DNA of 63,394 bases, filler included, from Lenisia limosa (lineage: Eukaryota > Protista > Breviatea), in the NCBI GenBank assembly GCA_001655205.1. It is 12 parts of 12 records of this genome, joined end to end, with 100 filler letters (N's around TTAATTAATTAA, not from the genome) between each part and the next. Parts side by side here need not be neighbours in the genome. Positions count along the whole stretch, not along the records: positions 32,467 to 34,960 come from LPNZ01002659.1; positions 35,061 to 40,786 come from LPNZ01011033.1; positions 40,887 to 44,639 come from LPNZ01004983.1; positions 44,740 to 46,679 come from LPNZ01010010.1; positions 46,780 to 48,382 come from LPNZ01007703.1; positions 48,483 to 53,284 come from LPNZ01002662.1; positions 53,385 to 58,465 come from LPNZ01003617.1; positions 58,566 to 62,035 come from LPNZ01009454.1; 4 more parts are not named here. One strand, 5' to 3'. The first letter of the stretch is position 1. Each line of letters starts with the position of its first letter. The notes beneath the pieces are model-generated. The model was not told the DNA's origin, did no database searches, and worked only from the letters and a program-made list of their open reading frames with translations. The translations under genes were made by a program, and so were the position numbers. Shown piece by piece: positions 1 to 63,394 of the stretch.

Positions 1-410
1 CTAATAATTCCATGCTGTACTCAAAAGATCCTACTGCTGGCTTTGGTGACGATGATAATGTGGTAATTGAAAGAGGTCAAAATATTGTCCCAATCATTAC
101 AGAGGAGGAAGCATTTAGAGAAATTGTGAAGAAACGGATTCAAGAAGAGGCTGATAAAGCTAAAGAAGACAGAAGGAAGAAAAACCGACTGAATGATGCT
201 GATGGAATTGAGGAAGGTGCTAAACGTGCTAATGCTATTGTAAACGATGTTGCTATTGGAAGAACTCGCGGCCGTGGGGGGAGAGGTAGAGGAAGAGGAA
301 GAGGTACTGCTGCTGTGATTGTTGATGAAAATTCTCCTGTAACTGCTCGCGGTCGAGGTCGTGGAGTTCGCGGAAAGAGAGGGGTGGGCACCCGTGCTCG
401 TGGTCGCTAG
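1..410 (+). CDS. 3' end of a protein with a charged helix and RG/RGG-rich C-terminus; function unknown, 5' part outside window
   Basis: ORF 12..410 ending TAG; GRTRGRGGRGRGRGRG repeats. Confidence 0.6.
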   Translation, partial: NNSMLYSKDPTAGFGDDDNVVIERGQNIVPIITEEEAFREIVKKRIQEEADKAKEDRRKKNRLNDADGIEEGAKRANAIVNDVAIGRTRGRGGRGRGRGRGTAAVIVDENSPVTARGRGRGVRGKRGVGTRARGR

Positions 411-620
411 TCTTGTTTCAATACATTTTTTTTGAAGATTATCTTTAGGTGCCTTTCCAATCAACAAGTAATGAAATGTCATTTTAATTTTCAGTTCAGC
501 TTTAAAATGATCAAGATATTTGTGAGTAAAGTGATTACATCCCCTTTTTCTTGAAGCCTGATTAGCGTAATTGAGTTTTTGAGTAAAAATGGGGGATTTT
601 TTCAAAAAAATAGTTGACCA

Positions 621-672
621 GAGTTCACACTCAGATTGGTGTTCACACTCATATTGGTGTTCACACTCAGAT
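621..672. repeat. Three 18-bp tandem units GTTCACACTCAKATTGGT
   Basis: Visible directly. Confidence 0.85.
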
Positions 673-679
673 AGGGCGC

Positions 680-1870
680 CTTACATAGGTACTTAACAAA
701 ACCTGCTACGGATACTATCACAGGAGCAAGTGGATTGTCTACACTATTAATCAAAAAAATTATGTTCTCTTTAAGAGCGGATTGATATCAATATGTATAT
801 CTCATTTATTAAAACCTACCATCTGTTCCAGAATTGAACAAAGTTTGAATAGAGACAATTTGGTTACCATCCAGTCCATCAGAGAACTGAAAAAGTAACA
901 TACGCAACTGGAGTTGACCAGTTGTAAAATTGAAAAAATATACTGAATATTGAATAATTGAATATTAAATTATAATTATTGACAACGAACCGGATAGCCT
1001 GAAAGAGCTTCTTTGAATGGCTTGATAACGGAAGTTGTTAAACAAGACTGAGGGAAGANNNNNNNNNNATTATATGCATATATGATATACTATGACAAAC
1101 AAGCGTATTGCGATACATCCTTGACCCACTGTTCCAGCATCAGCCTTGACATCAAGCCAGAAACTGTCCTGCCCCTCAACTCTGGAGTGAAGGTCGCTGA
1201 TTTGTTGCATTGACTTCACATGGGCAAGTTGTAGCCCCTATAGATAAGAAAATAGTTTAGCAATCGTGAAAAAAGCTGAAAAACTGCTTCCTCAAAAAAA
1301 CAGGTTGAGTGTCCGCGTTTGAACAGTAAGTGTTCGCACCCTCCCATGTATATACATATATATTATTACTATGTGTGTAATTTACAATACCATAGTTTCC
1401 TTGCAGTTCTTATTGCATCCCATATCGTCTAAAATAGTGAAGAATCTCAAGTGTAAAGTAGTATGATACTATATAGTATGTACTTTTTATAGAGAGAGAC
1501 TTCATATTATATCAAAAGCGCTACTGTTATATGGGGGCATATTTTCTTTACCAATCTCACCTTTTCTGCAGCAATGTGGAGTGTGGTGCATCCCTGGATA
1601 GGTTAGTTTTCACCTCTCCCAAAGAAATAGCCTTTTCACAGCTCTACCAACTGCTCATTCTTTCATAATGGATACCCACAAACGTATTCGTTGTAGTAGT
1701 TGATGATGTTATTGTAGTCGCCATTGTAGCTAAGTAGTCAATAATTAGTAGAGATACGGTCCCCCATAGATTACTGAAACAGTGCTTACACTGAAAGGTC
1801 CATGTATGGCTTTTTGTTGTCAAAACGATGATACTTTTCATCTAGTCTTCTTCTTCCTCTTCCTCCTTGN
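680..1870 (-). CDS. Multi-exon hypothetical protein with one ankyrin-like motif
   Basis: Minus-strand GT-AG exons splice to ...MDLSV|YNGDYNNIINYYNEY|GCTTLHIAAEK|TIWDAIRTARKL; further exons near 1120-1240 and 820-890; gene ends uncertain. Confidence 0.4.
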
Positions 1871-2185
1871 NNNNNNNNNAAGTTAATGGCCATTCGAACT
1901 GCCTGAATTTGTTAAAACATACATTTATATTCGTAAGTCATAATTTGTTTTGATTATGAGAAGGTACCATTTCGAGAATATCATAAAGTTACCTTAAACT
2001 TGGACTTATTGATGATATGTTCTGAGTTTCTGCTCTAAGTAAAATTAGTTGAAGGGCCTTGGGTACCAAAATTGAAATTGGCCTCTGACTGATATTTGAT
2101 CAAATACAAGAAAGAGTTTGCTGGTAAATGTTTAGTTTTCTCCTGTTGGAGGATATGACGCCTTTACATCCAAAAGTGAAACCCA

Positions 2186-2544
2186 TTAGAAATTTATCGA
2201 ACTCCTCAATACTCCCACCAAATGATCTTCTTCAAGAAATAATGCGTTCTGGAGGCTTTGAACGTAATTCTCATATGTACGAACCTATAGCGTAACATCT
2301 ATCATCCTGTACAGTACTATAATACTGACATTATTACCTTTTTCACAGACTTCCAATTGACAAGAGAGATAGCAGCCTTAATATTGTTCACCATCGCAAA
2401 GTCATCAGGTTGCTTTAAGTTTGAGTATTGTCCATTAGCACCTAAAGCGATATCAGATTCCACTGAAGACCCTTTGGCGTGAATGAATCCTAAAGATTGG
2501 CTAACTGGGAGCTTTAAATGCGGTCTTACTATTCCTGATGACAA
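2186..2544 (-). CDS. C-terminal exons of a hypothetical protein
   Basis: ORF 2317..2544 ends at donor AAG|GTAATA; next exon after gctatag reads VRTYENYVQSLQNALFLEEDHLVGVLRSSINF-TAA. Confidence 0.45.
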
Positions 2545-3150
2545 AAAACCTTGTCAAGAGCCGCAAGGTAAAGAAGCTACATATTTATTAAACAATAAAT
2601 GATTTCTATGCTCTATATTATCAAAAAACAAATATATTTTCAAAAAAATTTGTTCAAGAGGAACGTTAATATAATTGAAATAGAAGGGGATGGTAATTTT
2701 CCTTATATCTGGATTGAAGATGTTGAACCTGCCCGGTAACTGCTGTGAAATCTTGAAATATTAATATTGTCTTAAAATTCTTTATTAGGAAACATAATAC
2801 TAAGTCATATTTTAACAGTCACAGTTATATTTAATAAGAATTCCAAAGTCCACCAAATGCAAATTCAAATTCAAATGATCTTGTTATAACCTGAAATTCT
2901 GCTAGATCCGCCTTTCTCCTACTCAATCATTCTCATTAGTAGTTTTGTTCGTCGTTTCCACTCCTCGGATTACTGGATAAGGGATAAGGCGGTGCGCTGG
3001 TTCAGTGGTTTTGTGTTGGACCAGTGTATATATATATAAGAAGTGATGGAATCACTTCAATTTGACAACAATAGCTTGTATTCCTGTTAACTAGGTGTTT
3101 TTGCGTTTTTACATTTCGATATAACGATATAACGAGGCGAGGTGGCGAAA

Positions 3151-6100
3151 ATGGACCTCGATCCGTTTTCTATCAACCCTTCAAGCCAGCCCCCAGGCAG
3201 CACTCTTGCCCCTAACACGTCAAATGAACCAGAAAACAATGAATCACCGGCGACCAATCTCTTTGACTCCGTCACCCCCATTCCCATTATCAAACAGCCC
3301 GACGAAGATCACACAGCAGAAGCACAGTCGGACGACGTGCTAATATCCCTTTCAAACTCACCAAATACACTGACACCGATGAAAGTGAAAGGGATGAGAT
3401 GAGATACTGAAATATTATATAATTTTTAATTATCCTTGAGATTCCCCGTTTTTTTTTTTTCATATTGTTGCGATTAATGCACCGATATTTTCTTCCATTG
3501 ATCTTTTGTAGCCTGTTTGTAATCCCCCTCTTTTGGTGACTCCAAATTCATTTGATAATGAGATGGTATGAAAAGGATAATTGTTTTCTGTCAAAGTTCA
3601 TTCTGGGTGCTTGTGGGATGACCATTTTTTAATAGTATATAATAATTACACAGATGTAAAGGGCCAATTTAACAAAGCAACCTTTTGCTATTCTATTTTC
3701 TTGTTTAACTTGTTATAGTTCCTTTCATTTCTGATTCAGGGTTCACAGTATGATCTCACAATCTTAGGAATGTGATAACATCGGTCTTCTCCCAGCAGCC
3801 ACGCCGTCCCCCCCTCGATCGCCTTCTCCTTACACTCCAGTGTATGTTGAGTCATTTAACTTTCTTTCGATAAGGACCTCACTACGATTAGAAAGAGTGG
3901 AAAACATCGAAGTATTTCAAATATTTTTTTGCAGAAATGAGTGCCTCTATGGAACGAAGTGAAGCCCTACTTGCAATAAACCACCTATATAGTTGACCTT
4001 TTTAGAACGCCCAGATTGCCAGAAAGGTCCCAGTCGCGAATGGGAAGATTATTGGAACGAAACTGGTTTGCTGGGCAAGATTGTTGGGTACACATTAGTA
4101 TTCAACAGCTCTTTTATAATGTGGAAGAAGATGATTCCTTGACCACATAAATGCGCTAATCGTTCTCATTTGCTTCTTGGTTATCATTTATTGTCAAAGA
4201 GAGGGGGGGGGGGCTTCAAGTTGATCATGATAAAGACTTGGTGATCAAATTGAAGCAGTATTTCATAAACAATATTGGTACTCTCTTCATCAAATCACTG
4301 TATTAGGAGAAAGCTAGAGGAAGAACACAACCCTGTTTCAAACGATGTATTTTCTAGGTATGCGTCATCAGGTCCTCATTTCAAGTTTTTTTCTGCACAT
4401 CAATAGATTTTGCGCTCTCAAGGCTACCTTAAGTGGAACATTGGAGATTTATTTTATGTCTTTAATTTTCTGATATAATGACAGATGTCATTGACTAATG
4501 AAACCATAATTTATTTTTCCCCATGAATCTTCTAATTTTGAGCTTTTAGTGTGGATCAGCAGTATGCTCCGCGTCCAAGAAAAGGGCCCGGTCAAACCAA
4601 AATCGAAAAGGTCAAGGCTCTGATCCAGGAACAACAGGTTGGTCTTCACTACCTAGTATGTGTTTATTTTCGCCATTGCAGTTTATAGCATAGTATAATT
4701 TACCAAACGCAGGTCTGGATTTTGATCGTTCTTGTTGGTGTCATTTCTGCCCTCAGCGCTTTGGCAGTCGACGTCACTATTGATTTCTTAATGAACTGTT
4801 AGTGGAGGGTTATTGCTGATTGAAATGAATAGAGTGATACTCTAGTGAATACGTTTATCACAATGTATGAAGAACTAATGTAATAAATGAAATATTTCCT
4901 TTAAATGGGAAGAAAGAAATAGTTTTTGAAAAAATTTATAATAGTTTGGCCATATTTTAGGAGTATGTACGTTCAGTAGTCATACTCTATTCCCTTTTCT
5001 CGTATCTATAATCTTCTTCAAGGTCGTGACAAGATCTTTGACTTGACTGATGTGGTGCCTCTTCAACTCGTCATGTTCCTCTCGTTTTCTCTGCTCTTTG
5101 GCATGTGAGCAAATGTAAAATTCAGATATTGTACTATCACACGTTTATATTAGTTATTTCAAATCGCAAATTGTGTCCTTCCTGTTGTCAGGATCACAGC
5201 ACTTTTAACCAAAATTATTTTTCAAGCTCTATGATGCCTTCTGTAACCTTTTCAGGGCCAGTGTCAGCGCGACCAAGTACATTTCTCCGCACGCAGCAGG
5301 CTCGGGAATCCCCCAGCTCAAGTGCATCCTATCTGGCGTTCTTATTGACCATTATCTTTCATTCCGTACCTTGTTCGCTAAAGTTCTCTCACTCATTGCC
5401 AGCTTCGCTTCAGGTATGCTACTGGTGTTAGGAAGTGATCTTTAGTACCCTTTATGAGAGTAAAACTGTTTGTTATTATTGAGGTGTTTGTGTTGTTGAA
5501 GGGATTGTTCTTCCATTTATTTGATTTTTCGTATTTCTTTCCTTTTTAACCCCCTCCCCCACAGGACTCTCAATCGGAAGAGAGGGGCCCTTTGTCCACA
5601 TTTCGGCTATTATCGCAAACACTTTGAGTGACATTCCGATATTCTCTGATGTAAAAAATGTTGGCAATGATGGAAGGGGTTAATGTCTCTAATCACCATT
5701 GATATTGGACTGGGCTTTACCGCGTTGACTTATAATTACGGCATTAGTAAAGAAATTCGATATCAAACTTCATAAGCAGCACCCCATTAGCAAGACGATC
5801 CGTGTTACCATTTTTGTTACTGCTTTAGAGCCCGTTCCTCCGTAAGCAGATTCTGACATCCGCGTGTGCAGTGGGTGTGGCGTCAGTTTTTGGCGCTCCT
5901 GTTGGAGGTAGCTGGGTTAGGTAGTAATGCGTTTTCTCTGTTTTTCTCTTTCACCATTTACTTGAATGGCATTGATTTTAAAAAAGTATTGACAGTATGT
6001 TCCCTTTGCATCATCAATATTTATCAATACATCCTTCCCTCCCGATTTCATCATTCAGGCTGTCTCTTTGCTATTGAGGTCACGGCAACCTACTTCCTGA

Positions 6101-9100
6101 TGAAGGACCTTTGGCAGACCTTTTTCTGCGCTGTAGTGGGCGCCTTGGTGTTCCACTTTGTTTCGATTGGAGGTACGTTGTTTTTTTTTTGCCTCCTTCC
6201 TTTGTGTAACTTCTTATTTGGTATCAGATGAAGTGAACTTCCTCATTTTATATATTAGACCCCCGGAGCACTTTGTTCCACACCGACTTCGAAAGTTTAC
6301 CGTACAATAAGCTCGAAATGTTCTCATACGTCTTCCTCGGGATCATCTGCGGTAAGACGCTGTTTTCGAGAACTTTGCATCATAAAATGTTACTATTTAT
6401 TATGGAAATTACTTTAGTAATTGGATTCCCGTTTATCCACCCATTATGAATGGAATGGGAAAAAAGATTTTTTCGGAATTTTTCGATATGTTATTGGATT
6501 TTTGGACCATATTTATTTAAACATTGCTTTTGTTCATTTAGCATTAATTTCAACAGGAATCTTATCAGTGGTGTTTGTTATGTGTACTGTTTTCTTCGCT
6601 TCAATACGGAGACAAAATACCTTCCTTAAGAAGCACCCCATCATGAGTACTCTGGCATGTGTGGTGCTAACAGCAATGCTCTCTTTCCCGTTCAGGTTCA
6701 TGCTGGTAGGTAGTATTGGAGCTTGAGATACCTGTAAAATAATACATATTGTAAGGAAACTTACTTTTTATTTATTAATACTGATGGTATGGATGGCTTC
6801 GGGCAGATGTATCCTGATTGTATAGTTTGCATCTTGTTTACCGTCTAGTGGTCGCATGACGAAACCATTTCAAGTTTATTTTCTGCAGACAAAATGGACT
6901 CATGGGGTTTGGACAGTAGGAGGGAATTAGAAAGAAGGGGATATCGCTTTATTTTGCTCAATAAATACCAAGAACGGACTGACATTCTTAGATATCGCCC
7001 TTGAGCTCGTAATCTTCATTATTTTGAAGGTATGGTTTCTAAATAGCATAACATATGACGATATACGATGTAACTCAGTAGTTTATCCTGACATCCACGG
7101 CTATTGGGCTTCCCCTCGCATGTGGCCTCTACACTCCGGTTTTTGCTTTGGGTAGGGGCGTCTTCATTAAATGGTTAATTATTTTCATATAATTCAATGT
7201 ATGTATATACTCTTTTTTTTTGGGGGGGGGGGGGCACTGNNNNNNNNNNNNNNNNNNNNNNNNNNNNNNNNNNNNNNNNNNNNNNNNNNNNNNNNNNNNT
7301 CATAAAGGCCCAAAATCATGTATTATTAATTACATGAAATACATCGTCCTTGTTTTCTCCCACGACATCACAAGTTATGGCACCCATATATTGCCCATTG
7401 CTGAGGCAATTATTTTTTGTCATACTTGCTTTGGCCTTTATCTTCGATTCACAACTCAGGTGCAGGACTAGGGCGCTTGTATGGCGAAACACTTCGCAGC
7501 CTAATTTCAGACTCAGTTATTGCAGGTTTGTTGGGGCTTCTCTAGGCAAAGAACTAGTAAAAAAATACCCCAATGTAGTTTGTTATAAATCTGCTCCTGA
7601 TGGGGCGATGGTGTTTTACCCTTCTACTTATTCTGAAAATAAGAAAATATAGGTCTCGTTGTGAAATTATTATTCTCCGTTCAGCAAATACACCTTTTTT
7701 ACCTTCATCTAGGTGGATACGCCGTTGTTGGTGCTGCTGCCTTCACCTCAGGGGTAACTAAAACAGTTTCAACGGCTGTTATTNNNNNNNNNNNNNNNNN
7801 NNNNNNNNNNNNNNNNNNNNNNNNNNNNNNNNNNNNNNNNNNNNNNNNNNNNNNNNNNNNNNNNNNNNNNNNNNNNNNNNNNNNNNNNNNNNNNNNNNNN
7901 NNNNNNNNNNNNNNNNNNNNNNNNNNNNNNNNNNNNNNNNNNNNNNNNNNNNNNNNNNNNNNNNNNNNNNNNNNNNNNNNNNNNNNNNNNNNNNNNNNNN
8001 NNAGGTCACAGGACAATTACACCACATGGTTCCAGTTCTTGTAGCCGTGTTAGTGGCTGTGGTTATGACTAACACTCTGTCAATTTCCATCTACGATGCC
8101 CTGTTGCAGGTTTGATGAACCTTTCACCAGCAATATTATATCTAATATATAGACAGGTGTAGGTTGTATCTTAGTGTTGCCATTCTTTTCTAAATGAAAC
8201 AATAGGATAACAGTGGGAAAAGATATTTAATACAGACTAAACGAAATTGCATATCGATATGTATACATCATTTATTATTCCTATGCTTACTCATGATTCA
8301 TTCCATCCCAGGAACTAATTTTACGTCTTGTCCACCAAACTCACAACCAAAGCTTCACTTAGGTTGAAATAGACTGAATTTCTCGATAAATCACCGAAAA
8401 CTATCGATATTATACTGCTCTTTTTCGTACCGATAAAGCCCTACTCACCACCCAGCTCCGCGGTCTCCCCTTCCTGCCGCCCCTCAAGCGTCAAGTAGCT
8501 TACCACCACACCGCATCCAGCGTCATGGATCATGGCGATAAAATGCCATTCCTGACAAGGTGTTCTACCTATGTGGGAGGGTTGTATACATGCCTATGGA
8601 TAGTACATGTGTGTTACCTATGGCAAGCTGAGAGGGTTATTTCGTTTTCCTTGAAAATTGCTGGAGAGAGGGGGGTAATTTGCATTTGGTTTGTGGTGGT
8701 ATTATATGTGACGCACGTATGATATAATATGTAAACTACATATTATGTATCATATTATATCATATACTATGTTGGAGGGGTGGGGGCTGTCATTCTCATC
8801 GCTATATTTGGGGGGAAGCTATTATTTCGTACTAATAGTAATAATAGTCATAATACTCATATTCATCACCACTCTGGCTGTTTTTGGTCCGGTTTGGGCC
8901 GAAATTGGGGTGATTGGGTCGTCTCTACACAGTGAGGGGCTGTACCAGGGGTATAATTGTGAATTTCACGAATTGTTTTTGGATTTTTGAAAGGACAAAA
9001 AATGTATTCATCGAAAAAAACATTCACTAGGTGCTCAGAGACCCCAGCCGCAGCTGGGTGAGTACTGGTTAACCAGGCTCAGTCTGTCACACCTCTGTGT

Positions 9101-10778
9101 GATTTCAGGGAAGGGGGAAGAAAGCAATAGTTGTTGAATTTTGAAAGGACAAAAATAGAATATATCGAAAATGAAAAAACACAAACACATAAACTACCAG
9201 TAAATGGAGCAAGAAAAAAGGGGAAAGAGAACAACATGATTAGGTGGCGGCGGCGGGAATGCTAACTAGAAATCTGGGGTACCCTAAACCCAACGAAGTG
9301 CTTTTGCTGTTGAATTTTGAAAGGACAAAAAATGTATTTATCGAAAAATATTCAGTAAACAAAAGATAGAAAAAATACATAGGAGAGCGGCGGCGGAGTG
9401 GACGGGGACGGAATGGAGGTGTGCTCACTTCAAGAGTGGTGCGGCGGGACTTCTGGGCAGGTAAGCAGACTAGAGCGGAATGGTGACTTCTTTTGTGATA
9501 ACTTTCGCGAATTTTTTTATATTTCGAAAAAACTTGCATCGGGAGTGAAAGGATGTTCAGCTTTCGGCTACGGTCATACTCTGGGGGTCATCGCGCATCC
9601 CGTCCGCTCTGCGAACGCAAGCCCCAGCAGGCCTTGGTAGTACTGACGTCGGAGACGAGTCGGGAAGGCAGGGTACTGTAGTTTTATTTTTACTTTTTCT
9701 TTTTCTTTCCTTTTTTTTTTTATTCTCTTTTCTTTTTCCCCCCACGCTCCCCATGGTGCTGAGGTTGACGACAGTCATTATTAAAGTTGCTTTTTTCCCC
9801 CATTCTCACCTGATGCAGATGGACGCGAGTGACATCTTAAAAGAGTCTCCCCAGAACATTTCCTCTTTCCCCATAGTCGACTCAAATAGTTTGCAAGTTT
9901 AATAATTCCAATCTGTTGTGCTTTGTTGAAACGCTTCTGATATGTTTGGAATATTTTGATTATTGTCTTGCTTCCTTCGCTGATTATTTATTAAGGATTT
10001 GGAATCCCTTCATGTGTAATAACTAAACTCAAATCATACTATTTGAATGGACCCTTGCAGCGCCGTTCTTTTTCCATTGAGAGAACAAGCTATATTACCA
10101 TGTCTACCTTCAATTTGACCACCTTCCCCCAGATTTTGGGCTTTGTTGTTTCGTACATTTTCCAAATTTACCCCCCCCCCCANNNNNNNNNNNNNNNNNN
10201 NNNNNNNNNNNNNNNNNNNNNNNNNNNNNNNNNNNNNNNNNNNNNNNNNNNNNNNNNNNNNNNNNNNNNNNNNNNNNNNNNNNGCCATGATCCAGCGCGA
10301 GGACGAGTTTTACAAACGTGGGTCCCGAGGTTACTCCCATACTAGGCTTTTTTTCGCTGAGCATGGATCATTGAAATAAGCAATTCTGATATCGAATCAA
10401 TTTTATATACCGGGCACATATTTTAAGCCTGTATTATTCCCTGCGACTTTTAATATCGAATCAATTGTACATACCGGGCACATATTTTTTTCAAGCCTGT
10501 ATTATTCCTTGAGACTTACTTGTGCAGTTATGAACAGAGAGAACCTGTTTGATGCTGAAGGTTTGATTTCTATTTTGTGTCATCAAGAATACAACTGTAA
10601 AGAACAAATCAAATAGCTCACTGGTTGTGAAAACATGTCAAAAATTTACTTTTATGTACTTTTCGATCGTTGTTTCTGCCCATTTTCACCTTCCACAGCT
10701 CCCAGATACAAAGAAATGGAGAGCTCGTTCTTCTCGCAGCCCTTACCAATGCCTCACTTCATCCTCAAGGCCTTACAT
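3151..10778 (+). CDS. CLCN: CLC-family chloride channel (CLC-1/2-like), multi-exon, with C-terminal CBS region; start tentative, 3' end cut by linker
   Basis: Exons encode GSGIPQLKCILSG (about 5300), GLSIGREGPFVHISA (about 5570), GGCLFAIEVTATYF (about 6060), GLYTPVFALG (about 7120), GGYAVVGAAAFTSGVTKTVSTAVI (7712-7783), TGQLHHMVPVL...SIYDALLQ|LRGLPFLP, and CBS-like SFPIVDS (about 9870). Confidence 0.93.
8971..9350 (+). repeat. Three spaced direct repeats E (about 45 bp) in the CLC intron
   Basis: TTG(G/A)ATTTT(T)GAAAGGACAAAAA..TATCGAAAA-like units near 8975, 9130, 9305. Confidence 0.8.
9025..9070 (+). repeat. Repeat F (about 45 bp hairpin with AG and GTGAGT borders); second copy 54870-54915 on minus strand
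   Basis: CACTAGGTGCTYRGAGACCCCAGCCGCAGCTGGGTGAGTACTGG nearly identical at both loci. Confidence 0.8.
9566..9683 (+). rRNA. 5S rRNA: 5S rRNA gene nested in a CLC intron
   Basis: 118 nt aligning by eye with eukaryotic 5S (CTACGGTCATAC...CATCCCGTCCGCTCTGCGAA..CAAGC...GGTAGTACT..GGAGAC..GGGAA..GGGTACTGTAG); ends pair (GGCUACGG/CUGUAGUU); CTCTGGGG pairs with CCCCAG(C)AG; followed by T-runs (Pol III terminator). Confidence 0.9.
10388..10510. repeat. Two tandem about 63-bp units in a CLC intron
   Basis: ATATCGAATCAATT..ATACCGGGCACATATTTT..AAGCCTGTATTATTCC x2. Confidence 0.85.
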
Positions 10779-10822
10779 NNNNNNNNNNNNNNNNNNNNNN
10801 NNNNNNNNNNNNNNNNNNNNNN

Positions 10823-10834
10823 TTAATTAATTAA
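10823..10834. other. Artificial contig linker TTAATTAATTAA within N runs; others at 14914, 32411, 35005, 40831, 44684, 46724, 48427, 53329, 58510, 62080
   Basis: Identical 12-mer with stops in all six frames, always embedded in N runs; 44 N on each side at this copy. Confidence 0.97.
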
Positions 10835-11499
10835 NNNNNNNNNNNNNNNNNNNNNNNNNNNNNNNNNNNNNNNNNNNNATCATAAATGACACGGTTTCTC
10901 ATAAATGACACGGTTTCCGTGCAGCAGCATATTATATATTATACTATATTATACTAAATATGACTTTTTATATATAGCTAATAGTATATCATATCATATC
11001 AATTCATTTTCAAAAATATTGTTGTTATTGGTTAAATTTCATCATTTGTCCCCCCCCCCCTCTTTCATTTTAAACAGGCAATAAAAAAATNNNNNNNNNN
11101 NNNNNNNNNNNNNNNNNNNNNNNNNNNNNNNNNNNNNNNNNNNNNNNNNNNNNNNNNNNNNNNNNNNNNNNNNNNNNNNNNNNNNNNNNNNNNNNNNNNN
11201 NTCAGGAAGTTTCTAGAATTTATTCTATTTGTTCTAGAACAATCCAAAAGAACTTTGTTCCTGATATTTTTTTGGAAAATATTAATTTATAATTAATTCG
11301 CAATTAATTTCGAATTAATTTCAGAAAAAACTAATTGCACCGACTTCTATTAACAATCTTTAATATGCTGAAGAGATATTAAGTAAATAAAACTACAGTT
11401 ACAGTAAACAGTTTCTCTTTCCTTGATCAGTTTAGATGGCGAAACCTAAACACCATATTGAACATTTTATCTTGGCTNNNNNNNNNNNNNNNNNNNNNN

Positions 11500-13658
11500 N
11501 NATGGCGATTTTGAGCCATTCAATTCCCATTTTCCGTCAGGAATATGATTGCTCATTTTCTCCAGGTTCCTCGGGAATGGCATGGAGCATTTTCTCGGTT
11601 GGTTTGCGATGCCGTGTCATTGAAATTACATGCCCACCTCCGCTTCCTTCATAATGATGGCCAGGCCCTTGACCATGGCAATACTCTCAACAAGAGCAGT
11701 CCGATCATCAAGTGTGTAGTTGTAGCGGACCACCTATACGATGAAATGAGTCAGTTCACTTTGAAGAACCTTTTCGTATTCGAGAACGTCAACACCCTCA
11801 TGAAACGTGACAGTAGGGCGGCTATATTTCCAGGCCGAACTCTCCATCAGCCATGCGCTCCATTGGGCCATGAGTTGCAGCCCCTAAGTGTTAGTATAAC
11901 AGGTTTCAGAATCCTATTCTGCTCTGTTCAAATGATAGCATACCTGAAGCACAAAGTCATAGTAGCCCCTCAACTCAACAGTAGAAGGTGACTTCCCTGC
12001 CTCCTTTGCAAGCTCAATCTGAAAAAATAATACAGTTTTTTTTGTTTTGTATTGCAATGAGAACCAACTACACAAAATGTTAAATAAGTAGTTAAGAGTG
12101 TTCATTTGGGCATCTCCATTCTCCCACCTCTCTCAACATGCAAGTCCACTTTGAAGTGAAAGCATCATGCTCAGTCCGGATAACCTTGACATGATTGATC
12201 ACCTAGTTGGGGTGATGTTGTTGGCAAAGGCAGAACAAACCTCATATTCAAGAGCCAGCTTTTCGTCAGTGATGATCTTGCCATCATAATGAGGCGAGTT
12301 CTATTTTGTCAGGAATTATGATACAAAAGATAAGGATTGGATGAAACATCAGAAATAGCAAGCCAACTTGGAGATGGGCAGTTGATGTGATGTGCATATC
12401 ACCGAAAAGAGGTACAACAGGGTGCTTCTGGAAGATACGACGGAAGCGGTCGAACTTCAGCCTCTTGGACTTGAACACATTCTCAGTCCTAGATTATTAA
12501 TATTAAACTGCGGAACAAAGAGGGGAAAAAACAAACAAAAAACAACATTCTTCACTAAAAACACACACAAAAAAAAAAAAAAAAAAAAAAAANNNNNNNN
12601 NNNNNNNNNNNNNNNNNNNNNNNNNNNNNNNNNNNNNNNNNNNNNNNNNNNNNNNNNNNNNNNNNNNNGAATGGGATGACGCGAAGAAGCGTGTGCTTCT
12701 CTTCAGGAAGGACCCACAGGCCCTCTTCGAAAATATCAGCAGCCATTTGAAGGATAACGGCAAGAACATCTTCGAATCTAAAGGTAAGATACCTTGACGA
12801 TCCCAAAACACGTACCCCTTTATTTTCTTGAGCTCAGCCTTGAGGTCCATGATGATTTTGTTTTGAGTGGCAAGCCATTGCGTGATAGCTCCAATCTTCA
12901 TAAGCTCTTCCATGCTGTTGGGGATTCGGTCTTTCAGGAACTGGAAAGCACTACATATATGATTATTTACACCAACATACCGTTTGTAGTTCGAGGAATC
13001 ATTAATGAGCCCGGCTTTCATATTCTTAACTGTGTCAATAGTCATAATCACGTCAAGAAGACTGCAGAGGTACCAAATCAACTCTTCCGACACACTTTCA
13101 ACCTCACCTAAAAAAATGAGGTGGGTAAAGACGCTTTTACGTTCTTTTTTGTCCACTGGTGCTGAGAGGTTGCTGACTACACTTGAAAAGAAAGCTACAG
13201 CTTCTTGACAATAAGCTTCAAGTGATCTGAGCTTCGCAATTTGGGGTTCAAGTACTTCATAAGAGTTTTCATAGATAGCAGCACGGTTAACATCATCTTC
13301 ACCTTTCACCTATAATAAAAAGTAATTTCATGCAATATGCCTCTTACCTGTGGAAGGCCCTTTGAACAAGAACGATAAGTGTAAAGCATGGAGACAAATC
13401 CTCGACCTTTCTGAGCATATTGCTTAAGCTTTGCGAGAGTCTCTGATTCAGCAGTGAACTTACTTTCAAAGACACCTCGGTCAACAAAATTGTTTGAGAT
13501 GGAAGAATCTGGGAAATAAGCAAAAAAAAAATTGGAGAATTTGAGGTGGGAGATAGCTCACCAAAATTAATAACCGAAGAGGGTCCTTCAATAAGAGCAA
13601 CGTTATCACTAAGGGGAATTTTGGTAAGCTCTCTAATTTTATCATCTGGAACAGCCAT
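11500..13658 (-). CDS. CYFIP: CYFIP/Sra1/PIR121 subunit of the SCAR/WAVE complex, 5' part only
   Basis: ATG at 13658 (MAVPDDKIRELTKIPL..LIEGPSS); NRAAIYENSYEVLEPQIAKL, DTVKNMKAGLINDSSNYKR, HPVVPLFGDMHI, AWKYSRP, VVRYNYTLDDRTALVESIAMVKGL match CYFIP1/2 motifs in order. Confidence 0.93.
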
Positions 13659-13896
13659 TTTGCAAGATATCACAAACTGACCGCAAAAAACCTCTCTCCC
13701 TGTTCGTTATTCTTGGCTCCCGCGAACCCCTGTTCAACTAGGGTAATTCACCCTCCCCCCCCCGGGATTCCTGAAAATGGGCTGCCTTCGAAGGAAACGT
13801 CAGAAATCGGTTCGGAAACGGGATGGATATGTTTTAAATACTGTATTAAGTATATAAAGCGCGAGAGAGTCGAGCGAAGGTCATTCTATTGCTATA

Positions 13897-14560
13897 TCAT
13901 ATCATATATTCAACCCATTCTTCAGCTTTAAGCTGATATATCCGAAGCAACTTTCCCACTTGGAACTCTCCTTTAACTGTTATTCTGAGGTGGAGGACTA
14001 TTCTTCCATTCTCTTTCTTGTACCCCATACAGTATTCCTTAAAAACAAAAGGTCTACCGATAGTTTCACGATAAACATTGATCAAGAGCACATCTGACCT
14101 TTTCCTGGGGGAAAGCATGGGCAGGTCAGACATTAACATAGTCACTGTGTGGAAGTGTGATTAGGATATCCCAGTTTTACCCAATTTCTGTTTTAATGGA
14201 GCAAGCTTTTGAGATTCTATCTTGAATCTATCAAAAACGTAAACAAAGAAAATATATTGAAATTAGTGTTACCAGAAAATAGCTTTTCAACGCGTTGATC
14301 TGAAATCAGTAAGGAGGACTACTTGCAATAATTAATTAAAACATTCTCATAATCGAAATGAAAGGTGCAATAACTCAATTATTCACAAATACCTACACAC
14401 ATACACACATGGGCATAAAAGGTCCAATTAGCAAGAAAGTTGAGAGATAAATGAAACGGATAATTATGGAAGTATTAGACGGTAGGAAGCTTGTCACAAT
14501 AGGAGGAAGGAACCAGGTATTTAAATACAATCCCCAGTATACACTGCCTTGAAGGACATA
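13897..14560 (-). CDS. C-terminal exons of a hypothetical protein
   Basis: ORF 13897..14145 (NVYRETIGRPFVFKEYCMGYKKENGRIVLHLRITVKG...) with coding-like composition; possible upstream exon near 14400-14550. Confidence 0.35.
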
Positions 14561-15282
14561 CCACATATGTATATACATGTAATGGACTTCTCATAGTAAT
14601 CAAAGAGAAACCTTTCATAGAGTTGAAATCTGTAAAACCCACTCGAAAAATACAAAATGAAAGAACAAGGAAAACATTCAGATAAAATGTGACTTTTCAA
14701 CCAAAGATTGAAAATAACAACAACCTCTTTAAGACGTGCAAATATTATACTATTCGGAAATAATAATCAAGTTAAAAATGTAATGATAGTCTGAATCATT
14801 GTGTATCTTCTACTGAAATGTCCAATTAACAACTTTTATTAAACATTCTTATGTGGCCGTTTAAAATTCNNNNNNNNNNNNNNNNNNNNNNNNNNNNNNN
14901 NNNNNNNNNNNNNTTAATTAATTAANNNNNNNNNNNNNNNNNNNNNNNNNNNNNNNNNNNNNNNNNNNNGATAATCACCCTTACCAAAAAAAATTTGCAA
15001 CTGAGGGAAATCCAACACATATTATGTGTACGTAATTATGTATACGTAGGCTGGGTGGTGACTTTTGTATACGTAGGCTGGGTGGTGACTATTTTTGTTT
15101 TGAGTTTAATTTTGTTTAGTCTACTGTCTGCCCCAATTACTCCACAAGCATCACGGCGTTTTTTGTCGCGAACACCTTACGGTATGAAGAACAGTTCAAA
15201 TTTTGCTTCACATTCCTCAACATCTCACTAAGTTCTTCTTATTTGTTCAGGTTCAGCTACAGCTCACTCACGTCACCATCGA

Positions 15283-17624
15283 ATGGGGCCTGATATCTCC
15301 GAAAAAGAAAAACTTAAGCTGTAGGTCTGGCTGTTTTTAATAACAATAAAGAGCCCTGACGTGTCCCTTTGTACCTGTTTCTTTCCCTAATTCACTAAGA
15401 ATGGAGCAAAGAACTAGAATAAAAGAAAAGGCTGAGGCTAACAAAAAGACGCATCCCGAATCAACGAAGACGTCAAAGCTCTTTGGTAGGTGTCGAATGG
15501 TTACCTAGATTTGAATGGGAGTGGTACAAAGTAATTCCACAGGTGACCAAGATCGAAGCAGACGAAGCACTTCAGTTGGTAACTCCATCCAAGTGCGAAT
15601 GGAAGCGGAGAAGGAGCGCGAGAAGGAAAAAGAGGCCAAGAGGGCAGCAAGGAAAGAGAAGCCTGGTGTGGCACATTCTCGGGTCAAAACAGACCAGCCA
15701 AAGGAAGCCATAAAGACAAGCCATATACCCAAGGTGGAAAAGGAAGATAAACAAGTCCGAGAAGAGAGGGCTAAGGAGGTACCACCAGCCAGACAAGACG
15801 TGACGGTCAGCTCTTCTCAAAAGGCTACAAAACCAGAGGTCAGGGAGAAGGACAAAAAGGAGGAGCGAATGAAAAAGTTGCAAGAGTATCGCACACGTGA
15901 TGAAGCAACTAACCGTGCTTCTCGAGATGAGTTTGTGAGAAGACGAGAAGAAGAAGAAATGCGAAAGAAGAAAGCAATTGAAGAAGAGCAGAAAAGGAAA
16001 ATTGAGGAAAGAAACAAACTTAAAGCCAAGGCTGCAGAAGAAAAAAAGAAAAAAGATGAAAGGGTGCGGATTGAGGCAGAAGAAAAAGAAAAGAAGCAAC
16101 AGGAAGAGGAGGAAAAGCGAAAGAAAATCGAAGAAGAAACTAAAAAACAGAATGAAATTGAAATTAAGCGCTTAGCTTTGGAGAATAAGAAAAAAGAAGA
16201 ACAGAGGATTCAAAGAGAAGAAAAAGAGAAACAGATACTTGCTGAAAAGAAAGAAGCAGAGAAAAAGAAGAGGAGAGAATTGAGGAAGAAGGAAGAAGAA
16301 AAGAGGATTAGGAAAGAGCAGGAAGCAGCAAGACAACAACAAGAAGAAATGAAAATGAAGGAACAAGAAGAGTTGAAAAAGAAAAAAGCAAAGAAAAAGA
16401 AAGAAGTAGAACTGAAGAAGAAGCAAGATGAAGAGCATAACAATAAGGATGATGATGAGCCAAAAGAAGAAAGAAGAACAAGAGCTAGTATTAAGAAAGA
16501 AGAGCAAGTGAAGATTAAGGAAGAAAGAGGAAAGCAGAAGGAAGAGATGAAAAAACAAGCCAACAAGCCTCTTCTGCTGAAGCGAAGACCAGAAGGTTTG
16601 TTTTGTGTTTTTGATTGTCATTTTCCACCAATTGACAAAATGAGACATCCAACCCCTCCCCTTTTTTACGGTTTTTTGATGGTATTATGGAATGGATTAT
16701 CATAGCTGGAGATACTAATCCCACCAAGGCACTGAGCTTACTCCCGAAGCTAAAAAGGCGAGGTCATATGCAATTGCTGATATTTTCAACCAAATGGATG
16801 CGGAAATAAGCATCAACTCAAATAAAGAGGACAAGGCCTACGTTGCACGGCTCACGTCGAAGGAGTTCAAACAGAGCTGTCTAAAATGGTCCAAAATTAT
16901 ACAAGAAGTTAGCTTGCGGCTAGTCTACATAAACTCTGTTACCTGTAGTCTATTGTTGTTTCTTGATTTATTTTTTGCTTGCACTTCACGAAATTGGTAA
17001 TAATGCAGGAGAATTACGACTTCCTTCTCACTCCCTTCGCCAAAGACTCTTTTGTAAAGTTTCGATTGGTAAGACGCCTTTCAATAGGCCATATGACACT
17101 TTAGAAATGTGTTGATATTGAGAACATTGTCGAATGCTTCCAAAAGCCCGTTTCTGAGTACTATGGTAGGGTGGCTACATTCAGTGACCGCAGGAACCTT
17201 CTTTTTTACGGATCTCTCTTTTTGGTAATTCGATGTTGGATTTGCATTGTAGTCATGTAACTGCTTAGATTACACCAACATTGTCAAGTCCCCAATGTGT
17301 CTGGATATCGTCGCAGCAAACGGCAAATCAAGCAACTACGCCAGCAACCTTGGTAAGGTTATTATGTTTCAGACCGGATACTAATTACATTAGACCTGTT
17401 TGAAGACGTTCTTCAGATTCTGAAGAATGCGACACTCTTTCATGGCCGAAACAAGTCTTATTGCCATCCATATGTTTGCAAGCCTGGCCTTTTTTTTATA
17501 TATAGCTACATGTATATTTTCTGATATTTTTGTTACATATTCTAGCTTCAATTGGTACCTATTCACTCTCTTCAGATTATCGGATATGCACTCTATCTCG
17601 TCAAGAGTTTGTTTGACATTTTAA
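15283..17624 (+). CDS. Lys/Glu-rich coiled-coil protein with C-terminal bromodomain
   Basis: Long K/E/R exon (about 15523-16594); later short exons give CFQKPVSEYY..DYTNIVKSPMCLDIV..NYASNL..DLFEDVLQILKNATLFHGRN|KLSDMHSISSRVCLTF-TAA, a bromodomain pattern. Confidence 0.75.
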
Positions 17625-17785
17625 ATAAATAGCTCTGTGTATTTTTTTTTTTTCTTATTTGTTTCATGTTCAACTGTGTGACTATGGTCCAGGTTTTTGT
17701 TTTTTTGTTATATTAGGCTACTATTTATGTTTCACTTTTCACCCAAAGAAACACGAAATATAAACATAAAATAATGTAGGCAAGA

Positions 17786-20700
17786 TTAGTACATCTGAAC
17801 TAGAAGAAGGACTGCCAGTACTGACCAGCCAGTGAAGGGGTAGTTGTTGCCTCTGAAACTATGAGATATTCCCTTTGCCTCACCCCATTCCGTCTTCAGG
17901 GCGATATGTCTCCCAAATAGCTCCTTCAGCACCCTGGGCATTCGTCCACATTGTGTCGGTAATGAGACTTTCAAGCTTGGGGATAAGACTTTAAGAAGAC
18001 CTAACCCTATTTCGAAGTTCGCGTGCTTCTGGGAACTCGCTTTCATATGATTTCAGACCCCGAGCACAAAGATACTGAAATGAAATTAACAAAGGTAATT
18101 GAAAGAGGTTCTAGGGTTCTAGTATTGCTTTACTTCTGAATCGTACCTGTTGGTTGACCCAGACATTGCCGCGCCAGTAGTCTCCACGACGGTCATAGTC
18201 CGGGGAGTCAGGGGAGAGAGACATCATGCCAAATGGTGACATTAATTTGGACATGGACTTGATCTCAGAAGTAACAAGAATACAACGGTGTCCAACCAAC
18301 CTGTTGTTTTATGCGAAAAGTGTCCGTTTCAAGACCAAGACAAGTTGGTAAGACTGATGCAAATCCAAGCTAGAAAGTCAGCGGAACAATGATGAATATT
18401 CACAAACCTGATGAACAGGACTACCAAGGCCATCCCCATAATGGTCGAAATATGACCCATCTTTGGCATCCTAAAGCGTCAGTCTCGGAGTTTCCAACTT
18501 ACCCAAAGGTTATTTTGCATGACAGTGACGCACTCATGGTGTTTGTGATAGTACGGTTCCGCTTGTGAACTGTCGGTGACATTGTGGAGATACGACATGG
18601 CCCGATAGGCCGCGCACATCCATGCCTAGACCTCGTAATGGGTGCATGACAGAGAGAAGGTTGTTCAAATCCCCAACCTGTAAATCAATATGAGCTTCGG
18701 ATTCAAGCGGCTCAAAATGGCGAGGGTAGTCATCAAGCCCCCTAAGTTGTAATGGAAATAGGCACTTTTACAAATGATATGCATACCATATCATGTGAAC
18801 ACTTTTAACATTACATATCATATGCATATCATATCATGTGTAACACTTCCACAAATATGAAACCATGCCAAAGTGGAAGTGGGGACTCACGAGTCCAACG
18901 CGCCGTCGCCAATGCGACCCCTCCATCGCCACGTGCCAGGGACATTACCTCCCAGATGCTCTTCGTACCTGAATGTGTAACATACAACCCAGTCCATGAT
19001 TACATACACTCAGCATATTACATCCCCAACCATGAAATTAGGATATCAAGGTTCGGCAACACGGAAGGAAGCCATTTCGGGTTGAGACCATTGAGGTGTC
19101 CCTGTTTATGCAGTTGTTCTATTGTCAGAAGGTAGATTGGAGGGTTCATTTCTGACGTCTAAAATAGTAACCAAGACTTCAGAGGAAAATTTCCTTGACT
19201 AGTGGAACTCCTCTCACCCTTCCTGCCCATGCCCATTCTGAGACTCGGGTGTGCGCCTCATCACCAATGATCTGTTCTCTCGCCAACCAGCCGGTCGTCG
19301 CATTTTGGAGACTCATCCAACTGTCTAAGTGAACATCGGATGCGATAAATAGGTATAAAAGGGGGAAATGAAACAGTAGTACCTGGCTAATAAATGACAA
19401 GGTGCCAATAGAAACAAACCTGTCAGTGACGGTTGCAAATAACTGAGGGTTCACTGCACCCACTACCATTTGATGGAAGGCCTCGTCCCTTTGGCAGTAA
19501 GAACCATGGAATTAACATGTTTAATGTGTATCAACAAGGCACACAAAGTTGCCAATGACAATGATTACAATGTAGGTTGATAGAATGAAGCAAAAAGCGA
19601 CAATAAAACACAAACTGATATGGTACAAAGTCGGCACATTACTCACTCACCAGAAAAAGGGGTGTGGGAAGCCGAACTAGAATGTGAAATTAACTCGGTT
19701 ATATTTCTCTCTTACCTTACACGGAACCATAGAGAGCAATTTACCATCATTAAGAGGGTAGGGTTTTCCACCTGGAGTCGTAAACAACAAAAGTCCAATA
19801 AATTGGTCCGATGTTTTGAATATTTTCAGACTATCCTACCAATGCTATCAACTGCGGTACGATGCCCTGCGAAATATGAGAGACCTGCCAATACCGAAGA
19901 AACCATTTCCCTTCCAAACGACTTCGGAATATCTGAATCATAACAAATTCAGGTAAGGTCTCATTTCAAATTAATAAAGGGAAAATCTCCCAACCTGATT
20001 TCCAGTTTGTGAAATTCAAACGATTCTCAATAGTCTTATCAAATCTACAAGGTAAGTTTGGTCACACCTTAAGAAGTAACCTACTGCTCAGCTTTTTTGT
20101 TGAAAAGCGCTGTAAATTTACTGAAATCAGTCTAAAGCATCACCGAACAAAGTCATTACTTACTTTACATGAATTTTTATTGGAGTAAAAAGGGCACATA
20201 GTCACTGTCCACTCAAAATTGCCTTCAAACACCTGTATAGTAAAATGCTGTTAAAATGAACAATCGTTCCGTTCATGAGTTGGTCAATAATTGATACAAC
20301 AAAATATATCAAACAGTATTAAGTCGAATATAACATTAAAACAAAAGAATGAAACAAAAGAATGAGAGTAGCTCGAATTCCGAAAGGATCAGCAAACCTG
20401 TTCAATGAGACCAAAGTTTGAAGTTCCGTCGTCTGTCACATTCCTGAGAACTGACCTGTGATTTAGATTCTATAAAGTTACTACCACATTTCACATTCCT
20501 TCACCAACTTCAGTAATATGATCATGATATGGTGCTTTCAATGAAAACACGTTCTCATCCCTTCCCTGGTAAAAGCCAGGTCCGACTAAAAACCGCTTCC
20601 CCTAAAACGTCAGATACCCCTTTCAATCCAACTTCGTATACCTCATGGTCTTACCTTTGCACTAAGAGTTCTTAAATTCCATTCCTTCTGCTGTGAAAGT

Positions 20701-21431
20701 GGAGAGCTCAAGGATATTGAATCCACTGTTTTTGTGTCAACTTTAACTGAACCTCCAGGTGATGATGTTGATACATAAAGGGCAACCTACAGTATTACTC
20801 CAGTCAAGCAATAATGAGCATAAGGCACCCCGCCCCGCTAACAGCCACGACAGGAACAGGCTTTTGTGGTGGGAAAACTCCATTATCTCCATTCTGAAGA
20901 CTGACCATCTAAAAGTGAATCTTACCACCATTCCCACCTTAAACTGAAGACCGAGTTCATCGCCAGATGTGACCCAATTAAACTCAAATCTAGCCGAGAG
21001 CTGGGGGTGACATGCTGGTGTGACTTACTCTATGGATATCGAGAATTGTTGTTTGGCAGAAACTGACTCCATCACAAATAGGAATTTTAATAGAAGTATC
21101 ATCCTACGAGATTACAAGCCCGCCACAATTTACATTACCTGGTAGTTGCATGTTTCACGAATATTGACAAATCCTAGAACATTAAAAAATTATTATCAAC
21201 ACAATCCAGCTTACGTCCTCGTCCACTGTAGTATTCCCTCCAAACAAAAGTGACATAAGACGGCTTGTCCTCAACTGTCTGGAGGCCAGCATAAGTTGCT
21301 GGTCGGTTGATCCAAAGTGGGTTTACCCCATGTTCGAAGAGAGTATTCGTCGGTGCCGCCTGTACTTGGCTTATTATCAATAAAAATACGATTGAGCACA
21401 CGGAAGAATCGAGAAATCCTTTAGAAAACAT
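17786..21431 (-). CDS. MOGS: Mannosyl-oligosaccharide glucosidase I (GH63)
   Basis: N-terminal hydrophobic segment; WMSLQNATTGWLAREQIIGDEAHTRV, EMNPPIYLLTIEQL, SGLDDYPR..EAHIDLQ, FGMMSLS..DYWRGNVWVN, YPFTGWSVLAVLL match MOGS/CWH41 motifs. Confidence 0.92.
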
Positions 21432-21817
21432 CTTTTCACTGAAATTGGTCACTCCATCGTTCCCTCCTTTTGTGATAATTTAATTCTATATATATTTCTA
21501 TATTGTTGACTTCTTTCATCGAGTCGTTTTTCGGCGAGGTAAACTTTTAAAGAAGACGTGGAGGTTGCATCTCCCATTATGTTTTATTATTAAAAGAGGT
21601 GCGAAGAATTGATGAATAGCATAGGTTGAGCATAGGTTTCGAATAGGTTTCATCTTGTTATCTGGTTTTAAGGAAGCGGGGTCAGGAAACATTTCAATTT
21701 TTGTTTAAAATCAGCTTTAACCAGTGGTATAGCCTTCTCTCTGTGTTTTCCTACTTCCTTAAAGCTAATAACGGATTGGTTTGGTAAGAATTTTGTGGGA
21801 AACAGCTTAAATTCAAG

Positions 21818-24800
21818 ATGCTTTCTCAAGGTCGAGATTTGAGTCCATCTCCACCACCATCAGATGCATCAACTAATGCCTCCACTTCCCCAATTCCGAT
21901 ACGTCCACTTCCTGTTCAATCACATACGCAAAAACCAATTCAGCGTTCTATCACGTCAAGAAGTGATGGGTTGGTGGTTGAGTATGGACCTTTTCTGAGA
22001 GGATTCCTGATATTCCAGGTTGTCCAGAGGTGACAGCAGAGGAGGGGCTTTCCAATTAGAAGAGGATGGTATTGTACCCACCCCATCTGGTAGGAATCCA
22101 TTATTGTGTCTGTTGACTTTTAGCCTTCGGGTTGTCTCCCTCATCCCCCCCTGTGCTTTCTCGTCCTGACAGTAGGCTGGTTCCCTCATGGAAAACACGC
22201 TTTATGGATTTTTTTCTCAATAGATATTTTTTTGGAATGATGCATATTTGATAGTCCCACCTTTATTTTGGATAACTTTAAGAGCTAAATGTTGACGTTT
22301 CAGGTGCATCGTCTGCACATTTTGACTCCCTCCAAATGCCCCCGCCAACCCTGTCGCCAGCAGCGTTTTCGGTTAGACCTATTCTCTGTCTAACATTTAG
22401 ACTCCTTTGCAAGTGACGGTAAGACCAAGGTCAGCGTCCCAGCTGTCGAGCTCCTACATTGTGGCAACCTCGCCTGTGGACGAGGAGGTGGGATGAATTT
22501 CAATGTTGTCTTTATTCTGATAACTGTTCATCGTCATTTATCATTAATTAGCCCTGTGAAGCAGCGCCGACCGTTTATGTCAAGGAGATTGACCCATGTC
22601 TCTTCTGTGCTGTCCACAACGGACCGATGAAGAACCCGGTTATTAGTATGAAGGGCTCAGGCGTGGCTTGGTAATTAGATCTCGTTCACACTTTAGTCAC
22701 AACATGCGGACATACGTTTTGTAGAAGCTGTTTGGATGTTTGAGGGTATATTTGTATTTGGAGAATTTATCTTTACAAGATACAGTTCGTTCAAACTAAT
22801 TACATTTAGAACCTGACTGCTTGCCCTACCTGTGCTGTCCCATTCTTCCCTGAAAATCTTGTCAACAATCTTGCTCTCAATGTGAGATTACCTTGATTTG
22901 TTCAGATTTGACTCTTCAGGTAGTAGACCGTCAGATAATTTGCAGATATGGCCTGCAAACTGTTATATCACAATTAGGAGAAAGTAGGTTCCGTTAATAG
23001 ACCTTGGGTTACTGTTCTTTCTCATTTGTATGCAGAAGTGTATGTCAGAGACCCCTCAGCCTGCCCCCATGTTATTGGTGAAGGATCTCGACGACTTCAT
23101 GAAGTATGTGCTCTTTTTCTTGGGATGCACTGTTTAGCATTAAGCTGTATGCACATAATTATAAACTTAAGTAATGGTTGTATGTGATTGAACAGAAGTT
23201 TCAATTTCTAAATGGTATTTGTTAATGAAACTTTTTTTTTTTTTTTTNNNNNNNNNNNNNNNNNNNNNNNNNNNNNNNNNNNNNNNNNNNNNNNNNNNNN
23301 NNNNNNNNNNNNNNNNNNNNNNNNNNNNNNNNNNNCCATTTACTTTCAGGATAACTGTGGGTATCGCCCCGGGCCCTGTCCAAACAGTTCAAAATGCGAA
23401 CATATGCCACGAGTGTCATTATCGTTACACCTTTCAGGTTTGTCTTGTTTTCTTATGGGCGAAGAAAAACTGGAATAACTTATATTTTAGTTTGTCCCTT
23501 CACCCCGTGTCGAAATAGCAAATGGGGGTGTAACTTTGTTGGATTGCCTCAGGTAAATAGGGGAAATACTGAAGATAATGAGGTGTATTGTGGAGACCAG
23601 AAACCTTCCACATACTCTCACCCTACTAGGAAGTTCAGAACCATTTAGCATCATGCACACTCCAGCCTTTCAGTAGACATTTCAAGAAGACTGACGATCA
23701 GTTAACAAAGGTACGTACGTACTTGAGTGAATGCCTTATGGTTCAGTTGAGCAATCGGCATTCGGAAAGTGTTTCCGAAATTAGCCAGCTCAGGGCAACT
23801 ATTACCAAGCTTGAAAGTCTCGTCATGTCACAGCAAGGTAAGTTAACTGTCTCAGTTTCTTTTGACTTTGCCAGGGTTCTTAGAGCGAACAGTCAGCAAC
23901 TTGACCAAGATGATTGGGGATAACGCAATGCAAATCTCAACAGTTCGTCTCGATATCCAGTCTTTGGCTGAGAATATGCACGGTATGCTTGACCTTATTG
24001 CTCTTCTGTCAGAAAAGTGTATATATATCACAATGATAAGCGGAGTATTTATTATGACACATGGTGTACATTCCATTGTTGTGTTTATCCCAAATGAAAG
24101 TACATTCCTGTTGCTGACATCTAGGGGACGGGTTGGCCATCCACAGTCAAGCCACCTTGGCTAGAACCTTCAGATGCGCTGGGACTTTCAGTGGTCATGA
24201 GGGTAGGCTCTTTCGTTCCAGTTCTTGTAATAATGCTGCCAATATTCGGAGATTAGTTTAACTCTGTAGGACCTGTTTGGTCTTTCGCCGCTGGAAACGG
24301 CCAGTTGTTTTCGGGGAGTGCCGATACCACAATCAAGGTTTGCGTTTCACTGCAGCCGACTGTCTTTAGATTCATAGCAACCATTACGATTTAGGTTTGG
24401 GATCTGTCAGAGTTCCCGTTCTGCTGCAACTTCACATTAACCGGACACACGGCTCCGATCCACTGTCTGGAGTACCATGACGGAAGACTCTACTCAGGAA
24501 GCGGTGATAGTTCAATCCGAGTTGGAGGGAGGGGGTTACACTAAATGTCTATGAAAATTGACACTGTCATTTATTTACACTTTTAGGTGTGGGACCCTGC
24601 GAAGCCTTCGTGTTTACAAGTTATAGAAGCTCACAAGAGGTTTGAATAAAGAGCAGTTTGTTAGAGAACCTTTCTTTTTGCATTGTATCTTTTATTAAAC
24701 TAGTGAAGTATGCAGCATGTGCATAGCTCATGGGTACCTATTCACTGGAAGTATGAAGGAGATCAAAGTGAGACCTGGGATTAGAGATGCTTGATTCTTC

Positions 24801-25851
24801 TTTTTTTTGTAAAATATCCTCATAACTCCTTTCAATGCTTTGGTTGATTGGTTTTTGTTGTTCTTTTCTTGAGTTGTTTGTTATCATTTCCAGATTTGGA
24901 AGACAAATACGATGGAGCATGTTAGGACGCTGAAGGACTGCAATCACTGGGTATGTGAAGTATTAATTTGTACACACGATAAGCCCTATTCACTGACCTG
25001 TAGGTTCGCGCTCTGGCCGTTGCCGGAAATGTTCTTTACGCTGGAACCAGCAGGGAAATTGTGGTATGTGTTGATTTAATTCAATGTTGTTAACACCCAG
25101 GTATACAGTTTGGAAACATTCCAGGCAGTTAGCACATTGCCATGTCCTGACGGCAGCGTGTATGACATTGTTATTTACGGGGGAAGGCTCTTTGCATCAC
25201 AGCATGACAATACCATCCAAGTAGGGATTCTCACGAGTGCAATGTTGTCTCATGGGTGAGCTCCCATTAGGGTTTCATATTGCTTATCCTCGAAAACTAT
25301 TAATATTTTACCTCTTTTCGAACCTGATTTATCTTCCTAACTCCAGGTGTTTGACATTTCAAAGGGGAAGTTGGACCGAGTTCTTCAAGCACATACTGTT
25401 AGTGGTTTCTGTTTTGAGTTTCAGTTATCTTGGCCTTACGCTCTAGGGAACGGTGTTTGCACTGCATATCGCAGGGCGTTTTCTCTTCAGTGCCAGTTAC
25501 GACACTTCAATTGTGGTAGGTGGATTCTCTTGTAACGTGAACAACGTAATAGAACTGGTGCTCTTTGCTTTGTCAGCTACCATGATTTTTCTTAGGTTTG
25601 GAATCTTCAAACGTTACAGCCAGAACAAACTATTTTGAGGCACTCTTCTGCTGTGGGTTATTGGGAAGTTTCTTTGGAATTTTATGATATAAATATAAGA
25701 TATAGTGTCTGAAGTTTTGGTGCTAGAGGCAAATTATTAGTCGTCTTCGAATGAGGCTAATGTCGTTAATTGTTAGGTTGAAGCGCTGATCTCCTCTCGT
25801 GGCCACCTGTTTTCAGGAAGTAGTGATTCCACTATCAAATGTTTCTGCTGA
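21818..25851 (+). CDS. TRAF7: TRAF7-like E3 ligase: low-complexity N-terminus, RING, TRAF-type Zn fingers, coiled coil, 7 WD40 repeats
   Basis: TTCGHTFCRSCLD..CPTC..LVNNLALN; NCGYRPGPCPNSSKC; PCRNSKWGCNFVG; GTFSGHEG|PVWS..LFSGSADTTIK|VWD; LKDCNHW|VRAL; FSASYDTSIV|VWNLQT; RGHLFSGSSDSTIKCFC-TGA, co-linear with animal TRAF7. Confidence 0.85.
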
Positions 25852-26030
25852 TTTCTTTTCTTTTTGGCTGTGTGGAGCCCTATTTATTAATTGTTTCGGT
25901 ATTCTGATGTATTGTGAGTTTTTATTGCTATTGGGCGTGACATCCTTAAACAGTACAAGAGATACTTCAGGTAATAAACGAAAACCATAGAAGAAAAAAT
26001 AGACTTAGAAACATATCACCATATAAACGC

Positions 26031-27309
26031 TTAATCCTCCTCCTCTATCTCCCCATCTTCACCCTCTGAATCAGACTCCTCGTACTCCTCCTCAATCTCG
26101 TTGTCTGAATCATTCTTCTTCCTTGCCTTGGCCCTCGCAAGTGCCTCCTCCTCAACCTTCAGCCTAGCTTCTTCAGTGTCGTTCGGCAGACCCTGAGCAG
26201 CACGCCTCTCCTGTCGCCTCGCCTCTTTCTCTGCTAGCTCTTCTTTCTCGAACTCTCTGAGGGAGTCAATTCAAAATACTGCTCAATTAACGAATCCATG
26301 AGCACAAGTGATGTAATACATCGTTTCTCAGACCGTCTGCCCCATTCTCACCTCAACGCACTTCGCCTATCTCTCTCACTGAGTCCTCTCAACTCAGCAT
26401 ACTGAAAAGTTAAGAATATTCTTTTGAATACATTTCTACAAAGCAAGCACCAGATGAAGTGGGGGGGGGGGGTGNNNNNNNNNNNNNNNNNNNNNNNNNN
26501 NNNNNNNNNNNNNNNNNNNNNNNNNNNNNNNNNNNNNNNNNNNNNNNNNNNNNNNNNNNNNNNNNACAGGGTCTAGGTACTGGTGACTAGACCACCCTTG
26601 AATGGTTTGAGAAGTGCTCCTCCCCATCCCATTCTCTCTCTCTTTCACACACACTCCGCAGTAGAGTCACACTATGCCCCCTTCATCAGTAATAGCCCTC
26701 TCAACATCCCCTTCCAAACCTTCTGATTTTCACTTGCCATTTTTTCTTCAGGAGAACGTTCGTCACTAATGAGTTTCGTGAGCAAAAAACAATGAAAGGG
26801 AAAGGCCCCTCAAATATGCCGATAGCATTACTGATGTGGATTACCCCCTCACTCGTTCACAACCTGGCTCATCTGTCGACACTTGGCACATACTCCCTCT
26901 TTCCTGTAGCACTCGGTGCATAAACAATGGTATGCCAGCTTCACGCGAGGAAGTTTGCAGGCCACACTACAACAATCAAAACCCATACACTGGAGCCATG
27001 TCAATAGTGTTGCACACTAAACTTCGTGCACCCAATTTCGGACATACCACTTTGCAGGACGAGTAAGAGGCTTGTACTTGCGGTATTTCTTTCTCCACTC
27101 CACCTGGTCATGGCAGCGCTTACAGAGACTGAGTGTCAGTGTTGAGGGGAATAAATGAGGGTAGGTGTCGTTTAGATGATAACTTACCCCGCATTAGGAG
27201 CAGCTAAGATGGCTTCAGTCTTTTTGCTTGCTTTGTTGTGCTTGAACGAGAATTTATTTTGATACTTTGGGGGACGAGTTCTGCCAGAGTCTCCACGTGC
27301 GGTACTCAT
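26031..27309 (-). CDS. C9orf85: C9orf85/DUF2039 family Zn-binding protein with acidic tail
   Basis: MSTARGDSGRTRPPKYQNKFSFKHNK..|GLCKRCHDQVEWRKKYRKYKPLTRPAK|..AYHCLCTECYRKEG; acidic C-terminus ending TAA at 26031. Confidence 0.85.
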
Positions 27310-27607
27310 TTGAAATACAAAATGGGTGGTATAACTTTTTATTCAACAATTTCTAATAACAATAGGCTTAAAGAGATGTTGAAAGGGTTGAAAAAAGGAA
27401 ACAACTGGTCAGAGGTCAGGGGTAAAAGGGAAAATCAACCTGGATACCCTAGTTTATTCCTGCACTCTAAAAGTGAAAAAATGCTGAGAAAATCTGGAAA
27501 TCGGATATGTTGTTTTGAGTCTAGAATTTAGATTATTATATTGGTTAGAGCATTAAAAACAAGGTTTAGGTTCGCAAGAAAGGGTAGACTTTTCCTTCGC
27601 TTCTAAA

Positions 27608-30600
27608 ATGGTTTGCAAGGGAATGACAGAGGATAGGTCTGGTATTAGACTGATTAACTAGGACGATCCAACGCTTTCAGACGAGAAGGGTATTCAAGAC
27701 CTTGTTCTTCTGTCAACTCTTGATGAGACTAACCTCATCGAAGCTCTTGAGAAACGCTTCTCTCATGATCAGATCTATTCATATTTGGGGGATTCCCTCA
27801 TCTCACAAAATCCTTATAAACCAATTCCTGGTCTCTGCACCCCTGAGCGCATTGAAGAGTATAGAAACCGCGAGAAATTTGAAAGAGAGCCACATGCGTA
27901 AGTTTTTCTGCTCTCCCTTTCCAATTCCCGACAATTGCCGACAAAAGTCACCCTCCAGCTATGCCATCGCTGAATCGGCCTACCGCCAGCTTTGCAAGTT
28001 CTCAGAAAACCAGACCATTATTATTTCGTATGTTTGGGCATGGCAACATGGGTTGACAGGGTTTCCTGCAACATTGTTCTATTTTTTATTTATTATTATT
28101 ATTATTTTTAATTCTTATCAGAGGAGAATCTGGAGCGGGTAAGACTGAGGTGAGCTGGGGATAAGACACATCTATTGGAATTTAGGTTGAATGGTTGATC
28201 TTGCAGGCTTCCAAGATTGTGATGCAGTATATTGCTGCAGTGTCTGGTAACGGAGGAACCGCGGACATCGTGAAGGACAAGCTTCTTGAGAGTAACCCTC
28301 TTCTCGAAAGTGCGTCTTCTGTTCTGCTCTTGCTTTTTTACCCTTTTTAGCGTTCGGTAATGCAAAGACCCTTCGTAATGACAACTCCTCACGTTTCGGT
28401 AAATACATGACCATGAACTTCAATGAGCTGGTGAGTGGGACTGGAGGTGGAAATGAAATGATCTCGCACATTTTGCTTACTGTTTAGGGAGAGCCCATCG
28501 GCGGTAATGTCACCAATTATCTTCTTGAGAAGTCCCGTGTCGTCAAGCCCCTTGAAGGCGAGCGTAACTTCCACGTATTCTATCAGCTTCTCCATGGTGT
28601 CAGTGACGACTTGCTTGGTTTGTTTCCATCATTCAGAGTAGCACTAATACCTCCAGCTGAGTTTGAGTTGACTCGTGACCCACTTCAATACCGCTATCTC
28701 TCCGTCTCCGGTTGCACCATTGTGCCAACCATTGACGACAAGGAATGGTTCGTCGCCACCACTGTGAGCCCGGCCCCACCATAGTTATTTGCTCCTCTCG
28801 GCTCTGTTGTTTGTTTTATCTCTCCCAGCACGCTATGGACACCTTGGGCTTCAGCAACGAAGATCAGACTCTCATTTGGCGCACTCTGGCTGGTATCCTG
28901 CACCTGTCAAACGTTGAGTTCGAGGAAGATGGTGACGGTTCTAAAGTCACCAACCCAGACGGTAAGCAAGCGTAAGAACAAGTCCAAGGCTCACGCAGTA
29001 GAGCTGGCCAAGTTCTGCCGTCTCACTGGCACGGCACTTGACACCATGTCGGCAGCCTTGACGCACCGCCGTGTTCAGACCCGTGACGAGTCCTTTGAAG
29101 TTGAACTTGATACCCAGCAGGTTATTTGCGGCCAACAATTCGATTCAACGAGACTGTCTTTATGGCGTGTCCTATTAACGAATTTAGGCAACCTACTCGC
29201 GTGACGCACTTGGCAAGTCCCTCTACAGCCGTCTGTTCCAGTTTGTCGTCGACACCATCAACGTTGAGCTCCACAGTGTCACTTCCGTATGTTGGGATGG
29301 ACGGGAATGGATTGTCAGCAGATCCCGGTGCAATATCTCATACTTGCAGGGACCTCAGGGTAAACAAGTCGTCATCGGAGTGCTTGATATCTATGGTTTC
29401 GAGATCCTCACCACCAACGGATACGAGCAGCTTTGCATCAACTACTGCAACGAGAAGCTCCAGCAGCTCTTCATAGAACTCACCCTCAGGGCGGAACAGG
29501 TAAGCGGAATTCCGCCCCACAGCGACTATCAAACTCGTCTCATCTGTTTTAGGAAGAATATGCGAAGGAAGGCATTGAGTGGACGCCTGTGGAGTACTTT
29601 GATAACGAAGTGATCGTGTCCCTTGTCGAGAAGAAGCCGATCGGCATGATTTCTCTCATGGACGAGGAGGTCACTCTTAGCAACACTGACGACATTGCCC
29701 TCCTCCACAAGCTCAACGACAGATTCAAGGTGGGGCATGGCGGAATGAAATAGGGTGTCAAACTGACGTGTGGTTATTGACCCGTTAGGACCACGGCCAC
29801 TTTGTCTACGAGCGCGCCACCAACATCAAGGCCAAGGAGGGCGTCTTCACCATCAAGCATTACGCCGGGGATGTCAATTACGAGGTGTACCAAATGCTGG
29901 ACAAGAACAAGGACAGTCTCTACACCAACGTTGTGTCCGCCATGCAGGCATCCGAGCTTGCCAAGGTCGGCCACTCCCATCCCCAGTACCGCCGTTCTTG
30001 GTCTGACTGTTTCAGATCCCGACTCTATTCCCCGAAGACGTGCAGAAGCAGCACAAGCGTCCCGAGACTGCCGGGTCTCAGTTTGTCCGCCAGGTCAACT
30101 CGCTCATCAAGGAACTCATGGCTTGCTCTGCGCACTACATCAGGTATGGGCCCTCACAGTACTCAAGCATGGGATACTTGAGAGAGAGCGGTCCTTTGAC
30201 ACTTCAGATGCATCAAGCCCAACGGCGAGAAGGCAAGTGGCATCTTCACTGGCGAACTCGTGAGCACAATGTCAAACTTTCGAACATACGGTCCTGATGC
30301 TATCTGGGCTTTGTTTGTTTTNNNNNNNNNNNNNNNNNNNNNNNNNNNNNNNNNNNNNNNNNNNNNNNNNNNNNNNNNNNNNNNNNNNNNNNNNNNNNNN
30401 NNNNNNNNNNNNNNNNNNNNNNNNNNNNNNNNNNNNNNNNNNNNNNNNNNNNNNNNNNNNCCCCAGGTCAACCATCAGTGCCGCTACCTTGGTCTTCTTG
30501 AGCAAATCCGCGTCCGTCGTGCTGGTAAGCCGACACACTCTTCCAACCTGGAACATGCCTCATCTCCCTCCAGGATTCTGTTACCGTGCTGAATATCCCC

Positions 30601-32244
30601 GTATGCTCCAACGCTACAAATGTCTCTCCCCCAAGGTACGGTTCTCTTCAAAGCCATTCTAATGATTACCTCTACCACTCCATTGACCCTCAGACTTGGC
30701 CGCTGTACCCCGAGGACGATGCTCAGAACGGCGTCGTCACTATCTTCCATGTGGGCTGCAATACTGGGCAACACTGTTCTCGAAAGTGCTAGCGTTGACA
30801 TTCCATAGGGCCTCTCCTACAAAGATGGCGATTATGCCCTCGGCAAGACTAAGGTGTTCATCAAGGATCCCATGACCGTGTTTGAGCTTGAGAAGAAAAG
30901 GGAGGCCATGAAGATCAACCTCGCCATCAAGGTCAGGGCTCTAATGCTTGTCTCATACTACCTAATATCCGATTTTCATTCGGGTGTGGTTTCGTATTCA
31001 AATGGAACAGCACGCAGCATTCTTGAGCCCGCATTCGCATGACCATTCAGATGCAAACCATTGTCCGGGGCTACCTTGCCTGGATCAAGTACCAGCGCCA
31101 AAAGGTCGCCGCCTCTATGTGAGTTGCTAACCTCCCACCAGGCCAAAAACAACTCTAGATAGCCGATGATTAGTTTTCACTTTCAAAATCCTAGTGTAGA
31201 TCGGGGTAATAGGTTCCTGACACACCACCTTCACTCTCTCTCCCCTCCCCCCTGTATAAGGGCCTCTAACGGCCGGATATTTAGGCTTGCCTCCAGTTGG
31301 CGCGCACACCACTACCGAAAGGTGTATCTGCACAAGAAGGCATGTACGATCCTTGCCCAGCGAGTTGAACGGTTTGTCCATTTGTCTGCTGTAACAGCGT
31401 AGTGGACGACAGGCCCGTTGGCAGCTTAAGAGAGAGCGTGCTGCAGCCATCCGCACCCAAGCGTGGTTCAGAGGTGAGGCCCTCCTCTGGCTTTCCTATC
31501 TAATTACACAGGTCAAAGGCCGCGTCAGGAGTTCCTGATCCTTCGAGCCGCAACAATCAAGGCTCAAACGGCGGTGCGCTGCTACTGCTGTTGGGTCAAG
31601 TTCAGAAGACAAAAGCAGGCTACAATCATGTAGGCTCTCCATCCTCCCCCCTACCCTTCCCTGGATTTTCAGTGAATTTATCCGTTCGTAAGAACCAATA
31701 ATTAGTGGCTTTTGTCTGGTTCTGATGAGAGTGTTGTGTCAGGTCGGGGGTGAAGGCTTGGCTCATTGATCTCATAATTCCAGAGAGACCCTTCGACTCA
31801 ACCCCAACCCAAATCCAAGCAATATTTCATCCATCACTATCATTCTATATTCTATTCAAAAGGGGTAGTGAAGGTGGTGTGCAAATCAAACCAATTTTTC
31901 AAAAAACGAATTTTCAAACAAACAAAAACTGGGTTCTTTGTGTAATGGTCGTTTTCTTTTGTAATACCCCTAGGGTTCAAGCGCAATTCCGCTGCCACTG
32001 CGACCGCAAGCAGTTCCTGACCATGAAGTCTGCCGCCACTACTATCGAGGCTAAGGAAAGGTTGGTAATCACCTCCTTATTCGGCCAATACAGAACAACA
32101 TCCTCTTACTCTCCAGAATGCGGCAACAACGCTGGTTCTACCTGAAGCAACGTGAGAGTGCCATCAAGCTCCAAGCGGCACAACGCTGCCATAGTGACTA
32201 CACCAAGTTCAAGACCCAGAAGGCTGCTGCTATCAATATCCAAC
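27608..32244 (+). CDS. MYO1: Class I-type myosin heavy chain with long IQ array; tail cut by gap and linker
   Basis: ATG-only first exon; [122 protein letters not shown]; then repeated IQ exons. Confidence 0.93.
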
Positions 32245-32466
32245 GTGGGAATGTTACCTATTTCTTTGTTGCACTGTCTTTAGTCTATTTCTTAAGTGCC
32301 ATTTTTGTTGTCTTTGGATGGGGATCTTCCTTATCTGAGAATAATATTGTTGTTGAGATTGCGTACNNNNNNNNNNNNNNNNNNNNNNNNNNNNNNNNNN
32401 NNNNNNNNNNTTAATTAATTAANNNNNNNNNNNNNNNNNNNNNNNNNNNNNNNNNNNNNNNNNNNN

Positions 32467-34860
32467 CCCCCCACGGAAGCCTCCTCGTCGGCAGTTACGA
32501 TTCGCACGTCGTTGTTAACTATTGAGGGGACTGGCAGGGCGGGGAGAGCTTCGGCTCCTTCCAGGTCGTTGAGCGCCTGGTGATGGTGATAATGTTGTTG
32601 GTGGTGATGATGATGATTGTGGTGAATTAATTTCGATATAATACTATTAGTATTACATTCCAACCAAGAAGCCTTCCAAGCATAGAGGAATTGTCACCAC
32701 AGTTTCATTCCGGTTCGAAAAAGTCCAGTAAACTACCGATGGATTTATCGATAATTCATTCAGTTTTTTTTGAACCGAAGTGAAGCCCTAATTCCCACAG
32801 ACCTTCCAAACATAGAGGAATTCTCGCATACACGCACTCTGCTTTTGCGCGGTTTGGTTTTGGGACTTTAGAACCCTGTGGAGTAAAAATGAAGCACCGC
32901 GACGCTACCAAAGCCCAAATAGTATCTGGATGAAGCCGCATCATCACGCTTATAAGAGAGTTATAGTATCTGGACAGGTCCACGCCATCACATTTATAAG
33001 AGACATTGGATTAAAGTTGGTATTTCATCAACTGGTTAGAAACCACATTTTCATATTTGTAGCCTCATTGCTTTCAAGTCATTCATAAATTCCCCCTGGC
33101 TTACTTGATGAAATGATGAACGGCTGCATCCAGATGCCCCATGAAGTAGTGCTGCCGTCCTGGGGAGTAAAATGGGTAAATGTTTGAAAATAAAACAAAA
33201 ATACCCAAAATCAACTGTGACTTGGTTTGAGCAATTAGCGATACAATTAGAGTTAGACAGAAGTAAATCTCAGAGAGATCTGCCCATTCCAATCTCGGCT
33301 TAACCCCGCTTTAAACACCAAAAATGGGAGAAAAAAAAGTGAAACCCAAAACCCCCAAAATTTGGAAAACCCTGAATCGGGAAAACGGACATTTTATTTT
33401 GCAATTCTTCACCCTGGAATTCGTTCGTGTTGTTCACTCACCACAGCATCACATAGCCCTCATTGCAATCAACAAAAATGTACGAAATCACCTCCTTACC
33501 CAGAGTGAAACTCGCATGCGTGGCCACTTTCGTCCAGTTGGAGTCCTCATAGGCGGCAAGAGCGAGTGTAAAGCAGCGGCGTGCGTGGATGCGATGCCCG
33601 CCCGTGCCTAGTCTGGGGGGTGAAATGAAGGAAATTTCGATGAAGAATAGTGGCGTAAAGGTACTATGCTAATCACGAAAAGAATAACTGAAACTCCAAA
33701 CAAAAAAACAAGCAAAAACAAACACGAGGAAGTGAAATGAAGGGAATTTAAGAGGGGGGTGGAAAGGTAGAAGGGGAGGGGAGCTAGTCACGCGAAAAAT
33801 GCAAAAAAAAAGGAAGTCAAAATTCCTTCTTCTTGTTTCAAGGTAGTGACCAATAAATAGAGACGAGAAATGAAAACAAGGTTGTATCAAGGCAAAGCTA
33901 TCCACACCATCACGCTTTTAAGAGACATTGGATTAGAGTATAATATTCATTCACCCAATCATTTGCCTTACAACTCTGTGTACAAATAACTCACCTTTGA
34001 GCCGCCAGAATGAGGTTGAAGTAGCACTTGCCTAATATGGTAAGTTAAGGTTGAGCCACAATTTTATCGACTACATATTCAGAAATCCCTGTTTTATTTT
34101 CCTGAAATGATCACCCTACTAATAAATGGGGTGGTAGGCAACGCAGAGAATACACACACAATGTAGTACACACACATGTATAATATAGCTATTATATAAA
34201 TATATAATTATATGATATATTATACTACACGTATAATATATCATATGTGATTCTATGGCATAATTTTTTCATTAAACTCACACGCACACTAAGATTACAC
34301 GTCATTTCAATTGTTAGACTTACGAAATATAGAGCAGTGTTTATAGTCACCATTATAGCACCATCCATTTCACAAGATTATCATTTCCCTTACGAATAAG
34401 GGGAGTGGGGCAACGCAAGAAGCAATAAGCAGCCTGTTCCAGGAAGAGACCTCCTCGCAGGTCTGAGGACTGGGGGGGGGGGGGNNNNNNNNNNNNNNNN
34501 NNNNNNNNNNNNNNNNNNNNNNNNNNNNNNNNNNNNNNNNNNNNNNNNNNNNNNNNNNNNNNNNNNNNNNNNNNNNNNNNNNNNNNNNNNNNNNNNNNNN
34601 NNNNNNNNNNNNNNNNNNNNNNNNNNNNNNNNNTAACAATAATAAAAATAATAATATATTAGTAAAATGTACATACTACATATGCATATGGATATTCTAT
34701 CATTACTACTATTATAATACAAAACAAAAAATGTTAAAAACTACCTCAGCGGCGGCGTAAGTGAACATGTTGGCTGCGGTCCTAATCTGTCCGGTCGCCA
34801 AGAGAGCCGCGCCTTGCATCATGACCTGCCGGGAGTATTCCAAATGGTGCCTGGGATGGT
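32467..34860 (-). CDS. TRAPPC8: TRAPPC8/Trs85 internal fragment
   Basis: DLRGGLFLEQAAYCFLRCPTPLF|RKCYFNLILAAQR|..GHRIHARRCFTLALAAYEDSNWTKVATHASFTLG|RQHYFMGHLDAAVHHFI|..QKQSACMREFLYVWK|..LPALPVPSI, co-linear with human TRAPPC8. Confidence 0.9.
33612..33720 (-). repeat. Intronic repeat C; other copies 35281-35360, 56252-56300, 59350-59440
   Basis: Minus-strand consensus GTTTGGAGTTTCAGATTATTCGGTTCGTGATTAG..TACCTTTACGCCA..ATTCTTCATCGAAATTTCCTT. Confidence 0.8.
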
Positions 34861-35141
34861 TACTGAAGTGCAAACTACTGGTCCAGCTTTCTCCAAATGA
34901 TGACTTAAATAATAGAGTTTTTGGTTTGATTTAGTGCTTAACTTTCAGTTTCAAAAGGCTNNNNNNNNNNNNNNNNNNNNNNNNNNNNNNNNNNNNNNNN
35001 NNNNTTAATTAATTAANNNNNNNNNNNNNNNNNNNNNNNNNNNNNNNNNNNNNNNNNNNNCAGGGGGGTAAAATTGGGCAAATGAGAAAACTTCTCCTAG
35101 TCTGCCCCCCTCCCCACTTCGCAAATAGCCGAGCATTGAAC

Positions 35142-38100
35142 CTCAGTTATGTGCTGAGACCCCACAATGGCGAATTTGAGAGCCTGGTTGAACTTTCCAG
35201 GGCGGTGAGCCTATGGGGGATGAGCCTTTATCAAACAAAAGAAAATACCCAATTAAAGAGGCGAAGGGGGCAAAAAAACTAAGGAAATTTCAATGAATAA
35301 TATTGGCGTAAAGATTCACCAGGGTTAATAATATGATGATAAATCAAACAAAAAAATAGACAAGAATCATGCCATAATTGGACGAAGAAGGAAAGTTCGC
35401 AACCCCACAAACCTGGAATGAAATATTCAGTTTCACAGACTCCTTGGGCCCAAGCACCCATCGTGTTGGAGGTTTCATAACTTCAGGTTCGACAGGGGGC
35501 ACAACCGCGGCGGCATGGCCGGATGAATGACCGCGACTCGTCACAACCGGGGCTTCCTGCGGCTCCGGAGAGGGGGGACGCGGGGCGACCAGTTGGAAGC
35601 GCCGGACCTTATCTGACTGCTTTGGATTGGTCGAGGCTGGCATGTGGAGGACTTGAAGAAGGACTGGCGGCGGGATAGCGAGAGCGCCTTCGTCACTGTC
35701 GATCTCGGCAACCGGCTCTGGCAGAGCCTCAAGAATCTCGGCAAACACCGAATCACAGTCAGCGGAGCCGTCAACGGACACCGCAAAGGCCAGTCCGGGT
35801 GGAAGGTTGGCAAGGGCAAGAGCNNNNNNNNNNNNNNNNNNNNNNNNNNNNNNNNNNNNNNNNNNNNNNNNNNNNNNCTTGGCTTTGCCCTCCTTCTGCA
35901 TAGGCGCGTCAGATTGTGACGAGAACATTGCTACAGCGGCGTCGACGCCGGCAAGATAAACGTTGGCGTCGGCTTGCCACGGGTCCACGGAGTCCCCGGT
36001 CGGTGACAGGGCCCCCTTCTTACCCCGGCCCTTCAGGGGGCGTCCGCGTTTGTCTTTCGTTACATTCATTGCGCTGTCGCCATGCTCTAAAACAGGCTCG
36101 TCATCCTGAGGTACATTACCACCCGGGCTGGGGAGGGCACTTCCGCCAGGGGTCAAGGGAGCGTTGTCGCCTTTGTCTTTGGCGTTACGCCGGCGCCTCG
36201 CCTTCTTATCGTCGTCTTTGGACTTGGTCTCTGCAAGCCTCCGAGCCTCATCTTCGGCCACGACCTTCGCCAGCTTCTCCTGTCTACGCTGCCGCCGGAT
36301 CTGAAGAACGCGGCGGTCGTACTCGTCGCGCGCGTCCACGTCGAGCGCATCGTATTCGTCTTCTGACAGCTCCTGGAACTCGGTTTCCAGCCGCAGTATC
36401 TCGGCCTCTTGTGTCGCTGCGGCCGCGACAGCCTCATCAATCTCACGTTGCTTCGCTTCTTCAGCCTCGCGAATGCGGTTTTCCTCCTCCTGGCGCATGG
36501 TTTCGATACGCAGACGCGCAGTGTCCGTATCCACATTCACGTCCACTAACCAGCAGCGTTTGGCTGTCGGCTGCGGCGGCGATGCGGCTTCTTCGAATGC
36601 GGTGACAAGGGTCACGGCGCTCCGAGCCGTGTTCAGGCCAGTAGAGGTGATTTTCGACTTGGACTTGATCAAACCCCGTACCGTGGTCGGCGGCATAGAG
36701 ACGACCGGTGCTTCCTGTTCTTCTTCTGTCGGAAGCTGGACTTCGGGAGGGACGGGGCGTGTGGACGCGCAGCACGCAAGTCTGATTGCGGTCACCGTGG
36801 CTACCATACTGGCAGCGTACTTGGAGTTCAAACTGTCCCAAACCGAGCCTCTTGCATGGGCAGGGCTTCGGATGGCTGTCCAGGCCAAACCGGCAATTGC
36901 CTCTAAAGGAAGATTTTGTCCGGACTGAAGTCGGTCACGTGACCATTTCGCCAGGGGGTCGACATCTTCAGGCACAGTACCCGGGCGTTCGTCCTCGTTT
37001 TCATCTTCAACAGAGGGCGGGACCGCGGACAGAGCCGAGTCGACAATGTGGTCGAGGTTCATGAGAGTCAAGCCATGGCTCTCGATCAAGCTATTAACGG
37101 CAGTTGTCACGCCGGCACCACTCAGACCGTGAACAATGACGTTGATGGAGTTGTCGTGCGGCAACGCTGTGGCCTTCTCGTTGCTGTCAAGGTCGATCGC
37201 CTCGACCGTGTCAAGAGGAGGAAGCCCTTCAGCCACGCGACGAGCGCGCTCAGCGGCGAGCAGTGTGGGGTGTAAGCTCTCTCCGGCCTTTCGAGGGGGA
37301 AGGAGCATGGTGTCCGAATCCGGGTCCCAGCCCTGTGCATGGCGGAGAATCTCAACTTCCTGATGATACAATGAGTCGAAGTCCAAACTGTAGAACTCCA
37401 GGCTGTGCATCGTTGGGTTTGTCAGCTCAACTTCGCCCAACTCCGGCTCGACCGCGGTCGGCAAGACGGGTCCGAGTACCAGTTTGGAGGTACTGGCCTC
37501 GAGCCGAAGGACGTCGCCAGAGCCTCTCACGCTCAAAGTGCGGAAGCTGCTGTTGTGAGTGATCCGGAACGGCAGTTCGGCCTTAAAAGACCCCTCGTCA
37601 GTGGGTGCGAAGGTGACCTCAATATTGACTCTGCCGCCGGCGGCAAGAGATCCGGAGTCCGGGACGACTCTAAAGGGCGTGCCGGAGGTGTAGCGGCCTC
37701 CGCTTGTGCCGTATGGAGTGTACGACCATTGCGCCACGACGGGCGATGGGTTATGCAACTGGACTGTGACCACCTTGCAGAGACCGCAGACAACGTGGCC
37801 GAAGACAAGCTTGTCTTGGCTGAAGAGCACATCAGGGACCGTAACGTGTGCCTGGAGAAGAACTTCGACTGACGGTCCATCCCGTATGCTGATAGGAACA
37901 ATGGTGTTGACCATTCCTTGGTTGCCGCGTTTGGCCCGGGTTTGGATAGAGAACACTAAGTCCACGGACTCGCCAGGGGGCAGGGACTTTACCCGGTCAG
38001 GTGTGATACTGAAGAATGACGACTGCAGTGCTTTACGGCCGATGTCCAAACTGGCCGCTACCACTCCGGTGTTGGTGAACGTAACAACTCTCTTTCGAGA

Positions 38101-40758
38101 CTGTCCGCTGACGACTTCCCCGAAGTCGCATGTGAAGTTTGACAGGACCATTTGCTTGGTCACTACGGGGGCAGGGGTACTACGGAGACGACGGGCTGGA
38201 TGGTCAGTTCGTTTCATATTTTGTGCATTCCTACGGTCCCAAAAAAAGGCTGAATTTATCAATAAATCCTCGATAACATTATAAATACTTTATCGGACCG
38301 TAGAAAAGCACTATTCATATTAAAAAGGACATAATAAAAATAATGTAATAAAAAGGACATCATAAAAATATCAGCACTGTCAGCACATTCATTTGGTAAT
38401 GGTGCACGTAGGATATATCGAACGAACGCCGCATTATCTCAAAATGATATTGACGAAGGTAGTACTACAACTGACCCAAGATCTTCGCATACCTGAAGGG
38501 GGCGGGATCTCCTCCTTCGCAGTGACCGATTCCACAACAGCCAGTCTCTCAGCCTCGGCTCGGACCAGAGTAACTCGCTCCTGTTCCGCACGCGCAAGAG
38601 CTCCTGCAATGTTAACCGAAGTAAACAGGAATTTGCAGTTCACTTTAACGTGCACAAAATGTCTTCAAAGAAGAAGAAGAAGAAGAAGAAGAATAGTAAT
38701 AATAATAGTAATAATAATAACAATAATAATAACAATAATAATAACAATAATAATAACAATAATAATAATAGGGCCAACCAGGGGAAACAACAGAGGGAGT
38801 TTCAACACTAGTCATAGACTCCACTGCAAGAAGCGGAACTGGGGGCTTCTAGGAGGATGAATACCAAGAAGACTGTTATGCTGAAACGATCAAAGAGGTG
38901 CTTATGGTATCCCTATGTATTTATTTGTTTCCCTAGATTTCTAATGTATATAGTATTTCTCTTGTTCAATAAAAGAGAAAGCATTAGCCCCAAACCAGTT
39001 GCTCAGCGCCGTCTTTATCGGACACGGTCATATCGGTACGCGCAGTTTGCGGTTGCGTCGGCGCCTCCTGCTGCTCAACATCGCTTTCCTCAGCGGGAAT
39101 AACAGGAAGTTTCATTTCCGGCGGCAGAACATCCAGGATCGTCTCGAGAGTCGGGCCTCTCGCCGACGGAAGAGCGGATGGGGCGGCGGACGTAAAAGCG
39201 GATTGCGGAACACTAAAGGACCCCGGCTCGGCCAGGCTCATTTGGCTTGAGGAGGAATGGATCGTAGAGATCTGTTCGACACACACAGACCCTGAGGCAA
39301 CGCGGTTGAGAAGGTCCATGACGTTCGGAACGTTTTCGTCGGCTTCGGGAAGGAACATATCGACGCTGTCTTCGGTCCGCGGCAGACTCACGTTCACACG
39401 GGGGAAAACTCCGATTCCTTTCACTGTCACCTGTCAGCGGTTATATGGGGATAATCGAACACAAGTAGAGCATAACTTTTGGACTCGACGCTATTTTTAA
39501 ATCAATATTATATCAAAAATGCATTTTGGGACTAGAAGAGCAGTTTTTGAAAGAAGAGAGACAGGACGTAAGAAAAGAGAAAGGAGAACAAGAACAATGA
39601 AAAGCCCATTTGAAGATAATGGATAAGTAGAACCGCAATGACTCATCCCACTATCCCCCTTACGTCCTGAGGCTCGAAATGCGCCACTTTTACGGTGAAT
39701 TTCTCAGACACCGCTGCCGGGAGCCCGGGTGTGAACCGGACAACAAGCTTAACGCGGTCACCGGCCGGGATGGTGCCCTGGGCCGGGGCAATTGACAGAA
39801 GACCCCGTCCTGAGATGTTGTGAGTGTGCGATAACAAATTCATCACAATACATGAAAGAAAGCAATCTAGTATTTATATGTATTGAAAGAAAGAAGTAAA
39901 TTAATCAGATTGTAGATGGATTTGTCAGTCATAAAAGAAGCCGAAATAATTAATTTAAGGAGAAAATGACCCTCTAACGAGCGGCAGGGGGGATGAAAGT
40001 GCGGAACGCAAGGGGTACGCGGCCGAGGTTGGCGACAGCAATTTCCTTCTCTGCTGGGATGTGGTAGACCTGTGGCGTGAGAAGGAGAGATAAAGTCCTA
40101 TTTGAAATGTTAGTTAATGTGATATATCATCTCAACAGTCAACGATGTTATGCCCCTACCTGGTGCTTGAAATCTAGCATTGTGCGGTCAATCGCGTAAC
40201 GAGAAGCAGCAGCCTCGCCAGAAAGCAGTAAGCTGTACTGGGGCCCTCCAACGACATTACACACTGCGTAGACCTGAGCCTTCTTGGCTCCGAGAGCTCT
40301 GAAGACCACCCGGGACTCCAGGGACTCCCCGGGTTCTAGCTCGCCGGACATAGGGACAACATCGAAGATCTAAAGATCGGTTTAGGTGTTAAAGATCTAG
40401 TGGTGTTAAAGACTGATGATCGGATAAGGTGTTAAAGATATAATAATCGAATAAGGTGTTTATCGGTCAGCATTCTGATAGCCCTCCCATTTCCTCCACA
40501 GTGGAAGCAAAATGCGGCAGAAATGCGGCATACTTGGTTGAGTGGAGGGCCACCAACGGGGGGAGGACCGAGATTCGACCGCATTTCCAGGCCCCATTTG
40601 AAGTGAACGGGAAGGACAGACGAGTTGGTCATAGTCACCTTCTGGACGGGCTCGGTATCTAGATTGGCGCAGCCGAAGTTCACGCTCGTTTCGCTGAATG
40701 TCAGGTTCGGGAAGTGGGCTTTTGCTGAGAGCTCCACCGAGTCGCGCTGGGGGTGGTC
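35142..40758 (-). CDS. HYDIN: HYDIN central-pair protein, internal fragment with ASH/PapD repeats and P-loop-like insert
   Basis: About 2.8-kb exon inside the 972-aa ORF (DFGEVVSGQSRKRVVTFTNTG, FGHVVCGLCKVVTVQLHNP, FYSLDFDSLYHQEVEILR, NVIVHGLSGAGVTT); upstream exons FPNLTFSETSVNFGC, YSLLLSGEAA..YAIDRTMLDF, VAHFEP. Confidence 0.9.
38668..38770. repeat. (AAG)n/(AAT,AAC)n microsatellite in a HYDIN intron
   Basis: Visible directly. Confidence 0.95.
38906..38968 (-). repeat. Intronic repeat G; other copies 42491-42550, 54971-55031, 59882-59935, 60255-60311
   Basis: Host-sense consensus TGAACAAGAGAAATAATATACATTAGAAATCTAGGGAAACAAATAAATACATAGGGATACC. Confidence 0.85.
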
Positions 40759-40899
40759 CTGTGGGGTTAGAAAATCATTATCCATANNNNNNNNNNNNNN
40801 NNNNNNNNNNNNNNNNNNNNNNNNNNNNNNTTAATTAATTAANNNNNNNNNNNNNNNNNNNNNNNNNNNNNNNNNNNNNNNNNNNNTTACTCCCCCCAG

Positions 40900-42861
40900 A
40901 CCGAGGATTACGAGGTCCTCAATGTCACGCCCTCCGAAGGCCGTTTAGCACCAGGGGCGAAGACCAAGGTCACATTCCAGTTCAGGCCGCTTTTGCCACA
41001 ACCGCGACAGGGTGAGAGTTATTGGATCTATTGGATCTATTGGATCTATTGGATCTATTGGATCGGGGGGAGGGGGAATTCAAATCATATACTACTGCAT
41101 ATGCTCATATGCCCCTTCCCTGGGTAACTTTACATTAATATCCTTCATCGCAATTCTTTGTTTTGTACGATGGAGTGATGCTTGATTGTTTTTGTCTTTA
41201 TTGTTATCAACCCTTGTGTGTTGCTAGCCATCAGAGTTTATTTTGTGCTATTTTATTTTATTTATTTCATTAATTTTCCAATTACCCCTTCCTCTCCCCC
41301 CCCCCAGGCTTCTCAGCCGCCGACCCTCCCGGCACGTCCCTAATTCGCGAGTACGACGTTCCAGCCTCGTTGAAGGTTGTTGAAACCGGCCATGAGGTGT
41401 ACCTCAACTTCAGCGGACGGGTGGGGGGGGGGGGNNNNNNNNNNNNNNNNNNNNNNNNNNNNNNNNNNNNNNNNNNNNNNNNNNNNNNNNNNNNNNNNAG
41501 TTAGAATTCAGGTCCCCAAATAATTCAGAATATTTTTCGTTAATTTACGAATTTCTTAAGTTAAAAAAACTTAATTTTTTAATAATTAAATTTACGCACA
41601 TATGACGATGTAAAATTCACGTCGCCGAACCCTTTAAAACCTTCGGTTTGCCTCACCCCTCCAGGCCATGCGCCCCATTGTGGAACTGTCTCTTAAGGAT
41701 ATTAACTTCGGCGAGGTGGGTGGGAGTCGAGCTGTGGTTGATATGTTTCTTCATTTTTAGGTGTTTTGTATGTATGTATATACCTTTTTTGAGTTATTTC
41801 ATAAAATATTCAGGAAATTTAGGCAATTTTGGAAGGACACTTACCGTATTTAGGTTGTTACTCTCGGAGCTGCAGATGTTGCTGTCAAGCTGCGTAATCT
41901 CTGCCCTGAATTACCCATGCCATTTAGTGGGGGCTATGTCATTTGTGCATTTATTGTGTTCATAGCAATCAAAACAGTACAACCTCTTTTTAACTAATCA
42001 CGCAGACTTTGAGCGCGTGGCCCATTTTCGCGTCAGCCCCCTCAAAGGTACCCTGCAGCCTTTCCAGTCCACAGACGTCATTCTCACTTTCGCGCCTAAT
42101 CAGGTACGCTAATATTGCGCCATGTTTACGAATCGTGTGTTGTTTGTACTTGTTCTTTGTTTGTTTTGTTGTTCTCAACCCTCGTGTGTTGTCAGCCAAC
42201 AGAGTTGATTTTGGNNNNNNNNNNACCCGGATTCGGCCATGTTGACGACTCTTGTACTCAGTGTGAGGCCAAGTTCTTCAAGGCCACTACCGCTAATTCC
42301 GTATGGGGGAGTGGTATATCACCAGTGGATGTGGGTTAAAATATGACATTTTGGTTCATTCACACGTGTGCAATATTGTTTTCCATCTGATACTGTCCAA
42401 TTATTAATTAATTTATCATTTTTAAAAAAAAATCTTTTGCGTTATTTTGATCTATCCACACACCCAATATCTTTGACCTCCCCCTTTTTTTAACAAAAGA
42501 AATAATATACATCAGAAATCTAGGGAAACAAATAAAGAAATCGGGATACTATCAACAAATAAATATCAAAATTTTAAATTTTTTGGATACTTTTTTTAAC
42601 TGTATTGTAAAGTGAGGTAAAACAAATTACCCCCTTAATCAAACACCTCTTTATTTCTTTCTCAACTCCACACCGAGCCCGGGCTTTTTTTGTTTTGTTG
42701 TTCTCAACCCTCGTGTGTTGTCAGCCAACAGAGTTGATTTTGGGCTTTTTGTTGTTGTTTCATAAATTGTCCAATTTTACCCCCCTCTGTACTGACACCA
42801 CAGATGGGGCAATTCCGCTCGGTCCTGCCACTGCATGTCTGCGGCGGCACCGGCCTTGTCG
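40900..42861 (+). CDS. CFAP47: CFAP47-like ASH-domain ciliary protein, internal fragment
   Basis: VTPSEGRLAPGAKTKVTFQFRP..EYDVPASLKVVETGHEVYLNFSG..LSLKDINFGE|..LRNLCPELPMPF|..VAHFRVSPLKGTLQPFQSTDVILTFAPNQ|MGQFR resembles CFAP47 (NFEIDPEKG..SFVPHQLGVFK). Confidence 0.75.
41028..41066. repeat. (ATTGGATCT)n short tandem repeat in a CFAP47 intron
   Basis: About 4-5 units visible. Confidence 0.9.
42678..42803 (+). repeat. Intronic repeat B (intron 3'-end cassette), about 15 copies in the window
   Basis: Consensus GGGCTTT..TTGTTGTTMTCAACCCTCGTGTGTTGTCAGCCAACAGAGTTGATTTTGGGCTTTTT..TTCATAAATTTTCCAATTTTAC(C)n..AG. Confidence 0.9.
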
Positions 42862-43274
42862 GTACGGGGGTATTATCGGATACAGCGGCCTTGACGGTCC
42901 GGGGGTATGAAAATTACAGAGTTGTAATGTTAATTATTGGCTGAATTAATAGTATGATTATGCTACAATCTACTATCTCTTATAGACATGGTGTGGACGA
43001 TTTCGGCCAGATACAACCTTATTTTTTTTCATTTTTTTTCATTGTTACATATAGCGGACTTGTCGGTATGTTTACTCACTCCTCAGAACTTCGCGTTATG
43101 GGCTCAGCCGTCGGGTACCAAAGATGCGTCAAGGCAAGGGTGGGGGTGTAGTTGATTTTGTCTTTTTTATTATTACCCAAAAACTCCCTCAGTCTTGCCT
43201 TCTTTTTTGTTCCCCAGATACCCTTCTATTGTCCATGCCCTTACCCCGCCTCCCCCCCCCCCCCNNNNNNNNNN

Positions 43275-44509
43275 TTTTCTAAGTGCGAGTGTCTCCCCAC
43301 GTTTATTAATGTTGGAGGGGGTCACAATTCTTGTCATTCATCATAATCATCAACATTTACCATAATCATAATCACCACCATCATTATCATCACCATCACC
43401 ACCAACATCACCATCATTAACATCAACATCAACATCATCATCATCATCATCATCATCACCGCCAATACAGGTTGGCAGCGACTTAGAACCGACATGTACC
43501 TGTCCACAAGGAACTGAACTCACTATTCGAGGTGAGTTACATTGGGTGCTTTAGAGGGGTGTGAGTTATAGTTTTTCTGTTTCCATAGAGGTTGACACAA
43601 AATTTGCTGTTAAATATACTGTACTATAATCCAATATCTTTTATAAGCGTGATGGTGTGTACGGCTTCGGCCAGATACAACCTTGTTTGTGTATTTCCTT
43701 CTCCTAGATAATACCTTGCTTTCTTGGAATTCACTTCGGTTCGAAAAATACCAGTAAAATAGTGGTAATTTTCGAAGATTAATCGAGAAATTAAGTCTTG
43801 TTTCGAACCGAAGTGAAGCCATATTTCTTGCTCCTCTACATCTTATATCTGATAACTTGGCTCTCAAAAACTTCATCACTTAGATTCAACCCCTCTCTGC
43901 GCTCCATGCCCCAAAGGCTACATTACTGGTGAGGGGGCTGGGAGGTCTAAAAAAAATGGCTGGGATCGGTGGGATAGTCTGTATATCTAGGTCTTCACGT
44001 CAGCTGGAAAAAAGACTGATTTTTTCGATAAATCGTCGACAGCTTTCGATATTTTCCTGTCATTTTTCGGACTGGAGTGAAGCCCAATGTCTATGGTGTA
44101 ATTTTTTGAAGAGTTGGATATAAATGTTCATAGAGNNNNNNNNNNNNNNNNNNNNNNNNNNNNNNNNNNNNNNNNNNNNNNNNNNNNNNNNNNNNNNNNN
44201 NNNNNNNNNNNNNNNNNNNNNNNNNNNNNNNNNNGTATTCATCCAAATAACCTTTTTTCCCCTGCAATTATTTTCACTTTTCCCTCAATATTGAAACTCG
44301 AATTTCAAGCAAGCTTTTCCTTAGAACCAATTGTCGACATCCACAATATTTCTCTCCCTTTAATTTATCTCGAATGTCCAGGGGACGTTGGCTTCTGTGT
44401 GCCATGCGATGATGGGGAGACCTCTAATGTCCTCGGGACCGTTTGTGTCTGTCTCCAGGGCTTCTATCTTGATGAAGATACGAAAATATGCACCAAGTGC
44501 CCGGATGGT
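43275..44509 (+). CDS. Cys-rich repeat (CxC/CxxC, GCC2_GCC3-like) surface-type protein fragment; an extra exon lies at 42225-42300
   Basis: Exons CECLPTFIN, PTCTCPQG, PLCAPCPKGY, CVPCDDGETSNVLGTVCVCLQGFYLDEDTKICTKCPDG with GT-AG borders. Confidence 0.75.
43335..43460. repeat. (CAT/CAC/CAA)n microsatellite
   Basis: Visible directly. Confidence 0.9.
43625..43692 (+). repeat. Intronic repeat D with GGC-TTCG-GCC hairpin; other copies about 6782, 32915, 32965, 33872, 42980, 46815, tandem 48484-48692
   Basis: Consensus TCCAATRTCTYTTATAAGCGTGATGGTGTGKACGGCTTCGGCCAGATACAACCTTGTTT. Confidence 0.85.
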
Positions 44510-44544
44510 TGGGGGAATTGGTTGTAAGGGAGATGTGTTATTGA

Positions 44545-44629
44545 AAGGGCTTCACTTCGGTTCGAAAAAAAGACTGGATTTCTCGATTTCGAAAACTATC
44601 AATAATTTCCCGAACCGAAGTGAAGCCTT
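44545..44629. mobile_element. MITE family A (about 85-100 bp, 17-20 bp TIR); copies near 8350, 32701, 38224, 43728, 43989, 44545, 47747, 60609, 60742, 61478, 62435, 63025
   Basis: TIR GGGCTTCACTTCGGTTCG / CGAACCGAAGTGAAGCC(C), or variant GGGCTTCCCTACGGTCC; shared core GACTGAATTTCTCGATAAATCCTCGAAAACTATCGATAT; mostly TA/TTA flanks. Confidence 0.85.
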
Positions 44630-44859
44630 TATTAACATGNNNNNNNNNNNNNNNNNNNNNNNNNNNNNNNNNNNNNNNNNNNNTTAATTAATTAANNNNN
44701 NNNNNNNNNNNNNNNNNNNNNNNNNNNNNNNNNNNNNNNGACCTTGCATCCTGTCAGATCACACGGGGTGATATCGTGGTGAGAATGGGCGCTGATGTGT
44801 TAAAAAAAACAACAGTTTTTCATAAGAATTCATGCATGAAGCAAATGGAGCCAGGAAGC

Positions 44860-46290
44860 CTACCATAGATACGCAGAGACAGAGTGCATAAACGCAGTTG
44901 ATATGAAGGCCGACCCAAAGTACGTTGAATGGTTGACAGCCATAATTTCTAGGTCTGATACTAAACCGGCTGTTAAGACACGGTAACAAAGCTCACTTGT
45001 TATGAGGGATTGTGAGATTGAAGGGTCTGAAAAAAACGTTTTCAAATGTATGTCCGCCGTTTTAGCCTTGATATTTAGCCCTTCAACAGAGTCGAAAGGA
45101 GAACAGTCATTCTTCTGAGCCAATGGAACAGCATAAGGGACAGTGAGATGTTGGAACTGCTCAAACGCCTTAAGAGGCGGCTCGCTTCCAATCGAGAAGT
45201 AGAGGGATTCAACTGAGAAGGGGCGGCGGTTGCGTACTAGTGGCGTNNNNNNNNNNNNNNNNNNNNNNNNNNNNNNNNNNNNNNNNNNNNNNNNNNNNNN
45301 NNNNNNNNNNNNNNNNNNNNNNNNNNNNNNNNNNNNNNNNNNNNNNNNNNNNNNNNNNNNNNNNNNNNNNNNNNNNNNNNNNNNNNNNNNNNTAAATCAA
45401 GTAATAAAGAGGTATCCAAAACACACAAGACTATAGCTCAAGAATGAGTGTAAAGGCGCAATAGGGGGGACGGAACAGAATAATACTAGCTATATGATAT
45501 GACGTTAATGAAGTAGATATCAGATAGTTGAATGGTGTTATTGCCGAAAGAACTATCATACTCAATCAAGTACGAGCGGATTTCATGACCGTCATCCGCC
45601 TTCTGGGCCATGTATATCGGCAGGNNNNNNNNNNNNNNNNNNNNNNNNNNNNNNNNNNNNNNNNNNNNNNNNNNNNNNNNNNNNNNNNNNNNNNNNNNNN
45701 NNNNNNNNNNNNNNNNNNNNNNNNNNTATCACACAGGGTATTCCAGAAAAGAAGAAGATAATTGAGCCCCGGAACAAACCTGCACGTTGAGGCGCATCAT
45801 GTTGTCCGGCAGGGGGCAATACATCCCAGCATACTGTCTCATCAGATATCATCAGACATACGATATGGTGTCCAGTTGATTCATACCATACAAGAACAAG
45901 AGCAAACTCAGGAAACCCCCCCAACATAAAGTGAGTGATTGCTTGAGAGGTAGTAGTCATTTTGCCCGACACGTAACCCTCGGCCCGTGGAAGCGCCCAG
46001 TTTCAGAATGGGGTGGTCCATGGGTCTAAAGAATAAGCAAGCCTGTGCAGCCGGCGGCCTACTCAACATCCGTGGTGCCGACAGCAAGGATCCAGAGGCC
46101 TGGGCTTGAGACGCACATGGGGACCGTGACCTTCAAAATGACAAAGAGCAGCAGAATATAACTTATTCCACTACAATCGCTTATTTTAGATCCAAAGATA
46201 CTTAATCCACAAACAAAGCTATCGGCCATGCTGAAGAACAGATACTCCCATTCGTTCTTTTCGGAGTTGTATGCGAAGAAAGACACCTCT
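44860..46290 (-). CDS. Hypothetical protein fragment
   Basis: Long open stretches (RPFSVESLYFSIGSEPPLKAF..AQKNDCSPFDSVEG..; SFFAYNSEKNEWEYLFFS) broken by gaps; no family recognised. Confidence 0.45.
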
Positions 46291-47094
46291 AGATGTTCGC
46301 TCTGATGGNNNNNNNNNNNNNNNNNNNNNNNNNNNNNNNNNNNNNNNNNNNNNNNNNNNNNNNNNNNNNNNNNNNNNNNNNNNNNNNNNNNNNNNNNNNN
46401 NNNNNNNNNNNNNNNNNNNNNNNNNNNNNNNNNNNNNNNNNNNNNNNNNNNNNNNNNNNNNNNNNNNNNNNNNNNNNNNNNNNNNNNNNNNNNNNNNNNN
46501 NNNNNNNNAGATACAACATTTCAATTATCATTTCCGGTCCCCAACCCACATTGAGGCCAACTCGAAGATAGAACGCTCCCTCAACCATGAAGTAGCTGAA
46601 AAATTAAAACGAAGACGCAGAGAACCTAATATAAAAACAGACCGAAGAGAAACTAATAAGGTTGAAATTTGAAAACTTGNNNNNNNNNNNNNNNNNNNNN
46701 NNNNNNNNNNNNNNNNNNNNNNNTTAATTAATTAANNNNNNNNNNNNNNNNNNNNNNNNNNNNNNNNNNNNNNNNNNNNTGGGGATGGGTCAGACTCTCA
46801 ATATGACATGTATCGTAGTAGCTATGGAAAAGACGGCTTCGGCCAGATACCAGCTTGTTTTATTTCTCACTATGCATATGCATATGATATATAGTATAAT
46901 ACATATTATATCGATATATACATATGATATGTATATTATGATATACACATATCATATACAACATACAATCAACATTTCTCATGCAATGTTGAGGGGTATT
47001 TGGTGGAAGTTACATGTATTGATGTTACTGAGCCCATAGTACTGTAGTCATTCGGAAGTCTTATTACTGGTAAAGTGGTTGAGCAAAAATGGTT

Positions 47095-47412
47095 AAAATA
47101 GTTAATATTGGTCAAAAACTTAAAGATGGTTTAGATGTAATGGTTAAGATGGTTAAGTTGGTTAAGATTAATCGTTAAGATGGGTCAAAAGGTTAAAGAT
47201 GGTAGAGATTGTTAAGATGGTTAAGATGGTTAAGATGGTTGTTATGTTGAAATGGTCAAGATGGTTTAGATAAAATGGTAAAGATGAAATGGTTAAGATG
47301 AAATTGTGAAGATGAAATGGTGAAGATGAAATGGTGAAGATGAAATGGTAAAGATGAAATGGTAAAGATGGTTGAAATGAAATGCTTAAGATGTTTAAGA
47401 TGGTTAAGATGT
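47095..47412. repeat. Minisatellite (GGTTAAGAT / AAGATGAAATGGT units)
   Basis: Degenerate tandem array visible directly. Confidence 0.9.
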
Positions 47413-47459
47413 TACGTGCTATGTGTTCAATCAGGGCTATTATCTCTGTAAACCTGTGT

Positions 47460-48382
47460 ATAGTTGTTTTTCTACCCAACAAAGTACCTCACACCACCAG
47501 CCGTAGACGTGACCACAATCAACCAAGCCCCCTCTTCGTCTTTCCAGTCGGAAACCCCTGATTCCTGGTGGCAAATTAAAGTGGGGGGAGGGGCAGGACA
47601 CGCTTCCGTTAAACCACCAAAGCGGAATTCGTTCCTAGTCCAAGACAAGTTGTAATTCAAATGATATATTGTCAAGTATACTGTATCATTTTAATGCCTT
47701 TTCTATTTCTTTTTCTCTCCAACACTATCTCCATCATCACCCCTTAGGCTTCACGGTTCGAAATAAGACTGAATTTCTCGATAAATCCTCGAAAACTATC
47801 GATATAATACTGGTCTTTTGCAAAACGAAGTGAAGCCCTTATCACTCCCTAGACGAACAACCCATCCTCGTCCTGGATGGACAATGTTGGAGAGTCGAGT
47901 GGAACATCATTTGTCAAGCCGAAAAAGAAGAAGGAAGTGGGGGGGGGGGTTAATATTGATTGTAATATCTGTTTTTCACGATATTTTATTATTTTTTTGA
48001 ATTTCACATGTGATTTTTTTTCATATTTTTTTTTTGAGCAACATTCCAATATATTTATAGATATACCTATTGCATTACCTTTGAGTAAAATCTATTATAT
48101 TTGAGCTATTCCATTTTATTTTAAGTTCTAGTTCGGTATAGTGCAATTAATTTTTTGAGGAAATTATTTGACAAAATTTGACATTAAAGTGTTTGGAATA
48201 GGGTTCTCGTTACAATATGTCCGACCTCATTCAATTAATTGCACGGAGCCCTAGTTATTGGTCTTCTATATGACATCACCCCAGATTGTCTATGACGACA
48301 ACCTCTTCAAAACGACTGAAGTGTCGGAATGGAAAGCGTCGGAAGCAACGGTCGGAAGCGAAGCTGCCCCGGCCGCTGGCTC
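47460..48382 (+). CDS. Hypothetical Ser-rich protein fragment with basic NLS-like motif
   Basis: GT-AG exons ..DSWWQIK, ..GTSFVKPKKKKE, and one from about 48284. Confidence 0.4.
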
Positions 48383-48483
48383 NNNNNNNNNNNNNNNNNN
48401 NNNNNNNNNNNNNNNNNNNNNNNNNNTTAATTAATTAANNNNNNNNNNNNNNNNNNNNNNNNNNNNNNNNNNNNNNNNNNNNG

Positions 48484-48692
48484 GTTGTATCTTCAAATAT
48501 TATATCTAGCAATGATAAATCAAAACAAGGTTGTATCTGGCCTAATCCTTCAATTATCATATATAGCAATGATAAATCAAAACAAGGTTGTATCTGGCCG
48601 AAGCCTTCAATTATCATATATAGCAATGATAAATCAAAACAAGGTTGTATCTGGCCGAAGCCGCCCACCATCACGCTTACATGAGATATTGA
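48484..48692 (-). repeat. Tandem about 59-bp units built from repeat D
   Basis: GCAATGATAAATCAAAACAAGGTTGTATCTGGCC repeated 3 times, plus a partial unit. Confidence 0.9.
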
Positions 48693-48702
48693 ACCCCCCT
48701 CC

Positions 48703-49860
48703 CCTACCATTGCACCATCAAAGAGAAGGCGCGAGTGCTCTTTGCATGAAGAATTGCGTCAAAGTAATACTGCCCTGCCATGATCGCTGGGTTGTCAAAT
48801 ATGAATTAGAATTAAAGCTTTACTCAGAGAAAGACCGGGTTTAAAAAATTACTGTGTTTCGAATCGGAGTTAAGCGAGCTATGTATGTTTATTGCCAAAT
48901 AAACTAGTATGGTTCCAATAACAACGAGGACTGAAAACAGAACCCTCCTGCCCAGGGCTTTTATGACTGCCTCTATCGATCGATTCTCAAGGTATTCCAT
49001 CATATCTACATCCACCCGTACCCTAAAACCCANNNNNNNNNNNNNNNNNNNNNNNNNNNNNNNNNNNNNNNNNNNNNNNNNNNNNNNNNNNNNNNNNNNN
49101 NNNNNNNNNNNNNNNNNNNNNNNNTTGATGGGTAATTGTGCAAAAAGAAACACACAAGACCCTTTTGTAGGTCTCCTATTGGGTAGAAGCGTAGAAGCTT
49201 GGTTCGGCTTTTCTTTGAGTGAATTAGAGATAAAATTACGCCCTTCAAGAAAACAGACAGTTCTACGTTTCTATCACAATTCTATCCTTCTATCACTGAT
49301 CGCTGTTTCCTTCTCTTCTAATTCCAATTCAAATCCTTTCAATTCATTCAAATTTGGATAGAATAGGTATAATTTCAGGTATATTTGGAGGGGAATTTCC
49401 CCCCTGCTTTCCCCGGTAACGCAGTGGTTCAGCAATTGCACCCAAAAGTCAGCTGTGGATCAAAATATGAATATTTGTCTTTTGTATGTATTCGCAATAT
49501 ACTTTTATCTTCAGGTGTAATCATCATCATATCACTGTATATGTATTATATGATCTATTCAAGCTCCCATAACAGCATTGTCTGATCTATCAGCCAGTAT
49601 TGAATTAAGGGAGTAGTGTTTGCTTCTTATTTGGATTGTATATCTTGTTTCAAGCCCTCAATTTTTCAGTACTTGTGCTGGCCATCTTCATAGTAGCACT
49701 TCTGTACAATTGCTGTACGTATGCAGACGGAACTGTTTTACTATTATTGCTGTTGATTTATTAGCTCTGGGCTACTCAATAATATTTGCAGGTTTCCGAC
49801 AAGGCGTCTCTCAGGTTCATCAGCTCCGCCGAGCGATGATATCCAGTTTCAAAGTATGAA
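48703..49860 (-). CDS. Hypothetical multi-exon protein fragment
   Basis: Exons AIMAGQYYFDAILHAKSTRAFSFDGAM, RVRVDVDMMEYLENRSIEAVIKALGRR, ADFWVQLLNHC with GT-AG borders. Confidence 0.45.
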
Positions 49861-50259
49861 GGATAGGAATTGAATCATATATTGAAAACAAATACTGTTG
49901 ATTCATTTCATATCATAGATTATTCATATACACATGGGAATTTTTGGAACATCATTTTTTTACTGTGGACTTCATCTACACAAAAAATAACAATTTTTTT
50001 GAAAAATACTAAAATTGAACTGAACTGACGTCACCCAGTTTTCTTAGTAGAACCGAGTGGTACTCCTATTTATTCTTTATATTTAAATATTGTTTTTATT
50101 TCTTAAAACAGCAGTAAACTAGAGCTTTTTGAAGAGTATGAGNNNNNNNNNNNNNNNNNNNNNNNNNNNNNNNNNNNNNNNNNNNNNNNNNNNNNNNNNN
50201 NNNNNNNNNNNNNNNNNNNNNNNNNNNNNNNNNNNNNNNNNNNNNNNNNNNNCATTCCT

Positions 50260-50400
50260 CGGTTTGCTGTTCAAGTTTTAATCTGAGTATATAATAGTAT
50301 GAATCAACGGGTTTGCTGTTCTAGTTTTAATCTGAATATATAATAGTATGAATCAACGGGTTTTGCTGTTCAAGTTTTAATCTGAGTATATAATAGTATG
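50260..50400. repeat. Three tandem about 49-bp units
   Basis: GGTTTGCTGTTCWAGTTTTAATCTGARTATATAATAGTATG x3. Confidence 0.9.
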
Positions 50401-51127
50401 ATATAGTTATATTATTAGCTCTATATACTGACTGGGATAAGTGGTAACAGAATTTGCTATGCGATTTCCTAAGGAAAATCGGTCATGACTTGTAATGCTA
50501 CATATCATATATTCATGATATCCAATCCTTGACTTCAAATTTTCAATTTGACATTATAGAAATATTGACCCATCTTTAGAATACGATGCCACTGAGGAGG
50601 GACTCTATTTGCAGTATATCCTAGACGCAAAGTACTCCAACAGTGCAGGCGAAATAATGAAACTTTTAGGCGAAGACTTAAAAATGCACGTTATTAACTG
50701 AGGAATTTGGCAGATCTCTGATTTAATACTCTATGTAATATAATTTCCCCATTATTGTTATTTCCTCTAACAGATTTATTATGACTGTGTAACAGAAAAA
50801 TCGATAGTTTTGGAGGATTTATCGGGTAACTCTGCTTATGGAGATATTTGAGGATTTTCTTCGGTTTTCAGCAAGAGGCAATACACTTAAAACAATGTCG
50901 CCCATCCTACCTGCTTGTTTATATTTAACCCTTTCTGACTATTAAACCCAGGTAAAGCCAAAAATATGACGCAGAGGGTTGTTCTGAAGTTCAAGTTCCT
51001 TCCATATCTGAGCAGAATCCATTGAACGACGTTTTACCTTGGCGTGGAAAACCAAAGATTACTCGCCACCCGGATTGGTTTCCGCCTTCAGAGATGCCAC
51101 CGAAACCCCCAGAATAAAATTTTGACT

Positions 51128-52180
51128 AGGTAATGTTCCTTTTCTTCATACAAACGTAACATGGAATAATGAAACAAATTAACAAAGATGTGATTTCATA
51201 AATACTTAACACAAACAATAACTATGATACAAATATGCGACAACGGTAGTTGCCAGAGCGACTTCAGAAAGAATCATCCATAACTCTTTTGAACTCTCAG
51301 GGAGAGTAGATATTGCGACAAAACCTGTGGGTACATATTTCGGAAACCAGAAACCAGAGATAGTTTGGATCCTAAAACAGAAATTAGCCGTCGCGGTTTG
51401 AGACCGCCAAATTATTGCATATTGTGTTAATTATGAAAAATATTTAAGAGCGTTGGACCCCCTAAAGGTCACCCGCTGAACCTGGATGGATATATTTTAA
51501 GATTTACGTTCTACTCAATTATGTTGTTGTTTTAGGTTCTTTATGTTCATTGTCTCTGTTAAATAAATGCCTGTACTATTGATTCTTGATAGCAACACTA
51601 GAAGAGCATGTGAGTTTTCCAAGAACATGCTTTGTGGTGGGGAAAACACAAAACACGTAACGCAAGAAAAGAGTTGCATTTAAATAATAAAAAATGGGAA
51701 AAATAAATAAATAATTAAATGACTGAAAAATACAGAAAAAAAGTAACAGCAAAATGCTAAATGAGTTGTTCTTGTGTATTAATGCCAAATGAAGGACACC
51801 TCTATTACAAAGCTGTAAAAAAACTTCTTTTTCACTTTAAAAGGGGGTTTTCAAAAAAAGGCGGCAACTGGGTGACCACGTAGTTCAGTTCAAAATTAGT
51901 CTCTGAAATTTTTCATTGCTTGCCTCTTCAGAAATTATATATTGTACATAATTCTCGTGTTATTGATTGTTGGTCGAAATAGGTTTTTTTGCATCACAAG
52001 TAGGCACCTCTGTGATCGCACTCATACTGGTGATCGCACTCATACTTGCGATCGCACACCAATATTTTACTAATATTCAACCTCTATTTTGCCTACATAT
52101 TATATATACATATATTTGGGAACCGATACGCTTGAACGTGCTGAGGACAAAGCTGTACACCGGGCCTTCGTAGTCAACCT
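51128..52180 (-). CDS. Hypothetical protein with hydrophobic C-terminus
   Basis: Exon VDYEGPVYSFVLSTFK; terminal exon ..ELWMILSEVALATTVVAYLYHSYLFVLSIYEITSLLICFIIPCYVCMKKRNIT-TAG. Confidence 0.4.
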
Positions 52181-52584
52181 AATATGGTAAGTGGTGTTGC
52201 CTAATATGGTAAGTTGGTTGTACTATAGAAATTGGTATTGCTTATGGTAAGTGGTTTGTCTAATACGGTAATTGGTTGCCAAATAAGGTAATGCCCCCCT
52301 CTGTTTACATGATATGTTCAAGGTATTACCTCCATGTTTGGGCGCTAGCGTTGCTACCTTCTAAAATAAAACATCAAAAACAAAATAAAACTATAGAAGG
52401 CCACAGTTCCTCTTCTTCGGTTTTATTGGGCTACCAAGGTATATAGCGTTACCCCACTATTTATTTTATATATTTTTTGAGAAGAGTCAGGGCAGTTTCA
52501 AATTTTTATTTTTTTATTGTTTATTGTAAAAACCTGTTTTATATTTAGTTTAATTGCAGAAAGTAGCAAAGCTTGCGCCCAAAA

Positions 52585-53210
52585 ATGGAGGTAAGCCTTT
52601 GGTTAGTACTAGGTAAACAAGCTCTGCTCCCCTCTCCCGTTGCCTAGGTGTATAATATTGCATAATGGATAATTCCAGGGAGTGTTTGGAACTTCGGGGA
52701 ATTTATTTCTATTTTCCTTTTACTATTCCTCTTACTCTCATCATCTTCAAGTCTTCACCCACTCTTATTTTGACAACTTATCGTCTCTAACCCGGTTCTT
52801 CCTTGGATGGGGAAGTGAGAAATGCTTTTTTCTTTCTTAGATCTCAACAACAGAAAGCTCTACGACTGTTTTTATTTTTTTGCTCAAATGCTCTAATAAG
52901 CATCTAGCTTTTTTTATTTCCATCGTTAACTCTGGCCCCTCCGTATAAACCGTTAAGGTAACCCCATCACTACCCACTACTACAATATCTTCTTCCAAAC
53001 AGAAAACCCTTTCATACAGTTTTTATTACCATCCCCCAGGATCAAATTCCCGCACATTTCTGTTGCCCCATCTCGTTTCAGCTTATGGAAGATCCTGTTG
53101 TGGATGTCTATGGCCACACTTATGACAGAGCTTCAATTAGTGGGAGGAGCAAATATGAAAGAGTTTCTTCGTGGGGGGTAACACTAGAATTACAACTTTT
53201 CAGAAGAATC
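52585..53210 (+). CDS. U-box E3 ligase, partial
   Basis: Exon 53040-53140 DQIPAHFCCPISFQLMEDPVVDVYGHTYDRASI is a U-box signature; start position tentative. Confidence 0.8.
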
Positions 53211-53539
53211 CCAAGTCAATGTCACCCTTGTGTGTTGTCAGCCAACAGAGTTGATTTGGGTTTTTTGCTTCATAAATTTTCCAANNNNNNNNNNNNNNNN
53301 NNNNNNNNNNNNNNNNNNNNNNNNNNNNTTAATTAATTAANNNNNNNNNNNNNNNNNNNNNNNNNNNNNNNNNNNNNNNNNNNNTGCAATACAATAAAAC
53401 AACTCCAAATATGGGATAAAGAGAAATGTCATGATGGGGAGTAATTTAAACAAAGGCAAATCATGCAATATAGTATATATCATATCTACATCATATATTT
53501 TCAATATCACATTGTGTTGACATATTGCAAACTACACTA

Positions 53540-56500
53540 CGGCGCATCGACTTGGGATACCCTTGTAGTATATGGAAATCCCATATTTTGTTGAGATTTT
53601 CATACAATCATAATTCCAATTACTTTCCATAAGAATCCCCGAAGTGCAACAACAAATGTTGTTCACTGTTTACAAACAACAGCAAAGCATACCCAACGGG
53701 GCTGGTAGAGTGGCCTTGAGATTGCCTGGGGTCACTTTGAGGTGGACGTCAATGGGGTCAACGATGGACTGAATTCCGTGCATCCTACGGGGGGTGAGAT
53801 GGAGGTCATCTAATCAATACAATATTGGCAGGTTTGTAAAAATAAAAGGGGGTGGAGAGTACAAAACAAGATACATAATAAATGATCCATTTCTAAGAAG
53901 TACTTCATCTTGAGAGGCAAGTCTTGCCCATTAGATTGCTTTCTGAAGAATTTTATGGGTTGTCCTAATTTTGAAATTCTAAAACCACTTCTTAAAAGTC
54001 TGTACATTTTGCCAAGAAGGCTTTATCTGCCCAATAAAGAGCTTTGTTTAGCGGAACAGCAATCTCTTATGTCTTAGAGTTTCATGAAAACAGGCTCCAT
54101 TTTTTGAAATATTATGGCTATTTAATGGGTGGTGCGATACGTGTCTCTTTGTTAATTCGGTGGAATGGTACAGTCTGGTATTAGTTCAACAAGCTTGCAA
54201 AATATATTAAATTTTGTCCAGTCAGAGAGGATTTTTTTTTTTTTTTTTTTTACATTCAGTAAGGGATGTTTCTGAGATATGTTTCATGTATTCCATCCTG
54301 ATAATGCGCATTGCAAAATAATATGACATTGCAAAGCTTGTTTGTTTTCTCCCCAGATTCTTAGGCCTTGGACATATGCCTTGGTCCGTCAGCAATGAAA
54401 ACACAGCATGCAAAGACCCCAAAGACCTCGAAGGTCAACAAATTGATACTTTTAATAAAATATGAAAGACTATGCGTATATACATACATATATTATTAGT
54501 GTATGTAATACTCTATCGATGTACAGTATATCATCAGGTAATGTGTGAGCTACACATATTTACGATGGCAGATGTCAGTATTATGTATAGTATAGTATGA
54601 ATGACGGATGAATCTGCTGTTGACTGTTTTAGTACAACGCCACTGCGTTTATACGCTTTATTCGGCAATTTCAGAATACAGGCCCTGTCCTATCCACTTT
54701 CGTTGACACAATTGCGGCTTGTTATGAGGAGTTTAAGGCCTGCTGTAACTCGCTATTTTCAAACGAAGAATTTTTGGGTTTCAGCCTTATGTCTCAGTTA
54801 ATTATTATTATTATTTCTTTCAAAAACAAAAATCTGTTTACAACATTAGCTCACATAAAGGCATTAACTAGCCAGTACTCACCCAGCTGCGGCTGGGGTC
54901 TCCAAGCACCTAGTGTGACTCGGGGAGGTGGGCACCAAGGAGCGTGGGCGCGGAGGCATGGTAACTTGTTGGTATCCCTATGTATTTATTTGTTTCCATA
55001 GATTTCTAATGTATATTATTTCTCTTGTTCAAATTTTGTTTTTCTTCACCCGGTGTGACATCACTTCTCTTCAGCTGCGTTGAAACTGTGTTCAAGGTAT
55101 TCTGTTGGGGGATGGGGGGTGGCAATGGATGATAATGTTCATCTTGATGTTTTTTTTTGTACTTATTGTAGGTTTCGGTCCCGACAACATTGCTCTGCAA
55201 TTGCAGGCAACACCTTGCATATGCGTCTCCTGAGGATGATAGAGGAATCCGTCTGACAGACTCTGTTTGAGGGCAATTACTGGTATTACTAGGGCGCGAT
55301 TGATTTTAATTTTTTAATTTTAAAGGAGCCCATCAGGAAGGAAACAAGCTTTGTGTGTGTTCCTTCCCTGCGCTATGTATCAGAACTGAAAGAAGATTTC
55401 CAAGATTTCTTTGATGGAGGAGTAGTTTCAAAAGGAGTAACAGAGTGGTTTTTTAATGAAATTGTATCTACCTCTTAAACTTTTTATTTATCAATCGCTC
55501 ACTTACAATTTTTAACCAAATAAAAACCAATCGCGTACTTCCAAAATACCTTTCTCGGAATAATTTTAAAGTACACAGCCAATCATGCGCTAGAAGAAGA
55601 ATAGGGGAAGGGGATGAAATGAAAAANNNNNNNNNNNNNNNNNNNNNNNNNNNNNNNNNNNNNNNNNNNNNNNNNNNNNNNNNNNNNNNNNNNNNNNNNN
55701 NNNNNNNNNNNNNNNNNNNNNNNNNNNNNNNNNNNNNNNNNNTGCCACCGAAGAATCTGAAGGGTTAGTATTCTGGTGCAAAGAGTCCTGAATACGACAG
55801 AATGAGATAAGGAATATTGTGGGTATCAATGGCAACAAACAAAAAAAAAATCCAGTAATCTGCTTTTGGTGATGATTCACAGATAGCACAATATATGATA
55901 TTCCACTAGAGACGAAATTATCTGATTCAACATGACCAAAATGCTAAATAATGATCATAATAATAACATTTAATTAGATTCAGCAATAATCCAAATGCAA
56001 AGCTCAAGAAAGCTAGAGAAAGCGTCCAACCAAGGAGTGAGGAGGCCCTGATCTGATGGAGGGACGCCTTGAGGCAGAAGGCATCGGGGGTGACATCCGC
56101 CCATATGTTGTTCTTGTNNNNNNNNNNNNNNNNNNNNNNNNNNNNNNNNNNNNNNNNNNNNNNNNNNNNNNNNNNNNNNNNNNNNNNNNNNNNNNNNNNN
56201 NNNNNNNNNNNNNNNNNNNNNNNNNNNNNNNNNNNNNNNNNNNNNNNNNNNCTAATCACGAACCGAATAATCTGAAACTCCAAACAAAACAAAAAAAAAC
56301 AAACAATAGCACACGAAAGTGTAAAATTGGAAAATTTATGAGAAAAAAAGGCCCAAATTAACTCTATTACCTTGTGACACCACACATGCAACACCGTCTA
56401 TATGAACGTCCACCGAGTGTGGCAGAACAGGAATTTCTTCAGTGACAGGGGGGTAGTGCGTCGGAGCTAGGGAGGTGATAGAGAATTAATAATGAGCAAT

Positions 56501-58450
56501 GGGGAATATGTAACGGTAATTTCAGTAAGAAAGAAATTCGGTAATATTTTTGACTAAAAAAACGCTCCTAGTACCCCCCCCCCCCNNNNNNNNNNNNNNN
56601 NNNNNNNNNNNNNNNNNNNNNNNNNNNNNNNNNNNNNNNNNNNNNNNNNNNNNNNNNNNNNNNNNNNNNNNNNNNNNNNNNNNNNNNNNCTGCGTTCAAC
56701 ATGCTGAGTGGGGGTAAATAGGGAAATTCACGAAACAAAAACAAAACAGAAGCAGCACTGATGGCTACATTTCGGAAACAATGCTAGTGATGGTGGGGAC
56801 ACGGATATGATTGAGCTTGATCTTTAGTAAATCGGGTCAGGACTTATACCTGTCATTTATGATGTATTCAACTCTAAATGGAATTGTAATGGTGAAAAGG
56901 AGAGAGGATAGTGATGAGAGTAAATTGGATGAGAAAATAATGAAAATCCAAATTAATTATAATATTAAATGAAGAGGGATGGTTGCTCTTATGTGAACAC
57001 ACGATTACCCCTTGTTCAATCCCCGTCATACCCAGCTCGAATGGAGCATTCACTCGTATCCTCCCCAAAGTTGGTTAGCTTCAGCGATAAGGCGTTGGCT
57101 TCTAAAATCATGAATGTGGTGAAAAATACAGTATGGTATATTCGTTTAAAAAAATCAAAATATTTTGTATAAAACTATCCTCAGCCCTGGCGTACCATTG
57201 TTGTCTGCTTGCTTAGGAGGCGCCCATTCAATAGAGGGTGGCGCTGATACTAAACAAAATAAGTCAAATAATCCTCCGATCAAAGAAAAATCGATCAATC
57301 GACGATAAATATTGACATTCTAGACTACCCATTTCTCAAAAACTGAAAGCAGGAGTTACCTCTACTGTTATTATACACATCCACATAAATACATGTGCAT
57401 AGTATGATGTACATATCATATATCATATCCAAATATATCGGCTATCCCCCGCACAGGCAGCCACGGCGGCGGTGATAGTGTCCGAGGCTTCTCCCACGTT
57501 GAGAGCGAGACTTGAAAACTGGGGGAGGGGTAAGCCCAAATCAACTCTGTTGGATGACAACACAGGAAGGTTGGTTGATAACAGCAAAACATAGCCCAGG
57601 CCAGGCGCTTCTGCAGCGCCGCATCCCATCCCTCCATGGAGGGTGGGGACAAAGGGGGGGGGTGAATAAAACAACTCTGTTGGCTTGAAACATGAGGGTT
57701 GAAAACAACAAAACAAATAAAGCCCGGACCAGTGCTTCATGTAATGAGATATGTGGTGAAGAGGGGGGTGCAGTTGGATGACCGACTACAGATAGTGAAA
57801 CAATATGTAAGAAGAAGAGGTTCATACAAAACAAAGAATAAGAAGAAGATGAGCATTGCAAAGAGAACAGCAAATAAACAGCAACAGTTTACAACACCTG
57901 ACCAACGCTAAGTTTGACTAGGGGAAGCGAGCGGTCTCCCGGGCTTGGCATTTGTTGCGGCTTAGCAAGCCGACCGTCAAAGGAATATTCCGGCGTCATT
58001 GCTTGGAGAATAGAAGTGTTCATTGCAGCCTAGTGGAGAAGGGGTAAAAATGGAAAAACTATAAAACAAAACAAAAACCTGGATCAACTCTGTTGGCTAA
58101 ACATGTATGAAACACACGAGGGTGCAAAGACAGATGAAGAAGTAAAATCAGTGTATATCCATGTATGAAACAACTCAATTATTCTGCTGTTGTTTGGTTC
58201 AAACCCTGCCGTCTCTCCTATGGTCTCTATGTGTCTCTAGTTCAAATTTATGAGTTTGTTATAGTTCATTCTTTAAACTAAACATTCCACACTTGCAAAT
58301 AAAAATACATCCAATGTCAAAAGCTCCGCAGCCAACCTTGACCGTGCCAATTTTAGCCCGGAAATGTGACCCTTCATCGGAGTTATCGAAGTTAAAGTCG
58401 GCTCCTTGCAGCTGTACACTTATTTCCAGCATCTGGTCGTGACGTAATCC
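53540..58450 (-). CDS. Fragment(s) of a large beta-rich protein, possibly VPS13/ATG2-like
   Basis: Scattered minus exons (GLRHDQMLEISVQLQGADFNFDN..AKIGTVKVGC; HGIQSIVDPIDVHLKV; EANALSLKLTNF); family assignment is a weak impression. Confidence 0.3.
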
Positions 58451-58565
58451 TGGGAGGCACGGGAGNNNNNNNNNNNNNNNNNNNNNNNNNNNNNNNNNNN
58501 NNNNNNNNNTTAATTAATTAANNNNNNNNNNNNNNNNNNNNNNNNNNNNNNNNNNNNNNNNNNNN

Positions 58566-61500
58566 CTGGACCCCCTCAAAAAAGTCTCCCCTTGAGTTGA
58601 CACGCTCACGTCGCTCGAAGCCCCTGGGGGGTACAGGAATAATAATACGATTATTTTTATTGGTACAGAGCTGAAGTCTCAGCTCTTCCATTCCTCCCTA
58701 GCCTGGGCTTTGTTTTGTTGTTATCAAGCCTCGGGTGTTGTCAGCCAACAGAATTGATTTGGGCTTTTTTATTTCATAAATTTTCCATTTTTACTCCCCC
58801 CCCCCCCCCNNNNNNNNNNNNNNNNNNNNNNNNNNNNNNNNNNNNNNNNNNNNNNNNNNNNNNNNNNNNNNNNNNNNNNNNNNNNNNNNNNNNNNNNNNN
58901 NNNNNNNNNNNNNNNNNNNNNNNNNNNNNNNNNNNNNNNNNNNNNNNNNNNNNNNNNNNNNNNNNNNNNNNNNNNNNNNNNNNNNNNNNNNNNNNNNNNN
59001 NNNNNNNNNNNNNNNNNNNNNNNNNNNNNNNNNNNNNNNNNCTGTTTTGTTGCAAACACTGGCGTTGGGTAACGATTCATTTGCATTTTCTGTTGTATCT
59101 TCACGCCAATATCACTTCATGGGTTTGTCACTCCATTTTGCTCCCAAATCATCATAATCGTATTGACCGCCTCATGTTTGTCAGCTAATAGAGGATTTCG
59201 GGTTTTGTTTTATTCATAAATTTCCCCATTTTACTCTCCTCTCCCCCCAGAACGCCGAAATTCCACGGCATTGATGAGATGACGTCCGTGTATGCCACGC
59301 CTCATCTTGCGCCATCTTCCGCTGATGCCGCCTGGACCGTGAGAGGGGGGTAAAACGAAGGAAATTTCGATGAAGAATGTTGGCGTAAAGGTACTAATCA
59401 CGAACCGAATAATCTGAAACTCCAAACAAACAAACAAAAGAACAAAGGGGGGGGGGGGGGTNNNNNNNNNNNNNNNNNNNNNNNNNNNNNNNNNNNNNNN
59501 NNNNNNNNNNNNNNNNNNNNNNNNNNNNNNNNNNNNNNNNNNNNNNNNNNNNNNNNNNNNNNNNNNNNNNNNGGTTTTTTCTTTTGTGCAGCTTTGCGGG
59601 TACTTAAGTCCCTGGCAGGTACACGAGACAACGCCAATGGAAGCGAAGGTCATCTGCGTTGACATCTCTGATAGTGCTGAATTCATGGCTGTGTTGCTCG
59701 ACTCCATGACCATTAAAGTGTACCAGTGTAGGAAAGTGCATGATTCTTTATCGGTTGCCCCTTAATTACCCTTCTTACATCTGCTCCTTTTTAACCATTA
59801 TTAACCATGGGGTAGTTACCAGTGTCGGCAGCTTGAGATGCGGACGCACAGCGGTGTTTTGTAGGCTTGGTATTTTTTTTTTAACAAGAGAAATAATATA
59901 TACATTAGGGAAACACATAAATACATAGGGATTCCTCAATAGCTTTATGTTGTTTTTTTATGGTGTTTGAAGTGTTTTTGGACCGCAGTTTTGTGATTGT
60001 GCTAACATTGTTCAGCCCTGAAGGCTCCCAATGATAGCGAGGAAATCTCCTTCTGGACATGGCACCGACACAGGTCCGAGGGGGGAATGATGGAGTATAT
60101 GATATAGTATATGATATAGATATCGATATATATTACCTGTCAAATTTATGTTTCAAAAGCTCTATTTGTGCTGTAGAATGAACGGTGTTGAGAGGGGGTG
60201 CAGAAAAGGATAGAGTTTTCGAAAACCTTTATACAGTATCATATATTTTTTTTGATCAAGAGAAATAATATATAGTATACATTAGAAATCTAATAAATAC
60301 ATTGGGATACCATAAACAAATTACCATGCCTCCGCACCCACGCTCCTCCGCCTCCCTCCCGAAACATTTATAATGATAGTCTATCATATAGTATTCAGTG
60401 ACCGGGATAAGTCTTGAGCAATATATTTTCCTTGGGAAATCACATGGCAAATCTGTCAAGACTTATCCTGGTCACTGTATAAACTGGAGTGACTGGCAGC
60501 TGACGTCTGATATTCTCAGGGAAGAAGGGTCCACTCGTAGTTCCCTCTTACTTCTTGCTGTCCCCAACTTTGATACTGGTTGGGGGGAGGTGATGCTGTA
60601 TTGTTAGTAGGGCTTCCCTACGGTCCCAAAATAGAATGAATTTCCCGATCAATCCTCGATCATATCGATATTTTGACGGTCTTTTTCGGACCGTAGGGAA
60701 GCCCTAGTTGTGTGCCCCCATTCCCCTCGCTTTGTTACAACTAGGGCTTCCCTACGGTCCGAAAAGGACCGTTTAAATATCGATACGTATCGAGAATTTA
60801 TCGCGAAATTCAGTCTTTTTTGGGACCGTAGGGAAGCCTTAGTACATCACCCCCCCCCCCCGCNNNNNNNNNNNNNNNNNNNNNNNNNNNNNNNNNNNNN
60901 NNNNNNNNNNNNNNNNNNNNNNNNNNNNNNNNNNNNNNNNNNNNNNNNNNNNNNNNNNNNNNNNNNNNNNNATTTTGGGCTTTTTTGTTTCAAAAATTTT
61001 CAATTTTTACTCCCCCCCCCCCCAGGCCAAGTTCTGTTCTACAACACGCGAACGGGCTGTCTTGTCGATAAGTTCGGCGGACACGAGGGCATGACGTCTG
61101 TGTCCTTCCACAACGACATCATGCAGACCTGTGGGGGGGGGGGGTGGCTTTGCTATGTAACCCACAAGTCATTGAATAGATCACAAATCGAGGTTACCAT
61201 GTATATTTGGAGTATTGTACAGAAGACTGAGATTTTTCAATAAACTGAAGAGAAGGGGTGGATGTGAGTGCACTTTTTTGTTTTCATGCTTTCGACAGTA
61301 AAAATGTAATCGGTTTAAAAAGCTTCTCCAGCAACAACAACAACATGAACGATCATCCCTGGCATCAGTTACATTGCTTACTTTGCAGCTGCTAATGACT
61401 CCGTTTGCCTCTGGCGCCGCAGCAATTCAGAATGGGCCATTACACATGTTATTCTAGCTGCTGTAGGGGGGTGTTACTAGGGTTTCCCTACGGTCAAAAA

Positions 61501-61905
61501 AAAACCGAATTTCCCGATAAAATCTCGATAAATATCGATATTTTAACGGTTTTTTTTCGGACCGCAAGGAAGCTTTAGTATACATGTTATCCTGTCTGCT
61601 GTGGGGGGGGGGGTTATACACGTTATCTTATCATGGATATAGAGGATGNNNNNNNNNNNNNNNNNNNNNNNNNNNNNNNNNNNNNNNNNNNNNNNNNNNN
61701 NNNNNNNNNNNNNNNNNNNNNNNNNNNNNNNNNTAGCCTCCTTTGGCTCTAATAGCCTCCTTTAACTCTTTAGACTGTCGTCGAGACGGTTGGTGCTAAG
61801 TCGGCAAAAACAATCCTCCAGGACCGCAATGCCTCCGATGTTGTTGTGAGTGGGATGAAGATTCCGATCTGCTGATCTTCAATGCGATAACGAGTCAGGT
61901 GAAGC
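58566..61905 (+). CDS. WD40/beta-propeller protein fragment
   Basis: Exons EAKVICVDISDSAEFMAVLLDSMTIKVYQ, GQVLFYNTRTGCLVDKFGGHEGMTSVSFHND, AANDSVCLWRR. Confidence 0.65.
60396..60477. mobile_element. MITE family I, Tc1/mariner-like ends; other copies 63174-63232 and partial 50427-50490
   Basis: 22-bp TIR CAGTGACCGGGATAAGTCTTGA / TCAAGACTTATCCTGGTCACTG; TA on both sides of the 63174 copy. Confidence 0.75.
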
Positions 61906-62509
61906 TTAGTGCGGACGCCGACTATATGACGACCACCACACCCACCACGATTGGCTGGTGGAAGTACGAGGGTCCTGTAGGTATGCTGGGGAGGCACGCA
62001 GAAAGCTGTGTGCACAGAGTTGTAAGGCAAATGATNNNNNNNNNNNNNNNNNNNNNNNNNNNNNNNNNNNNNNNNNNNNTTAATTAATTAANNNNNNNNN
62101 NNNNNNNNNNNNNNNNNNNNNNNNNNNNNNNNNNNATCAAATAAGGATTTTCGAATATACTTTCATACTTATACTAATATATCGATAATTATATATATCG
62201 AAATATTTTTATAAAATTCCGAATAAATTGTATCAATTTCAAATATTTTTCACCCCCTCCCCCAAACTGTGACATTGTCAAGGGGTACGCAGTTTCCTTG
62301 ATAGTTTGTAGTATAGGCGAAAGGGACGTCATCCATTTTGACATAGAATAAGTACCATTTTTATGCACCTTCAGGGTAAGTGATTGATACGATCGTGTGA
62401 AAATGATCCAAAATAGACAGTCTTATATAATGGTTAGGGCTTCTCTATGCTCCGAAAAAGACTGATACAATATCGATACTCTACGATGATTTATCGAGAA
62501 AATCGGTCC

Positions 62510-63394
62510 TTTTGGGTCCTTGTTTGATCAAGCAATTGCCCATTTACCGTGTAAATGGAGTCACACGATGCCCCTTGAAACTTCTGACCGACCAACTGGA
62601 CCTGAATGTGTCATCAATATCTTCTTGGAATAATTGGGTAACAAATTTCTGCATTATGCGGATCTGAAAGTGTCATGAATAATTATCTTGGTGTGTATTC
62701 CATTTTTGAATGTCCTGTTTTTGAAGAGACTCCCCCAAAAGCTCAGAGGATAAGCAGACAATTTTTTTATCTTTAGGGAGAAAAAATGTCCCCACAAAGT
62801 TAAACAAATAGTCGTTCTATATCAGTTACATAAACTCATAATCGTTATATTAGTTATATACTATCTATAAACCCATAGCGTGTTACTGTGTATAAACTCA
62901 CATTAGTTGTATTAACTCTTCTTTCCATCCCAACTCACGAAGTTGCCGAAAATCCAACTTGTGATTTCAAGGTCTTGTATCGCCTTCGTTATACTCTCCA
63001 AATACTACATGGTAAGCCTCACAACTAGAGCTTCACTTCGGTTCGAAAAAAACTGAATGTCTCGAAAAATCCTCGAAAACTACCGATATTTTCCCGAACC
63101 GAAGTAAAACCAACCCGCATTATCAATTTATCGCACAATTATTAGAAATTCTAATTGGACAACCAAATATATAGAGTGACTGTGAGAAGTCTTGACCAAT
63201 AGCAAATCGGTCACAACTTATCCCGGTCACTGTATATCAAGAAGAGTTGATGCTTTGGGAAAAGATGTACAAAAAGGTGACTTTGAACCATTATTTCAAA
63301 GCAGTTACCCCCCCCCCCAAATACTAGTAGGACTTTCGACTCGCAATCGGGCACTCCGCACGTCATAGCGTCAAGGACTGGGAATTCATGCAAA
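62510..63394 (-). CDS. Hypothetical protein fragment
   Basis: Exons LHEFPVLDAMTCGVPDCESKVLL and VQLVGQKFQGASCDSIYTVNGQLLDQ. Confidence 0.35.

Follow-up and report, generated by a model that had tools for sequence, protein, structure and literature searches.

The window analysed here, a stretch of 63,394 nt of DNA from the intron-rich single-celled eukaryote Lenisia limosa, carries a repeat, B, in introns of unrelated genes, which raises the question of whether B makes introns or joins introns that already exist. A preliminary description had presented B as a mobile cassette lying in sense at intron ends, and had placed it beside introner elements. The cassette, with a 3′ end matching the branch point, C-tract and AG of the host, is supported by the present analysis; the introner framing is not, as B is never the whole intron in five of five fully seen cases and nothing shows the creation of an intron. 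B is likely a mobile element with existing splice sites as its target, copying itself into their C-rich signal, rather than a maker of introns.

Identification and copy number of repeat B

A first profile was built from six seed copies and searched across the window, yielding 14 copies at E<=2.1e-4, eight of them non-seeds, and a profile built from 13 copies recovered the identical 14 at 16.6-101.8 bits; the top match in ten shuffled control windows was 7.2 bits. Fourteen of the 16 copies listed earlier therefore stand above the shuffled controls, whereas 35061 (5.8 bits, under the shuffle maximum) and 40887 (undetected by the profile, a stretch of 13 bases following a linker) are too short to be assigned. 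All 14 confirmed copies in the window are intronic, none of them in HYDIN. Identity to two reference copies is 76-98% over aligned columns, and median pairwise identity is 73% (70 pairs, global alignment). B is a genuine repeat, non-coding and of high copy number, and the organism likely carries thousands of copies of it; the read depth of the matching run, which is itself no copy number, points to roughly 10^4. The B pattern had no match among metagenome contigs or viral contigs, and that of its sister family C, introduced below, had none among metagenome contigs.

Position of B at intron 3′ ends

Ten confirmed copies have a visible 3′ flank and eight of these end 8-25 nt before an AG, which at a chance rate of 0.1-0.2 has a probability of 4e-7 to 8e-5 for lying within 25 nt. 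On the plus strand these are 41178-41307, ending at acceptor 41307 (intron 41012-41307, donor phase 1, phase 1 the sole open phase), 42672-42803 at acceptor 42803, 59165-59250 at acceptor 59250, and 60972-61025, a 3′ part following a gap and ending at acceptor 61025 (sole open phase 1). On the minus strand they are 33160-33228, a 3′ part ending at acceptor 33160 (intron 33499-33160, phase 1), 56705-56767, the most diverged copy, at an inferred acceptor 56705, 57519-57632, whose 5′ head is the longest and which has lost an internal segment, at acceptor 57519 (intron 57897-57519, phase 0), and 58030-58126 at acceptor 58030 (intron 58336-58030, sole open phase 0). Of these acceptors 59250 is the one with RNA support, from one contig of depth 2, which also defines both ends of the following exon (59251-59338, plus strand) and joins it to 59619; RNA run X2 gives no cover on the exons of gene 56252-58465, and such absence is no evidence either way.

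The earlier statement that most complete copies end at the acceptor AG thus holds for eight of the ten visible tails, whereas the other two, both on the minus strand, adjoin another element instead: B56325 (56318-56386, diverged) begins a few bases past an inferred donor and is followed by C with no acceptor, and B57653 (57654-57743) is the upstream partner in a B-B stack. The remaining four copies, all on the plus strand, enter gaps: the 3′ half of B10131 (10133-10181) in the CLC intron, preceded by an older, intact-looking acceptor; B42158 (42151-42214), interrupted by a 10-N gap; B53223 (53221-53284), past the U-box exon and cut by the scaffold end; and B58702 (58697-58809), which follows a pyrimidine tract and TAG and whose C-run enters the gap.

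The 5′ parts of the B introns, previously called unrelated, are so in 53 of 55 pairs, the other two giving z>3, with donor coordinates for some introns a few to 34 bases off; a degenerate C lies upstream of B at 41119-41163 (plus strand, E=0.012) and, marginally, at 59093 (E=0.12). In the five fully seen B introns 184-391 nt of non-B sequence is left. An AC and C-run pattern also ends B-free introns, at 5549, 40767, 41655, 48278, 53031 and 56454, and a similar motif lies about 10 nt before the AG in most of 23 hand-picked short introns of the window myosin, whose homologues are class I myosins of many lineages, merely 44-57% identical. Sites with C-runs are occupied in 11 of 52 cases in sense versus 1 of 49 in antisense (P=0.004, exonic sites being counted).

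Orientation relative to host genes

The claim that every copy lies on the host coding strand is borne out for all 14 confirmed copies as regards inferred host sense (P=2.4e-4 by intron, 13/13; P=0.016 by gene, 7/7), but the evidence for the strand itself is uneven among genes. Protein motifs had been said to fix the strand of several hosts, and they firmly do so for CLC (Pfam, 3e-7) and the U-box gene (Pfam, 1.4e-8), but not for TRAPPC8. The strand of the WD-like gene is firmly established by an RNA junction reading GT..AG on the plus strand, and that of the Ig-domain gene is indicated by a Pfam match (0.0019) with which the codon model agrees in four of four exons. For the TRAPPC8-like gene it is hinted at by a PDB match (E=0.05) and by the codon model in two of four exons, a homologue search with one exon giving no match; for the Cys-rich gene it is hinted at by Pfam (0.0018), yet the codon model favours minus frames in three of four exons. 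The strand of gene 55743-58465, host to five B copies, was taken from the codon model and phase continuity: of seven candidate exons, minus was best in four and, among stop-free frames, in a fifth, plus was favoured in two, and homologue searches gave no match. Families C, E and F pooled lie in host sense in 15 of 18 cases (B versus these, P=0.24). Since E and F are sense-biased as well, orientation by itself is nothing peculiar to B, whereas its position is.

Family C and stacked copies

B has a sister family, C, which the preliminary description did not contain, and neither the stacking of copies nor the sense bias of E and F appeared there. The tails of B and C match in 24 of 31 alignment columns (3 of 5000 shuffles as good) and have in common an end of TTTTAC plus a C-run; a search of the C copies with the B profile gave no significant match. 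On the minus strand, one C copy ends at acceptor 33608 (33608-33731) and is preceded by an 18-nt C tail (33732-33749), a diverged one lies in host sense mid-intron in HYDIN (35266-35371), and one directly behind the tail of B56325 (56252-56316) enters a gap. The only antisense C copy (59345-59446, minus strand) lies 6 nt inside donor 59339, which is in use according to an RNA contig, and has a C-run on each side.

C and B stack head-to-tail, C beginning at or up to 2 bases past the TTTYAC of the preceding element at 56316 and 33731, and contigs of run X1 repeatedly show C-then-B and B-then-B joints. The more diverged copy is the upstream one in three of three informative stacks, two others being tied or uninformative. 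A single long composite introner (F-E-C-B) was also considered and was rejected, since B precedes C in some places and C precedes B in others.

Element ends, structure and coding capacity

In the alignments the 5′ ends of B are ragged and the 3′ end is constant. In B the summed depth is 241,000-373,000 across the core, 36,000 at 58708 and 6,700 at 57605, within the head, and in C it falls from 339,000 to 18,600 moving off the tail. This gradient agrees with variable 5′ truncation, though poor mapping of T-rich stretches could account for part of it. About 30 extra bases of 5′ head are seen, and the true 5′ end may lie farther. Candidate target duplications, both within C-runs, were found at B10131 (6-7 nt) and at the C copy by 59339 (6 nt, C-run on both sides); no duplication is constant, and most B and C copies have chance-level repeats of 3-5 nt only.

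The final 19 nt of B42678 (42785-42803) repeat the B core imperfectly in inverted orientation (38 of 20000 shuffles as good), and such a repeat is lacking in seven of eight B acceptor tails. The inverted repeat fits a DNA element better than a target-primed one. The majority flank past the C-run of C in run X1 (182 contigs, agreement 0.42), read in C sense, contains CTAAC and ends like the B42678 tail at nine of ten bases, which suggests that the two may be a common, element-encoded end.

No reverse transcriptase or other mobile-element protein was found among 55 ORFs scanned in the window. B gave no tRNA, B-box or hammerhead core and no Rfam match at E<=1, and its T-runs of 4-7 in sense would terminate Pol III transcription; with neither tRNA, Rfam match nor B-box and with such T-runs, it is therefore no classical SINE. 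Sense folding beats shuffles in one of five B and C copies, and the consensus energy of -0.48 kcal/mol, with a covariation term of 0.05 kcal/mol, does not support a conserved hairpin in B. The missing coding partner, Pol III signals, constant duplication and conserved fold count against a SINE-like reading.

Possible origins of B and C

Our leading explanation, held tentatively at somewhat under an even chance, is that B moves as a SINE-like element by target-primed insertion at the host branch point and C-tract, and that most of its antisense copies are purged. The target would be the native YAC-CCCC-AG acceptor pattern of the host; the nicked G-rich template strand might prime on the C-rich tail of the element through an unseen reverse transcriptase, which would give both fixed polarity and variable 5′ truncation. 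The element end would restore a branch-point-like TTTAC and the target, so that splicing could survive and later copies could stack there. Because C-run targeting alone gives no strand bias, the explanation also needs a mirror event at donor G-runs, which would leave antisense copies such as the one seen for C, and the purging or disfavouring of most of these, whose reversed tail would read as a donor. The position of the tails, the common tail of B and C, the ragged 5′ ends, the native C-run target, the junctions, the stack order and the candidate target duplications count for a target-primed reading.

A variant that we consider unlikely treats B and C as splicing-dependent retroposons with the excised intron as RNA intermediate, whose tail from C-run to AG would prime reverse transcription at the acceptor of another intron. 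Only sense copies at the 3′ end of an intron would gain a free tail, and the family would home to 3′ splice sites, rewriting branch point and pyrimidine tract in thousands of introns. If true, this would explain why there is no Pol III head and why the tails vary, as well as the polarity and the stacking.

It is likewise doubtful that B and C are non-autonomous DNA elements, of the inverted-repeat or rolling-circle kind, whose right end carries the AG and which insert at or next to existing acceptors, with later deletion and C-run slippage. The inverted repeat of B42678, the possible common end in the C flank and the presence of inverted-repeat families D, F and G in the genome speak for this, but seven of eight acceptor tails are without the repeat, the 5′ ends are ragged, no target duplication is constant, and the TT target and T-run termini of HINE/DINE-1 elements, as given in the available text of PMC4067079, are absent.

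Ectopic conversion or templated break repair, with the C-run and AG as microhomology and B as the winning sequence, could instead have homogenised intron 3′ ends, which we regard as quite improbable. Sense polarity, ragged 5′ ends and varied tails would all follow from it, and the 5′ junctions of 10131, 42678 and 58702 do end in AG behind a pyrimidine tract; three among about nine such junctions are, however, not clearly above chance, some 10^4 copies would require drive, and the antisense C at a donor, the two discrete families and the stacks would stay unexplained.

It is very unlikely that B is what remains, at the 3′ side, of an old introner that once made up whole introns and that these introns grew later. 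The B core does have a branch-like motif and C-tract, and in one intron (56391) B begins 7 nt past the inferred donor, but B copies are 76-98% identical to the reference copies while the 5′ intron parts are unrelated, later growth would be expected to split B and not to precede it, and B-then-C and C-then-B both occur. Random insertion followed by selection that alone removes all copies other than those in sense at acceptors, already disfavoured, is highly improbable: although read in reverse the tail looks like a donor, and a sense bias is also seen in E and F, most copies would be expected at neutral positions, between genes or in mid-intron, 14 of 14 are intronic, ten of ten with a visible flank lie at an acceptor or in a stack, and the proximity of eight of ten to an AG, far above chance, is left unexplained by selection alone. 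That the pattern was produced by the assembly, through repeat collapse and breakage at C/G runs, is barely credible: four of 14 copies do enter gaps, and within one B copy two different genes are joined across the 10-N gap at 42215, but the copies differ mutually (by the pairwise median above), exact run X1 contigs pass from unique sequence into B, and an RNA contig uses the AG behind B.

Comparison with known systems

With HINE/DINE-1 Helentron derivatives, as described in the available part of PMC4067079, B has in common a very high copy number, a microsatellite-like interior and, in one copy, an inverted repeat; the definition given there comprises TT insertion, T-run termini, subterminal inverted repeats and a 3′ palindrome, whereas B has neither TT target nor T-run termini and its flanks are C-runs. 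Features of MITEs and other elements with terminal inverted repeats are likewise wanting in B, with an inverted repeat in one of eight acceptor tails and no fixed-length duplication, apart from the possible conserved end in the C flank.

SINEs with LINE-derived tails resemble B and C in their different bodies with a common 3′ tail, tandem arrays in introns and truncation, and SINE families with one partner can have a common tail (PMC11481361, in the portion available). Unlike the SINEs of that text, B gave no tRNA, 5S or 7SL head and no Pol III boxes, and in place of an A-rich tail or a regular target duplication of 6-18 bp it has a C-run as its tail and lies at splice sites. The snoRNA retroposons of PMC1687206 are comparable as intron-hosted RNAs for which processing and renewed movement are possible from sense copies in introns; B differs in having no Rfam snoRNA match over it and no A-tail, and acceptor targeting is not described in the accessible text of that source. 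Target-specific non-LTR retrotransposons (Utopia, R1, R2, Tx1 and microsatellite-specific elements) are like B in their fixed polarity at a repeated target, which the available sections of PMC4640811 read as a low-harm strategy; the targets named in those sections are rRNA, snRNA, tRNA and spliced-leader genes, transposons, microsatellites and telomeres, splice acceptors not being listed, and B differs in that no coding partner was found among the 55 ORFs of the window.

Introners, as portrayed in the available text of PMC9860276, PMC12130899 and bioRxiv 2020.10.14.339549, are like B repeated and non-coding, with splice-signal-like ends and often one orientation, but each makes up an entire intron and the similarity extends to both boundaries, whereas B joins the 3′ end of introns with unrelated 5′ parts. 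According to the part of PMC12130899 available, secondary insertions into pre-existing introns were filtered out, and B would therefore probably be discarded by that screen.

No repeat that targets existing 3′ splice sites was found in the mostly open-access literature searched. If the present reading is true throughout the genome, the 3′ splice signal itself serves a mobile element as a safe target for thousands of copies, and the element supplies a working replacement, so that transposons would remodel existing splice signals by a route distinct from intron gain and probably filtered out by current introner screens. The turnover of branch points and pyrimidine tracts would then be testable in one genome, as would excised introns as templates for mobility.

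A repeat that gives a 3′ splice signal is familiar from antisense Alu, which supplies polypyrimidine tracts. Alu yields rare new exons following near-random insertion, whereas B lies at constitutive acceptors in most visible cases.

Sequence data and host genes

The window consists of 12 scaffolds with linkers between them and holds 59.6 kb of called bases, with many gaps inside the scaffolds. CLC, HYDIN-type Ig domains and U-box were identified by Pfam in this intron-rich flagellated eukaryote, and a class I myosin shares 44-57% identity with its best matches. Two intron regimes occur in one assembly: at positions 10879-14869, 14970-32366 and 44740-46679 (22.4 kb called) the introns are short and repeat families B to G are absent, and the remaining 37 kb of the window carries every copy. 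Depth and joints were taken from contigs of two public sequencing runs of one study, X1, a run of unrecorded kind that is possibly the source of the assembly and not independent support, and X2, made from poly(A) RNA; from these and the single 63-kb window we infer the genome-wide picture and the mechanism. Across a 10-N gap within a B copy (42215-42224), an Ig-domain gene meets a cysteine-rich one; scaffolding may have misjoined the two through the repeat. A small plus-strand gene (54357-55230) is flanked by minus-strand exons on its scaffold and is either nested or a misjoin.

Copies, length and abundance of repeat B

A profile built from six seeds recovered 14 copies of B, a short repeat at intron 3' ends, at E<=2.1e-4, and the same 14 scored 16.6-101.8 bits with a 13-copy profile, against a shuffle maximum of 7.2. 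The repeat of the preliminary description is real, and the copies listed there stand except for 35061 (5.8 bits, below the shuffle maximum) and 40887 (13 bases only), which are not assignable to B. The core of ~110 bp is extended by a GC-rich head, found in loose contig ends of both runs and matching 57600-57632 in the window, which brings the unit to a length of about 150 bp or more. Summed contig depth over the core was 167,000-373,000 versus 18-31 in unique sequence; such depth is no copy number, and the 6,000-15,000 copies it suggests, an order of magnitude only, agree with the density of 14 per 59.6 kb called bases.

Position and orientation

Position, not orientation, distinguishes B. 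The 3' flank is visible in 10 copies, of which eight end 8-25 nt upstream of an AG (P of 4e-7 to 8e-5 under a chance rate of 0.1-0.2); the other two are each followed immediately by a second B or by C, a sister family with a B-like tail, and four further copies run into gaps. Donor and acceptor phases match in 4/4 B introns tested, the matching phase being the sole open one in two. One RNA contig (depth 2), whose match begins exactly at 59251 and which splices 59338 to 59619, backs the AG after the copy at 59168 and a plus-strand GT..AG intron; RNA cover was found at none of the other B acceptors. The earlier observation that most complete copies end at the acceptor AG, with several others running into gaps, largely holds and exceeds chance.

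All 14 copies lie in the inferred host sense, as previously described (13 introns, P=2.4e-4; 7 genes, P=0.016), the host strand having good support for seven, weak support for two and, for five in one gene (55743-58465) with no homologue detectable by homologue searches, that of codon model and phase continuity alone. With hosts assigned by hand, host-relative directions were 3:1 for C and 5:1 and 7:1 for families E and F (pooled 15/18, P=0.008), with no significant difference from B (P=0.24); strand bias is not unique to B.

The end of B resembles the host's own acceptors. Six sites in B-free long introns end in AC, a C-run and AG; for the myosin, 23 short introns were picked by hand, of which most carry a branch-like motif ~10 nt before AG and none has five C in a row. 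The putative branch point is the A of TTTTAC. The antisense strand has about as many C-runs after A, many of them donor G-runs, yet occupied sites number 11/52 in sense versus 1/49 in antisense (P=0.004), so that targeting alone is insufficient and must be joined by a strand-specific source or by selection against reversed tails, which resemble donors. Many long-intron donors are followed by G-runs of 5-12 (41421, 47937, 61131, 43140, 42303), the mirror of acceptor C-runs, and such G-runs coincide with many assembly gaps.

Sister family and stacks

The body of C differs from that of B, and the final 30 bases are the same (24/31 columns; 3/5000 shuffles); its depth is similar, up to 339,000. 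Four clear copies were found in the window: that at 33608 ends at an acceptor, 56252 follows a B and runs into a gap, 35270 is mid-intron, and the fourth is antisense to its host, 6 nt inside the RNA-supported donor 59339, with a C-run on both sides of the copy. Five head-to-tail B/C stacks were seen in the window, two relying on weak C matches (E=0.012, 0.12) and one on an 18-nt tail; C-then-B and B-then-B joints are also present among the X1 joints listed (853 more exist). At junctions 56316 and 33731 the downstream element starts at, or at most 2 bases after, the TTTYAC of the upstream one. In 3/3 informative stacks the upstream member has diverged further than its partner, weak evidence by itself.

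Other repeats

A full 5S rRNA match (9566-9684, plus strand, 73.5 bits) lies in sense within an intron of the CLC gene. Family F (61981-62035, 33853-33984, 42915-43052, 43612-43709 and others) has imperfect terminal inverted repeats, high X1 depth, 7/8 loci in one host-relative direction and, at its end, a 9-base motif in common with the B core; one copy lies just past a donor marked by an RNA contig at 61980/61981. Family E, at least 165 bp (38899-38977, 42482-42565, 54869-55033, 59874-59939, 60246-60351, 9016-9074), carries distally an acceptor-like and a donor-like motif separated by 27 nt, in the manner of a preformed mini-exon. Two families, D with 14 copies and G with 3, are palindromic, TA-flanked and MITE-like (60606-60843, 61477-61579, 43725-43825 and about 11 more) and account for the miRNA-family matches in the window; a few D copies have an acceptor 10-30 nt away. 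Near intergenic ends (620-680, 52012-52060), short direct repeats of ~20 bp occur in triplicate and resemble DNA transposon subterminal repeats; nearby ORFs gave no Pfam match.

Mechanism and comparison with known systems

We tentatively favour target-primed insertion of B at the C-tract. Consistent with it are the constant 3' ends and ragged 5' ends of the copies, the depth gradient away from the tail, the tail common to two families and the repeated stacking at one spot. This reading is weakened by the finding of no partner enzyme among 55 ORFs scanned, no Pol III head or conserved fold on B, and no regular target duplication among window copies.

The strongest rival, itself unlikely, is that B and C are DNA elements: the last 19 nt of the copy at 42678 repeat its own core in inverted form (38/20000 shuffles), a feature of 1/8 tails. 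In X1, the majority flank of C has a closely similar end (agreement only 0.42); a prolific source intron could alternatively have supplied this common end from its tail, as would suit a splicing-dependent homing element, an improbable and far more novel identity for B. Less likely readings are conversion or templated repair of intron 3' ends, which is doubtful, and a decayed introner, which is more doubtful still; that selection alone shapes the position is very improbable, and an artefact most improbable of all.

Introners are whole introns, identified in the available part of PMC12130899 by similarity to both boundaries with secondary insertions filtered out, whereas B is not the whole intron in 5/5 fully seen introns, and the introner framing first proposed is not borne out. 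Orientation bias is described, in the accessible portions of PMC9860276 and bioRxiv 2020.10.14.339549, for intron-creating introner classes only, and proposals of spliceosome-driven movement deal with whole introns in the accessible text of bioRxiv 2024.03.26.586863. B shows no SINE head, and differs from HINEs in the features given in the part of PMC4067079 at hand. The literature searched, supplements aside, yielded no repeat aimed at existing acceptors. snoRNA retroposons offer a precedent for live copies being sense and intron-hosted (PMC1687206, in excerpt), and in its working B is most like a target-specific non-LTR passenger, as portrayed in the available sections of PMC4640811 and PMC11481361.

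Follow-up and report, generated by a model that had tools for sequence, protein, structure and literature searches.

The predicted introns of the window, the whole 63 kb stretch of DNA analysed (12 contigs joined by linkers), harbor four families of repeats of 75–145 nt (B, C, D and G). 44 out of 45 scored copies face the direction of the host gene, and the families are sorted by intron end, with D and G near the start of the intron and B and C against its end. We consider it about evenly balanced whether each of the four families is an independent, non-autonomous kind of short mobile element that inserted into introns of about 60 nt and whose survival is set by splicing. All counts refer to the window together with extra contigs mis-binned in a bacterial bin (4.6 Mb).

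Intron boundaries are predicted from homology or splice signals (an RNA run covered none of the exons of contig 6). The scored set comprises 45 copies of B, C, D and G from the window and the mis-binned contigs, with tandem D repeats counted once and the D row at 62009 entered by eye. Kept outside this set were a B copy in L037 (host gene not known), three B fragments in L009, an L024 match with E>0.1, the B fragment of a myosin intron, weak C matches at 41124 and 59093, and weak D matches in L027 and at L012 3175. Pfam scans (278 ORF pieces of the window, 150/240 pieces from the extra contigs) gave the strand for few hosts, and in contigs 8 and 10, in L009 and in the first part of contig 9 the strand was taken from splice signals only. 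The closest hydin homologues are 24–40% identical, and myosin exon matches are mostly about 50%. The splice-site matrix was built from only 22 introns, which are module-free, homology-supported and have a median length of 60 nt.

The original prediction described five recurrent modules, B, C, D, F and G, in at least nine contigs. Matches at E<0.02 were found in eight of the 12 contigs (1, 4, 5, 6, 8, 9, 10 and 11), and the gap-cut B fragment in the myosin intron 30260–30466 adds a ninth. B, C, D and G were confirmed by profile matches and are also present in further contigs from the bacterial bin, whereas F, for which the original prediction gave no definition, looks like a microsatellite: 32581 has no repeat other than a CAT/CAC/AAC microsatellite, which matches 43359–43416, and the two probable F stretches (32577–32630, minus strand; 43340–43472, plus strand) precede an AG. 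Reversed-sequence controls yielded no match for any of the five profiles used in the search. The copy number of B and D is roughly 10^4, and collections of metagenome contigs and of viral contigs contained no match to the B or D motifs. The searched literature, mostly without subscription papers and without supplements, contained none of the four motifs nor any description of such an arrangement; the tables of species and families in PMC9860276 and PMC12130899 could be relevant to novelty.

The polarity is displayed by each family, with 22/22 sense copies for B, 5/6 for C, 11/11 for D and 6/6 for G. Where homology, which is often weak, gives the host strand, 24/25 copies are sense (B 11/11, C 3/4, D 6/6, G 4/4); strong homology stands behind four B copies and one copy each of C, D and G. 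The sense orientation claimed for B, D and G holds within and beyond the window, as does the 3/4 ratio given for C within it. In a DNA run, for which 15 of 218 joint rows are listed, all six listed B–D joint rows (18/18 contigs) are co-oriented. Gene-sense orientation, as in introners, is found in 44/45 copies. The exceptions to polarity or position are one antisense C, three contigs with opposite D copies, and the B copy in L037, which has no adjacent AG. The antisense C (59341–59443, minus strand; host presumed plus) is oriented oppositely to B 59170–59242 on one unbroken stretch, and its reversed end overlaps a predicted donor at 59339. The polarity is also seen outside the window, and fragments of one randomly oriented transposon do not account for the modules; thus neither of the two outcomes named as speaking against the original prediction was observed.

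D and G start at a median of about 17 nt after the GT (16 copies; Mann-Whitney p 6e-4), in the shortest cases 5–30 nt. D copies on the plus strand comprise a short fragment in a CLC intron (6782–6815), a full-length copy occupying most of a 150-nt predicted intron (42914–43029), the reference copy (43604–43692), a 5'-truncated copy (46808–46865) and a D 5' extension at a contig end (62009–62035), read in the sequence and not a profile match. On the minus strand, D forms two tandem copies (32918–33038), a full-length copy 12 nt after donor 33994 (33868–33982) and a copy (48517–48693) that lies 14 nt after predicted donor 48707 and carries two tandem 3' repeats. D carries a small hairpin, a T-run at its end and an imperfect 10-nt inverted pair, and occurs in tandem arrays. 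At L009 7690 a D copy is flanked by a 10-nt repeat, which, with 37 copies considered, may be due to chance. G is located 18 nt after the donor of a hydin intron (38886–38977, minus strand), mid-intron (42480–42560, plus), 5 nt after a donor (59875–59946, plus) and, with a 3' extension, at 60246–60333 (plus); a further copy with a GC-rich 3' extension (54952–55033, minus) has its strand from splice signals and neighbouring B copies.

B and C end at C-rich acceptors, at a median of about 6 nt before the AG (20 copies; Mann-Whitney p 2e-5), and B starts 67–373 nt after the donor where measurable. B cores are about 93% identical, with ragged starts and fixed ends. Plus-strand copies are a 3' half at the end of a CLC-channel intron (10132–10180; host strand from Pfam Voltage_CLC), directly after an older acceptor-like C-run and AG; 41190–41294, ahead of AG 41307 in a hydin/CFAP65-like gene; a 5' part cut by an N10 gap (42158–42215), into which a DNA-run contig extends; the reference copy 42674–42787, followed by a branch-point-like ACTGAC and AG 42803; 53224–53284 in a U-box gene intron, cut by a contig end; 58698–58803, ending in a C-run and then a gap; 59170–59242, 8 nt from AG 59250; and a 3' half (60972–61019) 6 nt from AG 61025, with a WD40-like exon downstream. 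The 207-nt myosin-I intron 30260–30466 (plus; spliced alignment with 6/6 homologues) consists of a B 5' fragment seen by eye and left uncounted, a gap, and a C-run with AG; other myosin introns measure 39–119 nt. On the minus strand, B was found as a 3' half 2 nt from an AG (33162–33219; TRAPPC8-like host, weak PDB match, E 0.16), ahead of C (56319–56380; strand from splice signals only), as a degenerate copy 4 nt from an AG (56708–56767), as a tandem pair (57668–57733, followed by 57531–57640 with a 5' extension) and 5 nt from an AG (58035–58123). The sense C copies, all minus, lie at 33613–33719, where C reaches as far as the acceptor, in the middle of hydin intron 35412–35211, 53 nt before the AG (35264–35366), and at 56252–56297, a 5' half cut by a gap.

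The apparent module order is this end-sorting. All predicted arrangements could be located: D followed by MITE-A (43604–43692, 43729–43821), D followed by C and an acceptor on the minus strand (33982–33868, 33719–33615, AG at 33613), G followed by B and an acceptor (42480–42560, 42674–42787, AG 42803), and B followed by C (56380–56319, 56297–56252), the acceptor here being lost in a gap. Tolerance specific for one intron end would be sufficient to place 5' modules before 3' modules, so that no assembly machine would be needed. Short mobile elements of four independent families would land in pre-existing introns of about 60 nt, and splicing would likely decide which insertions survive. D and G may be tolerated only between donor and branch point, giving rise to their positions close after the GT. 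B and C would bring their own pyrimidine-rich end with its C-run, be tolerated in sense at the 3' end of the intron and take over the role of branch point and pyrimidine tract, using the next AG. After subtraction of the module about 35–100 nt are left in simple introns (42905–43054, 38995–38849, 35412–35211), and the rare exceptions (antisense C, opposite D, B without AG) are expected of a filter.

The distance from the conserved B/C end to the AG has a median of 12 (18 acceptors, crude regex), the same median as predicted if insertion is uniform across the 3' stretch without AG in introns that lack modules (p 0.51). A median of 9.5 versus 4 cytosines was counted in the last 13 nt (p 7e-6); if this C-run is counted as part of the element, B and C lie nearer to the AG than uniform insertion predicts. 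Some copies lie upstream of an apparently retained native acceptor (42803, 35211). Others are stacked beside older acceptor-like ends (10132, 33720, L009 5346, L009 3860), which suggests targeting. A possible but doubtful alternative regards B and C as mobile 3' splice sites with a branch-point/pyrimidine end, in the order of 10^4 copies. They would derive from the RNA of excised introns, insert in sense only at existing acceptors and replace intron 3' ends again and again, with D and G acting likewise at donor ends. A pairing of G-rich donors with C-rich acceptors was rejected, the G count after donors not being raised in long introns (p 0.14).

Splicing can account for the polarity of G negatively, by a cryptic acceptor in the reversed module. 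Reversed G offers a pyrimidine tract and AG scoring 5.2–8.2 bits in 4/6 copies, compared with a median of 5.1 for real acceptors, and forward G has no GT at all in 3/6 copies; the argument that a pyrimidine-tract requirement cannot underlie the polarity of G thus does not hold. Removal of reversed G for its cryptic acceptor would resemble Alu elements, which near exons are sense-biased, antisense Alu having a cryptic acceptor (PMC3088655, in part). Forward D, however, contains cryptic donors of 7.4–8.6 bits in 5/7 copies versus at most 4.5 reversed (22-intron matrix), and B likewise has stronger cryptic donors in the forward orientation. Avoidance of cryptic sites therefore cannot explain the polarity of D or B, and that of D remains unexplained by the splicing filter. 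The 44:1 bias also exceeds those known of mammalian transposable elements. The latter show a stronger orientation bias near exons, a preference for donors within 20 bp of exons and depletion near exons (PMC3088655, in part), whereas the introns described here are too short for any copy to lie far from an exon, the polarity is almost complete, and B and C appear to form the 3' end of the intron.

A route coupled to transcription or splicing has to be considered, chiefly since the orientation retained by D and B is the one in which their cryptic donors are stronger. The modules could be decayed, nested and merged introner-like elements, spread in sense only by reverse splicing into the displaced strand of an R-loop (model in PMC4540971, in part) or by reverse transcription of excised intron RNA ending in a C-run and AG, B and C being surviving 3' halves and D and G surviving 5' halves. 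This appears less probable than insertion filtered by splicing, but is its main rival. It would account for near-absolute polarity without terminal inverted repeats (TIRs) or target site duplications (TSDs), for the ragged starts and fixed ends of B, for B–B and B–C tandem stacks at acceptors and for the excess of cryptic splice sites in the orientation kept. Precedent is provided by IE-A of Micromonas pusilla CCMP1545, whose 6,112 short intronic copies share motifs, are found in sense only and include partial remnants in canonical introns as well as nested and merged copies (PMC3879977; PMC4540971; both in part). However, each IE-A copy makes up an entire intron, donor and acceptor included (PMC3879977, in part), whereas none of the 45 copies spans donor to acceptor, the 5' modules are not coupled to the 3' modules and antisense copies, though rare, do occur. 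Neither do D and G have a common donor sequence on their upstream side, and the stretch between module and AG is variable. D shares its intron with B in 1/7 and G in 2/5 fully bounded introns. A single element with D at one end and B at the other was rejected. The B cores would be young for such total loss of the other half, and the bin yielded no eukaryotic reverse transcriptase (RT), the RT matched (one of two hits examined) being of the bacterial group II intron type. Introners in the broad sense resemble the modules in being non-autonomous and located at splice boundaries, some with a 3' splice site only, but the surveys demand that similarity reach the boundary on either side and leave out secondary insertions into introns already present (PMC9860276; PMC12130899), which the modules, having neither TIRs nor TSDs, resemble. 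The introner elements of Amoebophrya are likewise invasive repeats shaping protist introns but possess terminal inverted and direct repeats and non-canonical boundaries (PMC7789003), features that are absent here, where predicted boundaries are GT-AG.

Against the splicing filter stands the lack of any TIR, TSD or autonomous partner that would assign B, C, D or G to a known class of transposable element. Self-inverted matches were absent, and direct repeats at the flanks were no longer than in controls (permutation p 0.35, 0.42, 0.21), so that the modules lack the TIR and TSD of DNA transposons or MITEs. No autonomous partner was found among the co-binned contigs. In favour of mobile elements, these contigs do encode transposases, namely a pogo-like DDE_1, a Helitron RepHel and a third that is, from its motifs, presumably Tc1-like. 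Reversed G has an A-run at its end in 5/6 copies and a variable other end (small sample). Of other SINE features, neither a TSD (p 0.21) nor a tRNA-, 5S- or 7SL-derived head (no ARAGORN gene, no Rfam match) was detected in it, nor a LINE RT in the 4.6-Mb bin, a very partial sample.

The longer parent element that the original prediction proposed to search for was not found in the window or the co-binned contigs. It is unlikely that the modules are pieces of one larger Helitron-type rolling-circle element, or its captured cargo, in fixed order. An intact-looking RepHel ORF of 1,969 aa lies on co-binned contig L036, D has the tandem arrays, hairpin and T-run noted above, the D 5' extension and the B core have about 15 nt in common, and Helitrons build composites from separate 5' and 3' ends (PMC4224331, in part). 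Yet no module matches L036 (best profile E 0.23), the sequences separating the modules show no relationship to each other (the best of 231 pairs shares 17/18 low-complexity bases), the loose ends of B and D agree poorly (0.41–0.55), B, C and D lack 5' TC and 3' CTRR ends, and such an origin would not by itself account for polarity. Links of the modules to the Helitron or to long ORFs without assignment were sought and none was found.

Of the proposed RNA-level process building introns from shared parts, the polarity stands, while the building is not supported, given the lack of donor-to-acceptor copies and the unrelated spacers. Intronic RNA structure as its basis is unsupported: host-sense fold z scores of B, C, D and G range from -0.06 to +0.83 (single-sequence folds), no better than shuffles, and no Rfam match (snoRNA, ribozyme) was found. 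Functional RNA elements under selection, be they splicing enhancers or small RNAs encoded in introns, that had been copied to many introns would fit sense polarity, adjacency to splice sites and the short hairpin that forms the commonest B core, but are improbable in view of these folds, the ragged truncations, copies in the order of 10^4 and the fact that most introns are predicted to splice without modules. Least credible is an artefactual origin of the mosaics from collapsed repeats and wrong scaffolding. Many gaps adjoin modules and G/C runs, and an N10 join (42215–42224) connects unrelated-looking exons beside two 98%-identical B copies; however, the same arrangements recur in L009 and L010, contigs without gaps that belong to a separate assembly, and in independently built DNA-run contigs. 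Modules at intron ends explain the assembly breaks there.

The modules bear on how intron sequence turns over and on whether any eukaryotic repeat spreads through splicing. One repeat family that apparently forms the 3' end in a large fraction of introns offers natural replicates by the thousand in which insertion bias can be told apart from selection. Insertion filtered by splicing would represent an extreme case of a known filter, introner-like decay a second case, and a rare one, of the sense-only spread seen in Micromonas, here as half-introns, and mobile 3' splice sites a splicing-coupled element remodelling introns without adding new ones.

MITE-A is an ordinary MITE: it is flanked by TA, has TIRs and no coding capacity, and occurs in either orientation. 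Its profiles match both strands, most full copies carry TA at one end or at both, and 12 copies share the host orientation against 5 opposite (short fragments and copies of not known host strand left out), compared with 44:1 for the modules (Fisher p 0.005). Under the splicing filter such nearly symmetric elements would pile up in either orientation. Tc1/mariner-type (Stowaway-like) MITEs are about 100 nt long with long TIRs, TA flanks and mixed orientation; MITE-A resembles them in all of these, a comparison that is drawn from MITE-A copies alone and does not extend to B, C, D and G. Profile matches, given without strand, lie at 8350–8445 in a CLC intron, 32700–32793, 43729–43821 (after D), 43988–44090, 44546–44632 and 47744–47842; variants lie at 38231–38314 and 61478–61575, and two TA-flanked variants in opposite orientations at 60608–60841.

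The strand-polarised modules in these introns form a pattern that is real and strong, and that most likely represents an extreme case of transposable-element accumulation filtered by splicing. Self-BLAST and profiles, whose reversed-sequence controls gave no matches, recovered four short intron repeats, B (about 110 nt, or as long as 145 nt where a 5' extension is present), C (about 105 nt), D (75–115 nt) and G (75–95 nt), together with the inverted-repeat element MITE-A. Each of the four module arrangements quoted in the original prediction was recovered where it had been placed; the only candidate for F, also proposed there as a repeat module, is a CAT/CAC/AAC microsatellite. From the DNA sequencing run X1, 10,532 records were placed on a 1.2 kb reference stretch holding G, B and D. 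Summed depth reached 592,000 for B, 398,000 for D and about 17,000 for G, versus 11–34 for single contigs. Such depth is not a copy number as such, as the tool itself warns, and a crude division puts B and D at the order of 10^4, MITE-A in the thousands and G in the hundreds; the estimate for B agrees with 14 B matches in 63 kb.

Copies lie in the host sense in 22/22 (B), 5/6 (C), 11/11 (D) and 6/6 (G) cases in the window and the contigs of the bacterial bin G001. Since calling the strand of B and C from the adjoining acceptor is circular, the homology-oriented subset is the one that counts: 24 of 25 copies are host-sense, with strong homology (CLC, hydin, hydin-like, U-box) behind seven of the 24 and weak matches behind the others. 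Among the best 15 of 218 joint rows in X1, joints are same-strand for B-D in 6/6 rows (18 contigs) and for B-B in three rows (11 contigs), while D-D joints are 15 same and 3 opposite. MITE-A orientation is mixed (12:5).

Introns lacking modules and supported by spliced alignment have a median length of 60 nt. D and G start 5–28 nt past GT in 10 of 16 measurable copies, a few donor positions being uncertain, and B and C end at most 17 nt before AG in 17 of 20. The module order is therefore end-sorting of D/G to the donor side and B/C to the acceptor side; it does not show the proposed assembly of introns from shared parts. Sequence between and beside modules is unrelated among copies, D ends in B in one of seven bounded introns, and no copy filling a whole intron from GT to AG was found, nor any target-site duplication in the module flanks. 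The ends of B and C are alike, T-rich with a C-run, and the bases from there to AG vary; acceptor regions that look native, at 42803 and 35211, survive downstream of the module. A C-run also occurs in loose ends beyond B in about 120 X1 contigs, with AG next in the consensus. Host-sense folds of the modules are not more stable than shuffles; stability does exceed that of shuffles for reversed C (z -2.5) and for MITE-A (z -2.6).

That a splicing filter on independent insertions explains most of the pattern is judged about an even chance. In a 60-nt intron the tolerated zone would lie just past the donor, where D and G sit, and an element with its own pyrimidine end could persist inside the AG-free 3' zone; by a crude measure, the observed B/C-to-AG distances match uniform insertion into that zone. 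Purine-rich G had been taken to place polarity beyond pyrimidine-tract needs, an argument answered by the good acceptor contained in reversed G. Its polarity would then parallel that of Alu near human exons (PMC3088655). Counting against the filter are stronger cryptic donors in forward D and B (matrices from 22 introns), B/C copies stacked beside older acceptor-like ends, and a search in which no recognisable transposable-element signature or partner was found for B, C, D or G. The C-run probably belongs to B and C themselves, which would shorten their distances to AG and likewise speaks against filtering. Pogo-like, Tc1-like and Helitron proteins are encoded in co-binned contigs.

A Micromonas-like sense-only spread coupled to splicing or transcription is the main rival and is judged less likely, with a live chance left for a splicing-coupled element behind the pattern. 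The closest known system is the Micromonas introner family IE-A, which PMC3879977 describes as modular, confined to the sense orientation and accompanied by remnants and merged copies. Unlike introners, the modules share similarity that does not reach both intron boundaries; B and C may act like the 3' half of an introner. MITE-A, in turn, behaves as an ordinary MITE.

The window comprises 12 contigs with N-padded linkers, from a eukaryote with GT-AG introns, and its genes include hydin, myosin I, a CLC channel and a U-box protein. Their nearest proteins are distant (hydin 24–40% identity; the myosin exon mostly about 50%, with an opisthokont-labelled record as top match). An exact B motif search led to contigs that belong to this eukaryote or a very near relative and had been mis-binned into G001; among 42 small contigs of this bin, B, C, D or G is present in L009, L010, L012, L016, L023, L037 and L040. 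These are new loci, possibly from the same sample as the window, as is possibly X1. G001, filed as a Colwellia bin, holds many eukaryotic contigs with spliceosomal-type introns (L009, L010, L012, L013, L016, L023, L037, L040 and probably others). Stretches 703–1058 and 1881–3005 are 82–89% identical to L013, which makes the beginning of contig 1 a multi-copy element. At 42215–42224 an N10 join connects hydin/CFAP65-like exons to cysteine-rich exons next to a B copy that matches 42684–42743 at 98% identity, possibly a mis-scaffolding through this repeat. Short exons at 59170–59443 and 33104–33219 lie between an acceptor module and, where the next donor sits, a reversed acceptor-like end; the donor at 59339 seems to be overlapped by the reversed C.

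Within a predicted CLC-channel intron lies a full-length 5S rRNA gene (9566–9684, + strand, 73.5 bits), downstream of locally duplicated segments (8968–9018, 9132–9171, 9293–9348). A 47-nt GC-rich repeat occurs in 94% identical copies at 9021–9075 (+) and 54865–54920 (-), one continuing from G and the other upstream of the 5S gene. Its hairpin (fold z -0.37), followed by CTGG/CTAG and T, resembles a Helitron 3' end; the repeat gave no match to contig L036, which encodes an intact-looking 1,969-aa Helitron RepHel ORF (1163–7069, +; Helitron_like_N, PIF1) between tandem repeats at both contig ends. A second family of MITEs, which have CAGT termini and are flanked by TA, is found at 60392–60481, 50422–50479 and 63199–63236 of the window, and in L009 (590–671) and L010 (2640–2723). 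GC-rich ORFs of 870–1,050 aa without Pfam matches are present in L021 (849–3578, +), L015 (460–3180, -), L014 and L044. L021 and L015 share 67% DNA identity, L021 is similar to D5/DUF5906 primase-helicases of DNA viruses (a high atlas score), and ORFs of this type may represent an integrated virus-like element. Finally, an element with inverted ends of about 28 nt and a 258-aa ORF without Pfam match lies within a galactokinase-like gene, in one of its introns (L010, about 864–2631).
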